Shown: positions 1 through 64,000 of the stretch, in pieces | Layout of the letters: each line of letters begins with the position of its first letter | Position numbering within the stretch: position 1 is the stretch's first letter | Made by a program: the position numbers and the translations under genes | Source: an uncultured Mycoplasmatota bacterium | GTDB lineage: Bacteria > Bacillota_I > Bacilli_A > RF39 > UBA660 | Direction: 5' to 3' | Length of the DNA stretch: 64,000 nucleotides | Assembly: GCA_948329525.1 (NCBI GenBank) | Contig: CAOJBM010000001.1 | Span: forward strand, 407 to 64,406 | Notes under the pieces: generated by a model | What the model saw: only the letters and a program-made list of their open reading frames with translations | Told to the model about the DNA's origin: nothing | Database searches by the model: none

Positions 1-217
1 CAACTCCATTAATATCGCATAAATCTATTTTAAAACCTAATTTTTTAAAATATTCCATATCTTTAATAAGCCAATCATTCATATCCCCACCTTCATAATT
101 GGAGGCAGTTGTACAAAATAACATTTTTAAATCTTTAAAATCCTTACCAATAAAATTTTTTAATTCTTCTTCTATACTTTTATTGGCAATACCACCAGAA
201 GTTAAAACTAATTTCAT
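1..217 (-). CDS. Peptidase E-like (S51 family dipeptidase) protein; N-terminal part only, gene runs out of the window at position 1
   Basis: Minus-strand translation from ATG (plus 215-217) reads MKLVLTSGGIANKSIEEELKNFIGKDFKDLKMLFCTTASNYEGGDMNDWLIKDMEYFKKLGFKIDL, a PepE-like pattern; AGAGGTG RBS upstream. Absent from the ORF track because it is truncated by the window edge. Confidence 0.5.
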   Translation of the reverse strand, partial: MKLVLTSGGIANKSIEEELKNFIGKDFKDLKMLFCTTASNYEGGDMNDWLIKDMEYFKKLGFKIDLCDINGV

Positions 218-233
218 CTACTACACCTCTTTC

Positions 234-626
234 TTAAATACACTTTAATAAATCAGGAAACTCTGTATAACCACTTTCGGCATTTAAGTGTCCTCCATCA
301 TCAATTACCACTTGTTTTGTAGCAATAGTATCAGCAAAACTTTTTTCTACTTCATATTTAACATAAGGGTCATTTTTACTATAATAACAAATTATATCAT
401 CACAATAGTTTTTAACATCCTCTAAATTATCCAAATACATTGTTTTATTAACATTGTCATATTCCTCATTAATACCTAAATAATTATTAAAACCACAAAC
501 AAAAATTAATCTTTTAACTTTGATTTTATTAGTAATTAAAAACTTTGCTATAAATGCAGGAGCTATTGAATGAGCAAATATAATTGTATTTTCATTTATA
601 AGGCTAGCTTTAACATATACTTTCAT
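234..626 (-). CDS. Alpha/beta-fold serine hydrolase (YdeN/RBBP9-like); N-terminus uncertain because the frame stays open upstream to ~737 without an ATG
   Basis: AHSIA nucleophile-elbow-like motif and C-terminal DDGGHLN histidine motif. The upstream in-frame sequence FWVYALFWGVEN resembles the HGWGG start of this family. A C6 tract at 698-703 lies at the frame junction. Confidence 0.45.
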   Translation of the reverse strand: MKVYVKASLINENTIIFAHSIAPAFIAKFLITNKIKVKRLIFVCGFNNYLGINEEYDNVNKTMYLDNLEDVKNYCDDIICYYSKNDPYVKYEVEKSFADTIATKQVVIDDGGHLNAESGYTEFPDLLKCI

Positions 627-766
627 AAGTTCATTCCAATTATCAAAATTTTGATACCCAACTCCACTTGGTAAATCAGGTGTGTATATGTTTTCTACCC
701 CCCAGAATAGAGCATATACCCAAAATTCTTTTATATCTTTTGTTAATTAATTATAATTTCTTTAAC

Positions 767-1315
767 TTAATCTATAATTTCATTTAATAATTGGTTTAAT
801 ATCATATTTCTATTTTTCCCAGACTTAGTATCAATTAGATTAAAACCATATTTACTACACTCTTTAACTAACAACTTATTTCTATCATAAAAATTTTTTA
901 CACATGAATTTAAATATTCTTCATTTACCTGAGCAATCCAATCAGTTGGTTTAGCATAATGGATTACATTAAATTTTATTTCTTCTAAACTACAATTGGG
1001 GTATGCTAAAAAATAAACTTTAACTTTATCTTTATTTTGTAATCTATCAATATCTGTAGGCAAAAAATCATACATATCAATTACAGTATCAATTCCTTCA
1101 ATCTCTGCTTCTTCAATCGATTTATTAACAATATTTTCAAAAAAGGCAAATTTTATATCGTAAGAAAATTCATCTATTTTAATATTTAGTCCTTCTTCAA
1201 TCGCACTATAAATATTATCAAAAGATATTCTATTAAATCCTTTTTTAATTAGTTTAAATGATAACGTACTTTTGCCACTCCTAGCATTACCTCCTAAAAT
1301 TACTACTTTCGCCAT
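767..1315 (-). CDS. P-loop NTPase / kinase-like protein
   Basis: Walker A GGNARSGKST near the N-terminus; 182 aa. Confidence 0.5.
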   Translation of the reverse strand: MAKVVILGGNARSGKSTLSFKLIKKGFNRISFDNIYSAIEEGLNIKIDEFSYDIKFAFFENIVNKSIEEAEIEGIDTVIDMYDFLPTDIDRLQNKDKVKVYFLAYPNCSLEEIKFNVIHYAKPTDWIAQVNEEYLNSCVKNFYDRNKLLVKECSKYGFNLIDTKSGKNRNMILNQLLNEIID

Positions 1316-1892
1316 TAAAACTTTTATCTCCCTTCATAACAAAACCATTTGTTGAATCTATATTTACAATAGTAAAACCATATTGTAAAAAAGAATAAAC
1401 AATTTCTCTATGCTTTGCTACAGCCCCAGGCAGCCATTCCTTTGTAAACATTTTTTCATATCTTTCTTTATCAGTTTGAAACCAATCTTTATTAGTAAAT
1501 CTATCATAATGCAAATCTAAGTCATCTATTTCTAATAAATATATTTCTTTAGTTAAATTAGGATACTTAAAGGCAAATTCTTTTAAGGTATTTCCATATA
1601 TATCATTCATATCATTTGATTGCCCTTTTATTAGTAAAATATTACTATTACTTTGTAGAAAATCTTCTATTTTTTTCATTATTACTTCTTTTCGAGATTT
1701 TTCATTATTTTCATCATCAAATGCTGATAAATTTGATGATATTGTTTCTCTTATTACATCTATTTTTTCATTGTCTAATCCTAAATATGCTCTAATATTA
1801 TTCTCATTATTTAAAATTGCATTGATTAATGTAGATTTTCCAGTCGCAGATTCTCCAAATACCCAAATTACACTTTTCATTATTTTTTTCAC
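1287..1892 (-). CDS. P-loop NTPase / kinase-like protein (paralog of the downstream gene, 29-nt overlap)
   Basis: Walker A GESATGKST; 201 aa. Confidence 0.5.
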   Translation of the reverse strand: MKKIMKSVIWVFGESATGKSTLINAILNNENNIRAYLGLDNEKIDVIRETISSNLSAFDDENNEKSRKEVIMKKIEDFLQSNSNILLIKGQSNDMNDIYGNTLKEFAFKYPNLTKEIYLLEIDDLDLHYDRFTNKDWFQTDKERYEKMFTKEWLPGAVAKHREIVYSFLQYGFTIVNIDSTNGFVMKGDKSFNGESSNFRR

Positions 1893-1971
1893 TTCCTACA
1901 AATTATTTTTACACAAAATTAATATACATTTATTATACCAAAAACTGCTTTTTCTACATAATTTTTTAACT

Positions 1972-2143
1972 AACAGGATATGGAAAGGCACCACGAAACT
2001 TTAAAACACTTATAAAATAAGAGTTTAAATTCATCGTAGTTGCACCACCAACACTTTTCGCACTTGCGAAAAGAACCTTTTTTACACATTTTTGGGTTCT
2101 AATTTCTTAAAAAACTCTATTTTAACCTTTATTTATAAGGATT
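1972..2143. repeat. Copy 1 of a ~172-bp repeated element with palindromic core TTTTCGCA-ct-TGCGAAAA (2054-2073)
   Basis: Aligns over its whole length (about 80% identity) with 34981-35152. Shared blocks are aacaggatatgg, gcaccacgaaa, tcgtagttgcacca, ttttcgcacttgcgaaaa and ttttaccctttatttataaggatt. Confidence 0.6.
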
Positions 2144-2299
2144 TTGGTAGACCCTTTTTTGAACCTACCTACTATTTTTTCTTACTTTTTATTTATTTTG
2201 GGTATAAGCGTTATTCGCCCCCCATTTTCAATTTCTTTTCTTAACCATGGTATCCAATTAGAAAATGGATTACTAAAACTACCATGAATTATAAAATAA

Positions 2300-2986
2300 T
2301 TATTTTTCATTTAAAACATTTCCTTTCTTTGCTTCTATATTCCACTTAATTATACCATAAATATTTATGAGTAAATACCCAATTGAAACTAACAACATCA
2401 TACCAGAATTTTCTCCCTTTGATATAAATGTTATTAACCATATGGTTAAATCAATAGTGTTATTGATAAGCCATATCCACCAACATTCCTTAAATCTTAA
2501 AATACCTAATACTACAGCACACAAATTTATAATATTGGTAGATGCATCTAAAAAAGCAATTCTTTGTGAAGGAATTAAAGTTAATAAATAACTTAAAATT
2601 AAACTTCCAACTATACAAGAAATAGTTATTATAATAGAATTTTTTAAAGTAAACTCTCGTACTTTAACGTTATTATCTTTATTTAAATTTTTACTCCAAC
2701 TAATAAATCCTTGTATTTGTAATATTGGACATATAACTGCTCCAAAAATAAATAAACCATAAAGTCCATTTTTAAAAGATACATATCCTATTAACAAATA
2801 ATTAATTAATCCAAGTTTATAACTAACTCTTTTACCTTCACTAAAAAAATAAGCACATAAAAGTCCTGTAAAAAGACTTGTCCCACCAATTAAGATATCA
2901 TGAAATATTATCCCTGATATTAAAGATATTATTAAACATATTATTGTCACTATTAAATATTTTTTATTCATTTTTGAATATCCCAT
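2300..2986 (-). CDS. PnuC-like nicotinamide riboside transporter family membrane protein
   Basis: 228 aa, about 7 predicted TM helices, Trp-rich motifs (FKECWWIWLINN, IIKWN) typical of PnuC. Confidence 0.4.
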   Translation of the reverse strand: MGYSKMNKKYLIVTIICLIISLISGIIFHDILIGGTSLFTGLLCAYFFSEGKRVSYKLGLINYLLIGYVSFKNGLYGLFIFGAVICPILQIQGFISWSKNLNKDNNVKVREFTLKNSIIITISCIVGSLILSYLLTLIPSQRIAFLDASTNIINLCAVVLGILRFKECWWIWLINNTIDLTIWLITFISKGENSGMMLLVSIGYLLINIYGIIKWNIEAKKGNVLNEK

Positions 2987-3615
2987 TCAATTAAGTTATT
3001 ATTTAATTTATCTATATTATCTTGAAGAGATAAAAGATAAGGTATATTACTTATAATGTCTATACCATTAATTGCTGTAATAGAAGAGTCTAAGGGCAAT
3101 ATTTTTTGTTCATATAAATTCTGTTTTAATAAATCATTTATATTATCAACTTTATTCGCAACATAATTTTCAAAGTAATATAATGTCCACACATTTTTAG
3201 ATTTAGAGAATTTAAGTTCAAATATAGGTTCTAATTCTTCATTAATATTAACATTATCTAGTTTAAAAGTCTTTTTAAATTCATCTCTCAAAATATTGAT
3301 TCTTGTTTCTTTTGTATACCCTTTTTCTTGTTCATAAACTTTGAAATATATATTTTTGTATTCTTCAATTAATTCTTCAAAAGTAGGATTTTCATTACTA
3401 AATTTATAATTATCTATAGTGAATTTATGATTTAATTCGTAAAATGAATAAAGACAATTCCAAGTATCTGGATTTGTATTATAGAGAATAATACCAGTTT
3501 CGCCTTTATAATGAATATTAGTATATAAGTTTAAGGCACTATCTAATCTAGTAGTTATCATGTCTTTGGGAACTTTTTCTTTTAACATTTCTTTTGTAAT
3601 TATCACTTTTACCAC
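2968..3615 (-). CDS. Hypothetical protein
   Basis: 215-aa ORF, host-like codon usage, overlaps the downstream gene start. Confidence 0.4.
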   Translation of the reverse strand: MVKVIITKEMLKEKVPKDMITTRLDSALNLYTNIHYKGETGIILYNTNPDTWNCLYSFYELNHKFTIDNYKFSNENPTFEELIEEYKNIYFKVYEQEKGYTKETRINILRDEFKKTFKLDNVNINEELEPIFELKFSKSKNVWTLYYFENYVANKVDNINDLLKQNLYEQKILPLDSSITAINGIDIISNIPYLLSLQDNIDKLNNNLIEWDIQK

Positions 3616-3637
3616 TTCCTTAAATTATTATAAAACT

Positions 3638-4315
3638 TTAATTAATTTTACTTTTAACTAAATTTACTTCTAAATCTTCGATTTTTTCTTCTTTAGCATA
3701 TTTAACTAATAAATGTGCTTCATAAGTTGCTAAACTTCTTCCACTATTCCAACTATTATCGGATAAAAACCAATTATTATTATCAGTAAAAGCATATTTA
3801 GCAGGAATTAAAGTCACTTCAATCCAAGGGAGTTTCTTTTTTAAAATAGCATAACATCTTTTCAAATGAAATTCACTTGTTATTATTGTAATATTTCTAA
3901 TTGTAGACAACTCATTTTTTAAAAGTTCTAATGCATTATCAACATTTTCAAAAGTATTATTCGATGTAGTATCTAATAAAATATCTTCTTCTTTTACTCC
4001 TAGCTTAATAGCTAATTCCTTCATTTTTATAGCTTCTGCTATATTGGAATTATCTTGATTACTAACACCATTTACTCCACCCATAAAAATAATTTTTTCA
4101 AACCTTTTACTTTTATATGCTCTTACAACAGTTACTACTCTTTCTTTTAAAAGCATGCTATTTCCAAATACTAAACAATATTTACTATAATTTCCATTAT
4201 CAAAAACATTAGAATAAACAATAGCATTTATATCATCATCACTTAAATTTTCATCATTTATATTTGATAATTTCATAAAATCTTTCTTCCTACTTAACCT
4301 CATTTTGAACTTCAT
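3638..4315 (-). CDS. DUF218 (YdcF/SanA-like) domain protein
   Basis: Motifs CLVFGNS...FMGGVNGVS...LLDTTSNNTFENV are typical of the YdcF/ElyC/SanA fold. Confidence 0.5.
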   Translation of the reverse strand: MKFKMRLSRKKDFMKLSNINDENLSDDDINAIVYSNVFDNGNYSKYCLVFGNSMLLKERVVTVVRAYKSKRFEKIIFMGGVNGVSNQDNSNIAEAIKMKELAIKLGVKEEDILLDTTSNNTFENVDNALELLKNELSTIRNITIITSEFHLKRCYAILKKKLPWIEVTLIPAKYAFTDNNNWFLSDNSWNSGRSLATYEAHLLVKYAKEEKIEDLEVNLVKSKIN

Positions 4316-5132
4316 CTTTTATTAAAGCAATTACATTTTCCACCCAAATAGCAACCAATCTATCAATTGCTTCCTTCGTATAAAAGGCATAAGGTGCTGT
4401 TGCCATAATATTACCTTTATAATCATACAGTTTTGGCTCATTACCATATAATTCAAAAGCATAACTTATTTCTTCTTTTTCTGCTCGATTTAATAATAAG
4501 TTATGATTATATAACTCTCGAGGATTATTTATAACATTTATAAGAGCATTTCCACTCATTAAGTTAATTAAATCATCACTTATGAGTTTTTTTGTTTCAC
4601 TATTTGTTGCAAATGTTGGAAAGATAAAATCGGCTTTTTCAAAGATAGTTTCTATATCAACTTTTTTATAATTATTTTGTTTTTCAGTTCTATTCCAATA
4701 CATAACATTCATACCTAATGCTTGACACATAGCAGCTATTTTAGAACCTATTGTACCTAATCCAATAATACCTACAGTTTTATTTCTAATTTCAGTAGTT
4801 AACATATAATGCGAATATTCCATTTTATAATCCATTTTTGCTTGAATAGGAAATTTTTTAGCTAAACACATCATAAGAAAAACACCATATTCCGCTACTG
4901 AAACAGTAGAATATTTAGGTATATTACAGTATGTAATATTGTGTTCTTTACAATAATCTAAATCAATCCAATCAAATGCTGTTGTAGATAAACAAACTCC
5001 TTTTAGATTTTTTATTTTACTCAAATGAGTAGCATTAATGTCCCAATTATACCAATCAGGGTCGACAACTAATATTTTCTCATTTTCATCTTCTAAATAT
5101 GATGCTTTATCTAAATCAAAAGTATCTTCCAA
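4290..5132 (-). CDS. D-isomer-specific 2-hydroxyacid dehydrogenase family protein
   Basis: NAD-binding GIIGLGTIGSKIA Rossmann motif; 280 aa. Confidence 0.7.
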   Translation of the reverse strand: MEDTFDLDKASYLEDENEKILVVDPDWYNWDINATHLSKIKNLKGVCLSTTAFDWIDLDYCKEHNITYCNIPKYSTVSVAEYGVFLMMCLAKKFPIQAKMDYKMEYSHYMLTTEIRNKTVGIIGLGTIGSKIAAMCQALGMNVMYWNRTEKQNNYKKVDIETIFEKADFIFPTFATNSETKKLISDDLINLMSGNALINVINNPRELYNHNLLLNRAEKEEISYAFELYGNEPKLYDYKGNIMATAPYAFYTKEAIDRLVAIWVENVIALIKDEVQNEVK

Positions 5133-5294
5133 AAAATTATTTCACCAACTCTACTTAATTGTTTAATTTGCTCTTCTGTAAAACTTTCTTTTATATAAGT
5201 AATATAAATCTTCATACATACACTCTCCTTACAAAAATTATATACTATTTCTTTTAATTTTAAAATGACTAATTTTACAATTTGTACTAAATAT

Positions 5295-5325
5295 ATTAAT
5301 TAAAAAAGAATACTTTTAATAAGTA
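5295..5325 (-). terminator. Rho-independent terminator after rpsR
   Basis: Perfect 9-bp stem AGAATACTT-ttaat-AAGTATTCT at 5301-5325, followed on the minus strand by a U-run (plus A6 at 5295-5300). Confidence 0.5.
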
Positions 5326-5327
5326 TT

Positions 5328-5543
5328 CTATTTAACATATGGTATTAAAGCCATAAATCTTGCCCATTTGATTTGTTGTGCAATATGTCTTTGATGTTTA
5401 GCACAAGCTCCTGTCATTCTTCTTGGCATAATCTTGCCTTTTTCATTAATATATTTAGAAACTATCATAACATCTTTATAATCAACACTTTTTCCAGCAC
5501 ACATTTGGCAAATTTTCTTTTTCTTACGATAAAATTCAGCCAT
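5328..5543 (-). CDS. rpsR: 30S ribosomal protein S18
   Basis: 71 aa with Cys-containing N-terminus and MTGACAKHQRHIAQQIKWARFMALIPY, characteristic of bS18; last gene of the rpsF-ssb-rpsR order. Confidence 0.9.
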   Translation of the reverse strand: MAEFYRKKKKICQMCAGKSVDYKDVMIVSKYINEKGKIMPRRMTGACAKHQRHIAQQIKWARFMALIPYVK

Positions 5544-5559
5544 TTATATTTCCTCCTTT

Positions 5560-6027
5560 TTAAAATGGTAAGTCATCATCAGATAATGCTACTTCGTTAC
5601 CAAAATCCTTAAAAGGGTCTTCAGATACATCTGTAGTTTCAATATCTTGACTAGGCTCAAAATTGTTTTCTATTTCGTTATTTGTATTAGTTTGAAAGTC
5701 TCCACTAGTTCCTTTTGCTCCTAAAAAAGTTACATTATCAGCTAATACTTCTGTAACATATCTTTTAGTTCCATCTTGAGCATCATAACTTCTAGTTTGA
5801 ATTCTTCCTTCAACAGCTACTTGAGAACCTTTTTTACAATATTTAGCTATGTTTTCAGCTTGTTTACGCCATGCAACACAGTTAATAAAATCCGTTTCTC
5901 TTTCGCCATTTTGATTCGTATATGTTCTTGAAACAGCAACGGTAAAACTAGTACTTGAAATACCAGATGTTGTTGTTCTAAGTTCAGGGTCCCTTGTTAA
6001 TCTTCCTATTAAAATTGCTTTATTCAT
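5560..6027 (-). CDS. ssb: Single-stranded DNA-binding protein
   Basis: MNKAILIGRLTRDPELR OB-fold start and acidic C-terminal tail DDDLPF. Confidence 0.9.
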   Translation of the reverse strand: MNKAILIGRLTRDPELRTTTSGISSTSFTVAVSRTYTNQNGERETDFINCVAWRKQAENIAKYCKKGSQVAVEGRIQTRSYDAQDGTKRYVTEVLADNVTFLGAKGTSGDFQTNTNNEIENNFEPSQDIETTDVSEDPFKDFGNEVALSDDDLPF

Positions 6028-6032
6028 TATTA

Positions 6033-6323
6033 CTACTCCTCATCTAATTTAATAATTAAATGTCTTAAAACTGTTTCATCAATATTAGCTTTTCTATCTA
6101 ATTCAGCTATTGTTTCTTTATTAGCTTCAAAATTCATTACGAAGTAATAACCATTAATTTCTTTTTTTATTGGATAAGCTAATTTTTTTTCGCCAAGTTC
6201 CTTAAGTTCGTTTACTTTGCCTTTCGCACTTGTTACTATAGATTCAATATTTTTAGCAGTTTTAGAAACTTGCTCACTTTCCATAGTAGCTTTTACAATA
6301 AACATCATTTCATATTTATTCAT
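6033..6323 (-). CDS. rpsF: 30S ribosomal protein S6 (start placed at MNKYEMMFIV rather than the ORF-track upstream Met)
   Basis: MNKYEMMFIVK...GYYFVMNFEA matches bS6; AAGGAGGTG RBS precedes this ATG. Confidence 0.85.
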   Translation of the reverse strand: MNKYEMMFIVKATMESEQVSKTAKNIESIVTSAKGKVNELKELGEKKLAYPIKKEINGYYFVMNFEANKETIAELDRKANIDETVLRHLIIKLDEE

Positions 6324-6329
6324 TTTTCT

Positions 6330-6426
6330 ACACCTCCTTATGGTCAATTTCGGCTTCATTAAATGAAGCAAGGAGTAAATTAATACTCGTTAAGTATTAT
6401 AACAAATGTTAGTTAATAAGTAAATA
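6330..6426 (-). promoter_or_regulatory. Putative rpsF promoter (extended -10 TGtTATAAT, -35-like TTTACT) and structured 5' leader hairpin
   Basis: Minus strand reads tttact-17nt-tataat about 70 nt upstream of rpsF. The leader contains a GCTTCAtt-aa-atGAAGC stem-loop. rpsF leaders in Firmicutes are known S6:S18 autoregulatory RNAs. Confidence 0.3.
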
Positions 6427-6469
6427 ATTTATTTCCTTTTAAATATTATGAAGTTATAACTCTTTTAGA

Positions 6470-6779
6470 CTTTTTTCATCCATATATTCATAGTTTAAAG
6501 CATTATCTCTAGAAATAACACTTTCTCCAAGTTCATCTTCTATATCTTTTCTTGCATTACCTACTTTTTATACAGCAGTAAAGCCTTGAATTCCTTTTAT
6601 TCGCTTAGCAAGCCACAATTTTATTGATTCAGCATTTTTATTAATAATTGACTATATTCTAAAGATTTCCTCTATATCGACAACACTGAAAAATTACTTT
6701 TTCCTTCTTTATTCCAAACAGTTCTAATTGTTTCACTATTAAAAAATTTGTTTACTAAATACATTTTATTTTCTTCCAT
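6470..6779 (-). pseudogene. Decayed phage antirepressor-like gene (Bro-N domain), broken by several frameshifts and stops
   Basis: Strong GGGAGG RBS then ATG at plus 6777-6779. It reads MEENKMYLVNKFFNSETIRTVWNKEGKSNFSV, Bro-N-like, then stops. Continuations appear in other frames (VVDIEEIFRI; ESIKLWLAKRIKGIQGFTAV; GNARKDIEDELGESVISRDNALNYEY). Confidence 0.4.
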
Positions 6780-6901
6780 TTTAAACCTCCCTCGATATAA
6801 AACTTTTATACGATTGTTTTATAATCAAGGTAAATTTTTAGAAACTTTGGAATAAAAAATTATCAGCCACTTTTAAACGTAATTGATAACTTTAAAACTT
6901 T

Positions 6902-7963
6902 TTATATATCTGTTTCAACATTAGGTAATTCTACTTCTTTATTAGCCATTACAAATTTTAAAACTTGTACCATTGTCTCTGTTTGTTCTTTTAAAGACAT
7001 ATTAATACTATCAAAAGTATTCATTCTTTGTTTAGAGTCGTATACTATTTTAAAAACTTTTTCTTTATCTTCATCATCACTAAAACTTATAATAGGATAT
7101 CCTTTTCCTAACAATTCTAAATACTTAACTACAATAAATTGTAAAGACCTTAATAAACTTTCTTTATATGGTGTATCTTTTAAATCACTTAGAATTAAAT
7201 TACACAAATTGAGTGGTCCATCTGGATAGACAATAATTTCTTGATTATTAGTTAGCAATAAATATTTAACTAAGATAGTATAAAAAGAGTCATTAAACAC
7301 TTTAATTTTTTCTTCTTCCGTTAAAATATAAAAATCATCATCAAATTCTTGATTTAAAGAACAAATTTTGTTAGTTCTATTATAAATCTCTTTATTAAAC
7401 ATTAATAAAAAATAATTAAAAGGTATCTCTTGGACTTGTTCCATAGTAACACTTCTTTCTGTTTCTTTATTATAATATAATTTTAAATTATTACAAGAGT
7501 TATTTAATCTTAAAGGTAACAACTTATCATCAAGTTTTTTTAAACAATTTTTAAAAGAAGAAGATTTTACTTTTGTTTCTGTAACTATCACATATTTAGA
7601 ATGCTCACAATATGCTCCTTCTGTCATTTCTTTTACTGCATAGCTTTGAAATTCATTTTCTTTTCCATTATAAACTAGCACAATAGTTGTTTTATAACTA
7701 GCACGTAAATATTCTTTAATGGAAGAATTAGGAGTAAGTAAGCAATTAATATCTACTTCTAAAGCATTTTCTAAACTATCTTTATACTTCAAAGTTAATA
7801 GAGCATTACATTTATCTTTTTGCATATCAGAAGATATAATAAGTTGATAACCATTTCTTAACATATATTGTATTTTATTTGAAGTTACATACATTATATT
7901 AATCTTTTCACTTTCATCTTTTAATTCTTTTTTCTTTTCAAATTTTTCTACTTTTATAATCAT
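6902..7963 (-). CDS. Hypothetical protein (353 aa)
   Basis: Long ORF, no recognisable motif; coupled (3-nt gap) to the upstream ORF. Confidence 0.4.
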   Translation of the reverse strand: MIIKVEKFEKKKELKDESEKINIMYVTSNKIQYMLRNGYQLIISSDMQKDKCNALLTLKYKDSLENALEVDINCLLTPNSSIKEYLRASYKTTIVLVYNGKENEFQSYAVKEMTEGAYCEHSKYVIVTETKVKSSSFKNCLKKLDDKLLPLRLNNSCNNLKLYYNKETERSVTMEQVQEIPFNYFLLMFNKEIYNRTNKICSLNQEFDDDFYILTEEEKIKVFNDSFYTILVKYLLLTNNQEIIVYPDGPLNLCNLILSDLKDTPYKESLLRSLQFIVVKYLELLGKGYPIISFSDDEDKEKVFKIVYDSKQRMNTFDSINMSLKEQTETMVQVLKFVMANKEVELPNVETDI

Positions 7964-7965
7964 AT

Positions 7966-8364
7966 CTATCCTTTATTAATTTCATCTATAATTACTTTTG
8001 TTTCTTGCATATTATTCTTAATTTTTTTATCCAAACTAAAGAAGCCATTTACTTCTTCTTTTATATAGTCAGGTACAAAAACATTATCCTTTTCCAAAAT
8101 AAAAATTATTCTATTTTTTATCAAAAGTTCCACTTCATCTTTATTAATACGATTAAATAAGTTTAGGTTAATTATTCTTTTAGTTACACTAATAGATAGA
8201 GAAGTATCGGGAAGCAAATTAATTTCTATTACTTTTTGATTATTTAAGACTAATATTTTTTGGTATTTTTTATAAAAGTCTTTTAACTCTTTATAAATAC
8301 TAGTACCTATTTTATCTAATTCTTTAGAATAATTTAGAATAAAACACCCAATATCTTTTTGCAT
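7966..8364 (-). CDS. Hypothetical protein (start moved to the second Met, just after the ychF stop)
   Basis: ORF 7966..8406 overlaps ychF by 40 nt if the first Met is used; no recognisable motif. Confidence 0.35.
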   Translation of the reverse strand: MQKDIGCFILNYSKELDKIGTSIYKELKDFYKKYQKILVLNNQKVIEINLLPDTSLSISVTKRIINLNLFNRINKDEVELLIKNRIIFILEKDNVFVPDYIKEEVNGFFSLDKKIKNNMQETKVIIDEINKG

Positions 8365-8365
8365 A

Positions 8366-9469
8366 CTATTTAGTAATATTAAATCTAAAGAAACAAATAT
8401 CTCCATCTTGCATAATGTATTCTTTTCCTTCTAATCTTAACTTTCCTGCTTCTTTTACTGCTTTTTCACTTTGCAATTCTTCTAAAACATCAAAAGACAT
8501 AACTTCGGCTTTAATAAATCCTCTTTCAAAATCAGTATGAATAATTCCTGCACATTCTGGAGCTTTCATTCCACTTTTAAAAGTCCAAGCTCTAACTTCA
8601 TCTTTACCTGATGTAAAAAACGTTTTTAACCCAAGAAGAGAATATGTTGCTTTTATAAGTAAATCCAGACCACTTTCTTCGATACCTAATTCACTTAAGA
8701 ATAACATCTTATCTTCACCTTCTAAATCGGATAGTTCACTTTCTAACTTAGCAGACATTATAACTACTTCGGCATTTTCGCATCTTGCATACTCTATTAC
8801 TTCATTTGTATAAGAATTTCCATTTGCTACTTCTTCATCTGATACATTAGCAACATAAATAATTTTCTTTAAAGTTATAAAATTAAAAGGCTTAATTATT
8901 TCTAATTCATCTTTTGTATATTCTATACTTCTTAATGGTTTATTCTCTAATAATGTGCTTTGAGCTTTTTTTAGTGCTCCTAATTCTAATACTATTAGTT
9001 TATCTTTTGTCGTTTCAGCCTTTTTTTCTATTTTTCCTATCCTATTTTCAACTATTTCCAAATCTGCTAAAATAAGTTCTGTATTAATAATTTCCATATC
9101 TCTTACAGGGTCAGTATTTCCTTCAACGTGAGTGATTTCAGCATTATCAAAACATCTTACTACTTCGACGATTGCATCAACTTCTCTTATATGTGATAAA
9201 AACTTATTGCCGAGTCCTTCTCCTTTAGATGCACCTTTAACAAGTCCTGCAATATCGGTAAATTCAAAAGTAGTAGGAACTAAACTTTTAGGTTCATACA
9301 TTTTGTTTAAGATTTCCAATCTTCTATCTGGAACTGTAACTACTCCGACATTTGGTTCAATTGTTGCAAAAGGAAAATTTGCTGCCAATATATTTTTCTT
9401 TGTAATAGCATTAAAAAGAGTTGATTTCCCTACATTAGGTAATCCAACTATACCTGCTTTTAAAGCCAT
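8366..9469 (-). CDS. ychF: Ribosome-binding ATPase YchF (Obg-like GTPase family)
   Basis: MALKAGIVGLPNVGKSTLFNAIT G1 motif, TGS-domain C-terminus, 367 aa. Confidence 0.9.
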   Translation of the reverse strand: MALKAGIVGLPNVGKSTLFNAITKKNILAANFPFATIEPNVGVVTVPDRRLEILNKMYEPKSLVPTTFEFTDIAGLVKGASKGEGLGNKFLSHIREVDAIVEVVRCFDNAEITHVEGNTDPVRDMEIINTELILADLEIVENRIGKIEKKAETTKDKLIVLELGALKKAQSTLLENKPLRSIEYTKDELEIIKPFNFITLKKIIYVANVSDEEVANGNSYTNEVIEYARCENAEVVIMSAKLESELSDLEGEDKMLFLSELGIEESGLDLLIKATYSLLGLKTFFTSGKDEVRAWTFKSGMKAPECAGIIHTDFERGFIKAEVMSFDVLEELQSEKAVKEAGKLRLEGKEYIMQDGDICFFRFNITK

Positions 9470-9527
9470 TATACCACCTCAATTTCTTTACTTATTATAT
9501 AAAAAAACAACTGATTATTCAATTGTT

Positions 9528-11075
9528 TTAAATAACTACCGCCCCATTTATACCAATAGGTACACCAATTAAATACCAAGCTACTGCTAAGATTATTAAG
9601 ACAGCAATTGAAGCTACTGCATATGGAAGTTGATATTTAAGTGTTCTAAACATTGCTATAGCACTCGTATTTTGATTATATTTTTCAATATATGCTAAGT
9701 AAATAACATAGTAAGCAAGTAATGGAGTCAAGCATATTGTAGCACATTCACTAAATCTAAATATTACTTGAGCATACTCAGGAGATAAGCCAGAATTCAT
9801 AAATGCTGGTACTGCAGTTGTTGCAAGTAGCACCCACTTAGCTTGAGAGTTAGGCAAGAAGATTGTTGATATCATACCAATTATAAACAATAGGATTATA
9901 AGAGGAATACCTGTTATAGATGCAGTATTTAATAGTCTTGCTAAGTTAGCTACAACAACATTCCCAATATTACTATATTTATAAATATTTAATAGTACAG
10001 AAGCAAATAAAATTATGACTAATATTTTTCCTATTCCATCTAGAGAATGTCCTAAATCATCGCATAAATCATTATTGTTTTTAATTGTTCTAGCACCAAG
10101 ACCATAAAATAATCCTAAAATAACAAATAACATTGTTACAATAAAGACAAATCCATTACTAAAGAAAGAATCATAGCTAAATAGTTTATCAATATAAAAT
10201 ACTTGGCTATCATCAAGTAACTTTCCTGACAAAGGAAGTCCTGGGATAATATTATATAAAAATACTAATAAATAAATAAACCCTGCGGTAAGGGAAAAAA
10301 TAAGTCCTCTTACTTCTTTTTTTCCTAATTTAAATTCTCTTTTTTCTTCTTTAAATTCATACCTTTCAATTTTGTTAGCAACATATTTTTCTGTTATTTC
10401 TGTAATTATAATCGCCATTAATATGGTAGCAGCAAGCATGATAAAGATAAAAGTTTTTGTCCCTAAAGTATACCCACTATCTAATAAATTAGCACTTTGA
10501 AGAGTTAAAGTCATTAATGAACTATCAGCTGATGACAAAAATAAATTTATTCCTGAACCACATGTTAAAGCAGCAAAAGTGGCTACTATTCCAAGCATTG
10601 GATTACGTCTACCATAAGAAAATAATAAAGCACTTAAAGGAATAGCTATTATATATGATAAATCTCCTAAAATACTCGATAAAATACAAATTAAGACCCA
10701 GACAAAAGTAATTGTCTTTTTTCTACTTTTCTTCGTTAAAAGTGTTATAGAAGTTTTCAAAAAGCCACTTTTTTCCATAACCCCGATCCCAATTAAGACA
10801 ATTATTAGCATACTTAAAGGTGTAAACGAAGCAAAATTAGATACAGTTGTTTGAAAAATATATTTAATTCCTGCAATACTTATCAAAGATTCCACTGTTT
10901 CTGTTACTTGATAATATTCATTAGTACTTGTATTAATCTTATTATATGTTGCTTCAAAACCAACTAAATGTAAAAACCAACTTAAAATTATTACAGCTAT
11001 TATTAAAATTATAAATGTCATTATTGGATTTAAAGTAATTTTTTCTTTAATATTATTCATTTTCATTTTTTTCAC
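9528..11075 (-). CDS. AbgT/YdaH-family transporter
   Basis: 515-aa polytopic membrane protein with an AbgT-like N-terminal region and repeated hairpin-helix segments. Confidence 0.5.
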   Translation of the reverse strand: MKKMKMNNIKEKITLNPIMTFIILIIAVIILSWFLHLVGFEATYNKINTSTNEYYQVTETVESLISIAGIKYIFQTTVSNFASFTPLSMLIIVLIGIGVMEKSGFLKTSITLLTKKSRKKTITFVWVLICILSSILGDLSYIIAIPLSALLFSYGRRNPMLGIVATFAALTCGSGINLFLSSADSSLMTLTLQSANLLDSGYTLGTKTFIFIMLAATILMAIIITEITEKYVANKIERYEFKEEKREFKLGKKEVRGLIFSLTAGFIYLLVFLYNIIPGLPLSGKLLDDSQVFYIDKLFSYDSFFSNGFVFIVTMLFVILGLFYGLGARTIKNNNDLCDDLGHSLDGIGKILVIILFASVLLNIYKYSNIGNVVVANLARLLNTASITGIPLIILLFIIGMISTIFLPNSQAKWVLLATTAVPAFMNSGLSPEYAQVIFRFSECATICLTPLLAYYVIYLAYIEKYNQNTSAIAMFRTLKYQLPYAVASIAVLIILAVAWYLIGVPIGINGAVVI

Positions 11076-11250
11076 CCATTATCTTTTTAACCTTTTTTTC
11101 AAATTCCATTCTATCAAGCATTACTTCTCTGCCACAATTCTTACATTTTATTTTAACATCGACACCAATTCTTGTAATAGTCCATAAATTTGTTTTGCAA
11201 GCATGTGGCTTTTTCATTATAACTTCATCATTTAAATTAATCTTTTGCAT
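11053..11250 (-). CDS. DUF951-family small protein
   Basis: MKKPHACKTNLWTITRIGVDVKIKCKNCGREVMLDRMEFEKKVKK matches the DUF951 consensus (KKPHPCG..W.I.R.GADI.IKC..CG). Confidence 0.6.
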   Translation of the reverse strand: MQKINLNDEVIMKKPHACKTNLWTITRIGVDVKIKCKNCGREVMLDRMEFEKKVKKIMGEKNENE

Positions 11251-12055
11251 TATGCACCTCTACTTGTTCATATGGTATTTTAATATTGTTTTTATTAAGT
11301 TCAATTAAAGCAGTTCTTAAAAGTTCTCTTTCTATTTGCCATCTTTTGTCTTGTTTACAATCTACACTAATCAAATAATTAACAGAAGATGAATCTAGTT
11401 TACTTATTCCATGATATTTAGAACTATTCTTAGTTACACCTTCTATTTTATTTGCTTCTTTAAGGATTTTACTATTAATAATTTTCTCAACATTTAGAAC
11501 ATCTTCCTCATAAGCAATAGGAATATGGGCAAAAACAGTAGCTACTTTTTGAGATAAATTAATTACCTCATTAATATTACGATTAGATATTACTAAAACA
11601 TTTCCTGTTGGAGCTTTAATTTTAGTTGACTTTAATGTTAGTTCAATAACTGTTCCTGTAAAACCATTGTATTCAACAATATCTCCTGTAACAAAGTAAT
11701 TTTCGATTATAATTGTAATTCCACCAATAAAATCTTTTAATGTGTCTTGTAAAGCTAAACCTAAAACTGTAGCTAAAATTCCTAATCCTGCAACAAGAGC
11801 TTTAACATCATAGCCATATAAATTTAAAATAAAGAGAATTACGATTATACCAATAATATATTTGAATATATTTTTTAAAAGCTCAACAATAGTTCTTCGT
11901 TTTTTTCTTTCATATTCCGTTTTACCAGATGTTACTATTTTTTCTAGAACAATTACAGAAATTCTATATAAAACAATACCTATAAGAACCGTAATAATAA
12001 ATCCATATACTTCTTTTTTAGTAATTAACGAAACAAGTTTTAAGAACTTATCCAT
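11237..12055 (-). CDS. Small-conductance mechanosensitive channel (MscS family)
   Basis: TM helices followed by the MscS beta-domain motif YFVTGDIVEYNGFTGTVIELTLKSTKIKAPTGNVLVISN. Confidence 0.7.
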   Translation of the reverse strand: MDKFLKLVSLITKKEVYGFIITVLIGIVLYRISVIVLEKIVTSGKTEYERKKRRTIVELLKNIFKYIIGIIVILFILNLYGYDVKALVAGLGILATVLGLALQDTLKDFIGGITIIIENYFVTGDIVEYNGFTGTVIELTLKSTKIKAPTGNVLVISNRNINEVINLSQKVATVFAHIPIAYEEDVLNVEKIINSKILKEANKIEGVTKNSSKYHGISKLDSSSVNYLISVDCKQDKRWQIERELLRTALIELNKNNIKIPYEQVEVHNAKD

Positions 12056-12057
12056 TT

Positions 12058-12957
12058 TTATTCACCATCCACACTTATATTAAGTATTTCTAAAATTCTT
12101 TCTAAGTCTTTTTCTGAATCATAAGGTATTTCAATTTTTTTATTGGTAATCTTTACTCTTGTTCCTATTTTTTCTCGCATTATATTTTCATAAATAGCAA
12201 AGTTCCCACTATTTGATGATATATGTCTAGTAATCTTGTTTCTCTTAAGCTCATCATCTCCACCTGATATTTTTTCAATATCCCGAACTGTTAAGCTTTC
12301 ATCAATAATTCGATTAGCTAGTTCTTCAATTTTTGCTTCATCATCATATTTTGATAGGGCTCTTGCATGACTCATGGAAATTTTATTTTCTTTAACATAG
12401 TCTTTTACTTTTGATGGAAGGTTTAATAAACCTAGTAAGTTTGTAACATAACTTCTACTTTTACCAAATTTTTTAGCTGCCTCTTCTTGCGTCACATTAT
12501 TAGCACTTAATATTTTAGAAAAAGCTTCTGCTTCCTCAATTGGGTTTAAATCTTCTCTTTGAATGTTTTCAATTAAAGCTATTTCCATCATTTCTTCATC
12601 ATCAAATTCACGGACTATAGCAGGAATTGTTTTTAAGCCAGCTAATTTAGATGCTCTTGTTCTTCTCTCACCAGCAATAATGTAGTATCCTTTTATTGTT
12701 TTTTTAACGATAATTGGTTGAACTACACCATGAACTTTAATTGATTCAGCTAATTCTTCTAAAGCTTTATCATCAAATGTTTTTCTTGGCTGATACGGAT
12801 TAGCTTGGATTTCTTCTAAAGATATTTCTTTAATATCTCCAGGTTTTGCTTCTTCGACTATCTCCTTTTCAAAATTATCAAAATCAATTCTTTCATTAGA
12901 AAATAATTGTTCTAAACCTTTTCCTAAGGCCTTTCTTTTAGTTTCCATTTCTTTCAA
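12058..12957 (-). CDS. parB: Chromosome partitioning protein ParB/Spo0J
   Basis: ParB box IIAGERRTRASKLAG and HTH; coupled to parA. Confidence 0.85.
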   Translation of the reverse strand: MKEMETKRKALGKGLEQLFSNERIDFDNFEKEIVEEAKPGDIKEISLEEIQANPYQPRKTFDDKALEELAESIKVHGVVQPIIVKKTIKGYYIIAGERRTRASKLAGLKTIPAIVREFDDEEMMEIALIENIQREDLNPIEEAEAFSKILSANNVTQEEAAKKFGKSRSYVTNLLGLLNLPSKVKDYVKENKISMSHARALSKYDDEAKIEELANRIIDESLTVRDIEKISGGDDELKRNKITRHISSNSGNFAIYENIMREKIGTRVKITNKKIEIPYDSEKDLERILEILNISVDGE

Positions 12958-13723
12958 TCACTTCCTTTGCTAAATTTTGATAAGCAAGTGTTGCTCTACT
13001 AGTTGGGTCATAATCACTTATTGGCTTTCCATGACTTGGAGCTTCGACAAGTCTTACAAGTCTTGGGATAATTGTATTAAATACTTTATTTTTAAAATAC
13101 TTTCTAACTTCTTCTATTACTTCTAGTCCAATATTCGTTCTACCATCTAGCATTGTTAATAAAACTCCCTCTATTCTTAAATTTGGATTTAAGTTAGATT
13201 GCACCATTATTATTGAATTTAAAAGTTGAGTAATACCATCTAGGGCAAAGAACTCACATTGAACAGGAATAATAACAGAATCACTAGCAACTAATGCATT
13301 CATTGTAGATAGCCCTAAAGATGGTTGGCAATCGATAATGATAAAATCATACAACTCAGTAATATCTTTTATCGCTTCTCTTAATTGTTCATTTTGATGA
13401 AAAGTTTTATCTTCTAGCATATTTTTAACAAATTCCACATCAATTCCCGCAAGATTTATTGTTGATGGAATTACAGACAAATTTTTAAACTTGGTTTTAA
13501 TAATAGCGGCTTTTATTTCACAAGCTCCAACCATGACATCATATATATCGTGTTTAAAATCTCCATTAGATAAGCCTAGTCCTGTCGAGGCATTTCCTTG
13601 AGGGTCAAAATCAATTAATAAGGTATTTTTACCTTCTTTTCCTAAGGCTGCAGCTAAATTAATACTAGAAGTAGTTTTTCCAACTCCTCCTTTTTGATTT
13701 ACAACAGATATTACTTTTGCCAT
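12938..13723 (-). CDS. parA: Chromosome partitioning ATPase ParA/Soj
   Basis: Deviant Walker A KGGVGKTT, 261 aa. Confidence 0.9.
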   Translation of the reverse strand: MAKVISVVNQKGGVGKTTSSINLAAALGKEGKNTLLIDFDPQGNASTGLGLSNGDFKHDIYDVMVGACEIKAAIIKTKFKNLSVIPSTINLAGIDVEFVKNMLEDKTFHQNEQLREAIKDITELYDFIIIDCQPSLGLSTMNALVASDSVIIPVQCEFFALDGITQLLNSIIMVQSNLNPNLRIEGVLLTMLDGRTNIGLEVIEEVRKYFKNKVFNTIIPRLVRLVEAPSHGKPISDYDPTSRATLAYQNLAKEVIERNGN

Positions 13724-13995
13724 ATTTTTACCACCTTTAAATTGATTACCGTCACTAAGAAATATTTTACCATATATATATTAAAAAGTCATAAATTTTT
13801 AACAATTTATTTTAGCTTTATTTTGCAAATAAAAAGAATTATCGTTAATTACATAATTAACTTATAATTCTTAATTTCTTATTTATTTCTTTTTAACAAT
13901 GAGTAAAATAATCTTCTAGTATCTTTTTCTTCTTTGCTACTTTCTTCTTAATTTAATCCTAATTCTTCTTGATTAGTTATCATAACATAGTTTCA

Positions 13996-15009
13996 TCATT
14001 TCCACACAAAAATTTCTAAGGGAAATAAAATTCTTCTTTTCCCTGTATTTAAAATCAAAGATACTTCATTTGTTACTAAATCATGAACATAAGTAAAATC
14101 ATCTATATTCCATAAACTAAACTCAATACAATTATCGTAATCAAAATTACTTCCAAGATAGTTACTACCTAATGTAGTTATATGTAAATATTTTTCATAA
14201 TCAAGATAAGCTATAAAAGAACCATTTATAGAAAGAGCTTTTTTACTTTTAACCTCTACTCCCTCTAATAAAGTATTTGTATAAAATTCAATATCTCCAT
14301 TATCAAATATAATATAAGTTCGATATGAAGTTAACTGACATATTTCTTGAACGTTATTAGCGCTTATTGTATTTCCTAAAAGTTGTCCATCTTTTGTAAG
14401 AATTAAAATATCTTCAAAAGGATAAATACACTCTATTTGTTTGATGTCATTTATATCAATTTTTAAAAGGAAAGGAATTGGTGCTAATGTTATTATTTTT
14501 TCTATCTTTTCTTCGATGGTTAACTCTTTATCATAGATAGTATTACGAATACTAAATCCGTCTAAATTACCATTATCATATTCTAAATTTTTTTGATAGA
14601 TTAATCTTTTCTTATTATTAATAAAACCATAAACACAATCATTTTCTTTTATTATTTTATCAACGTAGATATGAACTGTAAGATGATGTTTAAATATATG
14701 ATTTCTTATAACCTTGATATCGTAATCATTTTCTAAATTAGTAAAGAGACCTAATTCATCCATATAGAGAGTAAATAATTCGTTTTTTATGTGATATACT
14801 CTAGCAATGACTATTCGAAGATAATTGGAAAACTTTTTAAATTGGTCATAATTAACATTAAATAAGTAATCTTCGCATTTTCTAATAAACTCTTTTATCT
14901 TAGTATCTTCTCTTTTTAATAAATCTTCTCCTATTTCAACTTCCACTTTATTTAAATAAAAGCAATTACGAAATGCTTTTTTATTTCGGACAATTAATTC
15001 TTTTTTCAT
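13996..15009 (-). CDS. Hypothetical protein (337 aa), last gene of a coupled unknown operon
   Basis: ORF with 4-nt start/stop overlap with the upstream gene. Confidence 0.4.
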   Translation of the reverse strand: MKKELIVRNKKAFRNCFYLNKVEVEIGEDLLKREDTKIKEFIRKCEDYLFNVNYDQFKKFSNYLRIVIARVYHIKNELFTLYMDELGLFTNLENDYDIKVIRNHIFKHHLTVHIYVDKIIKENDCVYGFINNKKRLIYQKNLEYDNGNLDGFSIRNTIYDKELTIEEKIEKIITLAPIPFLLKIDINDIKQIECIYPFEDILILTKDGQLLGNTISANNVQEICQLTSYRTYIIFDNGDIEFYTNTLLEGVEVKSKKALSINGSFIAYLDYEKYLHITTLGSNYLGSNFDYDNCIEFSLWNIDDFTYVHDLVTNEVSLILNTGKRRILFPLEIFVWK

Positions 15010-15431
15010 TTTTCCACAAACACTTTTAGGCCATATAACATTTTACTTTTTAAAACTTCGTTTATATCAAGTTTTTCAACATTTTCATCACTACATAAAA
15101 TAACTTGAATTTTTGACTTAAAACAGATGTCTAATAAATCATGCAATTTTTCTTGCATATTTTTATTTCCAACTATTTCATGAATATTCTCTAAAATAAT
15201 TAATTTTTTCCTACAAACTATTTCGATATCAAGTTTATCAATTGTACAATAATTAATGAAAGACTTATATTGAGAATTAAAATCTTTATCAAATATTGGA
15301 AAGAAAAATCGATAGCTTTTGCATTTATCTAATCCTATTAAAGTTATTGGATTGTATGTTGGTTCTTTATTTCCAAGAATATTTTCTTTTACTATTTTTA
15401 AAGTGGTATATGCAACTTTATTTTTTTCCAT
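15006..15431 (-). CDS. Hypothetical protein (141 aa)
   Basis: Translationally coupled ORF. Confidence 0.4.
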   Translation of the reverse strand: MEKNKVAYTTLKIVKENILGNKEPTYNPITLIGLDKCKSYRFFFPIFDKDFNSQYKSFINYCTIDKLDIEIVCRKKLIILENIHEIVGNKNMQEKLHDLLDICFKSKIQVILCSDENVEKLDINEVLKSKMLYGLKVFVEK

Positions 15432-16485
15432 TATCTTCTTCTCCTTTTATAAATAAATATATTTTTTCACTTTCTTCGCCACTTAATTCTTGTTTTTCCT
15501 CTTCGTCTATAGCATCTTCATAGTATGAATCCCATACATTATAGACGTTTTGATAATAAACATTATCTTCATCATCGTAATCAATATGAGCAACATTAAT
15601 CCAGATTCTTAAATCATAATCATCTTGCATATCGTCCCATTTATCGTATTCGTATTTTGCATAATCTCCTTCGTTATAATAATCAGTCCCAAACATATCA
15701 GTTCCATGAATACCATAAATATCAAAATTAAAAAGGCGATATTTATCTTCAATCATATATTTTAATTTCAATCCTGTTTTATCATAAAATTCTTTGATAA
15801 CACCAAGATTACAATTTTTAAAATAATAGTCATATTTCTTTAAAAATTCTTTAATTTCCTTACTATAAATAAACTTATATAAATTATAGCATTCCATTCC
15901 ATCTTTAGTATAACGATAATTTTTTAGACCAGTTATTTTTTTAAAATTTTCTTCATTACCTACAATCATTGTATCAATATAAAGAAAATTATTTTTATTT
16001 AAGTCGATGCCAGTTAAATCTTCGAGATTTTCTACTGCTTCGTTGGGATTTATAAATATTTCATCATGTTCAAAATTAGGGATATGCTTTATCGTATTTT
16101 CTACTACTTTAAAATTATGAGGATATTCACGATAACTAATATACTTTCCTTTTTGGGCTAAAGTATATTCTTCTTTACTTAAACCTCTAAGATAAAAATA
16201 GGGTACTCTTTTACTATTATCATATAATTCTTTAATATAATCATTATAATTTAATAATAAATAACGATATTTTAAATAAATACCTAATTTATTTGTTGCT
16301 ATATTATTTCTCTTAAAATATTTCTCTATTTTAGGAATATCTAAAGTATCAAACAACTCTTTAATTTTAGTATCATTTATTTCTTTTAATACTTCTTTTG
16401 GAACTTCAAACTCATAAGGACTATTTTTATATCTTCTTAGACAAATAAATTTTTCTAATTCTTGAAAAGCTTTTGTTAAATTCAT
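15418..16485 (-). CDS. Hypothetical protein (355 aa) with an acidic Tyr/Asp-rich C-terminus
   Basis: Translationally coupled ORF. Confidence 0.4.
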   Translation of the reverse strand: MNLTKAFQELEKFICLRRYKNSPYEFEVPKEVLKEINDTKIKELFDTLDIPKIEKYFKRNNIATNKLGIYLKYRYLLLNYNDYIKELYDNSKRVPYFYLRGLSKEEYTLAQKGKYISYREYPHNFKVVENTIKHIPNFEHDEIFINPNEAVENLEDLTGIDLNKNNFLYIDTMIVGNEENFKKITGLKNYRYTKDGMECYNLYKFIYSKEIKEFLKKYDYYFKNCNLGVIKEFYDKTGLKLKYMIEDKYRLFNFDIYGIHGTDMFGTDYYNEGDYAKYEYDKWDDMQDDYDLRIWINVAHIDYDDEDNVYYQNVYNVWDSYYEDAIDEEEKQELSGEESEKIYLFIKGEEDNGKK

Positions 16486-16679
16486 AGTTCAATTATAACC
16501 TTATATTCATTCTTGTTTATTTTTTTCAAACTACCTTTTAAGAATACTAAACCAGTTAAAAAGTCGATTATTCTTTCCTTAGCTTTCAAATCACATTCTT
16601 CTAGGTTAACTACAAATTCATTTTTTAAGTTATCTCTCAATTCTTTAATATCTTGATATTTTTCTAATTTTATTATCAT
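16482..16679 (-). CDS. Hypothetical small protein (65 aa)
   Basis: Coupled ORF between two larger genes. Confidence 0.3.
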   Translation of the reverse strand: MIIKLEKYQDIKELRDNLKNEFVVNLEECDLKAKERIIDFLTGLVFLKGSLKKINKNEYKVIIEL

Positions 16680-16704
16680 TTTCTTTTTCCTTTCATTTTG
16701 ATAT

Positions 16705-17481
16705 TTAAAATTTTCTCTTCTTATATAATAACTCAGTCCTACTAATAATAAGTTCTATATAAGTATTAATATATTTTTTTATTTTTTTTTCTTTTAATTC
16801 TTGGAATATTTTATTTGTTGTATCCAAATCAGGTAGATTAGTTCCATCATAAATTTCTTTCAAGCAATACTCTTCAAGAAATTCATCACTAAAAAATGCT
16901 TTAAAATTCTTTTCTTGAAAATAAGTTGTATTTTTAAAAAGGTCTAACCTATCAAATCCTTTAGGATTACGATTATATTTACTCATATTATATTTGTTTT
17001 CTTTAGGACATGGACACATATTTCCAATTGTATGATAGTAAAGTATTAAGCGACATATATCATCATAATAAACAGATTTTTTTAATTCCTCAATTATACT
17101 TAATTGTTCTAAAAATGGTTTATTACTAATAACTTTGCTATAGATTGATTGAATAGATAAAAGCGTATCACAAGGTTCACTATTTTTAACTCCATATACT
17201 TTTTTAACAAACGGCAACTTATCACAATCAAATTGATACTTTATTTTTGCTAATTGTTTGAAAACTATATACCTTTCTAGAATATAAGCTGATTTAAATA
17301 ACTCTTCAAATTCTAAGTTAAGATGACTTTTTATATGTTCATTATATAATTTCTTTAAACAAGGGTATTTAATCATTTCCATTTTTAAATCAAATTCATT
17401 TATTTCTTCTATACTACTATTTCTATCTAATAATTTAACAATATTTTTAGCGCTATAAATTTCTTTTAAAGCCTTTTTCAT
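16705..17481 (-). CDS. Hypothetical protein (258 aa) with a CPCP Cys cluster
   Basis: ORF coupled to the upstream HTH gene (4-nt overlap). Confidence 0.4.
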   Translation of the reverse strand: MKKALKEIYSAKNIVKLLDRNSSIEEINEFDLKMEMIKYPCLKKLYNEHIKSHLNLEFEELFKSAYILERYIVFKQLAKIKYQFDCDKLPFVKKVYGVKNSEPCDTLLSIQSIYSKVISNKPFLEQLSIIEELKKSVYYDDICRLILYYHTIGNMCPCPKENKYNMSKYNRNPKGFDRLDLFKNTTYFQEKNFKAFFSDEFLEEYCLKEIYDGTNLPDLDTTNKIFQELKEKKIKKYINTYIELIISRTELLYKKRKF

Positions 17482-18164
17482 ATTTTCATATCCTCGTATA
17501 ACTTTCTGTTTATTTCTAATAACTCATATTTTAAATGACTACTAACTATATCTAATAAGTTTAATAAATTTGTGTCATTTACTTCTTTTTTGTTTTTAAT
17601 TTTTAAAAATATATCATAAATACTTTTAAAATTTCTTTCCATATATTCTAAATATGAGTCATCATCAAAATATTTAATAATTTTCTTTAAATTATATTTG
17701 GTGTTATTTAATTCGTTTTGAATATCACTAGTAATTTTTAAATACTCTAAATATTTAAAGTAAGTTGCTGGCAAATGATATAAATAGTAATTTATGATAT
17801 TGTTATAATTGTAATATAATGGATGATTATATTGCTTTAATCTATTTATAACATCATCGGACAAACCTATTTCTTGATATATTCGTGCATTCTTGGCTTC
17901 AATTTCTTGGATGTTATCATTAAGTAAAAAATCATAAGAAATAAGTTTTAATTTTTCATTATTAGATGTTTGACATACTTTAATTATTGTACTTAACGTT
18001 TCAATAGTTGGAGCAATGGTATTTTTACCATTAATAGCATTTAGAATAGTAGGTTTAGAAATGGATGGGCTAAACATGCGACAAGCATTTAAAAATTCTT
18101 TTTTATTCATACCAAGTTCATGTAAAATGTATTTTAATTTATAAGATAATTCGCTATTATTCAA
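17478..18164 (-). CDS. XRE-type helix-turn-helix domain protein (N-terminal HTH, 228 aa), first gene of the operon
   Basis: N-terminus LGMNKKEFLNACRMFSPSISKPTILNAINGKNTIAPTIETLSTIIKVC has an HTH_3 pattern. Confidence 0.5.
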   Translation of the reverse strand: MNNSELSYKLKYILHELGMNKKEFLNACRMFSPSISKPTILNAINGKNTIAPTIETLSTIIKVCQTSNNEKLKLISYDFLLNDNIQEIEAKNARIYQEIGLSDDVINRLKQYNHPLYYNYNNIINYYLYHLPATYFKYLEYLKITSDIQNELNNTKYNLKKIIKYFDDDSYLEYMERNFKSIYDIFLKIKNKKEVNDTNLLNLLDIVSSHLKYELLEINRKLYEDMKI

Positions 18165-18322
18165 TTAATTTCCTTCTTTCTAAAAGCATTATACTTAAAT
18201 TTATTTTGCAAGTAAACATATTTTTACACAAAAAAATAAAAGTAAAACGTTTTTTACTTTTGCATTATTATTAATTACAAATTTTATTGAACTTTACAAA
18301 TTCAATTAAAATAATCTACTTT

Positions 18323-18919
18323 TTATTTATTTTTAGTTAAATCATCAATTAATTCAAAGGAAAATTTATAAAATTTGTTAAATTCTTGAATAATATAATT
18401 TACTGATATTACATAAGGAATAGGTTGTTTTTCAAAATCATTATATTTACTGTATAATGTTATAAAACAATTTTCTTCTTTACCAATAGCCGAAAAGTCC
18501 GAATTAGCATATGAATGTTTATAAGAATTTGCCAAATTATCTAATTTATCAAACAAATCAATAAATTGATCTAAATCATTAAAATTTTTTTCTTTCTTAT
18601 TCAAATAGGCTCCTATAGAAGAAGCAGTTACTTTGTTATTTTTAACAAAGCCTTTTATAATAGCTATAGATGCTATAACCTCATCTATAAAATGTTTTAA
18701 ATCAAATACTATGTATTCATGAAGTTTACTCATTCTTTTATGATAATAAGTATTATAAATCATAAATTCAGAAGTATTAATATTAAAATTAATTATTCTA
18801 TTCCATATTTCATGTGTTTCAATAATATTTTGATTTACTATATCTAAATCCGTTATTAATTTCATAAATTTTAATTCTTCATTTACGTACGGATCTTTAT
18901 ATAAATTAAATTTTGGCAT
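18323..18919 (-). CDS. Hypothetical protein (198 aa)
   Basis: ORF with host-like composition. Confidence 0.35.
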   Translation of the reverse strand: MPKFNLYKDPYVNEELKFMKLITDLDIVNQNIIETHEIWNRIINFNINTSEFMIYNTYYHKRMSKLHEYIVFDLKHFIDEVIASIAIIKGFVKNNKVTASSIGAYLNKKEKNFNDLDQFIDLFDKLDNLANSYKHSYANSDFSAIGKEENCFITLYSKYNDFEKQPIPYVISVNYIIQEFNKFYKFSFELIDDLTKNK

Positions 18920-19161
18920 TAAATTAGTACTATAACCTTCTATAATTTCTTTTCCATTATTAATTAATATATATTTTTTTCTATATTTCTTACATTTTTT
19001 TAATTTTTTTTTATATTCTATAAATGCTTTTATAATTTCAATTTTTATAATTTCATTTTTTATAATATCACTTCCTTTTATAAAAATATATTTTATAAAG
19101 TTTTCTACTTATTATTTCTTTTATAAGTTATTTAAAACAAAAGAAATCAATTTCTTGATTC

Positions 19162-21141
19162 CTATTTATCAATTTCATCTTTTAATTCTTCTAAAAGTTC
19201 TTCTCTCGTCATTTTAGTATAACCTTTAATTCCTTTAGCTTTAGCTATTTCTTTCAATTTCAGTGTTGTTGGTTCATTATTTCTCTCTGGTTCGACAGGA
19301 CAAATTTTACCAGTCTCAACAATACATTCGATTTGTTCTTTTGTTAAAGTTTCATTTTCCATTAAAGCTTCACTGATATCTTTAACAAGTTTCTCATTTT
19401 CTTTTAAAATTTTCTTTGCTTCACTATAACACTTATCAATGATGTTTCTAACTTCTTTATCTATTTCAAGTGCTACTTGATCAGAGAAGTTTTTTGTTTT
19501 TGCATAATCTCTACCTAAGAATACTCCACCTTCACTTTTTTCTTCTAATTGCATTGGTCCTAAATCACTCATACCATATTCTGTAACCATACTTCTAGCA
19601 ATTCTTGTAGCTCTTTTAAAATCATCAGAGGCACCTGTCGTAATTTCACCATAGTATAGTTCTTCAGAAGCACGTCCACCAAGTAAACCAACAATTTGAG
19701 AAGTAAGTTCATCTTTAGTCATAATACCAATTTTTTCTTCTTTTGGTAACATCATTGTATAGCCACCAGCCATACCTCTTGGAATAATCGTAATTTTATG
19801 AACTTCTTGAGCATCAGTTAATTTAATACCAATAACTGCATGTCCTGCCTCATGAATACTAACAAGTTTCTTTTCTTTTTCAGTAATTTTACGGCTTGTC
19901 TTAGCAGGTCCAAGCATTACTCTATCTGTTGCTTCATCTATTTCATCCATACTTATATTTTGTCTATCTCTTCTAACAGCAAGCAAAGCTGCCTCATTAA
20001 GTAAGTTTTCTAAATCTGCTCCACTAAATCCTGGAGTTCTTTGGCTTAGATTACTTAAATTAACTGACTTATCAAATACTTTATTCTTTGCATGAACAGC
20101 TAAAATTTCTTCTCTTTCTTTTGAATCTGGTAGATTAACTGTAACTTGTCTATCAAATCTACCTGGTCTTAATAAGGCTGGGTCTAAAACATCAGGTCGG
20201 TTAGTAGCAGCAATAATTATAATTCCCTCATTAGCTCCAAAACCATCCATTTCTGTTAATAATTGGTTTAAAGTCTGTTCACGTTCATCATGTCCACCAC
20301 CAAGACCTGTTCCTCTTTGACGTCCTACTGCATCAATTTCGTCAATGAATATTAGACAAGGAGCAGTTTGCTTAGCTTGTTTGAACATATCTCTTACACG
20401 ACTTGCTCCAACACCAACAAACAACTCAACAAAGTCAGAACCACTTATATAGTAAAATGGTACATTAGCTTCACCTGCTACAGCTTTAGCAAGTAATGTT
20501 TTACCTGTTCCTGGAGGACCTACAAGTAAAACACCCTTTGGAATTCTTGCACCTAATTTTTGAAATTTCTTAGGATTTTTCAAGAAATCAATTAGTTCTG
20601 CCACTTCTTCTTTTTCTTCTTTTAAACCTGCAACATCAGTAAATCTTACTGTTCCACCATCTTCACTTAATCTTGCTCTGCTTCTTCCAAAGTCCATTGA
20701 TTTATTATTACCACTAGCTAATTTAGTAAATAAAACATATGATAAGATTACTAATAAAACTAAAGGTAGAAAGTTAATAATAATTACTAGTAATGTATTT
20801 TGTCCGGGATCTGCTTTCGTTTCATATTTCTTTAAATCATGAGATTCATTATATTCTAAAATAACTCCGACTTCTTCAGGTATAACTTTCGCCTTAAAAG
20901 ATTCAGTTTCCTTATAATCTTCTAATTTACCTTCAACATAATAAACACTATCATTACTATTTGGAGTAATAGTCATTTCTATGATACTTTCTTTGTCAAT
21001 CTCCTTAATTAACTCACCTGTTGTAAATTCGTGTACTTCATACTTTTGTAAATTAAAGAAAAATAATGTCCCACATATAATTACCAATAAAATTATATAT
21101 GGTAAAGCATTTTTAATATTATTATTTCTGTTTCTATTCAT
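19162..21141 (-). CDS. ftsH: ATP-dependent zinc metalloprotease FtsH
   Basis: Walker A GPPGTGKT, second region of homology, and HEAGHA zinc motif. Confidence 0.95.
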
Positions 21142-21142
21142 T

Positions 21143-22450
21143 TCATTTCTCCTTTTTCAATATGTACTTGATTATTATATCATAATTTTCACTTTTATCA
21201 AATGAAGATTTTTTAATTCCTGGTATCCATAATATATTATCTTCATTATCCGTTAAAATTATAATCTTTTCTCTTTCATTAATAGGCACTTTTTCATCAA
21301 TTAAGATATCTTTAACTTTTTTTGTTCCATTAAGATTTTTTACTTTAATTCTATCCCCATTTTTTCTCGTTCTAACATGAAGAGGAAAAGTAATTTCCCT
21401 ACTATCTAATTTAATACAAAAATTAGAATTATCATCACTTTCATCTATTAAAGATATATCTCCAAAAGGTAAGGATAAATATTTATCTAGGATATAGTCA
21501 AATTCATATAGTTCATTTTTTTTATATGTAAAGATTAATTTCTTATAAGATTTTTCAATAATAAGACCAGAAGGAAAGTTTAAAATTCCATTACTTTTAT
21601 TTATTAAAATTAGAATACTTTGAACGTGTTTATCAGTAATTAGTTCTAAATTATCAATATATTGTAATCTTAATATTTCTTCAATTATCTTTCTTTTAAT
21701 TAGACTATCTTGGTTTTTAAAACTTTCTAAGTTATAGACACCATTACTATAATATTCTTTTATATTATTTTTTACTATTTTCTCTACATAATTATAATAT
21801 TCTAATAATTCACTACTAAATTTTAAATATTTTAAGTGAACATTTTTATTCTCATTTTTTATAAAAGGTAGTATATTATGACGATATCTATTTCTTGTAT
21901 AATCATCTTTAAAGTTACTTACATCGGTAACATACTTTATATTATTAGTTTTATTATATTCACTAATTTCTTCTTTTGTCACATATAAAAGTGGTCTTAA
22001 TATTTGATAATTTTTTCTTTTTGAAATTAACTCTATTCCCACATAACCCTTTAAGTTAGAACCTCTAGTAAGACGCATTAAAATAGTCTCTACTAAATCA
22101 TCACCATGATGGGCAGTAAGTAAGTATTTAGCTTGATATTTATTTACTATTTCATCAAAAAATTGATATCTTTTTTTCCTAAGTTCACTTTCATTATATT
22201 TCCCTTTATCAAAAGTAATTGTTTCAAATATAATCTTGTTCTTTAAACAGTAATCTTTAACAAATTTTTCTTCACTTTTAGATTCTTCTCTAATATTGTG
22301 ATTAATATGGGCACAAATAATATTCTTAAAAGGAATACTAATTTTTAGCATTTCTAAAAGACACATCGAGTCAGCTCCGCCTGATACTCCAATGACAATT
22401 TTATCATTATTACTAATATAAGTCTTAATAAAATCTAAACTATTTTTCAT
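21143..22450 (-). CDS. tilS: tRNA(Ile)-lysidine synthetase
   Basis: PP-loop IVIGVSGGADSMCLL; conserved tilS-ftsH adjacency. Confidence 0.85.
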   Translation of the reverse strand: MKNSLDFIKTYISNNDKIVIGVSGGADSMCLLEMLKISIPFKNIICAHINHNIREESKSEEKFVKDYCLKNKIIFETITFDKGKYNESELRKKRYQFFDEIVNKYQAKYLLTAHHGDDLVETILMRLTRGSNLKGYVGIELISKRKNYQILRPLLYVTKEEISEYNKTNNIKYVTDVSNFKDDYTRNRYRHNILPFIKNENKNVHLKYLKFSSELLEYYNYVEKIVKNNIKEYYSNGVYNLESFKNQDSLIKRKIIEEILRLQYIDNLELITDKHVQSILILINKSNGILNFPSGLIIEKSYKKLIFTYKKNELYEFDYILDKYLSLPFGDISLIDESDDNSNFCIKLDSREITFPLHVRTRKNGDRIKVKNLNGTKKVKDILIDEKVPINEREKIIILTDNEDNILWIPGIKKSSFDKSENYDIIIKYILKKEK

Positions 22451-22504
22451 GGAACACCACTTCTTCTTGTTGTATTCTACATAATTATTTCCTATTTGGC
22501 AATA

Positions 22505-23362
22505 TTATAATGCTTTATAATGATTAATTGTCTCATAAGAATTAGCTATTGTTATAAACATATTAGGATCAATTATTTTTAAAGCTTCCTTTATTTCATA
22601 ATAATCACTAGTTTTAATTACTGATAATATTAATTTTCTTTTCTTGTTGGTATAACCTCCTTCAGCATCAAGTAATGTAACATTATAATCATATTTATTA
22701 ATTAAGAATTTTTTAACTTCTTTAATTTTATTAGTAGTAATATAAAAATTCTTATAGTCATTAGCTCCAATCATTGATTTATTACTATAGATACTTAAAA
22801 AAACTAAACATATTGCCGAATAAATCATCTTTTCTATACCAAAAACTAATCCTCCAGCAATTACTACAAAGCCATCTACTAAAATAAGACAAGTACTCAT
22901 ACTAAGTTTGTAGTATTTACTAACAAGCTGATCGATAATATCTGTTCCACCTGAAGTAAAACCATGTTTAAAGACTAGTCCATAACCTATGCCAGATAAA
23001 ATACCCCCAAATAAACATTTAACAATTAGATCTACTTCGCTTAAGTCAATACTATTGCAAATATTACTAGTTAAATTAATAAATATAGGAAATAAGATTG
23101 AACCTAGAACTGTTCTTCCAGTTTGTTCTTTTCCTAAACATATATAACTAACAATAATTAAAAGAACATTGCATACTAAAATAAATTTAGATACTTCAAT
23201 ATTATATAATTTGCTAAATACTAAAGCTAAACCACTTATACCCCCAGCTGCTAAATCATTAGGGGATAAAAACAAGTTAAAAGAAATACTTACTAAAAGT
23301 ATACCCATTATTAAATAAAAATATTGTTTAATATAGACTTTTGTTTTCCTCATTATTTTCAC
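22505..23362 (-). CDS. YitT-family membrane protein (DUF161/DUF2179)
   Basis: 285 aa, 5-6 TM helices, C-terminal DUF2179-like soluble domain. Confidence 0.55.
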   Translation of the reverse strand: MKIMRKTKVYIKQYFYLIMGILLVSISFNLFLSPNDLAAGGISGLALVFSKLYNIEVSKFILVCNVLLIIVSYICLGKEQTGRTVLGSILFPIFINLTSNICNSIDLSEVDLIVKCLFGGILSGIGYGLVFKHGFTSGGTDIIDQLVSKYYKLSMSTCLILVDGFVVIAGGLVFGIEKMIYSAICLVFLSIYSNKSMIGANDYKNFYITTNKIKEVKKFLINKYDYNVTLLDAEGGYTNKKRKLILSVIKTSDYYEIKEALKIIDPNMFITIANSYETINHYKAL

Positions 23363-23540
23363 CTAGTATAATGATAACATAAAAATTAAGGCAAAAAAAG
23401 AAAAGTAATAAACTTTTAAACTTCTACTATTTCATTTATATTCAGTAAATCATCCTCGTAATAATTTTTCAATTTTATCTTCTTTTAACAATGCACTTAA
23501 TGTACTGATATCTGGACATTTTTTCGTTAAGTAAGTTTTA

Positions 23541-23867
23541 TTAATAAGATAGATAAAATAAAATACTAATTCTTTCTATAGCTGGCATATTCTTATTTGT
23601 TATATATTTTATTTTTGAAGAAAAATCTTTATAAGCTGATAAAATAATTCCAAGATAATATTCTACAAAGTATGAATAGTCATTTTTATTATTATGCCAA
23701 TTTATTGAACTATTTTCTAATGAATCATAATAAGTTTCTGTTGTTTCTTCTATTATTTTTTCAATACTAATATATTTACCAACTATATATCCAGCTTTAT
23801 ATAATAACAATAATGTCAATAATCTACTAATTCTGCCATTTCCATCTGCAAATGATACCTTAGTCAA
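23541..23867 (-). pseudogene. C-terminal fragment of a Fic-family protein, truncated immediately before the active-site motif
   Basis: It begins with (TTG)TKVSFADGNGRISRLL. That is the FxDGNGRxxR core of the Fic HPFx(D/E)GNGRxxR motif without the His-Pro, and there is an in-frame stop two codons upstream. It lies 15 bp from the stop of the serine recombinase gene. Confidence 0.55.
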
Positions 23868-23882
23868 CTTTTACTTTTAATG

Positions 23883-26024
23883 TTAAAATTGGTATCTCCA
23901 TTTAATAGTAATATCTCTATTATCAGTTTCTTTGTTATAATCACCAATATAAATTCTTTCAACAAATTCATTTAATATTTCTCTAGTAACTTCTTTTATT
24001 GAAGTATATTTTTCATATAACTTTCCAACTTCTTCAAAGTTATCTTCTGCTTGATCGTATTCATCTAATTGTTTATTAATAACTTCTAATCTTTGAGATA
24101 GATTACTTTTTTCAATTTTGAAATTTTCTTTAAACAATTTATATTCATCATAGTCTATTATACCAGTTTTTAAATCTTCATACATTCCTTGATAAATATT
24201 ATCTTTTTGAGCAATTTTCTTTTCAATATCTTTTTTTTCAATTCTTAAAGCTTCAACTTGATTATTAGTATCATCTCCAAGAACTTCTTTAATATTAATT
24301 TTATTCATAACAGATAAATCTTTATATTTTTCAATCCTATTATTTATACTTTCACAAATAATATTATCTAAAGCATCAACTCTTACACTTCGTGTATTAT
24401 TACAATCATGATATGGTTTACTCATTTCTGCACATCTAAAATATTCTACATCTTTATCATTTTTTGGAGATGATATTTTCTTAAAATTCTTATGACAACA
24501 ATCACATTCAATCATTCCAGAATACTTATTTTTTACCCCATGTCCTTTACAAGCACGAGCTTTATTTTCAATTACCTCTTGTGCCTTATTCCATGTAGCC
24601 ATATCAATAATTGGTTCATGAGTATTTTTACATACTATCCATTGTTCTTTTGGCAAATAAATAACTTTCTTATTTTTGTAACTTGGTGTTGTTGTTCTAC
24701 TTTGAGCTAAATGACCTATATAAACAACATCATTCAATATTCTTCTAACAGTAGTTCTTCCCCATACATGTTCTTTGCTCTCTTTGTTATATTTTGCATT
24801 TAAACCTTGCGACAACTTATATTCATAAGGACATGGAATATTATGTTCTTTCAAGTAAGTAATAATTTTATAAACTCCATAACCTTCATAAGCATATAAT
24901 TCAAATATCTTCTTTACAACAACACTTGCAACTGGATCTAGTATTAAATGATTTTTGTCATCTGGATCTTTCATATATCCATAAGGTGCAAATGGTCCTG
25001 TAAACTGTCCATTAGCATGTTTATCTTTGAATACATCTCTAATATTTTCAGATAAATCCTCTAAATACCATTCATTAATAAGACCATTTATTTGTCTTGA
25101 TTTTTTATTACCTTTTACTACTGTATCAGCATTATCAACTTTACCAACAAAACGAATCCCCCATTGTGGAAACAATCCATGTATATATTTTTCAACATGC
25201 TCCATATCACGAGTAAATCTAGATTGCATTTTACATAATACAATATCAGTTTTACCAACTTCACAGAATCTTAAACACTTATTATATTCTGGTCTATCAT
25301 TATCAACACCAGAGTAATCTTCATCACAAAATATTGCTACAACAATCCATCTATTAGCTTTAGCATGTTTTAATAACATAGATAATTGATTTTTAATACT
25401 TTCACTTAATTCTTCTGGAGTTTTTTTATCTTTATCTTCTTCTGATAATCTTACATAAAGAATGACATTTTTACCATACCAGTTATATTCAGAATTATAT
25501 ATTTCTCTTACATAAGCAGCTCTTTTTTTAATTTCAAAGCTTGGATCTAAAAATCTTTCATCATTTTTAATATCAAGATTTAATAAATTAATTATACTTG
25601 GAGAAACATATTCCAATTTACATTCATCCATCAAATCTTTAAGTTGTTGATTTCTTCTACTTGCAATTGTATCTTCTGTTTTTCTTTCTGATATAGCTTT
25701 TAACTTAATATTTATTTGATTTAAGTTGCCAATAAAAGTATTAAACTTATCTTTTGCCTCACTAATTATTTCATTGTATGTAGTTAATACAAGACTTACT
25801 GATTTTTCTTTTAACTCTGAAACCATCTTATTAAGGTTGATTCTTTGTATTTCATCTCCAATATAATAACCATCTTTGTATATTCCACAAACATCATATT
25901 TTAATTCATTAGCATAATCTAATAAAGTTGTAGTACGTTTACTTAATACACTTTCAATTTCTTCTGAACTTAATGCTTTATTTTCTTCATCTGTTAATCC
26001 TACATATAATACCACCTTTTCCAT
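23883..26024 (-). CDS. Large serine recombinase (integrase) with a duplicated N-terminal resolvase-like domain
   Basis: Catalytic YVRLSEED motif; recombinase domain HEPIIDMATWNKAQEVIE; CxxC/CxxC zinc-ribbon region; coiled-coil C-terminus. A degenerate upstream copy reads LYVGLTDEEN. ATG with GGTGAT RBS at 26024 is preferred over the ORF-track start at 26078. Confidence 0.85.
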   Translation of the reverse strand: MEKVVLYVGLTDEENKALSSEEIESVLSKRTTTLLDYANELKYDVCGIYKDGYYIGDEIQRINLNKMVSELKEKSVSLVLTTYNEIISEAKDKFNTFIGNLNQINIKLKAISERKTEDTIASRRNQQLKDLMDECKLEYVSPSIINLLNLDIKNDERFLDPSFEIKKRAAYVREIYNSEYNWYGKNVILYVRLSEEDKDKKTPEELSESIKNQLSMLLKHAKANRWIVVAIFCDEDYSGVDNDRPEYNKCLRFCEVGKTDIVLCKMQSRFTRDMEHVEKYIHGLFPQWGIRFVGKVDNADTVVKGNKKSRQINGLINEWYLEDLSENIRDVFKDKHANGQFTGPFAPYGYMKDPDDKNHLILDPVASVVVKKIFELYAYEGYGVYKIITYLKEHNIPCPYEYKLSQGLNAKYNKESKEHVWGRTTVRRILNDVVYIGHLAQSRTTTPSYKNKKVIYLPKEQWIVCKNTHEPIIDMATWNKAQEVIENKARACKGHGVKNKYSGMIECDCCHKNFKKISSPKNDKDVEYFRCAEMSKPYHDCNNTRSVRVDALDNIICESINNRIEKYKDLSVMNKINIKEVLGDDTNNQVEALRIEKKDIEKKIAQKDNIYQGMYEDLKTGIIDYDEYKLFKENFKIEKSNLSQRLEVINKQLDEYDQAEDNFEEVGKLYEKYTSIKEVTREILNEFVERIYIGDYNKETDNRDITIKWRYQF

Positions 26025-26267
26025 TAGTACATCACCATCCTTATATGGCGACATACCATAGCAAAATTGCTTACACATATATTATAACGTAAAAGCTTGT
26101 TTTTTTCAGCCATTATTAGCTTATTTTTGCTAGATATTTCAAAATAACTTTAACCAATTGTTTGTTTACACTTTCTTTTATTTCATTTTCACTTTTATTG
26201 TTTGGTTCTATTTCATAAACCACAAAATTTCCTTTCATTCAACATACCCCCTATTATTCTTTTTTAT

Positions 26268-26873
26268 TTAATAATTTACTTCATCAATTAGTTTTCCTTC
26301 TATAACTATTTGATAACCTTTTTTATTCTGATTACAAGTAATTAAAGTTATATATTTATCATCTTTTAAGTTTATAACTTTAGCTTTACCTATCTTTTCT
26401 ATATCATGTATATTAATAATATTATAATGATATTTAATACCATTAAAATAAACATATACATCATCATTAATTTCTAACTTATATAATTTATTAAAAAAAG
26501 CAATACTACTATTGCCTGAATGTGAATATAAAATGAAATTACCTTTTTCATTTGGATAATTACTACTATTATCTACACTAATAGCATAATTAATTGATTT
26601 AAAGTTTTTTGTACTATCTACTACTCCTCGTTTTAAATTAATTTTAGGAATTTCTAAAACAGCTGTATAAGCAATATTACTATTAGTATTTTGAATATTA
26701 GATAATTCTTGTTCTGAATTGGTTGGTTCATCTATTTCATCTATAACAGAAGTTTCTTCAATATAATTTTTTATATCATCATTATTTTTATATTCCAAAG
26801 ATTTATTATAAGCATAATAAAATGCTAAGACCATTACTCCCACTAAAATAAATAGTTTACCTAATTTTCTCAT
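26268..26873 (-). CDS. Sortase-family transpeptidase (ICE-encoded)
   Basis: Signal/TM anchor, His motif (ILYSHSG), catalytic TLITC motif, 201 aa. Confidence 0.55.
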   Translation of the reverse strand: MRKLGKLFILVGVMVLAFYYAYNKSLEYKNNDDIKNYIEETSVIDEIDEPTNSEQELSNIQNTNSNIAYTAVLEIPKINLKRGVVDSTKNFKSINYAISVDNSSNYPNEKGNFILYSHSGNSSIAFFNKLYKLEINDDVYVYFNGIKYHYNIINIHDIEKIGKAKVINLKDDKYITLITCNQNKKGYQIVIEGKLIDEVNY

Positions 26874-29176
26874 ATTTTTTTCTCCTTTGTATTATCCCAA
26901 ATAGTAATTTTTGTTGTTCCTTTATTTATATTGTTAGATACAGCAAATGTATAATTTGATTTTGTGTAATTTTCAATTGCTTGAATATCACGCTCATTTA
27001 TGACTTTATTGATAAATAAAATATAATTATCATTATTTTTGCTAATCGTTGTATCATAATTAGCAAATATACTATTTTTAAAATTATCTATTATTTCATT
27101 ATCAACTAGTTCATCATCTTCTACTACTTGAGATTGCATACTTTTAGTAGCTTTATTAATTTGTCTTTGAATATTCTGTTGAAATTGTTCTTGCATATTT
27201 TTAGCTACTTGATTCAATGCTTTTTCATTTTTATTTTGATAATTACTCTTTAGTTCTTCAACTGTATAATAATTACTAGTAATTCTTTTTAAAACTTTAG
27301 TTTCTCTATCTATTCCATTTAAATTTTTATAACTTGGAAACAAATCACTATACATATAAGTATCCCTAAAAATTGGATTACTAATTGTTGGAAAAATAAT
27401 TGTTTTATACTTTAAGGCAATTATTTCTGTTGCTGTTAATAATTCTTTTCCCATAAGTGAAATTGTTTTATTTGCTCCAACTTTCATTGGATCTGTACTT
27501 CTACTCATTGAATTTGTTTCAACAGTAGCACGACCTAATTTTTTTGAGATAATTTCTGCTGTCTCAACTGTATTTGTTTTTAGATAAACTAAAGCACAGT
27601 TATCTTGAATAATACTAGCAACATCTTTCCCATATACTTGTGAAAGTTGCCCATAACTTTGAATAAAAAATTGAAATCTCATTCGCCTGCTTCTAGCTAC
27701 TGAGACTAGTGTTTCTATCGAGTTTAAAGGAGGACAATTTGCGAATTCATCAAGAATCCACTCTACCATAACTGGTAGTTGTCCTTTGTTTTCTGGTAAG
27801 TTAGCAAATCTAGTTAAGTCTTTTGTTAACATTCCTATAATAATAGTAACTAATTGAAAGTATGCTTTGTCCTCATCTGGTACAATTATATATAAAACTG
27901 TTGGTTTACTTCCTAAATCAGTAAAATTAAATTCATTTGAACTTGTAACATTTTCTACATTTAAATCATCAAATATTGCCATTTTCTCTGCAAATACTGC
28001 TGTAATTGATTTATATGTATTTTCTGCAGCTGATAAAATTGAAGTTAAATGATCTTTAGATAAACTTCCATACTTACGACTATTAACATTTTTTTGCAAG
28101 AAAGTTTGATTTTCTTTAATTAATGAAGAGTTTTGAAACTTTTTAATACTGGAAATATTTATCTTATTTTCTGGAATTAGTCCTAATTGATAATCTTCTA
28201 AAAATACTCCTACAATACCTATAAATAATTGTTTCGCACTATTTATCCAAAATTTATCATTTGTATCTTTATCTACAAAAATTAAATCTGCAAGTGAGAT
28301 AACTAATCTATTTGTTTCTGCTTGATGTTTAGAACTCATGTTTTGATATTCTCTAATCATTAACATAAGTTCATCATTTGATTTAGTAAATAAATAATCT
28401 TTTAAAGATATATTATCTTCTAATTTTTCTTGTAGTATACCTTTTAGATACATCTTTTTATCACTAATTAAATCATTCAAATATTTTTGATTATTTATAA
28501 TAATATCAATTAGATATTCTTCTAGCACATACTTATCTTTAATCTTATTTAAATATTTCTCATCACTAATATTATCTAACTTAATTCTATTAAATTTAAT
28601 AAAATGAGCAAAAAGAAAAAGCATTGCATCATTATATTTACAATACTCTTTCCACTCATTTATAATTGGTTGCATTATATTTATTTTATTAGATTTATTT
28701 GGATTTCTAAAATCTATGGTTACAACATCATAGCCATTGTCTTTAAATACCTTACTAGTCGCATTAAAGATTTCTGCTTTTGGATCTGTAACCACTACAC
28801 TATGTTTTTCTTTAGCAGTTGCAAACATAAAACATTCTGGTATTACAACTGTTACTGACTTACCACTCCCAGTTGAACCAATGAGCAAATAATGTGGACT
28901 TTTATTATCAAAATACACACTTTCAAATTTATTATTTTTCTTTTCATACCAAACAGGAAAACCAACACTATTTATATTATTTATATCTTCTTTTACGAAG
29001 TTTCTTTCAATTTCTTTCATATCTGCAAATTTACTAGATCCATGTTCATTTTTATTTTCCAATTTTCTTTTATTTAATCTTGGCTCTAAAAATAAAATAA
29101 AAAATATAGCAAAAATCACTAATAATAATATAAATAATTCAATAGAAGTCATTGGAGCAAATTTTACACTATCCAT
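26870..29176 (-). CDS. FtsK/SpoIIIE-family conjugative coupling protein / DNA translocase (TcpA/Orf21-like)
   Basis: N-terminal TM helix, Walker A LLIGSTGSGKS, 768 aa. Confidence 0.75.
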   Translation of the reverse strand: MDSVKFAPMTSIELFILLLVIFAIFFILFLEPRLNKRKLENKNEHGSSKFADMKEIERNFVKEDINNINSVGFPVWYEKKNNKFESVYFDNKSPHYLLIGSTGSGKSVTVVIPECFMFATAKEKHSVVVTDPKAEIFNATSKVFKDNGYDVVTIDFRNPNKSNKINIMQPIINEWKEYCKYNDAMLFLFAHFIKFNRIKLDNISDEKYLNKIKDKYVLEEYLIDIIINNQKYLNDLISDKKMYLKGILQEKLEDNISLKDYLFTKSNDELMLMIREYQNMSSKHQAETNRLVISLADLIFVDKDTNDKFWINSAKQLFIGIVGVFLEDYQLGLIPENKINISSIKKFQNSSLIKENQTFLQKNVNSRKYGSLSKDHLTSILSAAENTYKSITAVFAEKMAIFDDLNVENVTSSNEFNFTDLGSKPTVLYIIVPDEDKAYFQLVTIIIGMLTKDLTRFANLPENKGQLPVMVEWILDEFANCPPLNSIETLVSVARSRRMRFQFFIQSYGQLSQVYGKDVASIIQDNCALVYLKTNTVETAEIISKKLGRATVETNSMSRSTDPMKVGANKTISLMGKELLTATEIIALKYKTIIFPTISNPIFRDTYMYSDLFPSYKNLNGIDRETKVLKRITSNYYTVEELKSNYQNKNEKALNQVAKNMQEQFQQNIQRQINKATKSMQSQVVEDDELVDNEIIDNFKNSIFANYDTTISKNNDNYILFINKVINERDIQAIENYTKSNYTFAVSNNINKGTTKITIWDNTKEKKI

Positions 29177-29177
29177 T

Positions 29178-29801
29178 TTATATTATTAGCTCCATATCTT
29201 CTTTAGAAATATCTAATGAATCATTATTTTCTTTTTCTAATGATAATTCCTTAATTTCAATATTAAATCGTTCCCTATTTTCTTTTGTAATATTAGAAAA
29301 ATCATTATATATTTTTTTGAAATTTTTACAATACTTATCAATATTTGGAACATAAGGACTATACTCAAAATTATTTTTATTAACCTTCAAAATATATCCT
29401 AAAGAAGAATTTAGATAATACTTACCTTCTTTTTTTTCTTCTAAATAACCTTTAAAAACCTCATAATAAGGTTTTAATATTTCTATATTGTTTCCTTCTT
29501 GATAAGGTAAATCCCACAAATCAGATGTGCTTATATTATTATCTTTACAATACTCATAAAACTTATTTTCTGCATATCTCCACTTTTCATTAACACTTCC
29601 ACTTAATTGCAAAGAACCACCAATTATATCGTGAAATAAATATAATTCTCTATTTTTAATCTTTTCTTCATCATATTTTCCATCAGGTAAAAATTCCCAC
29701 CTTGAAAAAGACCTAGGCCACACATTATTGCAGGCACTAGTTATAAATATTTTATTATCTTTTTTTCTATGACTAATACTTTTTACAATTTCATAACTCA
29801 C
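29178..29801 (-). CDS. Hypothetical protein (207 aa)
   Basis: ORF coupled (1-nt gap) to the coupling-protein gene. Confidence 0.35.
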   Translation of the reverse strand: MSYEIVKSISHRKKDNKIFITSACNNVWPRSFSRWEFLPDGKYDEEKIKNRELYLFHDIIGGSLQLSGSVNEKWRYAENKFYEYCKDNNISTSDLWDLPYQEGNNIEILKPYYEVFKGYLEEKKEGKYYLNSSLGYILKVNKNNFEYSPYVPNIDKYCKNFKKIYNDFSNITKENRERFNIEIKELSLEKENNDSLDISKEDMELII

Positions 29802-29817
29802 TATCTCTCTACCCCTT

Positions 29818-30249
29818 TTACATTTCTAGTTCTTTATCTTTTCCAAATAACCAATCTTGTGCTTCTTTTTCAGAAGAAAATTCTTCAACCCAACAATCAC
29901 CAGAAGTATTATCAATTGCCACATATACATTATCTTCTTTACAGTATAATAAATCTCCTTTAAATGTTTGTTCTTTATGATTAACCCAATTATTAATATA
30001 CTCACTTGCAATTTCTTCACTTACAAAACTTATTTTTTCATTATCAAAATAAAATTCTTCTGATTCATCATCACAACAATACAAAGATTCATTTTCATTA
30101 CTTAAAATCATCATAGAAGCATAATTATTATCTTTATATAATTTTCTAGCACTTTTTAAAGCTATTTCAAAATCTTCATAAGTTTCATCATAAATAAAAC
30201 TTTCGCCTGATTCCCTATGCCAATCTGTTTCCCATATTTCAATTTTCAT
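29818..30249 (-). CDS. Hypothetical small acidic protein
   Basis: 143 aa, strongly acidic (Asp/Glu-rich). Confidence 0.35.
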   Translation of the reverse strand: MKIEIWETDWHRESGESFIYDETYEDFEIALKSARKLYKDNNYASMMILSNENESLYCCDDESEEFYFDNEKISFVSEEIASEYINNWVNHKEQTFKGDLLYCKEDNVYVAIDNTSGDCWVEEFSSEKEAQDWLFGKDKELEM

Positions 30250-30252
30250 AAC

Positions 30253-30879
30253 TTAATACTCCAAATCATTATTTTTAGATATTTCAAGCATAGTATCAAT
30301 ATTATCAATAACAGATTCTATTTTGTCTCCTGCTCTTAATCTAAGTTCTACATCATTAACAATTAAATTATATTTGCCATCTGAAATTTCTTCTGTATAT
30401 ATGTTATCAACATTAATATTAAATTTTTCAAACAATTCCTTATAGTAATTTGAAAAGCTAGACATATAATCGCTTTCTTCATCAGAGCCAAAATCATCAA
30501 ACGGAACAACTCTATTGAAATCTATTCCATAATCATCTGATACATCTAAAATAGGTTGTATTTTTTCTTCATAATATTTAATGGTATCATCAATTGATGA
30601 TCTATCTTTAAGTTCAATGTTCAAAAATTTATCAGAATAGTCTCCTACCTTAATACTTATTTCTCTACAATCATAGCTTACATTATCTCTACCAATATTA
30701 CTAAAATTTAAATCAACTAAAATAGAAGCATAACGTTGATGTTCTGCTCCTTCACTCATATAATAACATTCTGTATAAAATTTCTTTGCTTCATCTTTAT
30801 TATTAAAAACATCTAATCTATCATAACAAATTGTATATACTTTATCATTTTTACAGTTCATTTCCATTATCCACCTCAT
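30253..30879 (-). CDS. Hypothetical acidic protein
   Basis: 208 aa, acidic; overlapping start with the neighbour. Confidence 0.35.
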   Translation of the reverse strand: MRWIMEMNCKNDKVYTICYDRLDVFNNKDEAKKFYTECYYMSEGAEHQRYASILVDLNFSNIGRDNVSYDCREISIKVGDYSDKFLNIELKDRSSIDDTIKYYEEKIQPILDVSDDYGIDFNRVVPFDDFGSDEESDYMSSFSNYYKELFEKFNINVDNIYTEEISDGKYNLIVNDVELRLRAGDKIESVIDNIDTMLEISKNNDLEY

Positions 30880-31408
30880 AACTTTCTTCTTTTAGTTCTA
30901 TTAAGCTATTTTGATAAGATTTATATAGATTATCACAAACTTTATTAAATTTTATTACAATTGGTTGGAGCATTAAAACATTTTTAGAAAAAATAGTTGA
31001 ATCTAAATTTATTTCATTACATATATCCAACGATTTTTCTATTATTTCATCTTTAACACTATCATCATAAATATTATAACCTTTAGATTTATAATATTTT
31101 GTTAAATCTATTTCAGCTTCTTCTGTTAAAATATCCCCTAATTCATCTTCTGCACGTAAATAAGGCATTATTTTTTCAATGTCTTTTGATGAAAATATAT
31201 CAAATAAATTTTTTCTAATATCACCTTTTAAACTGCGCCAAGGCATAAAATCTTTTTTATAAAAATCGTTTATATACATCAATGTTTTTTTCTGTATAAA
31301 TGGCATACCTTTATAATCAGTCTTTGGTTCATGTATTTTTAGAAATTCTTCATATTCTAATATAGCTAGGTAATAATTATTTACAATATCATTCAATTCA
31401 TTACTCAT
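30851..31408 (-). CDS. Hypothetical protein
   Basis: 185 aa. Confidence 0.35.
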   Translation of the reverse strand: MSNELNDIVNNYYLAILEYEEFLKIHEPKTDYKGMPFIQKKTLMYINDFYKKDFMPWRSLKGDIRKNLFDIFSSKDIEKIMPYLRAEDELGDILTEEAEIDLTKYYKSKGYNIYDDSVKDEIIEKSLDICNEINLDSTIFSKNVLMLQPIVIKFNKVCDNLYKSYQNSLIELKEESYEVDNGNEL

Positions 31409-32139
31409 TGTATTTCAAACCCACTTTCATAACTTGTTTCCAGATTTAAATTTCTATCATCAATAAAGCGAGTTTCTAAATCACCATATCCAATAATTCT
31501 ATAATCTGATTCAATTATTTTGTTATCATTTGTTATATATTCTCCACCAAATACTTCTACTACTTCCTCTAAGCCATATTTTTTTATTTCATTTTCTAAA
31601 TCATCCAAATCCTTTTCAGAATAATGTTCAGAATAATACTCTTTCCAATCTTCACTTGTTATATGACACATTGTAGCATCAGATTCACGTACATAATCAT
31701 ATACTTCTTTTAATAGTGGAGAAACTTTACTTATTTTAGGTAAAGATATGTATTCTTCAAATGCTGATGCAACTAATACAGCAATTGCATTTTTTAGTTC
31801 ATTTTCACTTAATGGATTATTTAGATTTCCAGTTAAATTTCTAATTGTATCTTCATCATAACTTGCTATAACATTGCCTTGGTTAATTTCTCCTTTACCT
31901 ATTTCAACATCTGCTCTATAATCATCATAATCAGTTTTCCAAACATCTAACACATTTACATTAACAACTTTTATTTCTTTATTGAACCATTTTTCAAAGT
32001 CTATCCAATTATTAGAATTATATATAATTTGATCTAATCTTAATTCTGGATGATGTACATTAATATATGTATCAATACTACGCCACTTTTCTTCTCCAAT
32101 ATCTTTTCTAATTTTTTCATACTCTTGTAATATACTCAA
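31405..32139 (-). CDS. Hypothetical acidic protein
   Basis: 244 aa, acidic; 4-nt overlap coupling. Confidence 0.35.
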   Translation of the reverse strand: MSILQEYEKIRKDIGEEKWRSIDTYINVHHPELRLDQIIYNSNNWIDFEKWFNKEIKVVNVNVLDVWKTDYDDYRADVEIGKGEINQGNVIASYDEDTIRNLTGNLNNPLSENELKNAIAVLVASAFEEYISLPKISKVSPLLKEVYDYVRESDATMCHITSEDWKEYYSEHYSEKDLDDLENEIKKYGLEEVVEVFGGEYITNDNKIIESDYRIIGYGDLETRFIDDRNLNLETSYESGFEIQ

Positions 32140-32181
32140 ATTTTATCCCCCCTTTGAATCATAAATTTATTTCTTCATTTT

Positions 32182-32544
32182 CTATTTTAATTTTTCTTTT
32201 TCAACTTCAGAATCTAAATCATTACTTACTTTATCCCAATCAATTAAATTTTCAATATTAGATATAAAATCTAATACTTCCTTTTTATTTTCTAAATCTA
32301 AATTTTCAAACTCATTGATAATTTTTATATCATTAATAGTACCACCATCACATGATACATAATCATCTATATCTGGTGAAAATAATTCACAACTGATTTC
32401 TATTTTATTATTTACTAATTGAATTCCTTGTAAATGTGGATTTGTCATATCAATATTTCTATAGTCCCAATCTCCACATATAATTTCAAAAACTTTTTGT
32501 TTATTCTCTAAATTTAACATTTTATCCCCCCTTTTTTTTACCAA
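32182..32544 (-). CDS. Hypothetical small acidic protein
   Basis: 120 aa. Confidence 0.3.
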   Translation of the reverse strand: MVKKRGDKMLNLENKQKVFEIICGDWDYRNIDMTNPHLQGIQLVNNKIEISCELFSPDIDDYVSCDGGTINDIKIINEFENLDLENKKEVLDFISNIENLIDWDKVSNDLDSEVEKEKLK

Positions 32545-32594
32545 TAAAAAAGACTAAACCATTTCAAGTTCAATCTCATTTACAAAAATTATTA

Positions 32595-32822
32595 TCAATT
32601 TCCACTATTTATAAATTCGTTATTACTTTTTAAAAATTGATATATACTTACTAAAAATCTTTTATCAAAAATATATGAACTATATAATTCATCATCAATC
32701 TGATCATATATTGATAATAATATATTTCCTTTTATAAATTCAATATATCTTTCTTCTCCTAACTTGTCCAATAATATAGATAACTCTTTTTCTATATTAT
32801 CAATAATTTCATTTTTCATCAT
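32595..32822 (-). CDS. Hypothetical small protein
   Basis: 75 aa. Confidence 0.25.
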   Translation of the reverse strand: MMKNEIIDNIEKELSILLDKLGEERYIEFIKGNILLSIYDQIDDELYSSYIFDKRFLVSIYQFLKSNNEFINSGN

Positions 32823-32934
32823 AATTTTCCCCCTTAAATAAAATTATGTTTGCTATAATAACACAACAATTATAAAAATAATGTCAAATTATGTCGTAAA
32901 ATTACTTTTTTTGTTTTTATTGTATAATCAATAA

Positions 32935-34383
32935 TTAAAAATAAATATTATTGTTATATTCATTATCTGATAACATCTCATAAAATTGTTTAGCAGCATC
33001 ATCTGAATCTTTTGATAATCTTCTTAAAGCATTAGACATTTTATCATGATTCTTATATCCACCATATATAAAATAATTTTCTAAAATTTTTAATCTAAAC
33101 TTTTTTCTATTATTTTGATAATATTTATTATTTTTGTCTTTATATATAATAATTGCTATTTCTCCAATAACATCTTCAAGTGATATTTTACTGGATTTCT
33201 TATTGGTTTTTCCTTTATTGTAGTCATAATTATATAAAGCATGATTAACTATTGCATTTAAAATATAATTATCTGATTTTTCTAATTTTTCTTGAATCAT
33301 TTTATTATCAAAAGCACTTTCAAATCCAGCATTAGAAATATTATTTCTTCTATCTATATCTAAAAATATCTCATTTAATTTTTCTATACTTTGTTGTATA
33401 TCTTTTTTAGATAGTTTGATTTCATCATTAGAATCAAATAATTTATTTTTTATTTCTTTAGTGATTGTTCTTATTTCATTACCAATTTCATTTTTAGGTA
33501 AAGAACCATATTTAATGTATTTTTTATTTGTATCTCTTACTTGATTTATTAAATATCCAAGCTTTACAATATCCTCTTCTAAATCTAAATCAGAAATATT
33601 TTTTAAAGTAAAATTTCTATCCTTAGGATTAAAATAATTCTGTAAATGTTCAATATCTTCATTTATTTTTATTAAAGCAGGCCTATATAATTTATTTCTT
33701 TCTATAGATAATGAAACTTGCCTTTTCATAAAATTATTTTCATTATCATCTAACTTTAATTTATACCTATGTCCTAGTTTATTATTTTTCAGTTTATAGC
33801 ATTTATTTTTTTCAATCCATGCTATATGAAAGTGATAATTATTTTCTCTATCACAATGAAGTGATACAATCCATTCTAGATTTTTTTCTGGATCTTGATA
33901 ACCTGAATACTTTAAAAATTTAGGCATTATTTTAGTGGCCACTTCTTTTTGTAAATCTTTTATATTAATATTTTCATCTACATAATCTTGATATAAAGAT
34001 AACACTGCAAGATTAACATTACTATTTTCTAAATAATCAGACCATCTGTTTTGCATATTTTCTACCATATCATCTTTTATAAAACTTCCATCTTTTAGCA
34101 TTGCCATTTCTTCTCTTCGCATTTTATTTCTTATCATTATATCATCTGATTTTTTATCACCCATAAAATAACCTAACATAGAAGAATGAGCTTTCTTTTC
34201 ATCTCTACTATAATCATAAAAACCACAAATATATTTTTTTAATTCTTCACTATAATGTTCTTTATCTTTACACTGAATATAATACCACTCATCATTTTTA
34301 TTTTTTTTATAAATTCGTAAATTATTAGAAGGATTATTAACTGCATAATATGGATGATCTATAAATACAACTTTAGAATCCAT
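32935..34383 (-). CDS. MobV/Mob_Pre-family conjugative relaxase
   Basis: Three-His motif LHCDRENNYHFHIAWIEKN aligns with MobM HLDESTPHMHMGVVPFEN (HxDE..PHxH). 482 aa with a coiled-coil C-terminal half like MobM. Confidence 0.65.
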   Translation of the reverse strand: MDSKVVFIDHPYYAVNNPSNNLRIYKKNKNDEWYYIQCKDKEHYSEELKKYICGFYDYSRDEKKAHSSMLGYFMGDKKSDDIMIRNKMRREEMAMLKDGSFIKDDMVENMQNRWSDYLENSNVNLAVLSLYQDYVDENINIKDLQKEVATKIMPKFLKYSGYQDPEKNLEWIVSLHCDRENNYHFHIAWIEKNKCYKLKNNKLGHRYKLKLDDNENNFMKRQVSLSIERNKLYRPALIKINEDIEHLQNYFNPKDRNFTLKNISDLDLEEDIVKLGYLINQVRDTNKKYIKYGSLPKNEIGNEIRTITKEIKNKLFDSNDEIKLSKKDIQQSIEKLNEIFLDIDRRNNISNAGFESAFDNKMIQEKLEKSDNYILNAIVNHALYNYDYNKGKTNKKSSKISLEDVIGEIAIIIYKDKNNKYYQNNRKKFRLKILENYFIYGGYKNHDKMSNALRRLSKDSDDAAKQFYEMLSDNEYNNNIYF

Positions 34384-34610
34384 TACTCTTTATAAGATAA
34401 TAGTTTATCTATTCTATTTAAAATTTCTACTTGTTTATTTTTTATTTCTAAATCTTCATCTAATTTTACTAATCCTAATTCTAAAAGTTCAATCAAAAAA
34501 TCATTTATAAAACTATAATTAGTATTCTTAAATTTTATAGAAATTATTTCATCAAGTTCTATAGGTAAACTTACACTTCTTCTTTTGAAATTTTTTATTC
34601 GTTCACTCAT
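34383..34610 (-). CDS. Ribbon-helix-helix relaxosome accessory protein
   Basis: KRRSVSLPIELDEIISIKF beta-strand/helix pattern; coupled to the relaxase (ATG overlaps its stop). Confidence 0.45.
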   Translation of the reverse strand: MSERIKNFKRRSVSLPIELDEIISIKFKNTNYSFINDFLIELLELGLVKLDEDLEIKNKQVEILNRIDKLLSYKE

Positions 34611-34613
34611 AAG

Positions 34614-34958
34614 CTAATCCATAATTTTATTTACATAGAAATCATTTTCTTGATAGAAATCTATTAAACTTTTATCTCCTTTAACATCATAATTTTTTTT
34701 GAAAACCATATTAGCAAAAAATTGTTCCAATAATTTTTTTTGAATATTTTCTCTATAAATAATTCTATTTAATTTATTATTTATATCTAATAACAAATCA
34801 TTTCTTGATTCTAAATTCACTGCAGTTTCAATACATTTTCTAATTGCTTGTGCTTTACTTTTAATATTATTTTGTTTCATAAACTCTGATAACAACAATG
34901 CCTCTTTCTCATATAGCTTCACACTAAACTCCATAACCAAAATTCCCCCTTTTACCAA
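34614..34958 (-). CDS. Small DNA-binding (RHH-like) protein, first gene of the mob operon
   Basis: FSVKLYEKEALLLSEFMKQNNIKSKAQAIRKCIE pattern; 114 aa. Confidence 0.3.
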   Translation of the reverse strand: MVKGGILVMEFSVKLYEKEALLLSEFMKQNNIKSKAQAIRKCIETAVNLESRNDLLLDINNKLNRIIYRENIQKKLLEQFFANMVFKKNYDVKGDKSLIDFYQENDFYVNKIMD

Positions 34959-34980
34959 AAATAGCTAAAATATTTATTGC

Positions 34981-35152
34981 AACAGGATATGGGAATGCAC
35001 CACGAAATTTCAAAACCCTTAAAAATTAAGGATTTTTCAATCTCGTAGTTGCACCAACAACCGTTTTCGCACTTGCGAAAACAACTATTTTACCCCTTTT
35101 TATAGTTGATATTTATTTAAAAAACTTATTTTACCCTTTATTTATAAGGATT
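34981..35152. repeat. Copy 2 of the ~172-bp repeated element (palindrome TTTTCGCA-ct-TGCGAAAA at 35063-35082); candidate oriT immediately upstream of the RHH-RHH-relaxase operon
   Basis: Aligns with 1972-2143. It lies 23 bp upstream of the mob operon start, which is the typical oriT position for MobV relaxases. Confidence 0.55.
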
Positions 35153-35175
35153 ATAAAACAACTATTTTTGAACTA

Positions 35176-35637
35176 TTAACTATTTTCTTTCCTTTTTCTA
35201 TATTCTAATTCGTTCACTATTTCTTTATCATCATTTTTATATTTTTCATCAATTTCAGTTAGTTCTTTTCTATATTCTTCATTTAATCTTTTAACTTCTG
35301 CAACAACTAGTTTTAATTTTTTTTCACGATTTAATCCATCAATAATTTTCTTATCAGTTAAATTTTTCATAGAAGTTTCATTATCGTAATCATAAAAAAT
35401 ATAATTGAATTTTCCTATCTTATTATCATAAACCATTGTAATATTTTTGGCAGATGTTTTAAATTCTAAATTAGAAAATTTTATTTTATCTATACTCTCA
35501 TTTTTAAAATAATAGACATCAAATTCAACATCATAATGTTGTTTTATGAGTTCCAAACTTTGTTTATATTTTAACTTTGCTTTATCTTTTTCTACGATTT
35601 TTTTCATCAAATTATCTCTATATAGCTCATCATTCAT
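35176..35637 (-). CDS. Hypothetical coiled-coil protein
   Basis: 153 aa. Confidence 0.35.
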   Translation of the reverse strand: MNDELYRDNLMKKIVEKDKAKLKYKQSLELIKQHYDVEFDVYYFKNESIDKIKFSNLEFKTSAKNITMVYDNKIGKFNYIFYDYDNETSMKNLTDKKIIDGLNREKKLKLVVAEVKRLNEEYRKELTEIDEKYKNDDKEIVNELEYRKRKENS

Positions 35638-36602
35638 AGTTCAATTTCACTATTCCTTTCTTCCTCTCTTTTAGAAATTATAATCTTCAAATTATCATTT
35701 ACATACTTGTAATTTTTCATTAACGAATCCTTATTTTTTATAAGTGCCTCATTTAAATCTTTTACTCCAGTACCAGAAATTAATGTTAAAGAAAAAGAAC
35801 TAACCTTTAATTTTTCTAGTTCTTCTTTCACAATATCTTGATACATAGCTCCAGTTTTATCATTATCAAATGCTAAAACAAAAGTACCATTATATTTATT
35901 TTCTTCTACTATTTTTAATAATCTTTTATAGTTAGGTAAACCATTGAGTGCTACTGTTTTCACATCAGAATCAATCGTTTCTAAAGATAAAGAATCTATA
36001 ATACTTTCTGTAATATAGATTAATTTATTATCACTATTAATTAAATTTTCATTCCATAAATAGCTTGTCCCTTTTGATTTTATTTTTCCATCTCCAGTAA
36101 CACTTCTAGCAAAATAACAATTTTTATTAATTGGAAAAACCACCATTTCTCTTTTTTCATCATATCCAACATTATACTTTTTTAATAGTTCTGGATTGAT
36201 TTTTCTTTCATTTAAATAATCTGTTTTATTAATTTTGCTAATACACTTCTGAAAATAATTTGTAAAATCTATCACATTATTGTCAGCTTCTACAACATCA
36301 AATTTTTTAAAAACTATCTCTGATATATTTGGATATAACTTATCAGCTATCTCCAATTTTTCTTTAAATGATTCCACTCCATAATCAAGTCCAATTAAAT
36401 CAAAAATATCATAGTGAGTACCACAAGAAAAACAATTACATATATTTCCTTTTGCATAATAACTCATACTTGGATGTCGATCTTCATGATCTGGATTTAA
36501 ACAAGTAAATGGTTGATTGATATTTATATTATGTTTAATCATTAAATAATCTGCTAACATTGGTTTAAAATTATCAATACTTTTTCTATCTATGAAAGAC
36601 AC
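35634..36602 (-). CDS. DNA primase (CHC2 zinc finger + Toprim), conjugative-element type
   Basis: CHC2 finger FTCLNPDHEDRHPSMSYYAKGNICNCFSCGTHYDIFDL; Toprim-like acidic motifs (IYITESIIDSLSL, AFDNDKTG). Confidence 0.7.
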   Translation of the reverse strand: MSFIDRKSIDNFKPMLADYLMIKHNININQPFTCLNPDHEDRHPSMSYYAKGNICNCFSCGTHYDIFDLIGLDYGVESFKEKLEIADKLYPNISEIVFKKFDVVEADNNVIDFTNYFQKCISKINKTDYLNERKINPELLKKYNVGYDEKREMVVFPINKNCYFARSVTGDGKIKSKGTSYLWNENLINSDNKLIYITESIIDSLSLETIDSDVKTVALNGLPNYKRLLKIVEENKYNGTFVLAFDNDKTGAMYQDIVKEELEKLKVSSFSLTLISGTGVKDLNEALIKNKDSLMKNYKYVNDNLKIIISKREEERNSEIEL

Positions 36603-37546
36603 TCTTCTACCTCTTTTTCTTTAAAATTGGTATCTTCATAAATAGTATTTTTTCCATAAGTTATTTTTATAATATCTTCATAATGAAGATCATTCCATCT
36701 ACCAAATGTTTCTTCAAATAAGTTTCTATCAGCTAATTTTTCAATATTATAAGTTGATAGATAGGAAGAATTATAATTATGTATAAGAGCATCTGCATTA
36801 TATTTAAATGTTTGCTCTGTTCCATCTTTATTGATAGTTAAATTTACTGTAACACAATTATTATCTTTTACAGAAGTAATTATATTTTTAATTTTATGGT
36901 AAGGATGATCTACATTATCTTCAATAGACTTCAATTGTTTTCTTTTTTCTTCTGTAATAGCAAGTCCTTTTAATATACTTGTCATATTATCTAAAATAAA
37001 ATCTCTAGCTTCTTCTTCTAAAAAAGATTCTTTATCAGTTAAATAATCTAATATATTTTGAGACTTTTCTGTAGAATATTTACGATATGAATCTTCTAAG
37101 GTATTAGATAATTTACCATTCATAAATTCACTAATTACATCACTATCAGTTATTTCTTCTGCTATTTCAACTTCACTAATATCAAAAACATCTTCTTTAC
37201 CATTATCAATTACTTCTTTAATTTTATCATTTACATCTGTATTAATCATTTTATATAAATCATCAGCATTTATATATTCTTTATTGTTGTAATCCCAATT
37301 AAGCAGATTATATCTAATGCTATATTCTATATCAAACAGTTTATCATTTTCTTTATCATATATTCCACTGTATTTAAATGGTGAATGTAAATCAAATAGT
37401 TTGCCACTATAACTCTCTAAAGCATACAAAATATCTAATTTATCATTGTAGCGAACTTTATTAACCATTACTTTTGAATTATTTCCATAATTAAATGTTT
37501 TGGAATTACTACTACTTCTTAAAAAATTAAAAAACTCTTGTTCCAA
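36590..37546 (-). CDS. Hypothetical protein (318 aa)
   Basis: ORF overlapping the primase start. Confidence 0.35.
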   Translation of the reverse strand: MEQEFFNFLRSSSNSKTFNYGNNSKVMVNKVRYNDKLDILYALESYSGKLFDLHSPFKYSGIYDKENDKLFDIEYSIRYNLLNWDYNNKEYINADDLYKMINTDVNDKIKEVIDNGKEDVFDISEVEIAEEITDSDVISEFMNGKLSNTLEDSYRKYSTEKSQNILDYLTDKESFLEEEARDFILDNMTSILKGLAITEEKRKQLKSIEDNVDHPYHKIKNIITSVKDNNCVTVNLTINKDGTEQTFKYNADALIHNYNSSYLSTYNIEKLADRNLFEETFGRWNDLHYEDIIKITYGKNTIYEDTNFKEKEVEECLS

Positions 37547-37569
37547 AATACCTTCCCCCTTTTATTCAA

Positions 37570-37797
37570 TTAATTTTTAAAATTAAATTTTTCTATAATA
37601 TCTTTCATAATCAATATTTTAATATTTAAAATATGTTTCTCTATTTCATTTTGCTCTTTCTCACACTTTTTTTCTAATTTAATAATTTCTTTTTTTATAG
37701 AACTTATTGCATCATCTATATTTTTATTTTTTAATTCATACACTTCAATTTTTGATTGAAGCTCTTGCATATTAGTTATTACTTTATTAAAATCCAT
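37570..37797 (-). CDS. Hypothetical small coiled-coil protein
   Basis: 75 aa. Confidence 0.3.
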   Translation of the reverse strand: MDFNKVITNMQELQSKIEVYELKNKNIDDAISSIKKEIIKLEKKCEKEQNEIEKHILNIKILIMKDIIEKFNFKN

Positions 37798-37811
37798 AAA
37801 AATATCACCCC

Positions 37812-38105
37812 TTACATAACTTCTAAATCTCTAGCTGGTTCAGTATGCAAATCATTATCATATAATAATTCTTCATTAATTAAACGAAAGATAGAATCAG
37901 CAAATGTGTATGATAAGTTTTCTAATAAATTTTTATCATAAGTATAGAAAACTTTATCATCTCCTATATTTTCATTTACCCAATCTAATTCTTCTGCTAC
38001 TAATAAATATTTAGCAATATCTCTAGTTGATAGTTCTCCTATTTTTTTATCTTTTAATTCATTGTAAATATCTTCAAAATTATAATAACTATTATCTGTT
38101 TGCAT
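37812..38105 (-). CDS. Hypothetical small acidic protein
   Basis: 97 aa. Confidence 0.3.
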   Translation of the reverse strand: MQTDNSYYNFEDIYNELKDKKIGELSTRDIAKYLLVAEELDWVNENIGDDKVFYTYDKNLLENLSYTFADSIFRLINEELLYDNDLHTEPARDLEVM

Positions 38106-38638
38106 TATATTTCCATCCCCTTATCTTTTAATTTTTCTTCATAAAAATCTTCAATGACTTCACACCAATCTGCCTCATAAATATATCCCTGTGTTGTTTG
38201 CCAATCCACTACATCAAATACAATATTTGCGATTTTATTTATTAATTTTTCATCAAATTTTTTTGCCTCAATAGTATGAACAACATCATTTTCTTGATAT
38301 TCGTAATAATACTCATCATGTATCAAACAATTTTTAACTTCTTCTTTTATAGAATTAGCAGTTGCTAAACCACCTTCTTCTATCAATTTTTCTTTATTTT
38401 CATTTACATAATCAACAAATAAAGTATCTGTATCAAAGCAACATTCAGCAATATAACAAACTTCATCTGGATTATTTTTAAAATTATTATAATCTTTATA
38501 ACAATACCCATTAAATGTTCCGCCTGCTACATACATTAATTTAGTATCAAAAATTGAATCTGGATCTATTACTTTTGCAATATTTCCAACATCACCTTGA
38601 TAAATATCTTCAAATTCATTTTTATATAAATAACTCAT
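38105..38638 (-). CDS. Hypothetical acidic protein
   Basis: 177 aa, Cys/Asp/Glu/Tyr-rich. Confidence 0.35.
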   Translation of the reverse strand: MSYLYKNEFEDIYQGDVGNIAKVIDPDSIFDTKLMYVAGGTFNGYCYKDYNNFKNNPDEVCYIAECCFDTDTLFVDYVNENKEKLIEEGGLATANSIKEEVKNCLIHDEYYYEYQENDVVHTIEAKKFDEKLINKIANIVFDVVDWQTTQGYIYEADWCEVIEDFYEEKLKDKGMEI

Positions 38639-39366
38639 ACTTCAATTCCTTCTTCAATTTTATTTTCTTTTGCTATTATTTCTTGCAAATCCTTATTTAT
38701 TGCATAAGCAACAGTATAAAAAGTATCATATCTTTTCATAGTCAAAGTATCTTGATGATTTACAATTGCGTTAGCTCCCATCAAAGAAAGCCCTATATAT
38801 GTCATACAACAACAAGTTAAATCAATATCATCTCCTTCAATAAGTATTTTATTAGAATCAATGCCACTATCTAGCAGTTCACTATAAGCAGCATAAAGAT
38901 TTCTACCACTTCCACATGCTGGATCTGATATATTAATATATCCTTTTTCATCAATCTTCTTTTTACTTTCTTCCTTATTTATTGTTAATTTTGCCATTAC
39001 ATTACAAAGTTGTATGGGTGTAAAAAATTGAGCAGATCCTTTTTTAGTTAATCCTAATTCTTCATATATATCACCAAGAATATCAATTGGTTCTTCTGCT
39101 TTTTCATATTCATTTACTAATGCCACTAAAATTTGAGGAAATAGATTTCTTTCATTTTCTTCATATTTATTGATAATTCTTAAATATTCATTTTCTCTAT
39201 CTTCAGTTTTATCAACAGCATTTGCAAAAGAATAAGCTATACAAGTTACCACATCTCTAAATGCTTCATTTACTCCAAATCTTCTACCTAATGTTTTTAA
39301 AGAATTTTCTATAAACTTTTTATCTAATACTTCTTCTTTAGATTCTTTTTTAATATTCGTAGTCAT
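38635..39366 (-). CDS. N6-adenine DNA methyltransferase-like protein lacking a recognisable catalytic (N/D)PP(Y/F) motif
   Basis: Motif X-like GSAQFFTP and SAM-binding motif I ISDPACGSGRNLY are present. No NPPY/DPPY follows; that region reads EGDDIDLTCCCMTY. Only 243 aa. Confidence 0.5.
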   Translation of the reverse strand: MTTNIKKESKEEVLDKKFIENSLKTLGRRFGVNEAFRDVVTCIAYSFANAVDKTEDRENEYLRIINKYEENERNLFPQILVALVNEYEKAEEPIDILGDIYEELGLTKKGSAQFFTPIQLCNVMAKLTINKEESKKKIDEKGYINISDPACGSGRNLYAAYSELLDSGIDSNKILIEGDDIDLTCCCMTYIGLSLMGANAIVNHQDTLTMKRYDTFYTVAYAINKDLQEIIAKENKIEEGIEV

Positions 39367-39778
39367 AAGTATTCTCTCTTAATTTTTCCCTAATATTTTC
39401 ATACAAATTATTAACTGTTTCTTCAAATCCAAACCAAGCAAGTAAATTCTTATTAGAGTAATCAATTATAAGTGGATCTTCCTTATCAAACTTATCCCCA
39501 AATAATTCTTCCATAGAACAACCAGTTCCATCAATAACATTAGATAATAGATCATTTATTTCTTCTTTATATTCATCAAAAAATTTTTCTGTATCATCAT
39601 AATAGATTAGCTCTCCTATCATTCCAGATACACAACCATATTGTTGTAAATCTTCCATACTTCTAAGCAAATCATCTGCTGAATCATAATCTACACTCTC
39701 ATCAATATAATAATCTAAGACATGATTCGTAAGTCTGTTGTAACCTTTTAAATCTTCTAAAATATCTTTAATCATCAA
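39350..39778 (-). CDS. Hypothetical acidic protein
   Basis: 142 aa, strongly acidic. Confidence 0.35.
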   Translation of the reverse strand: MMIKDILEDLKGYNRLTNHVLDYYIDESVDYDSADDLLRSMEDLQQYGCVSGMIGELIYYDDTEKFFDEYKEEINDLLSNVIDGTGCSMEELFGDKFDKEDPLIIDYSNKNLLAWFGFEETVNNLYENIREKLRENTYDYEY

Positions 39779-39992
39779 TTCTTTCCTCTCCTATATAAAA
39801 ATAAACTGATGTATCTAATACTTCACATATATTTAGCATTTCATAAAAGTCTGGATTTTTAATACGACCATTTTCAATATCTATAATGGTTTCTCTATCA
39901 ACATGAGATAATCTAGATAATTTTGTACGAGACATACCCCAAGACATTCTTTCTCTTTTAATTTCTTTACCAAAATTCTTTTTCCATATCAT
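39768..39992 (-). CDS. XRE-family HTH transcriptional regulator
   Basis: LSRLSHVDRETIIDIENGRIKNPDFYEMLNICEVL HTH_3 pattern. Confidence 0.6.
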   Translation of the reverse strand: MIWKKNFGKEIKRERMSWGMSRTKLSRLSHVDRETIIDIENGRIKNPDFYEMLNICEVLDTSVYFYIGEERIDD

Positions 39993-40035
39993 TTTATAAC
40001 CCCCTCTTTATAAAAAAAGCAAAGGGAAACTATTT

Positions 40036-41043
40036 TCAGTTTCCCTCATACTGTGTAAAATCTATATAAGCAATTGCATCTAGCAAATTGCCATCTTTAT
40101 CTTTTAATCCTAAATGCAAATGAGGACCAGTAGAAGTTCCTGTAGTAGAAGTTCTACCTAATAAATCCCCTTTTTTAACCATAGAACCCCTTTTAATTCC
40201 AAAAGGTTGACTGTTAAATTGTAAATGCCAATACATAGCTGTTAAACCATTATTGCAAGTAACCATCATATAATTACCAGTTGAATTACCAGATTCTTTA
40301 AATGGTAAATCATTTGCTTGTGTATTAGTTACATTAGAAACTATTCCATCACACATACTATAAAAGTTTGTACCTGTTGGTACTGCTAAATCCCAACCAG
40401 AATGGAAATTTGTACTTGCTTGTGCTGCCTCTGATATATTTCCTAAATCAACATTTCTATGTTCAAATACAATAGATGTAACTGTAAAATTAGTTTTAAG
40501 TGGAAAAGCGTAAGGCAATGGATAATATACTTCATCATAATCATTACTTTCTGTTATATCTTTACCATCTACATTACATAAATCAATTACATCAATAGCA
40601 ACACCATTTGCATTTACTCCACTTTCAATATTAAAAGTTGGAATAGATGGATCACTCTTTAAATTTTTACAAACTGTTTTAATAGGTATCATTTGTTTTT
40701 CTTCTGCATTAACATTATCCAAATATGCCTTATCCCATAATTCATTGCTTAAATTAGATGTATCTAATACATTATTTGTTCTTTGAAGATAAAACACCAT
40801 TCTTTCCAATGGAACATAACCTTTAGTTAACAAATATTTATTTAATAATAATCTATATCTTTCAGCATATAATTGACTATTTATTACCTTAGAATTTGCT
40901 CTCATTTGATTTGCCTGTTCATTAATGTATGCTTCACCTACTTTATAGCCACATACTGCTATAACTACGATCATAATAAGTGCTACTAAAAATCCTACAA
41001 CTAAAGTAATCAGAAATGCTTTTATTTTTAATAATTTTCCCAT
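40036..41043 (-). CDS. M23-family peptidoglycan endopeptidase (conjugation cell-wall hydrolase)
   Basis: N-terminal TM anchor; HSGWDLAVPTGT (HxxxD) and GPHLHLG (HxH) metal-binding motifs. Confidence 0.8.
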   Translation of the reverse strand: MGKLLKIKAFLITLVVGFLVALIMIVVIAVCGYKVGEAYINEQANQMRANSKVINSQLYAERYRLLLNKYLLTKGYVPLERMVFYLQRTNNVLDTSNLSNELWDKAYLDNVNAEEKQMIPIKTVCKNLKSDPSIPTFNIESGVNANGVAIDVIDLCNVDGKDITESNDYDEVYYPLPYAFPLKTNFTVTSIVFEHRNVDLGNISEAAQASTNFHSGWDLAVPTGTNFYSMCDGIVSNVTNTQANDLPFKESGNSTGNYMMVTCNNGLTAMYWHLQFNSQPFGIKRGSMVKKGDLLGRTSTTGTSTGPHLHLGLKDKDGNLLDAIAYIDFTQYEGN

Positions 41044-43367
41044 TATTCTTCTCTACTTGCAGATGGAAAATCTTCTGATTCACCCATATAATAAAGTTGA
41101 AGTGGTGTTGCAAAAACATTGATTCTAAGTCTATTTTTATTAGTTATATTAACTAAAAATTGTCCTTGCCCACATCTACTTAAAAATGATTTTTGAGTTT
41201 CTGTTAAAGGTGTATTTGCATATATCTTCTCAATAGCTTGTATATCATTATCTTTTAACATACCAGTAATCTGATACTGACAATTTCCAAATAAACTTGA
41301 AGCATGTCTTAAAACACCTGCTGAACTTGTTAAGTCAGATGGTTGTTGTGTTGCCACTACTATACCTGCATTATATTTTCTCAATCTACGACTCATTTGC
41401 CCAAAATATTTTAATAATGTTGGATTATCTTCATCTATGAAATAATGAAATTCATCTACAACAATAAGCATATTTTGTTTTTTATTTTTCTTATCATTTT
41501 TCTTTTTATTATCTACAATCTCATTACTTAGATAAGTAAGTAAATTAATCATTTGAGTATTAATTAATCTTCTACTTGAATTAAATAGTAATTCTTGCAA
41601 ATTAAAAACGACTAGATTATTACTTAAATCTATAGTCGTTATACCATTATAAAGATTTCCATCTTGCCCTGTAACCATTCTTTTAAGAAGAACTTCTATA
41701 TTAACTAAAATTCTTTCTAATTCCTTTGTTTTAGTATTTCTTTGTTGTTCTAAAAGAAAGGCATATAAATCAGAAAAGATCGGATAATCTTTTGCGTTCA
41801 TATTTTCAAATTCTTCTAATGTAGTTTTTTTAGTGATTCCTCTACTATTATAAAATTTTTCTACTATATCAAGTAAAACTACTAATTCTTTTTCTGATAT
41901 ATCTTCAAAAGCTGTTATAAAGAAATTTTCTAGGAAACCTAAATGTTTTCCTAAAATAGATGTTTCTCCATCATCATCAGTTGAAACATATCTAATTTGA
42001 AGTGGATTAATTAAACTCTTACTAGAGAGATCTATGTATTCTCCACCACATCTATTAGTTAATTTTTCTAGTTCATTTTCAATATCGAATAAAAATAACT
42101 TAGTACCCCTAGCAAATTCATTAGTAATTAAAAGTTTAAGTAAAAAACTTTTACCTGAACCAGTTGTACCTATAACACTCATATTATGACCTGTTCTATT
42201 TTTGGTTAAAGCAAACTGATCGAAGAAAGTTGGTAAACCATAATTAGAATCTTCTCCAATAAGCCATCCAGCAGAATCATTATGATAATTTTCAGTAAAG
42301 AAAAATGCTGATGCTAAAGTAGATGTTGGTAAGTACATTGCATAATCTGGCAAACCTTTATCAGTTAATTCAAATCCTTGCCATGCAGCCATTTGTCTTA
42401 AATTAGGTATATCAACTTTTATCTGATACAATTCTGCATTTGTTTTTATCTCTTTTAATATCTCCTCCCTTTGCTTCTTTGTTCCAGAAATAGCAAGAAT
42501 AATAGATACTTCTTTTACCTTTTCATCATTTGCAGATATTTGTTCTATTAATAATTTATAGTTATTCATAAGTGATTGCATTTCTGTTACATCACTTAAA
42601 TTTTTAGATGAGTTAAAGTCTGCCAAAACAGCTTTAAAACTTGCATTCAAAACATTTAAAAGTTTTGATTGTTCTATTGTATCTTTTATTGTTACACTAG
42701 CTTTTACATTAGGTAAAATAATAATCCTATCTAAAAAGCCATGTTCAATAAATAATGGATAGTTTTTAATACTAACCATTTGAATTTCTTCATTATCTAC
42801 CTTTAGGTATGAAGGCATTTCTGATATTCTAAGTGGTGATAATAAATCTACAAAATCATAATACATTATTTGATCTAAATTTACATTTGCATAATATAAA
42901 TTTGCAAATACTTTTATTAACCATTTTTTATTATCTACTAACTCAATATCAAGTTTTGGAGTAATCGCATCACAAGTTCTTTCAAAATCTTCTTTTGCCT
43001 TATCAAGTGCTTCTTTATTTTTAACAATGATGGCAAAATAATAAGAACTAGCAGAAGTCATATTTTCTTCTTCAATCATACTAATAAAATTATGATTGTT
43101 AATTAGCAAGTTTTTTCTAACTTCATTATTAGAATTTTCTTCAATCAATTTTTCATAATTTTCTTTATTAATATTAAGATTTATCTTTTCATCAAATTTA
43201 TATGCTTTTATTACAAAAGGCAATCTATATAATTTTGATAATGTATGAAAAAATATCTTCTGTTCACTATCATTTGTGAGTGATAAATCAATTGGACTTA
43301 CCTTATAAAGTAAAGCTACTTGATCTGATTTTAATCTAATTACTCCATTATCACTAATTTCTTTCAC
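41043..43367 (-). CDS. VirB4-family type IV secretion ATPase
   Basis: Walker A GTTGSGKSF, Walker B IVVDEFHYF, 774 aa. Confidence 0.8.
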   Translation of the reverse strand: MKEISDNGVIRLKSDQVALLYKVSPIDLSLTNDSEQKIFFHTLSKLYRLPFVIKAYKFDEKINLNINKENYEKLIEENSNNEVRKNLLINNHNFISMIEEENMTSASSYYFAIIVKNKEALDKAKEDFERTCDAITPKLDIELVDNKKWLIKVFANLYYANVNLDQIMYYDFVDLLSPLRISEMPSYLKVDNEEIQMVSIKNYPLFIEHGFLDRIIILPNVKASVTIKDTIEQSKLLNVLNASFKAVLADFNSSKNLSDVTEMQSLMNNYKLLIEQISANDEKVKEVSIILAISGTKKQREEILKEIKTNAELYQIKVDIPNLRQMAAWQGFELTDKGLPDYAMYLPTSTLASAFFFTENYHNDSAGWLIGEDSNYGLPTFFDQFALTKNRTGHNMSVIGTTGSGKSFLLKLLITNEFARGTKLFLFDIENELEKLTNRCGGEYIDLSSKSLINPLQIRYVSTDDDGETSILGKHLGFLENFFITAFEDISEKELVVLLDIVEKFYNSRGITKKTTLEEFENMNAKDYPIFSDLYAFLLEQQRNTKTKELERILVNIEVLLKRMVTGQDGNLYNGITTIDLSNNLVVFNLQELLFNSSRRLINTQMINLLTYLSNEIVDNKKKNDKKNKKQNMLIVVDEFHYFIDEDNPTLLKYFGQMSRRLRKYNAGIVVATQQPSDLTSSAGVLRHASSLFGNCQYQITGMLKDNDIQAIEKIYANTPLTETQKSFLSRCGQGQFLVNITNKNRLRINVFATPLQLYYMGESEDFPSASREE

Positions 43368-43554
43368 ATTTATAAATGCCTGTGCATTTTGTGTTTTCTT
43401 TTTTAATATATTTTTACTAAGATAAATATCTTTTTTCTTTAGCTTAGCTTTATTTACATTTTTTTCTTCCTTTTTCTTTTTCTTTATCTCACGTGCTTGA
43501 ATTCTATCCTCTTTATTCTTTATAATCGTAATATTTTAACCCCCTTTATTACCA

Positions 43555-43818
43555 TTACTTATAAAAGTAATAATGTTTATCATTAAAAAGATATTTAACA
43601 AATAAAAGAAATAATTTATACATTCTATTACATTTGCTAAAATCCATTGGTACTAGTGATAAGACACCTAAGGAAATAACCACAATAGCAATTGTATAAA
43701 TTTTGAGCAAAAATAAAACAACAAAAACAAGAATAAAAATTCCACCTATTATTAAATCTTCAAATTCTAAATTAAATAATCCTAGATTTCTTTTAATACT
43801 TTTTAATGTTATATACAT
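43555..43818 (-). CDS. Small membrane protein (two TM helices)
   Basis: 87 aa, hydrophobic. Confidence 0.35.
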   Translation of the reverse strand: MYITLKSIKRNLGLFNLEFEDLIIGGIFILVFVVLFLLKIYTIAIVVISLGVLSLVPMDFSKCNRMYKLFLLFVKYLFNDKHYYFYK

Positions 43819-43835
43819 AAATCCTCATCCTTTCC

Positions 43836-45500
43836 TTAAATTCTATCTGATTCACTTCCATAGTCTCTTATCTTAGGTCTGGAATGATAACGAGAACTAC
43901 TTGGATTTCCAATATTTTTAATACTATTAAATGCTCCACCAAAGCCATTTCTAATATTATTGATTCCTTCTTGTGCAAGTGAAACTCCACCTCTTACATA
44001 ATCAACATTATATTTATCGTTTGAAAAATCCCATTTATTTGCAGCATCTTGAACTTTGCTTTCTCCACGAGATTCAAGCATTCTTCCATAAGCACGTGCA
44101 ATTGGATTTCCACTTTGTTGTAGATCTGCACCTTTCATCATTTGACCTAAACCTTTGCCAACTTTTTCATTCATTCGTTTTGATATACCAGCATTCATAT
44201 TTGGATGAATACTTGCTATACCATGATACATTCCCCTTGCTGTTTGCCCAGCTCCTTTAGCAAGCTGTCCAATTCCTTTTCCTGCTTTTGCCATACCTTT
44301 TGCAGTAGAAACTCCAGCTCCAATTGCCCCAATTCCAAGACCAGTAGCTGTTGCAATTCCACCACCTAAGCCACGCATAGCCATCATCATATCACGACCA
44401 CTATTTGCAGAAACATTTTCACCAATAAATCTATTAAGTGAAGTACAGCCAGTCATAAGCATCATTGCACAACCTAAATATAAAACAGATTGTGCTACAA
44501 CTTTCGTAAAGTAATTTAATCCATTAATATCTGCACTATTTTGAATTGCATTAAACATAATAGAAGTTAATCCAATTAAAAGCATCATTGCCCCAGCTTG
44601 TAATACGAGCGAAGCCAGTTGCTGATATAATGCTGATCTTTGTTCTTTTCTTCCAACAGATGTTGCAATTACTAGTGGAGATATAACCATTAAAAATGCG
44701 AGTTCTAATTGCCTTCTACCAAGCATCAGCACTGCAAATCCAACTGAAAATAAAAAGACAGCTCCAATTACAATTCCAAATAAAAAGTTATAATTGAAAG
44801 CATAATCTTCACTATCATTCCAAATTCCCGGTTTATATATTCCACATCTATAAGAAAATGCACCACTATCCGAGACATCACTTGCTGTAATAGTCTCATT
44901 TCTAATTAAAGTTTCAAAATCTTTCATTGTTTTTGCAGATGATGTATCTGCATATCCTTGCAATTTATCCTGCAAGCCCTTAACATTTTTACTATCTACT
45001 GAATCTCCTCCGCTTACTTTATAGCAAGATTCATTAAGCGAAAGATAAGCTGTTTTCATCTTATCTCCTATCGTAGAATTTTTTGTATTAAAATTATTGT
45101 AAATAGCATTTGATAAATTTACTCCTATATTTATAGTAGTATTAAATATCAGAAATACTGAAAATATTAAAAATCCACATTTAATAATTTCCTTTACTAA
45201 TTCAAATAATGGTTGATCATTGCTATCAGCATCTAATATTCTAAAGGTTAATTTCCAGACAGAAAATAAAAATAGAACTGCAAATGCCAATATAAAAAAT
45301 GCGTTAAATATCTTGGTGAAAGGGGAATTATCAATATTTTTAAGCATTTGTATAAAATTAAGACTATTTATACTATGTGCTACATCATATAAAACATCTA
45401 TTGTTTTAAATATAATATTAACAATTCCTATTCCAAGACCTCTTAATATATCTAGTACACTATATTTAATATCACTTGCTATACTTAAAGTATAAATCAT
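43836..45500 (-). CDS. VirB6-like (TcpH/Orf15-like) polytopic membrane protein with a Gly-rich C-terminal repeat region
   Basis: About 6 TM helices and GLGGGIATATGLGIGAIGAGVSTAKGMAKAGKGIGQLAKGAG repeats; follows VirB4. Confidence 0.55.
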   Translation of the reverse strand: MIYTLSIASDIKYSVLDILRGLGIGIVNIIFKTIDVLYDVAHSINSLNFIQMLKNIDNSPFTKIFNAFFILAFAVLFLFSVWKLTFRILDADSNDQPLFELVKEIIKCGFLIFSVFLIFNTTINIGVNLSNAIYNNFNTKNSTIGDKMKTAYLSLNESCYKVSGGDSVDSKNVKGLQDKLQGYADTSSAKTMKDFETLIRNETITASDVSDSGAFSYRCGIYKPGIWNDSEDYAFNYNFLFGIVIGAVFLFSVGFAVLMLGRRQLELAFLMVISPLVIATSVGRKEQRSALYQQLASLVLQAGAMMLLIGLTSIMFNAIQNSADINGLNYFTKVVAQSVLYLGCAMMLMTGCTSLNRFIGENVSANSGRDMMMAMRGLGGGIATATGLGIGAIGAGVSTAKGMAKAGKGIGQLAKGAGQTARGMYHGIASIHPNMNAGISKRMNEKVGKGLGQMMKGADLQQSGNPIARAYGRMLESRGESKVQDAANKWDFSNDKYNVDYVRGGVSLAQEGINNIRNGFGGAFNSIKNIGNPSSSRYHSRPKIRDYGSESDRI

Positions 45501-45509
45501 ATTATCCCC

Positions 45510-45869
45510 TTATTTTAAAGTATCAATTACAAAATTAATGATACTAGGAACTAATATTAGTAAGGCAACTCCACCTAAAGTATAAAGGATTGTTTTCTTT
45601 CTTCTTTGTTTTGTTTCATCATCACCTATAATAAATTGAATAACGAAAATTACCAAAGCAATAAATGATATAACAATACCAAATACTTGAATTTTTGTTG
45701 CTAAGTTTTTAATAATTGTGCCTAATGAATCAATGGTAATATTACCACCTTCAATTTTTTCTACTGCATATACAGAAGGCACATTGCTTACTATTCCCAA
45801 TATAAAAGTAAACATTGCTATCATAGTAAAATTAATTTTATCCTTTAGTTTTTTTAACTTGTTTTTCAA
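45510..45869 (-). CDS. Small two-TM conjugation membrane protein (VirB3/TcpD-like)
   Basis: 119 aa, two hydrophobic helices. Confidence 0.4.
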   Translation of the reverse strand: MKNKLKKLKDKINFTMIAMFTFILGIVSNVPSVYAVEKIEGGNITIDSLGTIIKNLATKIQVFGIVISFIALVIFVIQFIIGDDETKQRRKKTILYTLGGVALLILVPSIINFVIDTLK

Positions 45870-45898
45870 AAAAATCCCCCTTTTCTTCTTGAAAATTA

Positions 45899-46492
45899 TT
45901 ACAATTCTTTATTAGAATTTTTTTCTTTTAATTTCTCACAATAATCTAATATCATCTTTAAATTATTTTTAAGTAATTCAGATTCCTCTTCATCATACTT
46001 AACTTTTAAATCTTCTATCAGACCTTTATTTTCTTTATCAAATGTATAAACTCCATCATATAAAGTACAAGCTGTATTATTATCTACAATTAGATAACAA
46101 ATACCATCTTCTAAACCTTTTTTATTTTTTCTATCTTCTTGATCTTGTTCTTGAACAAGTTTATCAAGACTTTCAAGAGAATATCTTCCCGAAGGTATAT
46201 TTACATCACTTGTTCTTAAAACAATCGCTACTATATCCAAATCCACATCTAATACCTCCCTATCAAATTTAAATTCTATTCTTTTAGCATCTTCTTCATT
46301 TAATTTCAAATAATCATATTTTGAAATATTAGAATTGGTAGATGTAAAAACAGATATTTTATCAATATCTGTTTTCATATATACATCTAAACTTCCATCT
46401 TTGTTATTACCATAAAATTTAAAATCTAAATTATACATATTATATAGTTCTAACAATTCAGCCAAACTATAAGTTTTATTTACATCTATCAT
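45899..46492 (-). CDS. Hypothetical acidic protein
   Basis: 197 aa. Confidence 0.35.
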   Translation of the reverse strand: MIDVNKTYSLAELLELYNMYNLDFKFYGNNKDGSLDVYMKTDIDKISVFTSTNSNISKYDYLKLNEEDAKRIEFKFDREVLDVDLDIVAIVLRTSDVNIPSGRYSLESLDKLVQEQDQEDRKNKKGLEDGICYLIVDNNTACTLYDGVYTFDKENKGLIEDLKVKYDEEESELLKNNLKMILDYCEKLKEKNSNKEL

Positions 46493-46493
46493 A

Positions 46494-46868
46494 TTATTTA
46501 GCCATTTCTACATCTTGTGATACTTCTACTTCTGAATCCATATTTTTAGCATTGGCAATATGTTTATATTCTTCAACAACTGGATTAAATGTATGAATTT
46601 TTTTACCTTCAATTTCAATTTCCTTATCACTGAAAAATCCTTCCAAGCATACAATTGCACCTTTTTTACTAAAATCACAAATTCTTTCTGCATCTTTATT
46701 CCATAGAGAATAATTAAGGAAGTCTGTTATCTTCTTTCCTTCCTTATCTTTATAATTTCTATCTGCTGCAATGGTAATATTAGCAACTTTATTTCCATTT
46801 TCTAATTCTTTTAGTTCTGGATCTCTGACTAATCTTCCCATAATACAAAACTTATTAATACTATTCAT
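46494..46868 (-). CDS. SSB-like OB-fold single-stranded DNA-binding protein (ICE-encoded, no acidic tail)
   Basis: CIMGRLVRDPELKELENGNKVANITIAADRNYKDKEGKKITDFLNYSLWNKDAE OB-fold pattern. Confidence 0.6.
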   Translation of the reverse strand: MNSINKFCIMGRLVRDPELKELENGNKVANITIAADRNYKDKEGKKITDFLNYSLWNKDAERICDFSKKGAIVCLEGFFSDKEIEIEGKKIHTFNPVVEEYKHIANAKNMDSEVEVSQDVEMAK

Positions 46869-46947
46869 TACTCATTCCCCCTTATCTTTTTTATAGTAAT
46901 AACGAATCTATATAAAAACCAAAACCCCTTTTATTCTTTATATATTT

Positions 46948-49731
46948 TTATTTCTTATTTTTCTTTTTACTTGAAATAATTATTAATCCACTACCTAGAA
47001 GAACAATAACTCCAGCAATTACATTAACATAACTATTTGCTCCAGTATTTGGAACTTCAATTTCTTTTAATTTATTAACTAAAGTATGTTGAATTAATTC
47101 TCCATCTTCTGTTATATCAAAATAAACTTTTTCATCTGAAAGTTCATAATCTTCTAATGTAGAAATTTCTTGTAAATAGTAAGATCCATATTCAATTTCA
47201 ACCTCAATGTCTCCATTTTCATCAGTAACACCAGAATATACTAAATTTCCTTCTAAGTCATAGATTCCAATTGTAACTCCAGCTAATGGATTATTAGCTT
47301 CATCAACTTTATGAATTTTTACAGTAGATGTAATTTTTTCATTTGTCATGTTAGCTTTAATAATTTCTCCATTTTCTTTAATTTCAAAGAAAACCTCTTC
47401 ATCACTTAGTTTATAACCAGTTGCTGCTTCTGTTTCAATAATTACAAATTTTCCAACAAATAAATCAGGAATTTTAATTTTACCTTCGCTATTAGTTATC
47501 CCTGTAAAGATTAATTCTCTTTCATTAGTATCTTCATTTATATAAAAAATTTCAACTTTAGTATCAGGTATCTCTTTACCACTTGTAAGATCAGTTTTAC
47601 TAAAATTTAATTCTCCTTTTGGAAGATAATTATCAATTTTTTTATTTTCAATAATAACTTCTGTATATTGATTTTTATAAACTAATTCTATTTCATAGAT
47701 AGTTTCATCAACTAAATTCCCATTACTAGAAGAAATTTCTTGAATTGTATATTTTCCAAGTGGAAGCCCTTCAATACTAGCAAAACCATTTTCATCAGTT
47801 TTTATTGTTCCAACTAAATCACCTTTACTATAGTATTTATAACCATTAATGATAATATTTTCGTTTGCCCTAATTTCAAATGTAGCACCTTCTAAATCAA
47901 TTTTTATATATTTATAAGTGCCATCTTCTATTTTTATTTCTTCACCTTTTTTATTAATAATAATTTGCCCTTTAGCTTGATGATTTTTAAATTTAACTTC
48001 AAGAACTGGTCCTAATTTCTCATCATTAACAATAGGTGTATTATCTCCAATAGTAAATTTTAAACCTTCTTTATTCCATAAATAGCCATCAACAACTTGA
48101 TCTAGTTCTTCTAATACATAATTTCCTGACAATAATTCAAATGGTGTATATAAAATCCCATTTTCATCAGTTTCAAAAACACTAATAGTTTCTACTGTAG
48201 GATATGTAATTGTTTGTTCTACATATTCACCTGTATCTATATTTTTAATTTTAAATTTAATTCCTTTTACTGGAATAGTTAAACCTGTTTCTGCATCTAC
48301 TTTTACTACTTTTAATTTTGCAGTAATTTCATCATTTGCAATTAACTTATATAATGGTTGATCTGTATTTTCATTAATTGTAATTTCAAAATCTTCTACT
48401 TTTTCAAAATTTGTAGTAGAAGTCATCTGTTTTACAATGTATGTGCCATAAGGTAATTTTACACTCGCATAGCCTCTTGAGTCTGTAGTTATGCTTGTAT
48501 ATTTTTCATTTTTTGATTTTAAAATAATATCAAAAGTAACATTTGGTTCTCCAGTAATAAATCCTGTTTTATCTTGAGCATATACTTTAAAGAAAGTAAC
48601 ATCTCTTTCAATCACTTTTTCTTGTACTGGTATAAGTGGTTCTAAATTTTCTTTTGTAATATCAAAATAATATTTATTTGTATCCAGCTCATATCCTTTA
48701 CTTGGTGTTTTTTCTTGAAGAAAAAATCTACCTAAGCTTGGTAAATATCCACTTTTTGCATATCCATTTTCATCTGTTACGATTTCTGTTACATAAGAAC
48801 CATCTTCTCTATATACACCATAAACTGCACCTTTTAAGGTTGCATCTCCTTGTGGTTTAGATAATCCTGTATCACGATCCACTTTGTTAATAGCAATTTT
48901 CCCACCAACTATTTTAATATTAATATTCGTGTCTATTGGATCATAACTACCAGCTTGTACAACATCTTGTGTACCTGGTTTTACATAAACAATTGTTGGA
49001 TGTGAATATTTAACATCTCTTTTTGTTAAAGAGATTGTAGTATTACCTACTGCGTTTGCAGTTAAATATAAATCATTACCACTTTTGTTTGCACTAATGA
49101 ATGAATTACTAGACACCGCATATTTAGATAAAACTCCACTATTATCTGTAAGTTTTAAGGTATTGCCAATAACCATTTCATAATTTGTTGCTCCAAAGTT
49201 TGGAGTCGCATAATGTTTATTTAACAAATCTTCCATTTCAGCCATTTCACTTGTATATTTTGTAATTCTATTTCCATTCAAACTATCAGCAAAGTAAATA
49301 TCATACCCATGTGGTACAGTTTGCCAAATCATGAATTGAGTAACACTATACCATTTTAAATCATTATGATTTACTTCACTATCACTATAACCATATCCAT
49401 AATAAGCAAGAAGTTGAATTCTTCTCCATTGTGATTGTGTCATATTTGCAACATAAGATTGATCATAATCTTGCCCATCATAGGTTTGTGAACTATCTAA
49501 TGGTGTTCCCGGCTCTATACAATAAACAAATTGATTATCACTTTTTCTTGCAATAACAGCAAGTTGCTGATATTTAGTATTTCCTCCCTTTTCTTTATTG
49601 ACAAAAGTGTTAGGAATCCATTGATACTTATCATTAAATTGAGCAGTATATGTTTGAGCTTGTACATTAGTTTTAGGACATACTGCTAACATAATTAATA
49701 AAAATAATAAATATTTTAATTTCCCTTTCAT
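46948..49731 (-). CDS. Cell-wall-anchored surface adhesin with repeated CnaB-type (isopeptide/prealbumin-like) domains and a VPNTG sorting signal
   Basis: Signal peptide MKGKLKYLLFLLIMLAVCPKTNVQA. Several CnaB-like repeats (GAVYGVYREDGSY..TDENGYA, GIYDLEGNLVYSGVTDENGD). C-terminal VPNTG, then a hydrophobic helix and KKKNKK. Confidence 0.75.
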   Translation of the reverse strand: MKGKLKYLLFLLIMLAVCPKTNVQAQTYTAQFNDKYQWIPNTFVNKEKGGNTKYQQLAVIARKSDNQFVYCIEPGTPLDSSQTYDGQDYDQSYVANMTQSQWRRIQLLAYYGYGYSDSEVNHNDLKWYSVTQFMIWQTVPHGYDIYFADSLNGNRITKYTSEMAEMEDLLNKHYATPNFGATNYEMVIGNTLKLTDNSGVLSKYAVSSNSFISANKSGNDLYLTANAVGNTTISLTKRDVKYSHPTIVYVKPGTQDVVQAGSYDPIDTNINIKIVGGKIAINKVDRDTGLSKPQGDATLKGAVYGVYREDGSYVTEIVTDENGYAKSGYLPSLGRFFLQEKTPSKGYELDTNKYYFDITKENLEPLIPVQEKVIERDVTFFKVYAQDKTGFITGEPNVTFDIILKSKNEKYTSITTDSRGYASVKLPYGTYIVKQMTSTTNFEKVEDFEITINENTDQPLYKLIANDEITAKLKVVKVDAETGLTIPVKGIKFKIKNIDTGEYVEQTITYPTVETISVFETDENGILYTPFELLSGNYVLEELDQVVDGYLWNKEGLKFTIGDNTPIVNDEKLGPVLEVKFKNHQAKGQIIINKKGEEIKIEDGTYKYIKIDLEGATFEIRANENIIINGYKYYSKGDLVGTIKTDENGFASIEGLPLGKYTIQEISSSNGNLVDETIYEIELVYKNQYTEVIIENKKIDNYLPKGELNFSKTDLTSGKEIPDTKVEIFYINEDTNERELIFTGITNSEGKIKIPDLFVGKFVIIETEAATGYKLSDEEVFFEIKENGEIIKANMTNEKITSTVKIHKVDEANNPLAGVTIGIYDLEGNLVYSGVTDENGDIEVEIEYGSYYLQEISTLEDYELSDEKVYFDITEDGELIQHTLVNKLKEIEVPNTGANSYVNVIAGVIVLLGSGLIIISSKKKNKK

Positions 49732-49763
49732 ATTTTCCTCCTTTTTTTTACATAAAAAAACAC

Positions 49764-50408
49764 CTATTCATTAGGCATTTCTTCTAATTTTGGTGTTGGC
49801 ACTGGAATCGTGTGGTAATCTAATTCTACGCTACTATTTGCTTCAGTTAAACTTAACATATAGTAAGTATCACCACAATCATCCTGATAATTATCACAAA
49901 TATATCTATATCCACCTTTTCTATACTTTTCTCCCATTTCTTTACATGCTGCAAAAGATGAAAAATCTGCTCTTACATAACTAAATGTAAATTTTTTAGG
50001 AGTGCAAGTTTTTTGTGGTTCAACTGGTTGTGGAGTAGCACTTTCTTGTTTAGGAACTACATCCTTTTTTTCAGTATTATTACTTTGTGAATTATTGCTT
50101 TTCGTTGTTGCTTTATTTTGATTGTTGATATTTTCGTTTTTAGTTACAGATTCATTACTTGTTTTTTCATTTTCCTTATTTTCATTAACTTTTTTTTCTT
50201 CTGTAACCTTTTTTTCTTGATCTTCTTTTGAAATATTTTGATCTATTTCATTAGTTTCTAATTTTTCATTAGATACCTTCTGATCAATCTTTAAACTTTC
50301 TTTATTTTTGTATTCTCTTGCATTAAAGATAAATATACTAATACTAGCAATTAAAACTAATACTATTAAAGTTGAAATTACAAGAGGCATTTTCTTTATT
50401 TTCTTCAT
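49764..50408 (-). CDS. Membrane-anchored extracellular protein (Lys/Glu-rich linker, Cys-rich C-terminal domain)
   Basis: N-terminal TM helix, low-complexity KE-rich region, 6 Cys in the last 60 aa. Confidence 0.4.
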   Translation of the reverse strand: MKKIKKMPLVISTLIVLVLIASISIFIFNAREYKNKESLKIDQKVSNEKLETNEIDQNISKEDQEKKVTEEKKVNENKENEKTSNESVTKNENINNQNKATTKSNNSQSNNTEKKDVVPKQESATPQPVEPQKTCTPKKFTFSYVRADFSSFAACKEMGEKYRKGGYRYICDNYQDDCGDTYYMLSLTEANSSVELDYHTIPVPTPKLEEMPNE

Positions 50409-50469
50409 AGAAAACTCCTCCTCATTTATTACTATTATTATACTGTAGTTTTCTTAAAATGTCAGCCCT

Positions 50470-50724
50470 TTAATTGAAATTAATTATAGGAACATCTTCT
50501 AAAGGTGTAGCATAAATGCCAAGCGTTTCATGAAATTCATTAATTCTATTATGTAATAGATTAATATAAGTTGTTAATTCTTGGTATCTTTGAACTGCAA
50601 TATCAAGACTAGCTAGTAATCGCATATATTCTGATTTAGATATATCCAATTCTTTACTACGTTTTACAACCTCATCATTTAACTCACGAGACATATAAGT
50701 TCTGACTTCGACCATAATTTTCAC
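50470..50724 (-). CDS. Small ribbon-helix-helix-like regulator
   Basis: MSRELNDEVVKRSKELDISKSEYMRLLAS pattern. Confidence 0.35.
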   Translation of the reverse strand: MKIMVEVRTYMSRELNDEVVKRSKELDISKSEYMRLLASLDIAVQRYQELTTYINLLHNRINEFHETLGIYATPLEDVPIINFN

Positions 50725-50919
50725 CCCCCTTATAATAAAAAACAGCTTTTTTTATGGAGAGCTGTAACTCCAATAAATTATTTTTCTTCTAGTTCATATT
50801 GTTCTTCGATTCTTGAACATCTACTTGATACTTTGCAAGCAGACCACAAAAAAAGTAATAGAATCATAACTATTACTAAAATCAATAAAAGCATAAAATT
50901 CCTCCCATAAAAAAAATAA

Positions 50920-51447
50920 CTAAATGTTATTTTCGTTTTCTAGTGGTTCAAGTTCTGACCATATTTTAATTAAACAACTTTTCTTAATATGATGAACTGT
51001 TTTAGTGCATACTCCTAGAATATCTGCTATAGCTGATTCTGATTTGTTCTTTATTAAGGAATTTACTAAATATGTAGCCTCTTCCTCTGTAAGTTTTTTA
51101 GCAGCAAATATAACAGTATCATAAAATCTAGTAGCCCAAATTATACTATCAACTTCTCTAGTTACGATACTTTCAACTTGACTTGCATTACTTCTTTGTC
51201 TTGAACCTTCACTTAATTGATATGTAGGAGTAATCTTTATTGATGATTCAACTGAAAAGTTATAAAAATATTTTACATTTTTAAATCTAACAAACATATT
51301 ATTAATCTTACCTGTCAGTTCTCTAGTATCATATTTATTACAAATACTAATAGAAAGCATTTCAGACATTTCTTTATATTTTTTTGAAGTATCTAAAATC
51401 TCATTTGGTAAATTAAAAATCATATCTAATGTTAAAGTTGAATCCAT
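50920..51447 (-). CDS. Sigma-70 region-4-type HTH regulator (sigma-factor-like)
   Basis: C-terminal ESAIADILGVCTKTVHHIKKSCLIKIW HTH typical of sigma region 4/LuxR. Confidence 0.45.
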   Translation of the reverse strand: MDSTLTLDMIFNLPNEILDTSKKYKEMSEMLSISICNKYDTRELTGKINNMFVRFKNVKYFYNFSVESSIKITPTYQLSEGSRQRSNASQVESIVTREVDSIIWATRFYDTVIFAAKKLTEEEATYLVNSLIKNKSESAIADILGVCTKTVHHIKKSCLIKIWSELEPLENENNI

Positions 51448-51720
51448 AAGACAACCTCCTCTCCCAAAAAAAGACTCAAAAAGCCACAGAAAGCCCTTTA
51501 AGTCTATTTCATAACCTCTTCATAAATAACAGTATTTTTACAATCTAAATATAGGTAACTCATAACTATCAACACCCCTGCCAAAATTTGCCATTTATTT
51601 TAATTGAAAAGTTTATAAATGTCAAGAACAACATCACTAGAACATATAAAAAATGGATCATCTCTTTGTCAGAATTAATCCATTTTACTCCATTATACTC
51701 ATATATTTGGACTTGTCTAG

Positions 51721-51800
51721 ATACTTTGCACTGTAAATTGCTCTGTAATTGACTAGGTAAATCACTCTGTAATTCATACTGTAAATTACTCTGTAATTAT
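51721..51800. repeat. Cluster of short direct repeats (CTCTGTAATT x3, CTGTAAATT x2)
   Basis: tttgcaCTGTAAATTgCTCTGTAATTgactaggtaaatcaCTCTGTAATTcataCTGTAAATTaCTCTGTAATT; overlaps the 3' end of the 610-aa gene. Confidence 0.5.
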
Positions 51801-53618
51801 TTTATTTTTTCCTTGTTTTTCAATGGTTTTCACAATCTTGCTAAATTTCCTATATTTTATAAATATCTTCAAATAATTAAAATATAAGTTTGCAATTATT
51901 TTATTAGAAAATTGCTTATATAATAAACCACTCGCTACTTTATTTTCAGAATCAATACTAAAATATACTTCGTAAAATTTTCTATTTTTTAAATAATTCA
52001 TCATAATAGACATATCAAGCTCATTTTTTGTTAGTTCTAACATTTTAAATATCTTCTTTGATTCATTTTTAGTATTTAAGTTATTAAATTTTTTTAAAGA
52101 TTCTATTTTAAAAGGTGCTATTTCTTTATTTTTCATATTAATTTTTACAGGAACCTTTTTATTATTATGATAATTATGTAATCCTGTAGCACATCCATGT
52201 AATATTTCAATAGCTAGTGTTTGATCTTTAATATCCCCTTTTTCACATTTACCTTTTAAGAAATTGCTTATATAAACTTCTCTAGATAATTCATTATAAC
52301 CTAATATATCTTTCTTTTCTTTTTCAGTATATAAATCCCCTAATTTTATTCTTTCAAATGGTTTACCGCCAATAATATCACTATTTCTATATATATCAAT
52401 ATCAAAATGTTCTAATCCACCAACTTGCTCTTCTAAACTTAAATCAGTTGTACGATCTTTAATTTCTTTAGATTGATAACTATGAATTTGAATAGACATT
52501 AAAGTTCCAACTTCAATTGTTATGGATTCATGTCTAATTCTACCATTACTCTTGTAATAATCTTTAGATTCAATCCAACCCCTTCTTGAAAATCCATAAT
52601 GTAATAAATTCAAATTAACATGAGTAATAAGTTGATTATATTTGTTTTTAAAATCCAATGTACCATAAAAATTCTTTTCTCCAAACTTATTAAATTTTGG
52701 ATTTGGATTTTCTTCATAATATTTAGGTATTTCTTGATCCTTAAAAATTCTTTTGTAATCTTCTATATTAAAAATATTTAGTTCATCATTTGGAGTTAAA
52801 CAACTGCTATAAACTTCTGCATTAGTAATCTTTTTTGTTCCAGTTAATTCAGTATTTATTTTTATAAAATCACTTAATAAATCTATAAAATGATAACCTG
52901 AATGAAAAAGTTTTCCATATCCATATTTGTATGGATGATTTTCTTTTAGCATATCATGAGGCATTTCCCAGTTCCCATCACAATGAAAAATATCTACAAA
53001 AGTTATTGGCACTTGGTATTTTTGTACTGTTTCTAATAGTATCTTTTTAACATATTCATAACCCTTATGGTATTGTCTTTGACACATTACCTTGCACATA
53101 GATTCTGAATTGTTTGCTGCTTCTAAAATATCATAATATTGTTTTCTAACTTTATTGATACTTCTCATACTAGTCATATTCTTACTAACTGTAATTGGTT
53201 TATCAGTTAAAACATCAATATTATTTTCTAAAGCAAAATGAATGTACATATTATGTGCTTTTGGTTCAGTTGCAATGATAATATGTGTTATTTCTAACGT
53301 TTCACAAACGGCAAGTAAATTACTTGCTATTTCTTCTGGTAATCTTTCATTATCTTTTAAAGAATCATCTATTGTAAATGTTTTTGTGTTTTTAAATCCA
53401 TTTTCTAATAAATAGTTTTTAGCATATTCTTTCTTAGAATCTAAATCTACTAGAAGTGCTAAATCAATTTTATGTTTTTGAAAATAGTTTAAATATATTC
53501 GCTTCGCATGAGGACCTAATCCTATTAAAGCAACTACAGGTTTTCTATTAGTTTTTTTCTTTAATGGTTCTGATAACCAATTATCTAATTTAGTTTTCAT
53601 ATAATCCTGTGCATTCAT
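51786..53618 (-). CDS. Gfo/Idh/MocA-like oxidoreductase N-terminal domain protein with a ~300-aa C-terminal extension of unknown function
   Basis: N-terminal Rossmann motif PVVALIGLGPHAKRIYLNYF; 610 aa. Confidence 0.4.
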   Translation of the reverse strand: MNAQDYMKTKLDNWLSEPLKKKTNRKPVVALIGLGPHAKRIYLNYFQKHKIDLALLVDLDSKKEYAKNYLLENGFKNTKTFTIDDSLKDNERLPEEIASNLLAVCETLEITHIIIATEPKAHNMYIHFALENNIDVLTDKPITVSKNMTSMRSINKVRKQYYDILEAANNSESMCKVMCQRQYHKGYEYVKKILLETVQKYQVPITFVDIFHCDGNWEMPHDMLKENHPYKYGYGKLFHSGYHFIDLLSDFIKINTELTGTKKITNAEVYSSCLTPNDELNIFNIEDYKRIFKDQEIPKYYEENPNPKFNKFGEKNFYGTLDFKNKYNQLITHVNLNLLHYGFSRRGWIESKDYYKSNGRIRHESITIEVGTLMSIQIHSYQSKEIKDRTTDLSLEEQVGGLEHFDIDIYRNSDIIGGKPFERIKLGDLYTEKEKKDILGYNELSREVYISNFLKGKCEKGDIKDQTLAIEILHGCATGLHNYHNNKKVPVKINMKNKEIAPFKIESLKKFNNLNTKNESKKIFKMLELTKNELDMSIMMNYLKNRKFYEVYFSIDSENKVASGLLYKQFSNKIIANLYFNYLKIFIKYRKFSKIVKTIEKQGKNKIITE

Positions 53619-53730
53619 AAGATAATCCCCCTCAACTAAATAATTGTTTTCTATTATATTGAGATTATCTTAATAAGTAAAATACCAATTTTACATACCA
53701 TTATTCATTTTTGAATAGCAAACAAAAAGA

Positions 53731-54270
53731 TTATGAATGATTTTTATAATACTTTAAAATCTCATAATCTCTTCTAACAATAAATTTTGTATGATAAACA
53801 CTCTTATCACTATCGAACTTTGAAGCAATTAATTTATCTTCTGAATCCTTAATTACATTCATAGCATCATCTATATTTAACCATAATAGTTCTGATCCTT
53901 CACCTTTTTCTTGCTCAGTAAAATCAGTATGTCCTAAATCTTCTAAAACATGAGCTATATAAATATAAGAAGTTTGTTTAAAATCATCTAATGTTTTTAA
54001 TTCTTCTACTGTTCCCAAACAATCATCTATTTCTACCTTACAACCTGCCTCTTCTAAACATTCTCTTTTAAATGCTATTGTAGGATCTTCATCTTCATCA
54101 ATTCCACCACCAATAAGTTTATATTCGTTTTTTAAATTCTTATGTAAGATAGCTATTTTATTCTCATTATTAAATACAATTCCTCTAGCACCTAATCTAC
54201 ATCTTGGATTGACAAAAGGTATGCTTTCAAGTCCAAAATCTTCATCTGTTATTTTTCTTATACAAATCAT
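53731..54270 (-). CDS. NUDIX hydrolase
   Basis: Nudix box GGGIDEDEDPTIAFKRECLEEAGC. Confidence 0.7.
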   Translation of the reverse strand: MICIRKITDEDFGLESIPFVNPRCRLGARGIVFNNENKIAILHKNLKNEYKLIGGGIDEDEDPTIAFKRECLEEAGCKVEIDDCLGTVEELKTLDDFKQTSYIYIAHVLEDLGHTDFTEQEKGEGSELLWLNIDDAMNVIKDSEDKLIASKFDSDKSVYHTKFIVRRDYEILKYYKNHS

Positions 54271-54327
54271 AAAGATACCTCCAACAATAAATATTATACC
54301 TTCTTTTAAAGAAAAAAAGAATTAGTT

Positions 54328-55221
54328 TTATTTATTTTTCAAAACTAATTCTATAAATTTTTTAGTAATAAGGTTAATAGTATTTTTACTATAAATCATT
54401 CCAATATAATTTTTTGGCATTTCTATATCTAATATTAAAGGTACTAAATCAAAAGTTTCTACTTCTTCTTTAACAAAATATCCTATATATTCATTCTCTT
54501 TTACAAAGTCTGCCATTAATTTACTATCTGGCATTTCTATATTAGGATCTAAATTTATATTTAATGGTGTTAATATTTCATCTAGCATTTGCCTTCTTCT
54601 TGAAGCTCCAGATATAACTAATTTATATTTTGCTAAATCATTTAAACTTTTAATCTTTGCTCCATATTTATTATAAAACTCTTTAGAACAAGCAAAACAA
54701 GTATCAAAATTACCTATTTGTTTAATTTCCATATTGTCTTTTTCAGTAAAATTCATATTTGGAACATAGTCAATTAATACATCAATTTTATGATTTAATA
54801 AATAATTATTTAAATTACTAGCACTATCAGTTACAATTTTTATCTTAACATTAGGATATTGTCTATTAAAAATTGAAAGATATTCAGATAATCTATTATC
54901 TGCAATATTTCTTGTTGTTCCAATAGTTAATTTACCTACTAATTCATCAGAATCATTTAAATTATTTTTATTATAATCATTAAACACACTAAACATTGTA
55001 TCTAATTGTTTATAGAGTTCTTCTCCATCATTAGTTAATTCAATTCCTTTATTGTTTCTATTAACTAACTTCATTTTCATAGTATCTTCCAAAAGTTTTA
55101 CATTTCTACTAAGTGATGGTTGTGATACATTATAATTTTCTGCAGCTCTTGAAAAACTTTTACTTTTAGCAACAATATAAAAATCGTATAACAATGAAAG
55201 ATTATTTCTTAAATCATACAT
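54328..55221 (-). CDS. LysR-family transcriptional regulator
   Basis: N-terminal HTH FYIVAKSKSFSRAAENYNVSQPSLSRNVKLLE plus a substrate-binding domain. Confidence 0.8.
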   Translation of the reverse strand: MYDLRNNLSLLYDFYIVAKSKSFSRAAENYNVSQPSLSRNVKLLEDTMKMKLVNRNNKGIELTNDGEELYKQLDTMFSVFNDYNKNNLNDSDELVGKLTIGTTRNIADNRLSEYLSIFNRQYPNVKIKIVTDSASNLNNYLLNHKIDVLIDYVPNMNFTEKDNMEIKQIGNFDTCFACSKEFYNKYGAKIKSLNDLAKYKLVISGASRRRQMLDEILTPLNINLDPNIEMPDSKLMADFVKENEYIGYFVKEEVETFDLVPLILDIEMPKNYIGMIYSKNTINLITKKFIELVLKNK

Positions 55222-55305
55222 AAGAACACCCCTTTGAAATTGACATTATATTATCACAAATATAAATAACTGTCAACATTAGATATTTATATTTGAATAG
55301 TAATT

Positions 55306-55345
55306 TGTAAAAAAAAATAGATATTTTACCTTAAATTATCTATTT
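55306..55345 (-). terminator. Rho-independent terminator closing the DGR-target operon
   Basis: 9-bp stem AAATAGATA...TATCTATTT (55315-55345), followed on the minus strand by a U9 run (plus A9 at 55308-55316). Confidence 0.5.
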
Positions 55346-55372
55346 TTAATTTTTTGCAATTTCACAGTTTCA

Positions 55373-57019
55373 TTATCTTGATCTACCTTTAGTCTCATTT
55401 ACAATTTCATAAGAATATAATCTATCCAGTTGTTCCTCAGTAATATTAATTACCTTTCCACCCTTAGGATTAATTTTTTCACCACCAAATACAATCCAAA
55501 TTGCATCAATTGACATATCAGGCATAGAAGCTTCTCCATCAGTAAAAATTATTTTATTTTCAACTCTTCTGGAAAAAGCATTGACCGCAACATCAAAGTC
55601 AGTTCCGCCACCACCTTCAAATGTCATGTTTTCAATATCTTCTTCAGTTCTTATCTCATGAAAGCCATAGAACTCTGTATCAAAACATCCTACTTTTAAT
55701 CTGGAATGTTGTAATATATTTTTACATTCTCTCAAAAAGTTCTTTAATAAAACTTCATTGATTGAACCACTTGTATCTAATACTATTTCTGTTTCTGGCA
55801 TAGGTTGTTCTTCCAAATTAGCTACAACAATCCCATCTTCTATAGAGGCATTTTTATATGACCAATCAACATCATATTTAATTGCTTCTCTTAAAACATA
55901 TCTCCAATCAATGAGTGGTTTTGCAGTTCCTATATCTTCAATTGTTCTAATATCTCTATTAGTTGATGTTCCTGCTGTAGATGCTTGTTTTGCTATTGCT
56001 TGCTTTAATTCTTCAAGTTGTTTTTTCTTATCTTCACGATTTTTCTTAAAAGCATCTTTCTCTCCCATCTCTTCTAATTCTTCTTGTTTCTTTTCAAGTT
56101 CACTTTTAGTTTTTTCTTGTTTATCTTTTTGTTTATTTAGTATTTTATCTAATAAACTTTCTTTTTTATCAGAGGATTTACTTTGCTCTTCTTTATGTTT
56201 TTTTACTGCCTCTTCCCATAAACTGTGAGTATCATGTCCAACATCTCTTTTTGAAGAATCTTGTTCTTCTTGTTGCTCAGAATCTGAACTTCCTCCACTG
56301 CTTTGTTGATTCTGTTGCGCATTTTGATCTTGATTTTGAGAACTATTACTTCCAGAACTACTTTGATTTTTAGAATCACTTTGCTGTTCATCGCTACCGC
56401 CTTGACTTTCGCTAGAACTTTGTTGTTCATTTTGACTATTTCCTTGCTCCTGACTTCCAGATTGACTTTGATGCTCAGAATCTCCTTTTTGAGTCTGTTC
56501 TTGACTAGATTCTCCGCTGCTAGAATCACTTTGACTTTGACTTTGACTTTGATTTTGATTTTGATTTTGGTCTTGATTTTGACTATTACCTTGTCCATTT
56601 TGTTTTTGCTGTTGCTGTTTTTGTTGTTTTTCTTGTAATAGTTTTTCATATAATTGTTCAGCATCATAATTAATAGCTTCTGCCATATCAACACCACCAG
56701 GAGCTAATTTCAAACCATCTTTTTTTAAAAATTGATTAATTACTCCATCAGTCGCGATATTCCATAATTCTGGATCTTTACCTTCGCTCCTTAATATATG
56801 ATTAAATGCAATATGACATACTTCATGAGCAAATATAAATGTTTGTTCATCACGACCTAATCCTTCCAAATATTTAGGATTATAATATATTGTTTTTCCA
56901 TCAGTACCTGCAGTTGGTATTCCCATATTTTCTTTATAATCAATACTTGCTACCACACTACCAAAAAAAGGATATTTAACAAGCATTTTTCTCTTTAAAG
57001 CTTCTATATCGTATTTCAT
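55373..57019 (-). CDS. vWA-domain protein with N-terminal HExxH metallopeptidase-like domain (DUF2201-type). The two domains are joined by a Gln/Asn/Ser-rich disordered linker. Partner of the AAA+ ATPase
   Basis: N-terminal AHEVCHIAFNH (HExxH); C-terminal MIDAS motif VLDTSGS and FEGGGGTDF; central QQKQQQQKQNGQGNSQNQDQNQNQNQSQSQSQS low-complexity linker. Confidence 0.75.
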   Translation of the reverse strand: MKYDIEALKRKMLVKYPFFGSVVASIDYKENMGIPTAGTDGKTIYYNPKYLEGLGRDEQTFIFAHEVCHIAFNHILRSEGKDPELWNIATDGVINQFLKKDGLKLAPGGVDMAEAINYDAEQLYEKLLQEKQQKQQQQKQNGQGNSQNQDQNQNQNQSQSQSQSDSSSGESSQEQTQKGDSEHQSQSGSQEQGNSQNEQQSSSESQGGSDEQQSDSKNQSSSGSNSSQNQDQNAQQNQQSSGGSSDSEQQEEQDSSKRDVGHDTHSLWEEAVKKHKEEQSKSSDKKESLLDKILNKQKDKQEKTKSELEKKQEELEEMGEKDAFKKNREDKKKQLEELKQAIAKQASTAGTSTNRDIRTIEDIGTAKPLIDWRYVLREAIKYDVDWSYKNASIEDGIVVANLEEQPMPETEIVLDTSGSINEVLLKNFLRECKNILQHSRLKVGCFDTEFYGFHEIRTEEDIENMTFEGGGGTDFDVAVNAFSRRVENKIIFTDGEASMPDMSIDAIWIVFGGEKINPKGGKVINITEEQLDRLYSYEIVNETKGRSR

Positions 57020-57029
57020 AATTTATACC

Positions 57030-57422
57030 TCATATTTGTGCAACTAATGAGTATATTTCTTCGTTTATTTTATCCTTATTAATTTCGTTAGCAGTTACAA
57101 TAATAACACAACTTTTTGGTAATTCAAAAGTAGATATTTTTCTATGTTCTAATAATTCGCAAAACTTTAGTTGTTCTTCTTTTGAAATAGTATCAATCTT
57201 ATCTATTATCAAAAATTTGCTTTCATTAGTTTGAGTTATTTCACTAAGCCATTTAGGTGGCATAAAATCTATTCCATCATAATGACCATTTAATTCTTTA
57301 TTATCAATATTAGCAGGTATTACAACTGCACCTTTGACATCTTTTCCAGAGATAAAATCAACTAATATGGGTGCAACATTCGCTCTTATATATGACATTA
57401 ATAATTCTTGTCTTTTTTCCAT
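57030..57422 (-). CDS. Small protein resembling a degenerate AAA+ segment (sensor-1/lid region); coupled to the AAA+ gene by a TAATG overlap
   Basis: LLEHRKISTFELPKSCVIIVTANEINKDKINEEIYSL resembles the AAA_5 sensor-1/arginine-finger region (IVAAGN...LFNRF in the upstream protein). Confidence 0.4.
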   Translation of the reverse strand: MEKRQELLMSYIRANVAPILVDFISGKDVKGAVVIPANIDNKELNGHYDGIDFMPPKWLSEITQTNESKFLIIDKIDTISKEEQLKFCELLEHRKISTFELPKSCVIIVTANEINKDKINEEIYSLVAQI

Positions 57423-59350
57423 TATCTTTTTATACCTCCTCTTGGCATATCAGCAAGCTTTGCTTCTGCAATTCTTTCTAATCTTTCCTCATCGCCATGT
57501 GTCCATAAAGCATCAAATATTGCTCCAAATTCTGCACCTAAACCTGTTACAAAACCTCTTACTTTTTCAAGATTATCTTCATCTACTTGTGATAATCCCA
57601 TAGTTGTAGCATATCTTTCTGCAGTATTTAATGCTTGTATGTCTTTATCAGTATAAGTTCCATTAATAACATCATCTAATGTTATAACTTGTTGATTACA
57701 GAATTGTACGAATTCTCTTGTTATATCTTCCCCAACTAATGCTCTTAACATTTCTGGACTACCTGTTGCATATAGCATTTTAGAAGCCATTTCCCACTTT
57801 CTTGGATCTGCATTAGGTTTTTCACCATCATACTTACTTCTTAATGTTTCGCCTTTCTTATAAGCAATATAAGAATAGATAGCAGGATGTATATTATTTT
57901 CACTTGCCCATTTTAACCAACTTTCAGTTGTTGTTTTTATATATACATGAGCAAATCTATTAAATAATGGCTCTGCTAATTGATTTGCAGCTAGTGAATC
58001 TTTCATATCATTTCCTGCTGCAACAATTCTAGCATTATCTGGTAATTTCCAAATACCATTAACTTCTCTATCTAAGACTATATTAAATGCAATACCTTGA
58101 ATACTAGGAAGAGCATTTGTTATTTCATCTAAAAATACAATATGGTATCTATCTGGTTCTTTTTCGCATTTTTCTTGTAATTTTTTTAGCCAAGTTGGAG
58201 GAACATCCATCATTTCTCCTGTTGCTTGATTGTAAACACTTTTACCATTCAAACTTTCTGGTGTTGCATTACGAAGATAAATTATTTCACAAGTTGGATC
58301 TATTTGTTTTACCCTTGCACTCTTACCTTCACTAGATTGACCATGCAAAAATACTGCTACACCGCTTTCTATTGCCCCTTTAATGATTTCTTCTTCACTT
58401 ACTTGTCCAAAATTTAGTCCATAAGGATTTCTTCTTTTCTCAGCTCTTTTTTGTTCTTCTTCATATTCTTTCTTTTCTTCTGGTGTCATATCTTCAACAC
58501 GAGTGAAAGTTGCAGTTTGAGTTAAATCCCTGAGCATATGTTTATCAAGATATTCTTTCATATCAGTTGTTGAAAAATCTCCATTATAACTTCTATCTTT
58601 TGTATGAAATCTTATTCCTGCTAATAGTCCTCTTTTTGATACTAGAGTTTGAGTTTTATCATCTATCAACCATTTGACAGGTGATACTTCTACCCAAACA
58701 TAATCTCCATTCCTATATGATTCTCCATTTGATAATTTAAAACTATTGCTTCCATAATCAGAATTAGCTCTAATGCGAATGTATCTTTTTCCATTATAAT
58801 CATATTCCTCATATGTTACTGGTTGAAAATATTGATCATAATCATCATACTCTGTTTTATCAAAAGTATAATTTCTACCTGTTTGTCGTAAATTTCCATT
58901 TTTGTATTCATTTTCCAATCTTCTTTGAACATCTGAATCAGGTGCATATTGAGGGTATTCACCATATTCAACTTCTTCTGTTCCATTGTATCCCCTCACT
59001 CTGTTCGGGGAGATTTGAGAGAAAATGAAAGATGATAGCAAAGCTGGGCGGACGGCGCCAGAGCGTCTATATCTATAAATGATAAACCTAGAACCATCGT
59101 TACTTACGCCGCGAACATCCCCATCGCCATCAGAAGATCTAGTATAAACCCATCCTGTTCTTCCCTTTAAACTATTATCATCTGGTGCCATGTAAGAACA
59201 ACTATCCTCACAATATCCACCTGTTAATATTACTAAATCAGTAATAGCAGACCTAGTCCCATATTTTTCTAAAACATCTAATTGTCTGCCACCATTAACT
59301 CCCCAAACTTCTTGTTCAGAAAGTAAAGTTAATTCCTTATCGAAATTCAT
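57422..59350 (-). CDS. DGR target protein. It has an N-terminal mini C-type-lectin/FGE-like variable domain (VR at aa ~73-105) fused to a MoxR/AAA_5-type AAA+ ATPase
   Basis: N-terminus KELTLLSEQEVWGVNGG...GRTGWVYT...DVRGVSNDGSRFIIYRYRRSGAVRPAL matches the FGE/CLec pattern (RLPTEAEWEYAARGG, NVWEWT, RVLRGGSW..GFRV). AAA motifs: Walker A HGQSSEGKS, Walker B HIVFLDEITNA, sensor-1 IVAAGN, Arg finger LFNRF. Confidence 0.8.
   Translation of the reverse strand: MNFDKELTLLSEQEVWGVNGGRQLDVLEKYGTRSAITDLVILTGGYCEDSCSYMAPDDNSLKGRTGWVYTRSSDGDGDVRGVSNDGSRFIIYRYRRSGAVRPALLSSFIFSQISPNRVRGYNGTEEVEYGEYPQYAPDSDVQRRLENEYKNGNLRQTGRNYTFDKTEYDDYDQYFQPVTYEEYDYNGKRYIRIRANSDYGSNSFKLSNGESYRNGDYVWVEVSPVKWLIDDKTQTLVSKRGLLAGIRFHTKDRSYNGDFSTTDMKEYLDKHMLRDLTQTATFTRVEDMTPEEKKEYEEEQKRAEKRRNPYGLNFGQVSEEEIIKGAIESGVAVFLHGQSSEGKSARVKQIDPTCEIIYLRNATPESLNGKSVYNQATGEMMDVPPTWLKKLQEKCEKEPDRYHIVFLDEITNALPSIQGIAFNIVLDREVNGIWKLPDNARIVAAGNDMKDSLAANQLAEPLFNRFAHVYIKTTTESWLKWASENNIHPAIYSYIAYKKGETLRSKYDGEKPNADPRKWEMASKMLYATGSPEMLRALVGEDITREFVQFCNQQVITLDDVINGTYTDKDIQALNTAERYATTMGLSQVDEDNLEKVRGFVTGLGAEFGAIFDALWTHGDEERLERIAEAKLADMPRGGIKR
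59036..59135 (-). repeat. DGR variable repeat (VR), 100 bp, inside the 5' part of the target gene
   Basis: Identical to the TR at 90 of 100 positions. All 10 mismatches are where the TR has A on the coding (minus) strand: TR AAT AAA to VR AGT AAC, TAT AAC AAA to TTT ATC ATT, AAA CGC AAT to AGA CGC TCT, GAT to GCT. The 3' end is a GC-rich IMH-like segment, ggcgccgtccgcccag. Confidence 0.9.
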
Positions 59351-59439
59351 TTAAACCACCATTATTATTTTATCATATTTTCCCTGCATTTCTTCACTTT
59401 TTTTGTTAATTTTACAAATTTATTTTTGTAAAATTAACA

Positions 59440-60459
59440 TTATTTATCAATTAAGCACATTTTTTGAAAAAATTTTTCATCAGAATATAAAATATGAGCA
59501 TAAAAAGCATTTTTTCTAATATCTACATATTCTTTATCAATAATCCCTTTTGATTGGAGTTTTGATAATGTTTTTAAATGCCTTCTTAACCTCTTTTTAG
59601 AAGATAATCTTAACTTTCTTATAACTTTACCACTATTTGATAAAGTATGCCTAAAACCTAAAAAATCTATTCCATTAGATGCTATTCCTATTTGTGTTTT
59701 TTGATTCAATTCAAGATCTAGTTCATTATTGCAAACTTCATTTATTCTTTTTAAACAATGTTGCAGATATTTTTTATCGCGATGTATCAATATAAAATCA
59801 TCCATATATCTAACATAGCATTTAATTCTTAATTCTTCTTTTACTAACCTATCAATTCTATCCAAAAAGAACAATGCAAACCATTGACTTGATTGATTAC
59901 CTAATGGTAATCCCCTATCAATATTATTAGGTTGCTCCTTTATTATTTTTTCTAAAAACCACATTTCATCTTCACTAAAACCTAATTTTCGTAATTTTTC
60001 TAATAAAATATTGTGATTTACACTTGGAAAATACTTTCTTATATCACATTTCAAATAATATACTCTATTGTTATTCTCTTTAAAAAATTCTTTTTTTAAA
60101 AATTCATCTAATCTATTCATACCAAATAATGTCCCCTTACCTTTTCTACATGCAACATTATCGTATATTAATCTTTTATCAATTCTTGGTATTAATGAAT
60201 GTTCACAAAAACACATAAGTAATACCCTATCCTTATATGGCAAAGCTTCTATTAATCTCTTCTTAGGTTCATAAATAATGAATTGCTTATATTTACCAAC
60301 TTTGTATTTTTTCGTTATTATCTCATTTATTAGCTTATATATATTTTCAGACAAATTAACTTCAAATCTTATTACCTCACCTTTATGTTGCTTTGATTTT
60401 CTACATTTTTTATGTGCCTCATAAATATTTTTAAATGTAAATATATCCTCTAATTTCAT
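59440..60459 (-). CDS. DGR reverse transcriptase
   Basis: YVRYMDDFILI (YxDD) active site and the DGR-specific motif GLPLGNQSSQ, where other RTs have QGxxxSP. 340 aa, no maturase/endonuclease domain. GGAGG RBS 7 nt upstream of the ATG at 60459; the ORF-track start at 60504 adds 15 aa. Confidence 0.9.
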   Translation of the reverse strand: MKLEDIFTFKNIYEAHKKCRKSKQHKGEVIRFEVNLSENIYKLINEIITKKYKVGKYKQFIIYEPKKRLIEALPYKDRVLLMCFCEHSLIPRIDKRLIYDNVACRKGKGTLFGMNRLDEFLKKEFFKENNNRVYYLKCDIRKYFPSVNHNILLEKLRKLGFSEDEMWFLEKIIKEQPNNIDRGLPLGNQSSQWFALFFLDRIDRLVKEELRIKCYVRYMDDFILIHRDKKYLQHCLKRINEVCNNELDLELNQKTQIGIASNGIDFLGFRHTLSNSGKVIRKLRLSSKKRLRRHLKTLSKLQSKGIIDKEYVDIRKNAFYAHILYSDEKFFQKMCLIDK

Positions 60460-60670
60460 AATTGCCTCCAAAAAATAATAAAAAGCACCCCATATAACTT
60501 GCAAAGATAAATAATTATCGTTGTTTGTGTGAGTGCTTATAATTTATCCACCGCACTTTTTATAGCGGTTAGAAAAGTGGAAGATTCCTTTGCTTTAAAG
60601 TTCTGATATATTTTACATAAAATATATTTCTCTGACCTGTTTTCTAGACTTAAAATTAAATCTCTTCAAA

Positions 60671-60770
60671 AGCAAATCTGGGCGGACGGCGCCATTGCGT
60701 TTATATCTATATTTGTTATACCTAGAACCATCTTTATTTACGCCGCGAACATCCCCATCGCCATCAGAAG
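60671..60770 (-). repeat. DGR template repeat (TR), 100 bp, about 210 nt upstream of the RT
   Basis: Non-coding copy of the VR, rich in AAY codons in the VR frame (AAT AAA ... TAT AAC AAA ... AAA CGC AAT); canonical TR-RT arrangement. Confidence 0.9.
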
Positions 60771-60843
60771 CCGACAGCTACGAGTAAAATGGTTAAATAA
60801 ACCCTCCACTTAATTAAAAACCTTTCAGTTTAAAATCCATAAT

Positions 60844-61425
60844 TTAATTTCTTTTTCTCCATCTTTCATCATCACTTTTTTTCCAAGCTGCAATAAGATT
60901 TATTGCTTCTCCTATTTGCAATGATATTTGTTTATATTGTCGCATTAATATGCAGTTAGAATTTTCAGCTATCATAGAAATATAGCCCAACATTTTAAGT
61001 TTTATTATTGCATCTTTCTGATATTCTTCTCTTTCTTTTTTATGTTCTTCACTATCAATTCTAATAAAATTAGCATTCAATAGTATTTCTAATGTTTCTA
61101 AACTTAAATTTTGCATACGATTAACAAATACACCTCTAAATTTAGAAGGAGATTTTTCAGTAATTGCAATAATATAAGCACCTAGTTTTTTTACAACTGT
61201 TATAACCATCAAATCATTTGCATTTGTTGGTATTTTATTAATTTGTTCTAATTCTTTATCTTTTTCAATTGACTCTATAACTTTCTTTTTATTAAATCTT
61301 TTATCATTTGCAGTTGCAAGAGCTTGTTTTACTGCAACTTTATCTTCTAGACTATTTAAATTACCGCTTACATTTTCTAATGTTTTAGGAATTTTCAAAT
61401 TATTTGCTCTACTAACTTGTAACAT
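60844..61425 (-). CDS. Basic helical protein immediately upstream of the TR; candidate DGR accessory (Avd-like) protein, unverified
   Basis: 193 aa, net positive charge, predicted helical C-terminal half; sits where avd is found in canonical avd-TR-RT cassettes; no diagnostic motif recognised. Confidence 0.3.
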   Translation of the reverse strand: MLQVSRANNLKIPKTLENVSGNLNSLEDKVAVKQALATANDKRFNKKKVIESIEKDKELEQINKIPTNANDLMVITVVKKLGAYIIAITEKSPSKFRGVFVNRMQNLSLETLEILLNANFIRIDSEEHKKEREEYQKDAIIKLKMLGYISMIAENSNCILMRQYKQISLQIGEAINLIAAWKKSDDERWRKRN

Positions 61426-61547
61426 AATATCACGACCTTATTTATATATTTAACTTAATTACAATACAAAACACTCCCATAGAATTAGAAGTGTCTTAAA
61501 AAGGTAGATTTAGGTACTGCTAATTACTACTACTTATAGAAGTTATT

Positions 61548-62036
61548 TTAATTATTTAAAAAATAACTTACAACTGATAGTTCTAAAACTATCCACAATA
61601 ATGTTTTTCTTATATTTTTTTCCTCAATAATATTACTTATACAATATTCCTTTATATATGAAATATTTACTGGAATTTCAATTTTTCTGCCATTTATTCC
61701 TATTGTTTTTAAAATTAGATCTGATGCTACGCAACTTCCTTCTTCAACAATAGCACCATCTTCTTCATTATTGTCATAGAAAAATTCAGTTACATCATCT
61801 ACTAATCTATTATTTTCTCTAAATTTTTCTGCTTTACCACTTTTCTTAATTTCTTCTAATTTATCATTAATTATTTGTTCTAAAACATTTTCTGCATCCG
61901 CATCTGATAAATCATTTAAAGATGATGTAAGTTTTTCTAAATCATAATAATATTGAATTGAGGTAATAGTTTTAATTTTGTCATCTAAAACTTCAGATAT
62001 TTTTTTTACATATTCATTTGTATTTTTTTTGTTCAT
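61548..62036 (-). CDS. Hypothetical protein with a C-terminal hydrophobic helix
   Basis: 162 aa. Confidence 0.35.
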   Translation of the reverse strand: MNKKNTNEYVKKISEVLDDKIKTITSIQYYYDLEKLTSSLNDLSDADAENVLEQIINDKLEEIKKSGKAEKFRENNRLVDDVTEFFYDNNEEDGAIVEEGSCVASDLILKTIGINGRKIEIPVNISYIKEYCISNIIEEKNIRKTLLWIVLELSVVSYFLNN

Positions 62037-62128
62037 ATCTAGCTCCTTATCTTTTAAAATATCTACCTTTTTGTTTTAGCACAAAACTCAACATTTTTCC
62101 CTTTTTTATTCCATTATAATTTATATAA

Positions 62129-62144
62129 CTTACTACATAGTAAG
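62129..62144. promoter_or_regulatory. Palindromic operator-like site CTTACTAcaTAGTAAG upstream of the XRE gene
   Basis: 7-bp inverted repeat with 2-bp spacer, 53 bp upstream of the ATG at 62197; a related half-site tagtagtaagta sits 25 bp downstream. Confidence 0.25.
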
Positions 62145-62196
62145 TATGGTTAGTTTTTCATAAACTTATTACAATAGTAGTAAGTAAAGGAAGGAT

Positions 62197-62460
62197 GTGA
62201 TGACAATTAAATTGAAATCTGATGCTCGTAGTATTCTAGCAAATAATATCATTTATTATAGATTACAAAAAGGTTGGTCCCAAGAAGATTTTGCAGATAA
62301 GCTTGGAACTACTCCTACTTATGTATCTAATTTAGAAAATGCTAAAAGAAATACTAGAATCGACTATATTGATCACATCGCAACTGTACTTAATGTTGAA
62401 CTTTTTCAATTATTTGAGAAAAGAGAAAATATTGAAAATCATCGCATTCCCAGGCGATAA
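62197..62460 (+). CDS. XRE-family HTH transcriptional regulator
   Basis: LQKGWSQEDFADKLGTTPTYVSNLENAKRNTRIDYIDHIATVL. Confidence 0.65.
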   Translation: MMTIKLKSDARSILANNIIYYRLQKGWSQEDFADKLGTTPTYVSNLENAKRNTRIDYIDHIATVLNVELFQLFEKRENIENHRIPRR

Positions 62461-62602
62461 AGAATACAATTAAAAAGTATTCTTTTTTTGTGCCAATTTA
62501 ATTATAACATAAAATTAATAATATCAACAACAATTTTGCTCCTCACAGAGGAGCAGTATAAAATTCGTATTTCCTATAAAATTATATATAGGAGGTATTG
62601 TT

Positions 62603-62866
62603 GTGAAAAATACTTATGAACTTTTTACCCTTATAGGGAAAAACATGAAATCCATAAGAAAAGATATAATTGGTAAGTCACAAGAAAAAATGGCAGAAGA
62701 TACAGATATGAGTAGAAGTTTTATATCTCATATTGAAAGTCCAAATGTAGATACAGGAATTTCACTAGATACCCTATTCTTTTTGGCTCAAAAATATAAT
62801 TTTGATATTAGAAAATTTTTTGATGGTTACGAAAATCTTATGGATAATGATAAGGATGCAAAATAG
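62603..62866 (+). CDS. XRE-family HTH transcriptional regulator (second, tandem)
   Basis: GKSQEKMAEDTDMSRSFISHIESPNVDTGISLDTLFFLAQKYNFD; AGGAGG RBS. Confidence 0.6.
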   Translation: MKNTYELFTLIGKNMKSIRKDIIGKSQEKMAEDTDMSRSFISHIESPNVDTGISLDTLFFLAQKYNFDIRKFFDGYENLMDNDKDAK

Positions 62867-62872
62867 CATCCT

Positions 62873-64000
62873 TCAGATTGTTGACAAAGTGATATGTTCA
62901 TAAAGAATGTATCGCTTTTTGTTTGCTATTTGTAAAAAATGGATAATATTTTTTAAAATATAAGCTAAAATGGCTTGATTTTGATGTCTTTTCCATCTCC
63001 AATTTGCCATTTTCTTTAAATTATGACATGCAAAGATTAACGTAGCATTTTGCTCGTTTTTTTTGAGTCCTCTTACTCTTGTAAATCGAAGTCCATGTTG
63101 TTCTTTACAATCTCCAAAGGTTCTTTCGATTGTCTCTTTTCGTAGGGGATAGTTTTCTTTCCATAATGGGGTATAACGATTCGCATTCATCTCTTCTTTG
63201 TATTCTTCCCATACATGTCGTGTTACTACTTTTTGATTATTTTTACTTTTCGTACATTGTTCTCTTAATGGACAATTTTGACATTTCTCTGGATTGGATT
63301 TGTATATTTTATATCCGTTTTTATCAGTTGTTGCATAACTTAGTATTTCATTATTTGGACAAATATAGCAATCGTAATATTCATCATATACATATTCATA
63401 TTTTTTAAAAAATCCTTTTTTGGTCATTGGTCTTTTATATGGCATTATTGGTATATGACCATTCATTATAATTTCTCTGCATATCGCTGGTGTTGCATAT
63501 GCTGCATCTAAACATAGATTCTTTATTTTTTCTTTAAATTTTTCATTTAATACTTTATACACCGGAAAGAACGATACACTATCATGGATGTTTCCTGGTA
63601 TAGTTACTTTTGCTATGACAAATCCATTTTTATCACAAAATGTATGGTGAGAATATGCAAAACATTTTTCTTTTTCTCCTTTATGAAAACATCCACTTTC
63701 TGGGTCTGTCTTACTTTCCTTTATATGTTTTGTTTCCACATTTTCTATTATTTCTCCCGTTTCTTCTGAAAACATGATTTCTCTTTTTTCTATATTTTCA
63801 ATGGGTTTCTTCCCATGTCTTTTTCTATCTTCATTGATTTCTTTTAGTAGTTCTTCTTCGTATTCTTTCTTTACTATTTCTACTTCTACATCTGTATACT
63901 TATTTTTATTGGCATTTGCTTTTTGATGGGTGCTATCCCCAAACACTGTTTCCATATCTATAAATCCATATTCCATTGCTTGGGATAAAATACACTCAAA
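62873..64000 (-). CDS. IS1182-family (IS5-like) DDE transposase, C-terminal part; N-terminus beyond window end
   Basis: Cys-rich CPNNEILSY...CQNCPLREQCTKSK and ETIERTFGDCKEQHGLRFTRVRGLKK motifs typical of IS1182 transposases; the ORF is open to the window edge. Confidence 0.75.
   Translation of the reverse strand, partial: FECILSQAMEYGFIDMETVFGDSTHQKANANKNKYTDVEVEIVKKEYEEELLKEINEDRKRHGKKPIENIEKREIMFSEETGEIIENVETKHIKESKTDPESGCFHKGEKEKCFAYSHHTFCDKNGFVIAKVTIPGNIHDSVSFFPVYKVLNEKFKEKIKNLCLDAAYATPAICREIIMNGHIPIMPYKRPMTKKGFFKKYEYVYDEYYDCYICPNNEILSYATTDKNGYKIYKSNPEKCQNCPLREQCTKSKNNQKVVTRHVWEEYKEEMNANRYTPLWKENYPLRKETIERTFGDCKEQHGLRFTRVRGLKKNEQNATLIFACHNLKKMANWRWKRHQNQAILAYILKNIIHFLQIANKKRYILYEHITLSTI

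Follow-up and report, generated by a model that had tools for sequence, protein, structure and literature searches.

A repeat of about 226 bp occurring twice in the window (the whole 64,000-nt stretch of DNA analysed) is probably the oriT of an ICE family in uncultured gut Bacilli, one copy (copy 2) adjoining the relaxase gene of the resident ICE and the other (copy 1) being kept in a small derivative without mobility genes. A widespread, unannotated ICE family, whose relaxase escapes the standard relaxase profiles so that current mobility typing overlooks it, would thereby be provided with a candidate oriT and a candidate relaxosome. According to the proposed mechanism, two RHH proteins would bind the repeat-rich 5′ part of the element, and a 482-aa HUH relaxase would recognise the hairpins and cut one strand, most likely the minus strand at ATCCTG/T, ~14 nt 3′ of a long hairpin; by analogy to plasmid pLS20, the cut could alternatively fall on the plus strand at the edge of an 18-nt hairpin. 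Copy 2 would serve the resident ICE, and the 1.5-kb carrier of copy 1 would have lost every mobility gene.

Extent and structure of the repeat

A sequence-only reading of the window had described a 172-bp element at 1972–2143 and 34981–35152 with ~80 % identity between the copies. Identical bases in 144 of 175 alignment columns agree with this value, and BLASTN recovered the repeat (78.6 % identity over 229 columns, E 8e-46) but extended the match to 1972–2197 and 34981–35204, i.e. to ~226 bp. The shared palindromic hairpin reported there was likewise found in both copies (TTTTCGCA-ct-TGCGAAAA; 2055–2072 and 35064–35081); its 16-nt core yielded 4 matches at three or fewer mismatches, compared to 0.32 expected. 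A covariance model built from the element family and run on the 64-kb window scored 127.8 bits for copy 2 (34978–35086) and 108.7 bits for copy 1 (1969–2077), both on the minus strand. Weak opposite-strand matches (27.1 and 16.4 bits) lie over the two copies themselves, and no third copy was detected in the window, the best score elsewhere being 12.8 bits.

Table 1 Features of the two copies, the ICE and the cassette
Feature	Position	Strand	Remarks
Copy 2, putative oriT region of ICE	34981..35204	-	between 153-aa gene and first RHH gene; BLASTN, covariance model, synteny
5′ part of copy 2	35087..35204	-	7-mer repeats, small hairpin CCTTATAAATAAAGG, promoter-like sites
18-nt hairpin/palindrome TTTTCGCAAGTGCGAAAA, copy 2	35064..35081	-	copy 1 equivalent 2055-2072
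Long hairpin, copy 2	34996..35053	-	copy 1 equivalent 1987-2044; covariation
Conserved tail CATATCCTGTT, copy 2	34981..34991	-	copy 1 at 1972-1982; matches MOBP consensus
Candidate nick ATCCTG/T (predicted)	between bases 34983 and 34982 (copy 1: 1974 and 1973)	-	MOBP consensus match
153-aa gene and Toprim/zinc-finger primase-like gene, upstream of copy 2	35176..36602	-	Pfam; conserved synteny
First RHH-like accessory gene	34614..34934	-	longest ORF starts 34958; NikR RHH domain best PDB profile match, E 0.023
Second RHH-like accessory gene	34383..34610	-	NikR RHH domain best PDB profile match, E 0.035
482-aa putative relaxase, unclassified MOBL/MOBP-like family	32935..34383	-	
Coupling protein, ICE context	26870-29176	-	Pfam, NCBIfam
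Sortase, ICE context	26268-26873	-	Pfam, NCBIfam
Large serine recombinase, ICE context	23883-26078	-	Pfam, NCBIfam
Copy 1, same element inside small cassette	1972..2197	-	BLASTN, covariance model; 100 % identical in L077, L085
Non-autonomous cassette, 1513 bp	705..2217	-	copy 1 and two P-loop genes (1287-1892, 767-1315)
Terminal inverted repeat, P-loop-gene end (GAATAGAGCATATACCCAAAAT)	705..726	+	19/22 bases match other end
Terminal inverted repeat, oriT end (ATTTTGGGTATAAGCGTTATTC)	2195..2216	+	same repeat type beside sister-ICE recombinase gene
Duplicated core/target CCCCCCA	698..704, second copy 2218-2224	+	
3′ part of serine-hydrolase gene split by cassette	234..626	-	5′ part about 2225-2310

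Read on the minus (gene) strand, each copy consists of short repeats, the TTTTCGCAAGTGCGAAAA hairpin, a covarying long hairpin and the CATATCCTGTT tail. In relaxase-anchored loci, the 18-nt hairpin is either exact or altered to TTTTGGCAAGTGCCAAAA by a symmetric double change; its invariance is partly an artefact, since the 18-mer served as the search key for homologues. The covariation check suggested by the sequence-only reading proved positive for the long hairpin: both sides change in 26 of 33 pairs, 86.4 % of the cells are paired (45–56 % in slid controls), and none of 500 shuffles reached the observed pairing values. Covariation of the stem is also seen within a subfamily. These values refer to a model-based alignment of the family, which replaced a plain MAFFT alignment; on the latter, comprising all subfamilies, RNAalifold recovered the 18-nt hairpin only, because the arms are misaligned there. 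Judged from G-U pairs, the minus strand is the better folder in 42 of 48 family sequences.

Although not a search key, the tail recurs in the majority of the 48 distinct sequences of the family. Its motif TATCCTGT, which is replaced by TATGCCCATT in a distant clade, corresponds to the MOBP nick consensus (C/T)ATCCTG(C/T) and has an inverted repeat immediately 5′ of it, on the same strand as assigned from the G-U pairs. The 5′ part of copy 2 contains ATAGTTG 7-mers (two direct, one inverted, one direct) and, upstream of the hairpins, promoter-like sites at 35179>35150 and 35157>35128, that of copy 1 (2078–2197) GGTTC-type repeats; no promoter-like site was found on the minus strand of copy 1. 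The nick motif is preceded by ATTCCC in copy 2 and by CTTTCC in copy 1. Because the 5′ repeats and the bases before the nick motif differ, copy 1 may not be recognised by the resident ICE.

Putative relaxase and conserved gene neighbourhood

Copy 2 ends 23 nt from the longest-ORF start (TTG 34958) of the first small gene, which is the distance previously given; the likelier start is ATG 34934, preceded by the ribosome-binding site AAGGGGG, and places the element further off, so that it lies 23–47 nt upstream of the RHH-RHH-relaxase genes depending on the start. The PDB profile matches of the two small genes (E 0.02–0.04) weakly suggest RHH proteins. The putative 482-aa relaxase shares its element with a VirB4-like ATPase and the coupling protein, and copy 2 is close to the relaxase gene of this conjugative element.

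The classification of this protein as a MobV relaxase was not borne out. The window protein matched neither Mob_Pre nor MobL in Pfam, and the combination of Mob_Pre and the HxDE..PHxH motif that marks MOBV was not found. Among 16 distant homologues, 9 match Pfam MobL PF18555 (best 1.3e-13) and the MobA/VirD2-like relaxase domain PF03432 (best 3.1e-06), the latter not being matched by the window protein; kinship to MOBL or MOBP-like relaxases is thus suggested transitively, through these homologues only. The genes are arranged as in the MOBL relaxosome module of pLS20. The protein has a relaxase fold, and its family possesses three invariant histidines and the consensus motif SLHTDTDNLHFH; the family motif HTDTDNLHFH is very close to motif III of RP4 TraI. 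Sequence and profile searches of the PDB with the relaxase yielded nothing, and Foldseek against the PDB nothing significant.

Overall, ~60 homologues of the element were found in gut Bacilli/"Tenericutes" MAGs. It typically occurs directly upstream of the two-RHH plus 482-aa gene set, namely directly 5′ of these genes in ~29 loci with relaxase identities down to 34 %, and the second RHH-like gene is conserved between the first and the relaxase gene. Relaxase-anchored look-ups without the element as bait revealed it at the same place in all three cases. Because of this typical position, copy 2 is most likely the oriT of the resident ICE, and position, anatomy and family-wide conservation are as expected for the oriT proposed by the sequence-only reading. 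Relaxase-less loci comprise 15 with the first RHH-like gene only, kept beside the element, and 15 with neither RHH nor relaxase genes. The hairpins are kept in these loci and the tail is intact in all but two of them (truncated in L119, mutated in L080), which fits a cis-acting DNA site. Genes downstream of the element vary by class and include RHH genes, P-loop genes, a recombinase and defence candidates; the distant clade keeps the element with VirB4 and M23 peptidase genes upstream in place of the primase gene. PLSDB plasmids gave no match by DNA or by protein. Viral contigs contained one true homologue (L002) and one chance match in an 18-mer search, only chance matches inside genes with a tail-based pattern, and nothing in a relaxase-based scan.

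Known relaxosomes and rival explanations

The closest parallel is the only characterised MOBL system, the relaxosome of pLS20 from Bacillus subtilis (oriT_LS20, Aux1, Aux2, Rel_LS20), which has the same order oriT-aux1-aux2-rel (PMC5675868, PMC5313138); the window shows this order of oriT, two RHH auxiliary genes and relaxase gene, the RHH assignments being the weakly supported ones mentioned above. In both systems the module forms part of a co-directional set of conjugation genes, the 5′ half of the oriT carries 7-mer repeats, and a hairpin with T-run, GC and 4-nt loop is present, the 18-nt hairpin resembling the nic-adjacent inverted repeat GGCTTTTTGCtgccGCAAAAAGCC of pLS20 (PMC5313138). As Aux2 of pLS20 binds its 7-mer repeats (PMC5675868), the RHH proteins may bind those of the window. 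Distant members of the window relaxase family match Pfam MobL as in pLS20, whereas the window protein itself has no significant MobL match, and the module resides on an ICE with a serine recombinase rather than on a plasmid. In MOBP nick regions (RP4 TraI, Ti-plasmid VirD2, H. pylori Tfs4 VirD2), the consensus lies, like its match in the window, a few bases 3′ of an inverted repeat and upstream of the relaxase gene (PMC3772185). Differences from MOBP are a relaxase not assignable to it by sequence, a Gram-positive-type host lineage and a hairpin-to-motif spacing of ~14 nt (to the predicted cleavage site) compared to ~8 nt. In pLS20 it is the template strand that is nicked, next to a T5GC-N4-GCA5 inverted repeat and in a GC-rich stretch without ATCCTG (PMC5313138), whereas the conserved motif of the window is on the coding strand. 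Because of this template-strand nick beside a hairpin-like inverted repeat, the ATCCTG match could be coincidental and the nick lie elsewhere; coding-strand ATCCTG versus a template-strand, pLS20-like hairpin edge bears on the relationship of MOBL and MOBP relaxases.

Four other functions were weighed against that of an oriT. The possibility, already raised by the sequence-only reading, that the hairpins act as RNA, in a structured minus-strand 5′ leader or small RNA regulating the downstream genes, is regarded as unlikely. It would account for the covariation, which includes G-U pairs on the transcribed strand, for the promoter-like sites of copy 2 and for the minus-strand gene downstream of both copies; moreover, the ribosome-binding region of copy 2 contains GGGAAT, to which the tail bases ATTCCC are complementary by eye. 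This pairing is, however, missing in other subfamilies, copy 1 is devoid of a promoter-like site on this strand, and the tail matches a known DNA nick consensus. The proposal is further weakened by retention of the element despite completely different downstream genes between classes, with intact hairpins and tail in ~15 loci devoid of both relaxase and RHH genes. The window had no match in Rfam 15 at the gathering score, chance-level matches on the two copies at a permissive threshold (E above 1), and nothing in a tRNA/tmRNA search. Based on the promoter-like sites upstream of the copy 2 hairpins, additional transcription of the element as a leader is probable. The element or part of it, in particular the 18-nt hairpin, might instead of being nicked serve as a single-strand origin or as a site at which synthesis of the complementary strand is primed after transfer, maybe read by the adjacent primase-like protein; such a site could coexist with an oriT, and is quite unlikely as the explanation of the element. 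The element is folded, strand-specific, non-coding, adjoins the Toprim/zinc-finger primase gene and would occupy the extreme 3′ end of the predicted T-strand, a good place for priming, but primase-less cassettes and the distant clade keep it as well, no resemblance to the loop motif of ssoA was seen by eye, and the MOBP-like motif would be left unexplained.

Very unlikely is a role solely as promoter/operator of the relaxase operon, with palindromes as sites of an RHH autoregulator and no nick there. The perfect 8-2-8 palindrome with a symmetric exchange as its only observed change, the repeated 7-mers and the promoter-like sites are compatible with it, whereas G-U-tolerant, bulged stem covariation, as in the long hairpin, would be surprising in a double-stranded operator, and orphan copies keep the element with neither RHH gene nor operon; in addition, an oriT is indispensable for every ICE, and no further candidate was seen adjoining the relaxase gene. 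The notion of a MITE-like dispersed repeat, also considered previously, is hardly credible for the 226-bp repeat itself: it lacks both terminal repeats and a target duplication, holds a fixed position relative to the relaxase operon, and occurs twice in the 64-kb window, without further copies there. Among the matches listed for 58 representative assemblies, 56 have at least one copy and 2 at least two, rather than the dozens that a MITE would suggest. The notion survives in spirit for the non-autonomous, mobile carrier of copy 1, a small element with terminal inverted repeats.

The 1.5-kb cassette around copy 1

Copy 1 had been assigned to the backbone. Its neighbours, a pnuC-like gene (2300–2986, Pfam NMN_transporter) and a P-loop gene (1287–1892), were confirmed, but the copy lies in a 1.5-kb insertion with terminal inverted repeats, where P-loop genes follow in place of RHH and relaxase genes. 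What remains of the earlier orphan oriT is a second copy without a relaxase gene, open to use in trans but not situated in the chromosomal backbone. A G-tract within a serine-hydrolase gene is the insertion site of the cassette. The empty site is present in L121, with a single core copy (bases 764–770, aligning to both 2224–2218 and 704–698), flanks 100 % identical to those of the window and an undisrupted 164-aa PF06821 Ser_hydrolase gene directly after pnuC. The cassette was also found completely (all 1513 bp, L077) and partially (L085), 99.8–100 % identical and with visible flanks differing from those of the window. Two sister cassettes (L026, L043) carry other cargo and keep the same ends and the oriT. 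No recombinase or transposase was detected in the window cassette or these two, and PADLOC gave no match for the two P-loop genes of the window. The carrier of copy 1 is therefore an integrated hitcher with defined ends, duplicated core and empty site, its oriT function being predicted.

The cores of this cassette type are G-tracts (TGGGGGG, 4–10 G). Ribosome-binding sites and poly-G sequencing artefacts were rejected as explanations for the flanking G-runs: across independent assemblies these consistently border the inverted repeats, on one and the same strand, and the empty site contains TGGGGGG only once. In the sister ICEs L136, L147 and L151, whose terminal repeat is known at the recombinase-side end only, the oriT-end repeat type recurs at that end, 18 nt beyond the stop codon of the gene for a 661-aa serine recombinase; the recombinase is putatively linked to the repeat by adjacency only. 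The cassette probably borrows both its transfer and its integration enzymes from ICEs. With its predicted oriT and a pair of terminal inverted repeats of the 661-aa-recombinase sister-ICE type, it could leave its site, be transferred and insert again into G-tracts with the help of trans-acting enzymes alone, the predicted circular junction being …CTATTC-TGGGGGG-CGAATAACG…. Against its use by the ICE of the window stand the different recombinase of the latter (35 % identity to the 661-aa enzyme) and the absence of the cassette terminal repeat from that ICE.

The cassette resembles iOriTs, integrative elements with an oriT and without relaxase or mating-pore genes (bioRxiv 10.64898/2026.01.13.699239), and the oriT mimics on staphylococcal plasmids of the pWBG749 family (PMC8136818) in being a delimited hitcher that keeps only the (predicted) oriT of its helper. 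A further parallel is that some loci combine a recombinase and the predicted oriT with one RHH gene, as carriage of the cognate RHH factor SmpO is what confers mobilisation there. Unlike iOriTs, most described members of which have their own integrase, the cassette has no recombinase and only two genes, and belongs to another lineage and relaxase family. The iOriT preprint reports serine-recombinase integrases at under 1 %, islands without recombinase vestiges at 6 % and IMEs with fewer than five genes at 0.5 % (bioRxiv 10.64898/2026.01.13.699239). An integrated hitcher with an empty site and two genes, neither recombinase nor relaxase, is unusually small and extends the size range of integrative mobilisable elements downwards. 

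Tn4451/TnpX and Tn5397/TndX have an outward-pointing recombinase gene at one end, imperfect inverted-repeat ends, a short directly repeated core (GA) at the junctions and a loose target choice. The sister ICEs and cassettes share the end-placed outward recombinase gene (sister ICEs), imperfect inverted repeats, a repeated core and a loose target, and differ by the G-tract core and, in the cassette, by the missing recombinase. A tentative extension is that there are "double hitchers" of 1.5–2.3 kb without mobility genes, keeping only the oriT of a MOBL-like ICE family and the terminal repeats on which a large serine recombinase with G-tracts as targets would act, with transfer and insertion provided in trans and cargo shuttled between species. 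If true, small cargo including candidate phage-defence genes would be carried by them among species of uncultured gut Bacilli; the case offers a concrete system for asking if a hitcher can parasitise integration as well as transfer.

The idea that homology of orphan copies always stops exactly at the predicted nick, pointing to relaxase-mediated recombination, holds for copy 1 versus copy 2 and was rejected as a general rule: several orphans stay similar for ~28 nt past the nick, and the downstream flank of copy 1 resembles that of L083.

The element and its relatives

The resemblance of two stretches of the window described in the sequence-only reading was confirmed (144 of 175 aligned columns identical), as was the palindrome shared by both copies, but the repeat is longer than the 172 bp then noted: BLASTN between the copies aligned 229 columns at 78.6 % identity (E 8e-46; see table). 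With a covariance model of the family, exactly two sites were detected in the window (copy 2, 127.8 bits; copy 1, 108.7 bits) and no third on either strand, other hits reaching at most ~27 bits and the best away from the copies 12.8 bits. Since nearly every gene of the window, whose GC content is ~25 %, is located on the minus strand, the element is read on that strand; the next gene follows after 25–80 nt.

Covariation analysis, proposed earlier as a check for the palindromic hairpin, revealed strong stem covariation in a model-based as well as a subfamily alignment. In the former (52 distinct rows), 26 of the 33 pairs of the long hairpin are changed on both sides and 86.4 % of cells are paired, as compared to 45–56 % after sliding partners by 1–3 columns; the observed values were reached by none of 500 shuffles on any of five measures. 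The same trend in an ungapped alignment of an 18-sequence subfamily, obtained without model fitting, is the cleaner result, because a model-fitted alignment leans towards structure. Many stem pairs are G-U, and 42 of 48 sequences fold more stably as the minus strand (mean -32.6 vs -27.6 kcal/mol). On the plus strand, the 18-nt hairpin is followed in both copies by a T-rich run (2054-2083 and 35063-35092); this arrangement is antisense to all genes and scores intrinsic-terminator-like (1 found vs 0.1 expected).

Relatives were gathered in a single search of species-representative genomes for the 18-mer of the hairpin, yielding at least 118 loci. Among the matches listed, the whole element is present in at least about 60 loci from at least 58 assemblies, with no more than two copies per assembly; hosts of the full-element loci are labelled uncultured gut Bacilli, Tenericutes or Mollicutes MAGs. 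The low copy number among the matches listed and in the window (two) rules out the formerly considered MITE for the repeat itself. The tail (C)ATATCCTGTT, located outside the search key, is shared by the majority of 48 distinct sequences and is replaced by TTATGCCCATT in a distant clade.

Three gene contexts were distinguished among the matches listed. In class A (~29 loci), the order is primase-like gene, 153-aa gene, element, two RHH-like genes and the gene for the 482-aa protein (the putative relaxase of the resident ICE), which is kept down to 34 % identity of this protein; in the most distant clade, VirB4-like and M23 peptidase genes replace the usual upstream genes. Class B (15 loci) comprises a large serine recombinase (Pfam Resolvase and Recombinase), a small ORF, the element, a homologue of the first RHH-like protein (~70 % identity) and unrelated cargo, with no relaxase in these loci. 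In class C (15 loci including copy 1), the element precedes unrelated genes. When relaxase homologues instead of the element served as the anchor, all three look-ups revealed it at the class A position, one lineage carrying the hairpin TTTTGGCAAGTGCCAAAA, a symmetric double change.

Features of the element, the cassette holding copy 1 and two sister cassettes (window positions unless a locus is named)
Feature	Location	Strand	Description
Element, copy 1	1972-2197	minus	
Element, copy 2	34981-35204	minus	
Palindrome	2055-2072; 35064-35081		TTTTCGCA-ct-TGCGAAAA
5' repeat-rich part, copy 2		minus	7-mer ATAGTTG: 2 direct, 1 inverted, 1 direct
5' repeat-rich part, copy 1		minus	GGTTC-type repeats, positions as in copy 2
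Small hairpin	5' part, both copies	minus	CCTTATAAATAAAGG
18-nt hairpin	3' of repeat-rich part	minus	TTTTCGC-AAGT-GCGAAAA
Long bulged hairpin	between 18-nt hairpin and tail	minus	
Single-stranded tail	3' end of element	minus	ATTCCCATATCCTGTT
Copy 2 stretch	35060-34975	minus	contains ATCCTGTT
Cassette unit	705-2217		1513 bp
Cassette ends			imperfect 22-bp inverted repeats, 19/22 matching: GAATAGAGCATATACCCAAAAT and GAATAACGCTTATACCCAAAAT
CCCCCCA flanks	698-704; 2218-2224		
Sister cassette L026			2.17 kb; perfect 22-bp repeats; G9 on both sides
L026 cargo	5668-6913		PADLOC candidate PDC-S04 (Fic-like, E 1e-69) and weak LmuA-like match
Sister cassette L043			2.3 kb; G7 on both sides
L043 cargo	186-1190		PADLOC candidate PDC-S02 (YhcG-like PD-(D/E)xK, E 4e-104)

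Putative oriT and relaxase of the resident ICE

Interpretation of the element as a putative oriT has good comparative support. The order oriT, RHH, RHH, relaxase amid co-directional conjugation genes matches that of the MOBL relaxosome of pLS20, whose oriT likewise has 7-mer repeats in its 5' half (PMC5675868). The MOBL family is reportedly closest to MOBP (PMC5313138), whose nick consensus 5'-(C/T)ATCCTG(C/T)-3' is matched by the tail TATCCTGT and sits just 3' of an inverted repeat in the RP4, VirD2 and Tfs4 systems (PMC3772185). In pLS20, the mapped nick lies on the template strand and borders the inverted repeat GGCTTTTTGCtgccGCAAAAAGCC (PMC5313138); this repeat resembles the 18-nt hairpin of the element, and two candidate nick sites are therefore considered. 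Nicking of the minus strand at ATCCTG/T appears fairly probable and is favoured because conservation of the tail does not depend on the way in which loci were retrieved, because the G-U pairs of the long hairpin put folding on that strand, and because relaxase-less copies all keep the hairpin and all but two the tail. The alternative, a plus-strand nick just 3' of the 18-nt hairpin, is rather unlikely.

An RNA leader or small RNA would also agree with covariation and with promoter-like sites preceding the copy 2 hairpins, but leaves retention of the element before unrelated genes unexplained and has no Rfam match. Function as an operator only fails to account for G-U-tolerant, bulged stems. 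The primase gene nearby would suit a single-strand origin or priming site, a function that might exist alongside an oriT.

The 482-aa protein matched no Pfam, NCBIfam or PHROG annotation and no PDB sequence, and none of 233 close homologues has a Pfam domain. Its family is small and isolated, since only 124 clusters were retrieved when 1.84 billion representatives were searched exhaustively by profile. H176, H184 and H186 are invariant. In full-length members at greater distance, the motif reads SLHTDTDNLHFH; of 16 such proteins, nine match both Pfam MobL (best 1.3e-13) and, at best 3.1e-06, the MobA/VirD2-like relaxase domain, whereas Mob_Pre is matched by none. The original MobV label is thus not upheld; judged from these matches of distant members, the putative relaxase should be termed unclassified MOBL/MOBP-like. 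For both small proteins, the best PDB profile match is the RHH domain of NikR, albeit weak (E 0.02-0.04). Additionally, the ICE, bordered by tilS and ftsH, encodes a coupling protein, VirB4-like ATPase, sortase, LPXTG adhesin and 731-aa large serine recombinase.

According to the proposed mechanism, the RHH proteins would bind the 5' repeats, the relaxase would bind the hairpin region and nick, and the nicked strand would be transferred via the ICE's own secretion system. Directly downstream of the relaxase gene, small, very acidic ORFs form a run (29818-32822). If the minus strand is transferred, this region would be the leading region and its ORFs candidates for anti-restriction or anti-defence functions. 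An ORF (23541-23867) beginning ~15 nt past the stop codon of the 731-aa recombinase reads ...SFADGNGRISRLL..., the core motif of Fic domains, with the N-terminal part missing; the right ICE junction is probably at ~23868-23885, within a fic-like gene.

The mobile cassette holding copy 1

Rather than being an orphan in the backbone, as initially assumed, copy 1 sits inside a delimited, minimal and recently mobile cassette, of which it is the putative oriT. Window 698-2234 is 99.8–100 % identical to outside locus L077 and 1497-2223 100 % to L085, while the flanks beyond the shared segment are unrelated (GH31 glycosidase gene in L077, transketolase-side region in L085, pnuC in the window). Logan contig L121, 100 % identical to window 2218-2987 and 1-704, carries the same pnuC gene directly followed by GAAAATGGGGGGTAGAAAAC and a PF06821 serine-hydrolase gene, and contains TGGGGGG once instead of twice. 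L121 represents an empty site, and the cassette is inserted in a G-tract within the serine-hydrolase gene. In L121 (678-1234; window 2225-2310 and 234-626), the G6 run interrupts the hydrolase frame: TAG terminates a 31-aa ORF, the remaining 164 aa lie in another frame, and one additional G would restore a single ORF. The gene could be a pseudogene or contain a phase-variable tract, or the assembly could be wrong here.

Two sister cassettes (L026 and L043) are alike in ends, G-run flanks and oriT-like element and differ in cargo; L119 is a truncated relic. The two P-loop genes of the window cassette have no PADLOC match, and neither this cassette nor its sisters encode a recombinase or transposase.

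In a metagenome scan with the terminal repeat as query, the two ends of the window cassette turned up in other samples (L131, L152); in four further loci, ATTTTGGGTATAAGCTACATTC followed by a G-run marks the end of an element. In three of these four (L136, L147 and L151), the terminal repeat is located 18 nt past the stop codon of a gene for a 661-aa large serine recombinase, preceded in L136 and L151 by sortase and coupling-protein genes (L147 is too short to reach). L151 shares 74 % identity with the window in the coupling protein and 65 % in the sortase, but only 35 % in the recombinase. L145 retains a 156-aa recombinase remnant and the terminal repeat only. Next to the terminal repeat beside copy 1 lies a leftover of the 153-aa gene, from its 3' end. 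Most simply, the cassettes would have arisen by deletion from a sister ICE lineage, keeping the putative oriT and the two ends presumably recognised by the recombinase; adjacency suggests that the 661-aa recombinase acts on the terminal repeat.

On this reading, the far end of the L136 and L151 ICEs might carry a G-run plus CGAATnnnGCTTATACCCAAAAT. A 661-aa-type recombinase acting in trans would excise the cassette by recombining the G-tract cores, giving the predicted circular junction GCTCTATTC-TGGGGGG-CGAATAACGC; a relaxosome, likewise in trans, would nick its predicted oriT, and the cassette would be transferred and inserted in another G-tract. Service of copy 1 by the resident ICE is doubtful, because the 5' repeats (GGTTC-type vs ATAGTTG) and two positions of the spacer before the nick motif differ and the resident recombinase belongs to a different type. 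Some ICEs (L106, L039) have GGTTC-type repeats. If the resident relaxase nicked chromosomal copy 1, Hfr-like mobilisation of the kind originally proposed would follow.

OriTs and integrative hitchers with an oriT only, the latter already described (bioRxiv 10.64898/2026.01.13.699239), make the system known in kind. New are the host lineage, the family to which relaxase and putative oriT belong, and the extreme degree of cassette reduction, with no recombinase gene yet ends matching the recombinase-side end of large-serine-recombinase ICEs.

Further occurrences and minor observations

A small-element layout recurs in L018, L020, L024, L034, L038, L063, L069, L071, L084, L088, L108 and L113: large serine recombinase, ~55-aa ORF (MNYFFKFL...), oriT-like element, one RHH gene and variable cargo (e.g., a sigma-70 region-4 protein), relaxase being absent. 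In L002 (IMG/VR UViG 3300011008_002676), classed viral, a 55-aa RHH gene is preceded by a distant-clade copy of the element; the viral collection yielded no relaxase homologue. The 18-mer alone, lacking the rest of the element, also occurs in unrelated settings: it belongs to a tandem array in Desulfonema magnum (L105, 6533-7420) and, in sphingomonads (Sphingobium; L003, L009, L028, L093, L096), to a conserved intergenic element (TATAGGAGAGGATGCCTGAAAGGCC...). Within the window, a 100-nt direct repeat (59037-59136 and 60671-60770; 90 % identity) is strikingly GC-rich (GGGCGGACGGCGCC...) against the 25 % GC of its surroundings.

Follow-up and report, generated by a model that had tools for sequence, protein, structure and literature searches.

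The DNA from position 23847 to beyond position 64000 of the window (the whole 64,000-nucleotide stretch that was analysed) is very probably an ICE of about 41.0 kb, not counting an insertion sequence within it, and the segment 23541-26078 would be its recombinase-proximal junction with the chromosome, at a fic gene that was the target of integration. What was observed directly, and underlies the assignment, is where the junction lies, the empty site, the repeated use of one insertion position, termini that form an inverted repeat, and how far the element extends in its other copies.

Two minus-strand ORFs meet at this junction: a large serine recombinase gene (23883-26078, 731 aa) and a Fic-like ORF of 108 aa (23541-23867) that has a TTG start and reads (L)TKVSFADGNGRISRLL. 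The stop codon of the recombinase gene is separated from the TTG by exactly 15 bp (23868-23882), and the two ORFs are in the same frame with three stop codons in between (...RYQF*H*K*KLTKVSFADGNGR). The ORF coordinates, the start, the 15-bp distance and the in-frame stops upstream are as described in the initial annotation, as is the loss of the His-Pro and the N-terminal part of the Fic protein, as the ORF starts at the ...DGNGRISR of the Fic motif and has no catalytic His. Of the full HPFx[D/E]GNGRxxR motif it has kept DGNGRISR alone, and its score against the Pfam Fic profile was 18.7 bits, below the 24-bit cut-off, with an alignment confined to the final 17 positions (77-93 of 93) of the profile. 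The Fic identity of the fragment is nevertheless firmly indicated by a 135-aa protein, P0002, which is 98% identical to it, reads ...FLSIHPFNDGNGRISR, and scored 39.5 bits, above the cut-off, with the complete motif present and the 5' end truncated.

Identity to element-free contigs divides the 108-aa ORF into two parts. The host-derived 3' part of the fic remnant, from DGNGRISR to the stop codon, occupies 23541-23846 on the minus strand and forms the B' arm. The element terminus, or P' arm, occupies 23847-23867 (TTGACTAAGGTATCATTTGCA on the minus strand) and contributes the TTG start and first seven codons (LTKVSFA) of the ORF. At the boundary, positions 23845-23846 on the minus strand hold the presumed crossover dinucleotide GA, which is common to all junctions and forms bases 1 and 2 of the Asp codon in HPFxDGNGR.

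The origin of the junction was apparent from seven element-free metagenome contigs of the same organism (L001-L007), in which HPFN-DGNGR is unbroken and adjoins the same yitT-tilS-ftsH genes as in the window. Up to position 23846 the window was 100% identical to five of these contigs (L001-L005) and 97-100% identical across all seven. Identity broke exactly at 23846/23847, and because the same exact position was found in seven independent contigs, the break is not due to chance. The empty site has the sequence ...TCTATTCATCCTTTTAAT GA TGGAAATGGCAGA and reads FLSIHPFN-DGNGRISR in protein; as this reading is uninterrupted in the element-free contigs, position 23846/23847 is a true insertion junction. 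Together, these comparisons support a junction made by insertion and not by deletion, in keeping with the earlier proposal of an attL/attR-type junction produced by insertion into a fic gene. The comparison with related DNA suggested in that annotation thus yielded the empty site itself, and the one related ORF that appeared to stand alone, as an intact version of the 108-aa ORF would in relatives, proved to be the unbroken 135-aa version, in other words the empty site. One sample, ERZ13410410, contained both alleles, empty (L003) and occupied (L046), which we counted as a sign of mobility.

The fic gene at the empty site is itself a remnant, with about 46 codons upstream of HPF and a 3' end that is frameshifted relative to P0003; as read from this DNA, the local target is a pseudogene that had decayed before insertion. 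We attach a negligible probability to the 108-aa ORF being a genuine small Fic-like gene, or one carried by the element, instead of a piece of a split host gene. Its TTG start and open frame would fit such a gene, and similar 'MTKVSFADGNGR...' proteins have been called in other assemblies (P0004, P0005 and P0008). However, contigs L001-L007 lack the element and yet have all of the DNA from DGNGR on, which contradicts the existence of such a gene. The element carries with it no more than the first seven codons, and these precede 13 unrelated fic 3' halves. The missing catalytic His, the score below the Pfam cut-off and the frameshifted 3' end also argue against it.

The initial annotation had reported that the fic 5' half occurs nowhere else in the window, and this was borne out: with the empty-site contig (L001:1-5087) as query, blastn gave no match in the window, and the 23-mer that precedes the junction in the empty site had no match in the window at up to three mismatches. 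The DNA upstream of the empty site carries a 451-aa gene, a 187-aa gene, HTH genes, prfB and gmk, none of which lies within the window.

Insertion at this position of fic genes was recurrent. Among junctions of the same element at 99.6-100% identity and of relatives sharing its end, the identical 21-base element end preceded at least 13 distinct fic 3' halves in metagenome contigs, and the opposite end followed eight distinct fic 5' halves ending in IHP[F/Y]x, giving in all 13 distinct B' arms and nine distinct B arms. At every one of these fic junctions the break fell on the GA of the D/E codon in HPFx[D/E]GNGR, in a single orientation throughout, and the exact 731-aa recombinase adjoined five different fic 3' halves. 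GA was the only sequence common to the empty site and to all of the 5' and 3' junctions, and we infer that cleavage and crossover occur there. When 5' and 3' flanks from the same samples were joined, the products had Fic domains scoring 54, 42.5 and 86.8 bits (Pfam cut-off 24). The targeting of fic is a strong preference and not absolute, since at least one copy (L090) sits in a non-fic site.

The far terminus of the element, TGAGAATGATACCTTAGTCAA, is an inverted repeat of the near end, TTGACTAAGGTATCATTTGCA, with 13 of 15 positions matching about the GA axis. The attP reconstructed from the two ends, of about 50 bp, is a near-perfect inverted repeat, TTGACTAAGGTATCATTTGCA-GA-TGAGAATGATACCTTAGTCAA (sequence GGTATCATTTGCAGATGAGAATGATACC), whose dyad symmetry peaked at the GA axis (13/15, with other axes at no more than 7/15). 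The attB is the stretch of a fic gene that codes for I-H-P-F-x-D-G-N-G-R (ATTCATCCnTTTnnn-GA-TGGnAATGGnAGAAT), for which a 30-bp consensus was derived. In four complete attB sites the symmetry also peaked at the GA axis, at 8-10 of 15 positions compared to no more than 8/15 at other axes, a symmetry that is only partial and in DNA that is AT-rich. About this GA, the codons for Pro-Phe (CCnTTT) and those for Asn-Gly (AATGG) are placed symmetrically and come close to being each other's reverse complement, so the motif-coding DNA forms a partial dyad that would suit a dimeric recombinase. A 28-mer scan of viral contigs for attP in the circular form found none, and none of 39 metagenome matches to the terminal 17-mer was attP; most of the 39 were chance matches and only nine were real junctions.

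The recombinase had the domain order of a large serine recombinase, with a catalytic domain containing the nucleophilic serine (Resolvase, residues 205-358, 84.8 bits, with the YVRLSEED motif inside) followed by the Recombinase domain (384-505, PF07508, 77.4 bits) and a zinc ribbon (Zn_ribbon_recom, 520-578, PF13408, 26.3 bits), both over their cut-offs. Residues 670-728 matched DUF4368 (PF14287) at 39.3 bits against a 25-bit cut-off. Over its N-terminal 185 aa or so the protein repeats the catalytic domain in degenerate form. The true start is likely the Met at 26024, which would give a protein of 713 aa, and members of the recombinase cluster are 713-731 aa long. Directly upstream of the gene is a 40-aa ORF (26116-26238, minus strand) that was in every element copy recovered and is without a family match.

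Based on the known behavior of large serine recombinases, from which both the proposed chemistry and the enzyme responsible are taken, we propose that dimers of the DUF4368-type recombinase bind the element attP and the chromosomal attB, cut both at the central GA, rotate the half-sites and religate them. The GA is non-palindromic and the element would therefore always enter in one orientation, which would place the recombinase gene beside the DGNGR side and co-directional with fic. The fic gene would thereby be split into a 5' part that gains a 23-codon tail, DENDTLVKNATYPQNAYKLRFSN, and a 3' part headed by the element-encoded LTKVSFA, as in the 108-aa ORF, and conservative excision would restore HPFxDGNGR. 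In this copy the element inserted into a fic pseudogene remnant and has gained an IS1182-family insertion since.

Most of the element within the window is a conjugation and maintenance module on the minus strand (26268-51447), identified by Pfam and NCBIfam searches, that was collinear and 98-100% identical with contigs of many samples. It contains, all on the minus strand, a T4 coupling protein gene (26870-29176; T4SS-DNA_transf, 195.5 bits), a primase-like gene (35634-36602), a VirB4-like ATPase gene (41043-43367; TraG P-loop/AAA_10), a gene for a pLS20_p028-like membrane protein (43836-45500; conjugation membrane protein families), a gene for an LPXTG SpaA/thioester adhesin (46948-49731) and one for a sigma-70-like regulator of 175 aa (50920-51447). 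Genes for a sortase, an M23 peptidase and SSB, a T4SS pilin-like gene and an N6-methylase fragment are also in this region. Searches of the ORFs against Pfam, NCBIfam and PDB sequences gave no relaxase family match, and several ORFs, those at 32935-34383 and 36590-37546 among them, had no annotation. The VirB4-like ATPase and the coupling protein, together with a recombinase-proximal end and an empty site at this locus, are as expected of an ICE whose far end was seen in other copies, that of the present copy lying outside the window. The lack of a relaxase match counts against the proposal, and the element would at most be putatively self-transmissible.

Beyond the regulator, the minus strand carries genes for a GFO/IDH/MocA-type oxidoreductase, a Nudix hydrolase and a LysR regulator (51786-55221, Pfam). 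An element of only about 28 kb, from 23847 to about 51.7 kb, would leave these genes, the DGR and the insertion sequence as chromosomal DNA in which the fic 5' half had been deleted. Past 51447 there are no further conjugation genes, and the intergenic region 51448-51785 looked a possible boundary. We nonetheless consider so short an element highly improbable, as the oxidoreductase, Nudix and LysR genes followed the 175-aa regulator in every contig that carried the regulator, other copies extend to an inverted-repeat terminus abutting fic 5' halves, and the element-free locus has quite different neighbors. A right boundary at 50350-51850 was likewise rejected based on linkage to the oxidoreductase genes in other contigs. 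In all contigs recovered the three genes were linked to the regulator and the conjugation genes, with variable DNA past the LysR gene, and in dozens of contigs they and the DGR were linked to conjugation genes.

The long ICE proposed here continues with further genes (55373-62866; Pfam, NCBIfam) that include a DUF2201 protein, ORFs of 130, 642 and 162 aa, a DGR reverse transcriptase (59440-60504), an Avd-like gene (60844-61425) and two divergent HTH regulators (62197-62460 and 62603-62866). All ten TR/VR mismatches of the DGR were at TR adenines, and the DGR is active-looking. Copies of the element that extend to its far terminus matched this region at 99.6-100% identity, which ended at 62873. 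There the element is cut, at 62873/62874, by an IS1182-family insertion sequence (62874-64000, minus strand; NCBIfam transpos_IS1182, 276.6 bits) whose transposase ORF has no end before base 64000 and continues past the window. Other copies run on through the DGR, the two HTH genes, a C5 methylase and a metallophosphoesterase to the terminus, which abuts fic 5' halves ending in ...IHPFx. Of the two alternatives that had been offered for the missing fic 5' half, deletion or an element end beyond 64 kb, these copies support the second; their collinearity and the linkage to conjugation genes also support the corollary that the DGR, the oxidoreductase-Nudix-LysR genes and the insertion sequence lie inside the element.

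We infer the position of the far end of this copy, which could be truncated, from those other copies. The far junction should be about 2 kb of element DNA past the insertion sequence and should read ...CATCCTTTTAAT-GA-TGAGAATGATACC, that is, ...CTTTCTATTCATCCTTTTAAT-GA-TGAGAATGATACCTTAGTCAA in the fic direction. The 2-kb stretch should match L029:7166-9163, with the C5 methylase and metallophosphoesterase genes. In protein the junction should read ...IHPFN followed by GATGAGAATG, and it should adjoin the 451-aa gene and, with it, the 187-aa, HTH, prfB and gmk genes of L001. An inverted copy of the near terminus was sought within the window without a convincing match, because the far end lies outside it. 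The 33-mer of the expected far junction had no matches in the metagenome collection, and when the predicted 57-aa chimeric ORF was searched against the protein collection, the matches were to other sites and not to that of the window. Extension past the insertion sequence by way of the HTH gene recovered no copy bearing the insertion sequence, a homologue search with the 451-aa neighbor of the empty site gave a partial representative only, and an exact look-up of the YitT protein gave no record.

The failure to find the site-specific far junction in any collection searched would also be expected if the copy were degraded and immobile, its far end and the fic 5' piece having been removed after insertion by an IS-mediated or other deletion; for this genome, the deletion alternative of the initial annotation would then hold. 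The insertion sequence that breaks the ICE at 62873/62874 and extends past the window end, and the absence from the window of the DNA upstream of the empty site (the 451-aa, 187-aa, HTH, prfB and gmk genes), are consistent with such a loss, which we regard as unlikely, if appreciably less so than the alternatives above. However, the 39 kb in the window are collinear with, and 99.6-100% identical to, copies with intact far ends, which argues for a recent insertion. In addition, a short junction missing from fragmented metagenome assemblies is weak negative evidence, and insertion sequences are often the reason that an assembly breaks.

The closest known system is Tn5397 of Clostridioides difficile, whose recombinase TndX inserts preferentially into Fic-domain-coding DNA with a central GA (PMC4430133). 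Tn5397 is a conjugative element that a large serine recombinase integrates and excises, as would be the case here, and the use of other sites by Tn5397 when the preferred one is absent is comparable to the non-fic copy L090. The likeness to TndX proposed here is one of domains, target and GA. The backbone of our element, in contrast, is not Tn916-like. A Tn916-type module has an FtsK-type coupling protein, a Rep_trans relaxase and an NlpC/P60 hydrolase, whereas the element here has a coupling protein of VirD4/TraG type (PF02534), an M23 hydrolase, a pLS20_p028-like membrane protein and a sortase/LPXTG adhesin pair, unlike Tn5397. Rep_trans had no match in the element ORFs, and tet(M) had none among the ORFs scanned. 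Also unlike Tn5397, the element carries a DGR and the LysR-Nudix-oxidoreductase set, and its host is a low-GC bacterium of the gut that is uncultured. The recombinase here, at 713-731 aa and with an extra, degenerate catalytic-like domain at the N-terminus, also differs from TndX, which has about 530 aa.

Large serine recombinases with DUF4368 form a multi-targeting clade that includes TndX-like enzymes (PMC10083194; Durrant et al. 2022). The present enzyme resembles this clade in having DUF4368, in the occurrence of one recombinase cluster in many target genes and in a target motif far longer than the core dinucleotide. It would differ in that its targets are one conserved motif-coding sequence of paralogous and orthologous fic genes and not a loose AT-rich motif; as these targets share one fic motif-coding sequence, the enzyme would be multi-gene yet sequence-specific. 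The skin element of B. subtilis, inserted in sigK by SpoIVCA, is another gene-interrupting serine-recombinase element. As with skin, the element here lies within a coding sequence in a fixed orientation, and conservative excision would restore the frame. The difference is that nothing here points to regulated, host-beneficial excision, and the interrupted gene was already a pseudogene remnant.

Insertion into Fic-coding DNA at a GA core has been published for TndX, and our findings therefore do not overturn current understanding; they concern a different element, in uncultured gut bacteria. When a truncated fic ORF starts at DGNGR just downstream of a gene for a DUF4368 serine recombinase, an edge of a mobile element lies there, and a fic 5' half that ends in HPFx and continues as DENDTLVK... 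shows the opposite edge. In the window, these marks assign about 40 kb to one element, the active-looking DGR included. The use of conserved catalytic-motif DNA as a target offers a ready site in almost any genome that bears fic genes, with several per genome, which helps to explain spread over gut Firmicutes, with Fic enzymes inactivated on entry. The analysis also supplies a reconstructed attP and an attB consensus for a multi-targeting large serine recombinase, an enzyme class of current interest in genome engineering.

More tentatively, we speculate that the codons of the Fic motif (CCnTTT nnn GA TGG nAATGG) may be an intrinsic partial palindrome that serves as a near-universal landing pad for a clade of ICEs, and may act as a reversible Fic switch, a possibility that we consider less likely than not. 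The clade may comprise conjugative elements of the gut, found in mouse and human metagenomes, whose recombinases have an additional, catalytically dead resolvase domain. By inserting and excising precisely, these elements may then switch Fic enzymes, many of which are toxins, off and on. If this speculation is correct, the landing pad would represent a strategy of host range and host manipulation that goes beyond the two sites described in C. difficile for Tn5397.

The recombinase and fic genes at the junction are encoded on the minus strand. The recombinase, a large serine recombinase ORF of 731 aa (23883-26078), has Resolvase, Recombinase, zinc-ribbon and DUF4368 domains. Its stop codon lies 15 bases from the TTG start of a 108-aa Fic-like ORF (23541-23867; LTKVSFADGNGRISRLL), the two ORFs sharing one frame with three stop codons between them. 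The spacing and the truncation of the Fic ORF at its catalytic motif were as the initial annotation had described them. The match of the 108-aa ORF to the Pfam Fic model covered just the final 17 model positions, at 18.7 bits, below the cut-off of 24. However, a 135-aa protein from other assemblies that is 98% identical to it (...FLSIHPFNDGNGRISR) passed the Pfam cut-off, and on this sequence comparison we regard the Fic derivation of the ORF as certain. Searches of the 64-kb window with an empty-site contig and the pre-junction sequence found the fic 5' part nowhere, as the initial annotation had noted.

Exact look-ups of the 135-aa protein and a 168-aa variant identified seven metagenome contigs (L001-L007) with the same yitT-tilS-ftsH neighbours as the window, without the recombinase. 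Identity between these contigs and the window was 97-100% as far as base 23846, and past it they diverged completely. The sequence at the break is TCT ATT CAT CCT TTT AAT GAT GGA AAT GGC AGA in the contigs, an uninterrupted motif, and ...GTA TCA TTT GCA GAT GGA AAT GGC AGA in the window, the final bases in common being the GA of the Asp codon in HPFxDGNGR. The end of identity at 23846, together with the uninterrupted motif there, indicated that this is an insertion junction. Of the two origins proposed earlier for an attL/attR junction, insertion was therefore borne out by the empty site and deletion was not. Codons 1-7 of the 108-aa ORF, the TTG among them, are sequence of the inserted element. 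One sample contained both an empty (L003) and an occupied (L046) allele of the window's site.

In the empty allele fic was already a remnant, with a stop codon approximately 46 codons upstream of the HPF and a 3' end frameshifted relative to longer homologues. The element thus entered a decaying fic pseudogene in which the DNA coding for the motif was still present. At ~4730-4900 of the empty-site contig L001, a 20-nt inverted repeat (ATTCCCCATATTGAAGAATAT / ATATTCTTCAATATGGGGAAT, ~115 bp apart) lies a short way upstream of the 5'-truncated remnant and may be a small mobile-element scar tied to the older truncation of fic.

Rightward of the recombinase gene, family matches identified a sortase, a VirD4/TraG-type coupling protein, a primase-like gene, a methylase fragment, an M23 peptidase, a VirB4-like ATPase, a pLS20_p028-like membrane protein, a pilin-like gene, an SSB, an LPXTG adhesin and a sigma-like regulator. 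No relaxase was matched among the element ORFs in Pfam, NCBIfam or PDB sequences. An element boundary near 51.5 kb was rejected, because in the contigs found by exact match to the 175-aa regulator and to the oxidoreductase, dozens in number and drawn from many samples, the LysR-Nudix-oxidoreductase genes were without exception linked to the conjugation genes. Beyond LysR the contigs differed, carrying a diversity-generating retroelement (DGR), an AAA/ankyrin pair or a DUF6829 gene. A walk from a 162-aa ORF showed that the DGR is followed in other copies by two HTH genes, a C5-methylase gene and a metallophosphoesterase gene.

The window was 99.6-100% identical to reference copies reaching the far end up to position 62873. 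From 62874 to 64000 it holds an IS1182-family element, inserted between the HTH and C5-methylase genes of the larger element, with its transposase ORF open at the window end; this IS is probably why the assembly or window stops here. The reference copies hold ~2.0 kb more past the point matching 62873, and the element is thus ~41.0 kb without the IS. The confirmed observation at the junction can accordingly be read in the second form offered initially, in which the other end lies past 64 kb: the linkage and the reference copies support this form and place the DGR, the oxidoreductase-Nudix-LysR genes and the IS all inside the element. The right end itself was located in other copies, at fic 5' halves. 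That of the window copy was not found with a junction 33-mer against the metagenome collection, a predicted chimeric ORF against the protein collection or a walk past the IS. Given the identity up to 62873, we think it rather unlikely that the window's copy is truncated. In L040 (6042-8000; MAG MGBC119269), the reverse transcriptase gene is ~1.5 kb from the far terminus, compared to ~4.4 kb in L029, and a shorter variant of this element end therefore exists. In sample ERZ13410481, an element-internal contig had a coverage of 25.7 and a chromosomal flank contig 6.5 (L008, L013), which suggests that a genome carries several copies of the element or that the sample contains several hosts.

All copies end at one common base at the far terminus, GA-TGAGAATGATACCTTAGTCAA, an inverted repeat of the near terminus, TTGACTAAGGTATCATTTGCA-GA. 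The attP rebuilt by joining both termini is symmetric about GA at 13/15 positions; no circular form was detected among viral contigs or metagenome matches to the terminal 17-mer. Outside the far terminus the chromosomal contexts varied, every fic one ending as a 5' half (...FVYIHPYF, ...FEKIHPFG, ...FERIHPFI, ...LVKIHPFV and others). On the recombinase side, five different fic 3' halves adjoined the exact recombinase protein, and a terminal 17-mer scan of a large metagenome collection added nine junctions of related elements, including one, L053, with a human gut label. There were 13 distinct 3' arms (DGNGR, EGNGR, DVNGR or DINGR) and nine distinct 5' arms, the empty site being additional. At fic sites the break was always at the GA opening an Asp or Glu codon, and the orientation relative to fic was identical throughout, as expected from a non-palindromic core dinucleotide. 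When 5' and 3' flanks from the same samples were joined, Fic domains were rebuilt above the Pfam cut-off (54, 42.5 and 86.8 bits). The 5' junction of L090 (~12120-12630; flank CAACCACTTGCA|GA) lay in a gene with a resolvase domain, next to prophage genes, and the junction protein P0141 (...AVIILPIT|DENDTLVK) also had a flank unlike fic. These look like secondary sites of the same element sharing the inner core bases only, and the preference for fic is therefore strong, not absolute. Among species-representative genomes, the far terminus was found in only two, mouse-gut MAGs labelled 'uncultured Bacilli bacterium'. The DNA of the window's own host has a G+C content of ~25%.

The consensus attB is ATTCATCCnTTTnnn-GA-TGGnAATGGnAGAAT. 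Its Pro-Phe codons on one side of GA are close to the reverse complement of its Asn-Gly codons at the mirrored position on the other. Scored in four complete attB sites, dyad symmetry was maximal exactly at the GA axis (8-10/15 positions), the next-best axis reaching 8/15 in one and <=7/15 in the others. Because this symmetry is modest and the DNA AT-rich, we consider the dyad a plausible contributor to recognition, not a proven one. This arrangement is consistent with the reaction usual for large serine recombinases, which we infer: recombinase dimers would bind attP and attB and cut the central dinucleotide with a two-base stagger, and the subunits would rotate before the ends are religated. 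Insertion leaves a fic 3' piece without the catalytic His and a 5' piece with a 23-codon tail, and conservative excision would restore the motif.

Residues 1-200 of the recombinase (25478-26078) contain an extra N-terminal domain of ~185 aa, a degenerate copy of its own catalytic domain (BLASTP E = 1e-8; weak Pfam Resolvase match). It reads YVGLT where the catalytic domain reads YVRLS, and lacks the active-site motif Arg and Ser. The domain is kept in metagenome relatives (L058, L082 and L086). As shorter cluster members are 713 aa, the Met at 26024 is suggested as the true start.

The DGR looks active, judged from its repeats: the 100-bp template (60671-60770, minus strand), between Avd-like and reverse transcriptase genes, and the variable copy (59037-59136, minus strand) differ at 10 positions, 10/10 at template adenines. 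The variable copy corresponds to approximately codons 72-105 of a 642-aa ORF (57422-59350), unusually near the N terminus. Two contigs from different samples (L025 and L026), both of 10819 bp with a 55-bp terminal overlap, carry circular permutations of one gene set, a 606-aa DDE transposase gene plus the DGR, LysR, Nudix and oxidoreductase genes; this suggests a circular or tandem translocatable unit of this gene block, or an assembly artefact.

According to a review of C. difficile mobile elements, TndX, the large serine recombinase of Tn5397, steers its element into Fic-domain-coding DNA, with a central GA, and a cloned Fic-coding sequence alone was enough to draw Tn5397 insertion in B. subtilis (PMC4430133). 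A large survey described the DUF4368-rich serine-recombinase clade, TndX-like enzymes included, as multi-targeting (PMC10083194). Compared with these published descriptions, the present element shares all tested features of the TndX/DUF4368 kind. It is distinct from Tn5397, having a conjugation module of a type other than that of Tn916, a length of ~41 kb, a DGR and the additional recombinase domain. The main value of the finding lies in how broadly fic is targeted, in the att sites that could be reconstructed and in the unusual architecture of the recombinase.

Follow-up and report, generated by a model that had tools for sequence, protein, structure and literature searches.

The DNA analyzed here, a 64,000-nucleotide stretch (the window) from an uncultured low-GC gut Bacilli genome, carries on its minus strand a genuine and complete diversity-generating retroelement (DGR) of the avd-TR-RT type, target gene included. 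The best overall explanation of the locus, and in our judgment a very probable one, is that this DGR rewrites the N-terminal lectin-like domain of a MoxR-class ATPase that has a zincin-vWA partner. The DGR itself is known biology, and with such elements already familiar and plentiful in gut microbiomes, one more is not news. What is new is the architecture of the target. The locus is made up of the following features, given in window coordinates.

55373-57019, minus strand: partner protein gene, 548 aa; zincin metallopeptidase (HEVCH, residues 65-69), linker and vWA domain
57030-57422, minus strand: 130-aa gene; its start and the stop of the target overlap (ATGA)
57422-59350, minus strand: target gene, 642 aa, with the variable repeat near its 5' end; protein residues 1 to ~115 C-type-lectin/DUF6273-like, ~120-280 beta-rich, then a linker helix, ~319-634 MoxR-class AAA+
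59037-59059, minus strand: IMH-like 3' end of the variable repeat (GGCGCCGTCCGCCCAGCTTTGCT); its template counterpart, 60671-60693, has A for C at one position
59037-59136, minus strand: variable repeat (VR), codons 73-104 of the 642-aa target ORF
59440-60459, minus strand: DGR reverse transcriptase (RT), 339 aa, ATG at 60459 with a GGAGG ribosome-binding site upstream; motifs LGNQSSQ and YMDD
60460-60670, minus strand: structured spacer RNA, 211 nt, from the template repeat to the RT start
60671-60770, minus strand: template repeat (TR), 100 nt, non-coding, 28 adenines, between avd and RT
60809-60838, minus strand: hairpin GGATTTTAAACTGAAAGGTTTTTAATTAAG between avd and TR, unique in the window
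60844-61425, minus strand: avd-like accessory gene, 193 aa, Avd-homologous at residues ~60-191

The components of the retroelement

A repeat search followed by alignment delimited a 100-nt direct repeat, 90% identical and free of gaps, at 59037-59136 and 60671-60770, with the homology ending abruptly on both sides. The initial annotation of this DNA had placed the second copy at exactly these coordinates and the first one base off (59036-59135). Its ten mismatches (plus-strand alignment positions 7, 25, 26, 31, 42, 43, 46, 49, 63 and 67) were reproduced by our independent alignment. At all ten the 60.7-kb copy has T on the plus strand, which is A on the minus (coding) strand. This copy contains 28 A per 100 nt, and the probability of all ten mismatches falling on A by chance is P ~7.6e-7. 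The TR had been described as intergenic and the VR as coding, and both statements hold, the TR lying between genes and the VR inside the target ORF. The TR codons that are changed in the VR are AAT, AAA, TAT, AAC, AAA, AAA, AAT and GAT; several of them agree with the earlier statement that the TR adenines sit in AAY/AAA codons, and TAT and GAT do not.

The common 3' end of both copies (24 nt, GGCGCCGTCCGCCCAG) has 71% GC versus 25.7% for the window and does stand out as an IMH-like element, in agreement with the first description. The mismatch nearest to this end (TR GAT, VR GCT; window positions 59043/60677) is a fixed TR/VR difference: the core CGCCCAG(C/A)TT is kept, nearly all of the species-level relatives shown have A in the TR and C in the VR at this position (L034 has T), and Ala is invariant at residue 103 in the 95 close homologues. 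Thus, the ten mismatches that had all been attributed to mutagenesis are nine mutagenic ones plus one that is fixed in the IMH-like end. We infer that this single A/C difference tells the donor from the recipient. Folding of a 111-nt segment that spans the IMH-like end and the sequence beyond it gave no significant hairpin or cruciform downstream of the VR (z 0.17); by eye, a stem of 4-5 bp (CCCC/GGGG) with an 11-nt loop follows the VR. Such a structure just 3' of the VR is present in BPP-1 and is not universal among DGRs. We have counted against the DGR reading the lack of a convincing hairpin at this place, together with an Avd score under the NCBIfam cutoff and a fraction of non-A changes, both described below.

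Both RT motifs reported initially, LGNQSSQ and YMDD, were located in the ORF at 59440-60459, and they correspond to the pattern of DGR-clade RTs ([LIV]GxxxSQ, YxDD). The protein matched Pfam RVT_1 (E 8e-19) and the phage RT family phrog_1423 (E 8e-96). The best PDB match among those listed was 8ub7_A (E 6.9e-34), a 328-aa reverse transcriptase that we take to be the Bordetella phage (BPP-1) DGR RT. The next came at 8.9e-10, and the solved RTs listed at this value or worse include group II intron, retron-type and Cas-linked enzymes, 24 orders of magnitude behind in E. As judged from these sequence matches, the enzyme would indeed be of the DGR type and not of the retron or group II intron type. 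The nearest phage RT is that of phage nd12 (42.5% identity), and in relatives a gene of 339 aa is likewise called for the RT.

The avd-like gene upstream of the TR had been missed in the initial annotation, which nevertheless had called the DGR complete; the window does have an RT, an Avd homologue, a TR outside and a VR inside a coding sequence, and divergence at adenines only. The Avd-homologous part of the protein is preceded by a conserved N-terminal extension of ~60 aa. It matched phrog_3206 ('Avd protein of DGR', E 1.9e-12) and NCBIfam DivGenRetAVD (E 4.2e-5, short of the cutoff), and a sequence search of the PDB gave no match. Where the contigs of DGR-bearing relatives extend far enough, the gene is found just 5' of TR-RT with 54-99% identity.

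The hairpin between avd and the TR is kept in 10 loci with stems that look compensatory by eye (AAACC/GGTTT, AAGTC/GGCTT, AAGTT/AACTT, AATCT/GGATT), and it probably forms the 5' portion of the DGR RNA. On the other side of the TR, the spacer is highly conserved among species with proteins only 50-80% identical. In it, the 3' end of the TR (AGATTTGCTTT) pairs with AAAGCAAAGG ~80 nt downstream, and a U-run stands after the last hairpin, immediately before the RT ribosome-binding site. RNAalifold predicted 53 pairs, with compensatory changes in 20 of them; 94% of the cells were paired versus 37-52% with slid partners, and the covariation was reached by none of 500 shuffles (0/500). The spacer matched no Rfam family. 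This covarying TR-spacer RNA is a clean model for the RNA needs of this RT lineage. As for the mechanism, the RT would copy the TR and the flanking structured RNA, misincorporating opposite template adenines, and the cDNA would replace the VR 1.6 kb downstream, guided by the common GC-rich 3' end.

Variation among relatives

We compared 97 full-length homologues of the target (82-99% identity) and found variation almost only at residues 74-97, the codons with TR adenines. Population entropy was 0.89 bits per site at residues 72-105 and ~10 times lower elsewhere (0.07-0.12). The TR is identical in the window and in the loci L002 and L003, and the VRs of the three differ. Specifically, among the 95 closest homologues, 2967 of the 3040 VR residues could be reached from the window TR through A-to-N changes alone, and 88 distinct VR peptides were found over 39 backbones. 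Moreover, 28 distinct proteins had no difference outside residues 73-104. The heterogeneity of related strains at adenine-templated positions, proposed as a check along with the first description, was therefore recovered, read here at the protein level across assemblies. Near-identical backbones carrying dozens of different VRs indicate that the lineage diversified very recently, and taken together the relatives speak for an active DGR in this lineage.

The adenine bias had been called strict. This holds for the window (10/10) and not for the population, in which ~2.4% of the VR residues require a non-A change, mostly a recurrent G-to-T that produces D76Y and D78Y. In the same way, 16 non-redundant TR/VR pairs from other species had 181 of 197 mismatches at TR adenines and 16 elsewhere. 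We also considered an ordinary segmental duplication that diverged by chance beside an unrelated RT (retron or group II intron). NCBIfam models for group II intron RTs, Drt3a and retrons do match the RT weakly, but all of them far below their cutoffs and with 8ub7 closer by a wide margin. The concentration of the ten mismatches on one base of one copy, repeated as a bias in the 16 independent pairs, leaves this explanation a negligible probability, and we regard it as refuted by the A-only mismatches, the VR residues of the homologues, the 8ub7 match and the 16 pairs.

The target family was recovered from 75 loci in species-level genomes and from another 41 metagenome contigs. Most members have no adjacent DGR and many have truncated RTs, a distribution that we have counted against our best explanation. 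It also bears on whether the DGR is now inactive in the window genome, with the VR as a frozen trace of past retrohoming. Truncated RTs of 32-240 aa beside an intact target in many relatives would fit with this, as would an IS abutting the RT at codon ~13 on one contig with an identical target protein, and the recurrence of one VR on contigs of different samples (e.g., P0029 on 8 contigs). However, the window has an intact RT (339 aa, YMDD) together with intact avd, TR, spacer RNA and IMH-like end, and the recent diversification of the lineage also speaks against inactivity, which we consider quite improbable. In DGR-less relatives with tandem paralogues, the most divergent region was the zone equivalent to the VR (38-58% identity versus 92-100% in the ATPase).

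The target protein and its partner genes

The identity of the target had gone unnoticed initially, and it is the more interesting part of the locus. In its AlphaFold model (pLDDT 87), the VR maps onto a beta-hairpin of the lectin-like domain (strands 79-82 and 88-91) and the next loop, placing it on a predicted C-type-lectin fold. The N-terminal domain matched C-type-lectin folds, among them that of the DGR protein TvpA, and also DUF6273. At the other end, Walker A (GQSSEGKS, 337-344) and Walker B (VFLDE) are intact, and the best Foldseek matches of the ATPase part were the MoxR ATPases NorQ, CbbQ2 and CHU_0153. This part also matched phrog_1297, and its plasmid homologues carry a MoxR family annotation; in Pfam, AAA_5 was not matched at E 0.01. 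The target, the 130-aa protein and the vWA partner all lack a signal peptide and membrane segments. As modeled, the target is a cytoplasmic protein with a lectin-like N-terminal domain fused via a beta-rich domain to a MoxR-class ATPase.

The target gene shares an operon with the genes of the 130-aa protein and of the zincin-vWA partner. The 130-aa protein looks like a degenerate AAA+ fragment, with weak matches to phrog_1297 and clamp-loader families and no match in a Pfam search; its gene is syntenic in most loci of the target family. The gene of the partner protein is syntenic in nearly all of them. In this protein a long Q/S/N/E/K-rich linker leads to the C-terminal vWA domain, which has a MIDAS motif (DTSGS, 415-419), and both HExxH and MIDAS are intact. 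The matches were to DUF2201_N (E 1.9e-35), DUF2201 (vWA-like, E 2.2e-14) and phrog_1314 (E 2.8e-66). The locus thus has the two marks of a MoxR/vWA pair, a MoxR-class ATPase and an adjacent vWA protein with MIDAS. No VMAP domain was detected among the six locus proteins scanned against Pfam. The locus is adjoined by conjugation genes (T4SS coupling protein, VirB4-like ATPase, LPXTG adhesin).

The context also bears on a classical phage-borne DGR that varies a receptor-binding protein. The RT and Avd do match phage families, the nearest catalogued RT is that of the gut phage nd12, and the VR scaffold is of the DUF6273 type, as in phage tail proteins (PMC10743442, PMC11792537). Against this, the target has a MoxR ATPase and lacks a signal peptide, no DNA match was obtained in 50,697 phage records, and target residues 1-320 were absent from the phage records searched. 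Besides, no phage structural domain appeared among the ~37 window proteins scanned, and the neighbors with matches were conjugation and housekeeping genes. A phage-borne DGR is for these reasons highly improbable.

Known systems and possible function

The DGR of Bordetella phage BPP-1 has the order avd-TR-brt with the target mtd, Architecture B1 of Wu et al., 2018 (PMC5758913). It shares with the present one the avd-TR-RT core, an RT of about equal length with I/LGxxxSQ and YMDD motifs, adenine-specific transfer from TR to VR, a GC-rich IMH-like end with a TR/VR difference, a C-type-lectin fold holding the VR and a structured spacer RNA 3' of the TR. The two differ in that the target is here downstream of the RT and in BPP-1 upstream, no clear hairpin is found here 3' of the VR, and the target is a predicted cytoplasmic ATPase instead of a tail fibre.

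Sequence comparison indicates that the cassette is related to gut-phage DGRs that vary N-terminal DUF6273 domains, such as that of phage nd12. The tentaclin DGRs of the gut phages nd4/nd12 (PMC10743442) include the nearest phage RT, and in both cases the VR lies in an N-terminal DUF6273/lectin-like domain and forms a beta-hairpin; the TR-RT-target order is that of nd12. The target N-terminal domain was 30% identical to nd12 target 1 over 92 residues (E 0.013). DUF6273 domains are also DGR targets in Faecalibacterium phages (PMC11792537). However, tentaclins have the Ig-like domains of a virion protein after the lectin domain, where the present target has a beta domain and then a MoxR ATPase; the halves of DUF6273 are apparently in swapped order (on weak sequence evidence), and the host element is here cellular and apparently conjugative, not a phage.

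In DGR surveys the VR is almost always C-terminal (PMC5758913, PMC8144416), and most cellular targets are binding proteins that are extracellular or anchored in the membrane (PMC8144416). An N-terminal variable domain on a cytoplasmic MoxR ATPase that is paired with a protease-vWA protein is uncommon. In the VMAP ternary conflict systems (Kaur et al., 2020, PMC7159879; Dore et al., 2024, PMC10907252), too, a lectin (FGS) domain diversified by a DGR goes together with a MoxR-class ATPase, a peptidase and a vWA protein, and cytoplasmic sensing has been predicted for these systems. Their lectin domain, though, sits at the C-terminus of the vWA protein or on a separate target, whereas here it is N-terminal on the ATPase. 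They have a VMAP protein and usually a trypsin- or caspase-like peptidase, whereas here no VMAP was detected and a zincin is fused to the vWA. Their hosts are multicellular cyanobacteria and proteobacteria, and ours are low-GC gut Bacilli represented by metagenome assemblies only. A variable domain and an AAA-type ATPase in one polypeptide are also found in the Midasin-like UVR4 targets (PMC5758913) and, as the citing paper describes them, in the lectin-AAA ATPase targets of CPR bacteria (Paul et al., 2017, cited in PMC10907252). By that description the CPR targets are set apart by another RT clade, another phylum and a VR reported as C-terminal. The MoxR plus metallopeptidase-vWA (DUF2201) pairs of phages and bacteria (PMC7824862) have the same two-gene core (phrog_1297, phrog_1314, DUF2201_N/DUF2201), but their ATPases lack the 320-residue N-terminal extension and have no DGR link.

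Since the DGR appears to rewrite the ligand-binding tip of a cytoplasmic ATPase, and not a surface or phage-tail protein, this ATPase is a candidate for a hypervariable sensor inside the cell. The variable lectin domain would bind a changing ligand, most plausibly a protein of a phage or other invader, and binding would be passed through the AAA+ ring and the MIDAS-bound vWA partner to the tethered zincin protease. We give this coupled sensor close to an even chance. By analogy, it would be a compact counterpart of the MoxR-vWA conflict systems, diversified by DGRs, that have been predicted for multicellular bacteria. We have counted in its favor the divergence of the VR-equivalent zone among tandem paralogues of DGR-less relatives and the precedents of lectin-domain DGRs in MoxR-vWA systems (PMC7159879, PMC10907252) and, as far as the citing paper describes them, of CPR lectin-AAA fusions. 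Counted against it were PADLOC-DB 2.0, in which neither the target nor the 130-aa or vWA protein had a match (the RT alone matched generic RT models), and the presence of the ATPase and peptidase-vWA pair in phages, with a proposed role in virion assembly (PMC7824862).

We also considered another function on top of a real DGR, in which the ATPase/peptidase-vWA pair would be an assembly or maturation chaperone, maybe for structures of a conjugative element or phage, with the variable domain choosing substrates. MoxR-vWA pairs are characteristically chaperones or metal-insertion machines, e.g., NorQD, the best structural match (PMC13036017); for phage MoxR and metallopeptidase-vWA pairs a part in virion assembly has been put forward (PMC7824862), and conjugation genes adjoin the locus. 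However, hypervariation is of no obvious use to a housekeeping chaperone, and family members are also found in ordinary chromosomal contexts and as tandem arrays of paralogues; these diverge chiefly in the zone equivalent to the VR, as is typical of conflict genes. We hold the chaperone to be unlikely.

Returning to the sensor, a more specific version of it, which we offer tentatively and with some doubt, is a self-contained hypervariable intracellular receptor on a conjugative element of uncultured low-GC gut Bacilli, in which the MoxR AAA+ motor, joined directly to the DGR-varied lectin domain, would drive the zincin protease tethered to the vWA. It might act as an anticipatory anti-phage immune sensor or as a mobile-element weapon against variable host defence proteins, and the DGR-less relatives might get there by tandem paralogue arrays. 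With three genes, the system is compact and far simpler than the multi-domain cyanobacterial ones, and it offers a direct test bed for the proposal of DGR 'antigen sensors'. The family as a whole, some members with a DGR, some with a decayed RT and some with paralogue arrays, is a comparative series for the gain and loss of targeted hypermutation.

Anatomy of the retroelement

All the genes of the diversity-generating retroelement (DGR) region are on the minus strand, and its parts follow one another in this order.

Parts of the DGR, in order along the minus strand (window coordinates)
61425..60844, minus: avd-like gene, the first in the order
60838..60809, minus: conserved hairpin between the avd-like gene and the TR
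60770..60671, minus: template repeat (TR), 100 nt
60670..60460, minus: spacer between the TR and the RT, 211 nt
60459..59440, minus: reverse transcriptase (RT) gene
89 nt: gap between the RT and the target
59350..57422, minus: target gene, the last in the order

A repeat search identified one long direct repeat in 56-64 kb, consisting of two 100-nt copies (59037-59136 and 60671-60770) that were 90% identical and could be aligned without gaps. Homology broke off abruptly at both flanks of the alignment. The initial annotation had located the second copy exactly and the first one base off, at 59036-59135. It had also placed all the mismatches on minus-strand adenines of the 60.7-kb copy, and the alignment agrees: at 10 out of 10 the 59.0-kb copy has G, C or T. 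Given the 28 A per 100 nt of the 60.7-kb copy, the probability of this distribution is 7.6e-7. As had been proposed, the 60.7-kb copy, the TR, is intergenic and the 59.0-kb copy, the variable repeat (VR), is coding, specifically codons 73-104 of a 642-aa ORF. The GC-rich, IMH-like 3' end described in this AT-rich genome was equally clear, with values of 71% for the end shared by TR and VR, 46% for the TR and 25.7% for the window. No second VR or further copy of the repeat was found in the window, and folding gave no significant or convincing hairpin or cruciform downstream of the VR.

One of the ten differences has another origin. The one closest to the 3' end (GAT in the TR, GCT in the VR) keeps A in the TR and C in the VR across nearly all the loci of relatives shown (T in one of them, L034), and target residue 103 never varies among 95 close homologues. 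For these reasons it is a fixed difference between donor and recipient that mutagenesis did not produce, so that the annotation of ten adenine-templated differences holds for their placement and fails for the mutagenic origin of this one.

The gene between the repeats had been described as a DGR-type RT, with the motifs LGNQSSQ and YMDD, and profile searches support this. It matched RVT_1 and phrog_1423 (8e-96), and its top PDB match was a 328-aa reverse transcriptase, 8ub7 (E 6.9e-34, against 8.9e-10 for the second). From its length and aligned motifs we take 8ub7 to be the Bordetella phage DGR RT. Group II intron, retron-type and Cas-linked RTs are among the remaining PDB matches; the NCBIfam models for group II intron, Drt3a and retron types all scored far below their cutoffs and these identities were rejected. 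The ORF upstream of the TR matched the phage Avd family (1.9e-12) and, weakly, the NCBIfam Avd model.

The spacer RNA is highly conserved although the proteins of the same species are only 50-80% identical. RNAalifold predicted 53 pairs, 20 of them with compensatory changes. In the named structure 94% of the cells pair, versus 37-52% with slid partners, and no shuffle reached the observed covariation. It is these comparative data that make the structure convincing, single-sequence folding being insufficient (z -1.5 for the TR-spacer of the window folded alone). An Rfam scan of 58800-62200 gave nothing above threshold. One helix pairs the 3' end of the TR with a spacer segment ca. 80 nt downstream. 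In BPP-1 the spacer RNA is required for priming, and by analogy this helix would fit such a role. From established DGR biology, the RT would copy the TR-spacer RNA, misincorporating at adenines, and the resulting cDNA would replace the VR, with the shared 3' end as its guide. The core of the retroelement conforms to Architecture B1 (PMC5758913), as a regular member of the DGR family.

Variation of the VR among relatives

The target has many near-identical relatives in public assemblies. When 97 full-length near-identical homologues were compared, all the sites with at least three common residues were within 74-97, and mean entropy was 0.89 bits in the VR versus 0.07-0.12 elsewhere in the protein. 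Among the 95 closest homologues, adenine-only changes to the TR of the window are enough to give 2967 of 3040 VR residues, and 88 distinct VR peptides are carried on 39 backbones. The heterogeneity at adenine-templated positions that had been expected among related strains is therefore present. Besides, 28 distinct target proteins differ nowhere except at residues 73-104; the count of 28 distinct VRs in 28 proteins on one backbone follows in part from the non-redundancy of the database, and we use it only for the lack of differences elsewhere. The residue encoded by the TR is the commonest at most of the variable VR positions, and three strains with identical TRs have different VRs. About 20 family loci examined have a near-full-length RT upstream, and 16 of them yielded a non-redundant TR/VR pair (near-full RT and sufficient flanks, no filtering for A bias). 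In these pairs, 181 of the 197 mismatches were on TR adenines.

The divergence had been called strictly adenine-specific, which is correct for the window (10/10) and not for the relatives, given the proportion just mentioned and the ca. 2.4% of VR residues in the 95 closest homologues that need non-A changes. These are mainly recurrent G-to-T changes leading to D76Y and D78Y, and they do not outweigh the A bias. At target codons 76 and 78 (window ca. 59117-59125) GAT is replaced by TAT in 21/95 and 15/95 close homologues, and the change is also found at L003, another locus of a relative, in spite of the GAT in its own TR. It may come from a low-fidelity step beside a template adenine, or the 5' part of the VR may hold an old polymorphism. 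The data establish the DGR anatomy, the adenine bias and recent activity in the lineage, together with the domain make-up, described below, of the target and its partner. The DGR of the window is real and probably active.

We have also found a 10.8-kb circular-looking contig (L001, ENA ERZ13410473 NODE_4023) whose target is 100% identical, VR included. There an IS with a 606-aa DDE transposase, missing from the window, abuts RT codon ca. 13 (window 60420) at one of its sides and window 51704 at the other. Either the RT was disrupted in this variant, leaving its VR frozen, or the assembly went wrong at a repeated IS.

The target, its operon and its family

Comparison of the target sequence with Pfam, NCBIfam, PADLOC and PDB gave nothing useful, and the only informative sequence match was to a phage ATPase family over residues 321-609. 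For this reason the domains were assigned from an AlphaFold model (51 diverse homologues as input, mean pLDDT 87).

Parts of the target in the AlphaFold model (residues)
1-115: N-terminal domain
120-280: beta-rich middle domain
linker helix
319-634: AAA+ module

The top structural matches of the AAA+ module were three MoxR-class proteins, NorQ, CbbQ2 and CHU_0153; plasmid relatives of the ATPase (ca. 27-31% identity) are annotated as MoxR family, and Walker A and Walker B are intact. The middle domain gave a faint DUF6273 match (E 0.069) in 2 of 25 members, so that a permutation of the DUF6273 halves is only a lead. Beta-propeller and hemopexin PDB matches of the N-terminal and middle domains in profile searches arose through a short repeated motif and were regarded as spurious.

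The start of a 130-aa gene (57030-57422, minus) overlaps the target stop (ATGA), and its synteny holds in most family loci. The product resembles a degenerate AAA+ fragment and contains a Walker-B-like FLIIDKID as well as a VTAN motif. Then comes a 548-aa partner made up of DUF2201_N (zincin, HEVCH) and DUF2201 (vWA, MIDAS motif DTSGS). The partner (55373-57019, minus) contains a Q/S/N/E/K-rich low-complexity linker of ca. 220 residues, encoded by imperfect short repeats, especially at window 56300-56600, and its length varies among relatives (542 vs 548 aa). All three proteins lack hydrophobic segments, so the system is cytoplasmic.

By comparison with known MoxR-vWA pairs (PMC9976466, PMC13036017), the ATPase ring of the target would engage the vWA domain of the partner. 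We further propose that each ring subunit carries its variable lectin domain at the N-terminus, where it would bind a changing intracellular ligand, and that this binding would gate how the zincin protease tethered to the vWA domain is remodelled or activated. We give this proposal slightly less than an even chance. Its strongest competitor is that the ATPase and its peptidase-vWA module serve in chaperoning or maturation, as already proposed for phage pairs of MoxR and metallopeptidase-vWA proteins (PMC7824862).

Synteny of the three-gene operon is kept at 75 species-level genome loci, nearly all from uncultured gut Bacilli and other Firmicutes, and the operon also occurs in 41 further metagenome contigs. 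An exact-pattern scan of the JGI metagenomes with the VR 3' end of the window gave no match, and a degenerate pattern retrieved 97 stretches, 41 with family members and the others chance matches. At many other family loci there are RT remnants (32-240 aa), a sign of repeated decay. Tandem target paralogues appear in at least 13 loci, with up to five copies (arrays of 2-5 at L028, L079, L034, L036, L038 and L039). In several DGR-less arrays the zone equivalent to the VR is by far the most divergent, with 38-58% identity versus 92-100% in the ATPase, suggesting that the same surface is diversified in trans or is under conventional diversifying selection. At L034 three or four copies, all with the same VR, are matched by a single TR, with many non-A differences.

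The 6-kb locus had no megablast match in the phage and plasmid collections. The closest phage RT (42.5% identity) belongs to phage nd12, described as the 'tentaclin' phage in PMC10743442, which has the same TR-RT-target order as the window and its VR in an N-terminal DUF6273 domain. Given these similarities, a MoxR/vWA operon would, in the simplest history, have captured a phage-type DGR along with its lectin module.

Genomic setting and known systems

Housekeeping genes occupy 1-23 kb of the window. The gene set of an integrative conjugative element, including an N6 methylase fragment, adjoins tilS and ftsH at 23883-49731.

Genes of the conjugative set (window coordinates)
23883..26078: large serine recombinase
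26870..29176: T4SS coupling protein
35634..36602: Toprim primase
40036..41043: M23 peptidase
41043..43367: VirB4-like ATPase
46948..49731: LPXTG thioester/SpaA adhesin

No far boundary of the element appeared in the window; the DGR operon is located in the element's accessory part. Just upstream of avd, a 162-aa ORF with no informative matches (61548-62036, minus) is kept at 82-97% identity in five DGR-bearing relatives and is not conserved in more distant ones; it is probably outside the DGR transcript, since a terminator-like hairpin (61498..61467) separates it from avd. Upstream of the cassette, the other strand carries a pair of small Xre-type HTH genes (62197-62866, plus), and then comes an IS transposase (DDE_Tnp_1_6; 62873-63976, minus). 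In close relatives the same HTH pair is followed by C5 methylase, Fic and metallophosphatase genes.

The window DGR departs from the norm in its N-terminal VR, found in only 3 of the 372 DGRs surveyed in PMC5758913, in its cytoplasmic ATPase target and in the pairing with a zincin-vWA protein. DGR-diversified lectin domains are known in MoxR-vWA systems (PMC7159879, PMC10907252). However, in those systems the variable domain is on the vWA protein or a separate target and not on the ATPase, there is a VMAP component, which did not turn up among the six proteins of the window locus scanned against Pfam, and the hosts are multicellular, whereas nearly all loci of this family come from uncultured gut Bacilli and other Firmicutes. 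Lectin-AAA ATPase fusions reported in CPR bacteria (cited in PMC10907252) and the Midasin-like DGR targets of PMC5758913 also have the variable domain and an AAA-type ATPase in one polypeptide. In the DGR literature searched we found no description of a lectin-MoxR ATPase with a zincin-vWA partner, and large DGR catalogues may hold this architecture unannotated. The retroelement itself is known biology and the novelty is in the architecture of the target.
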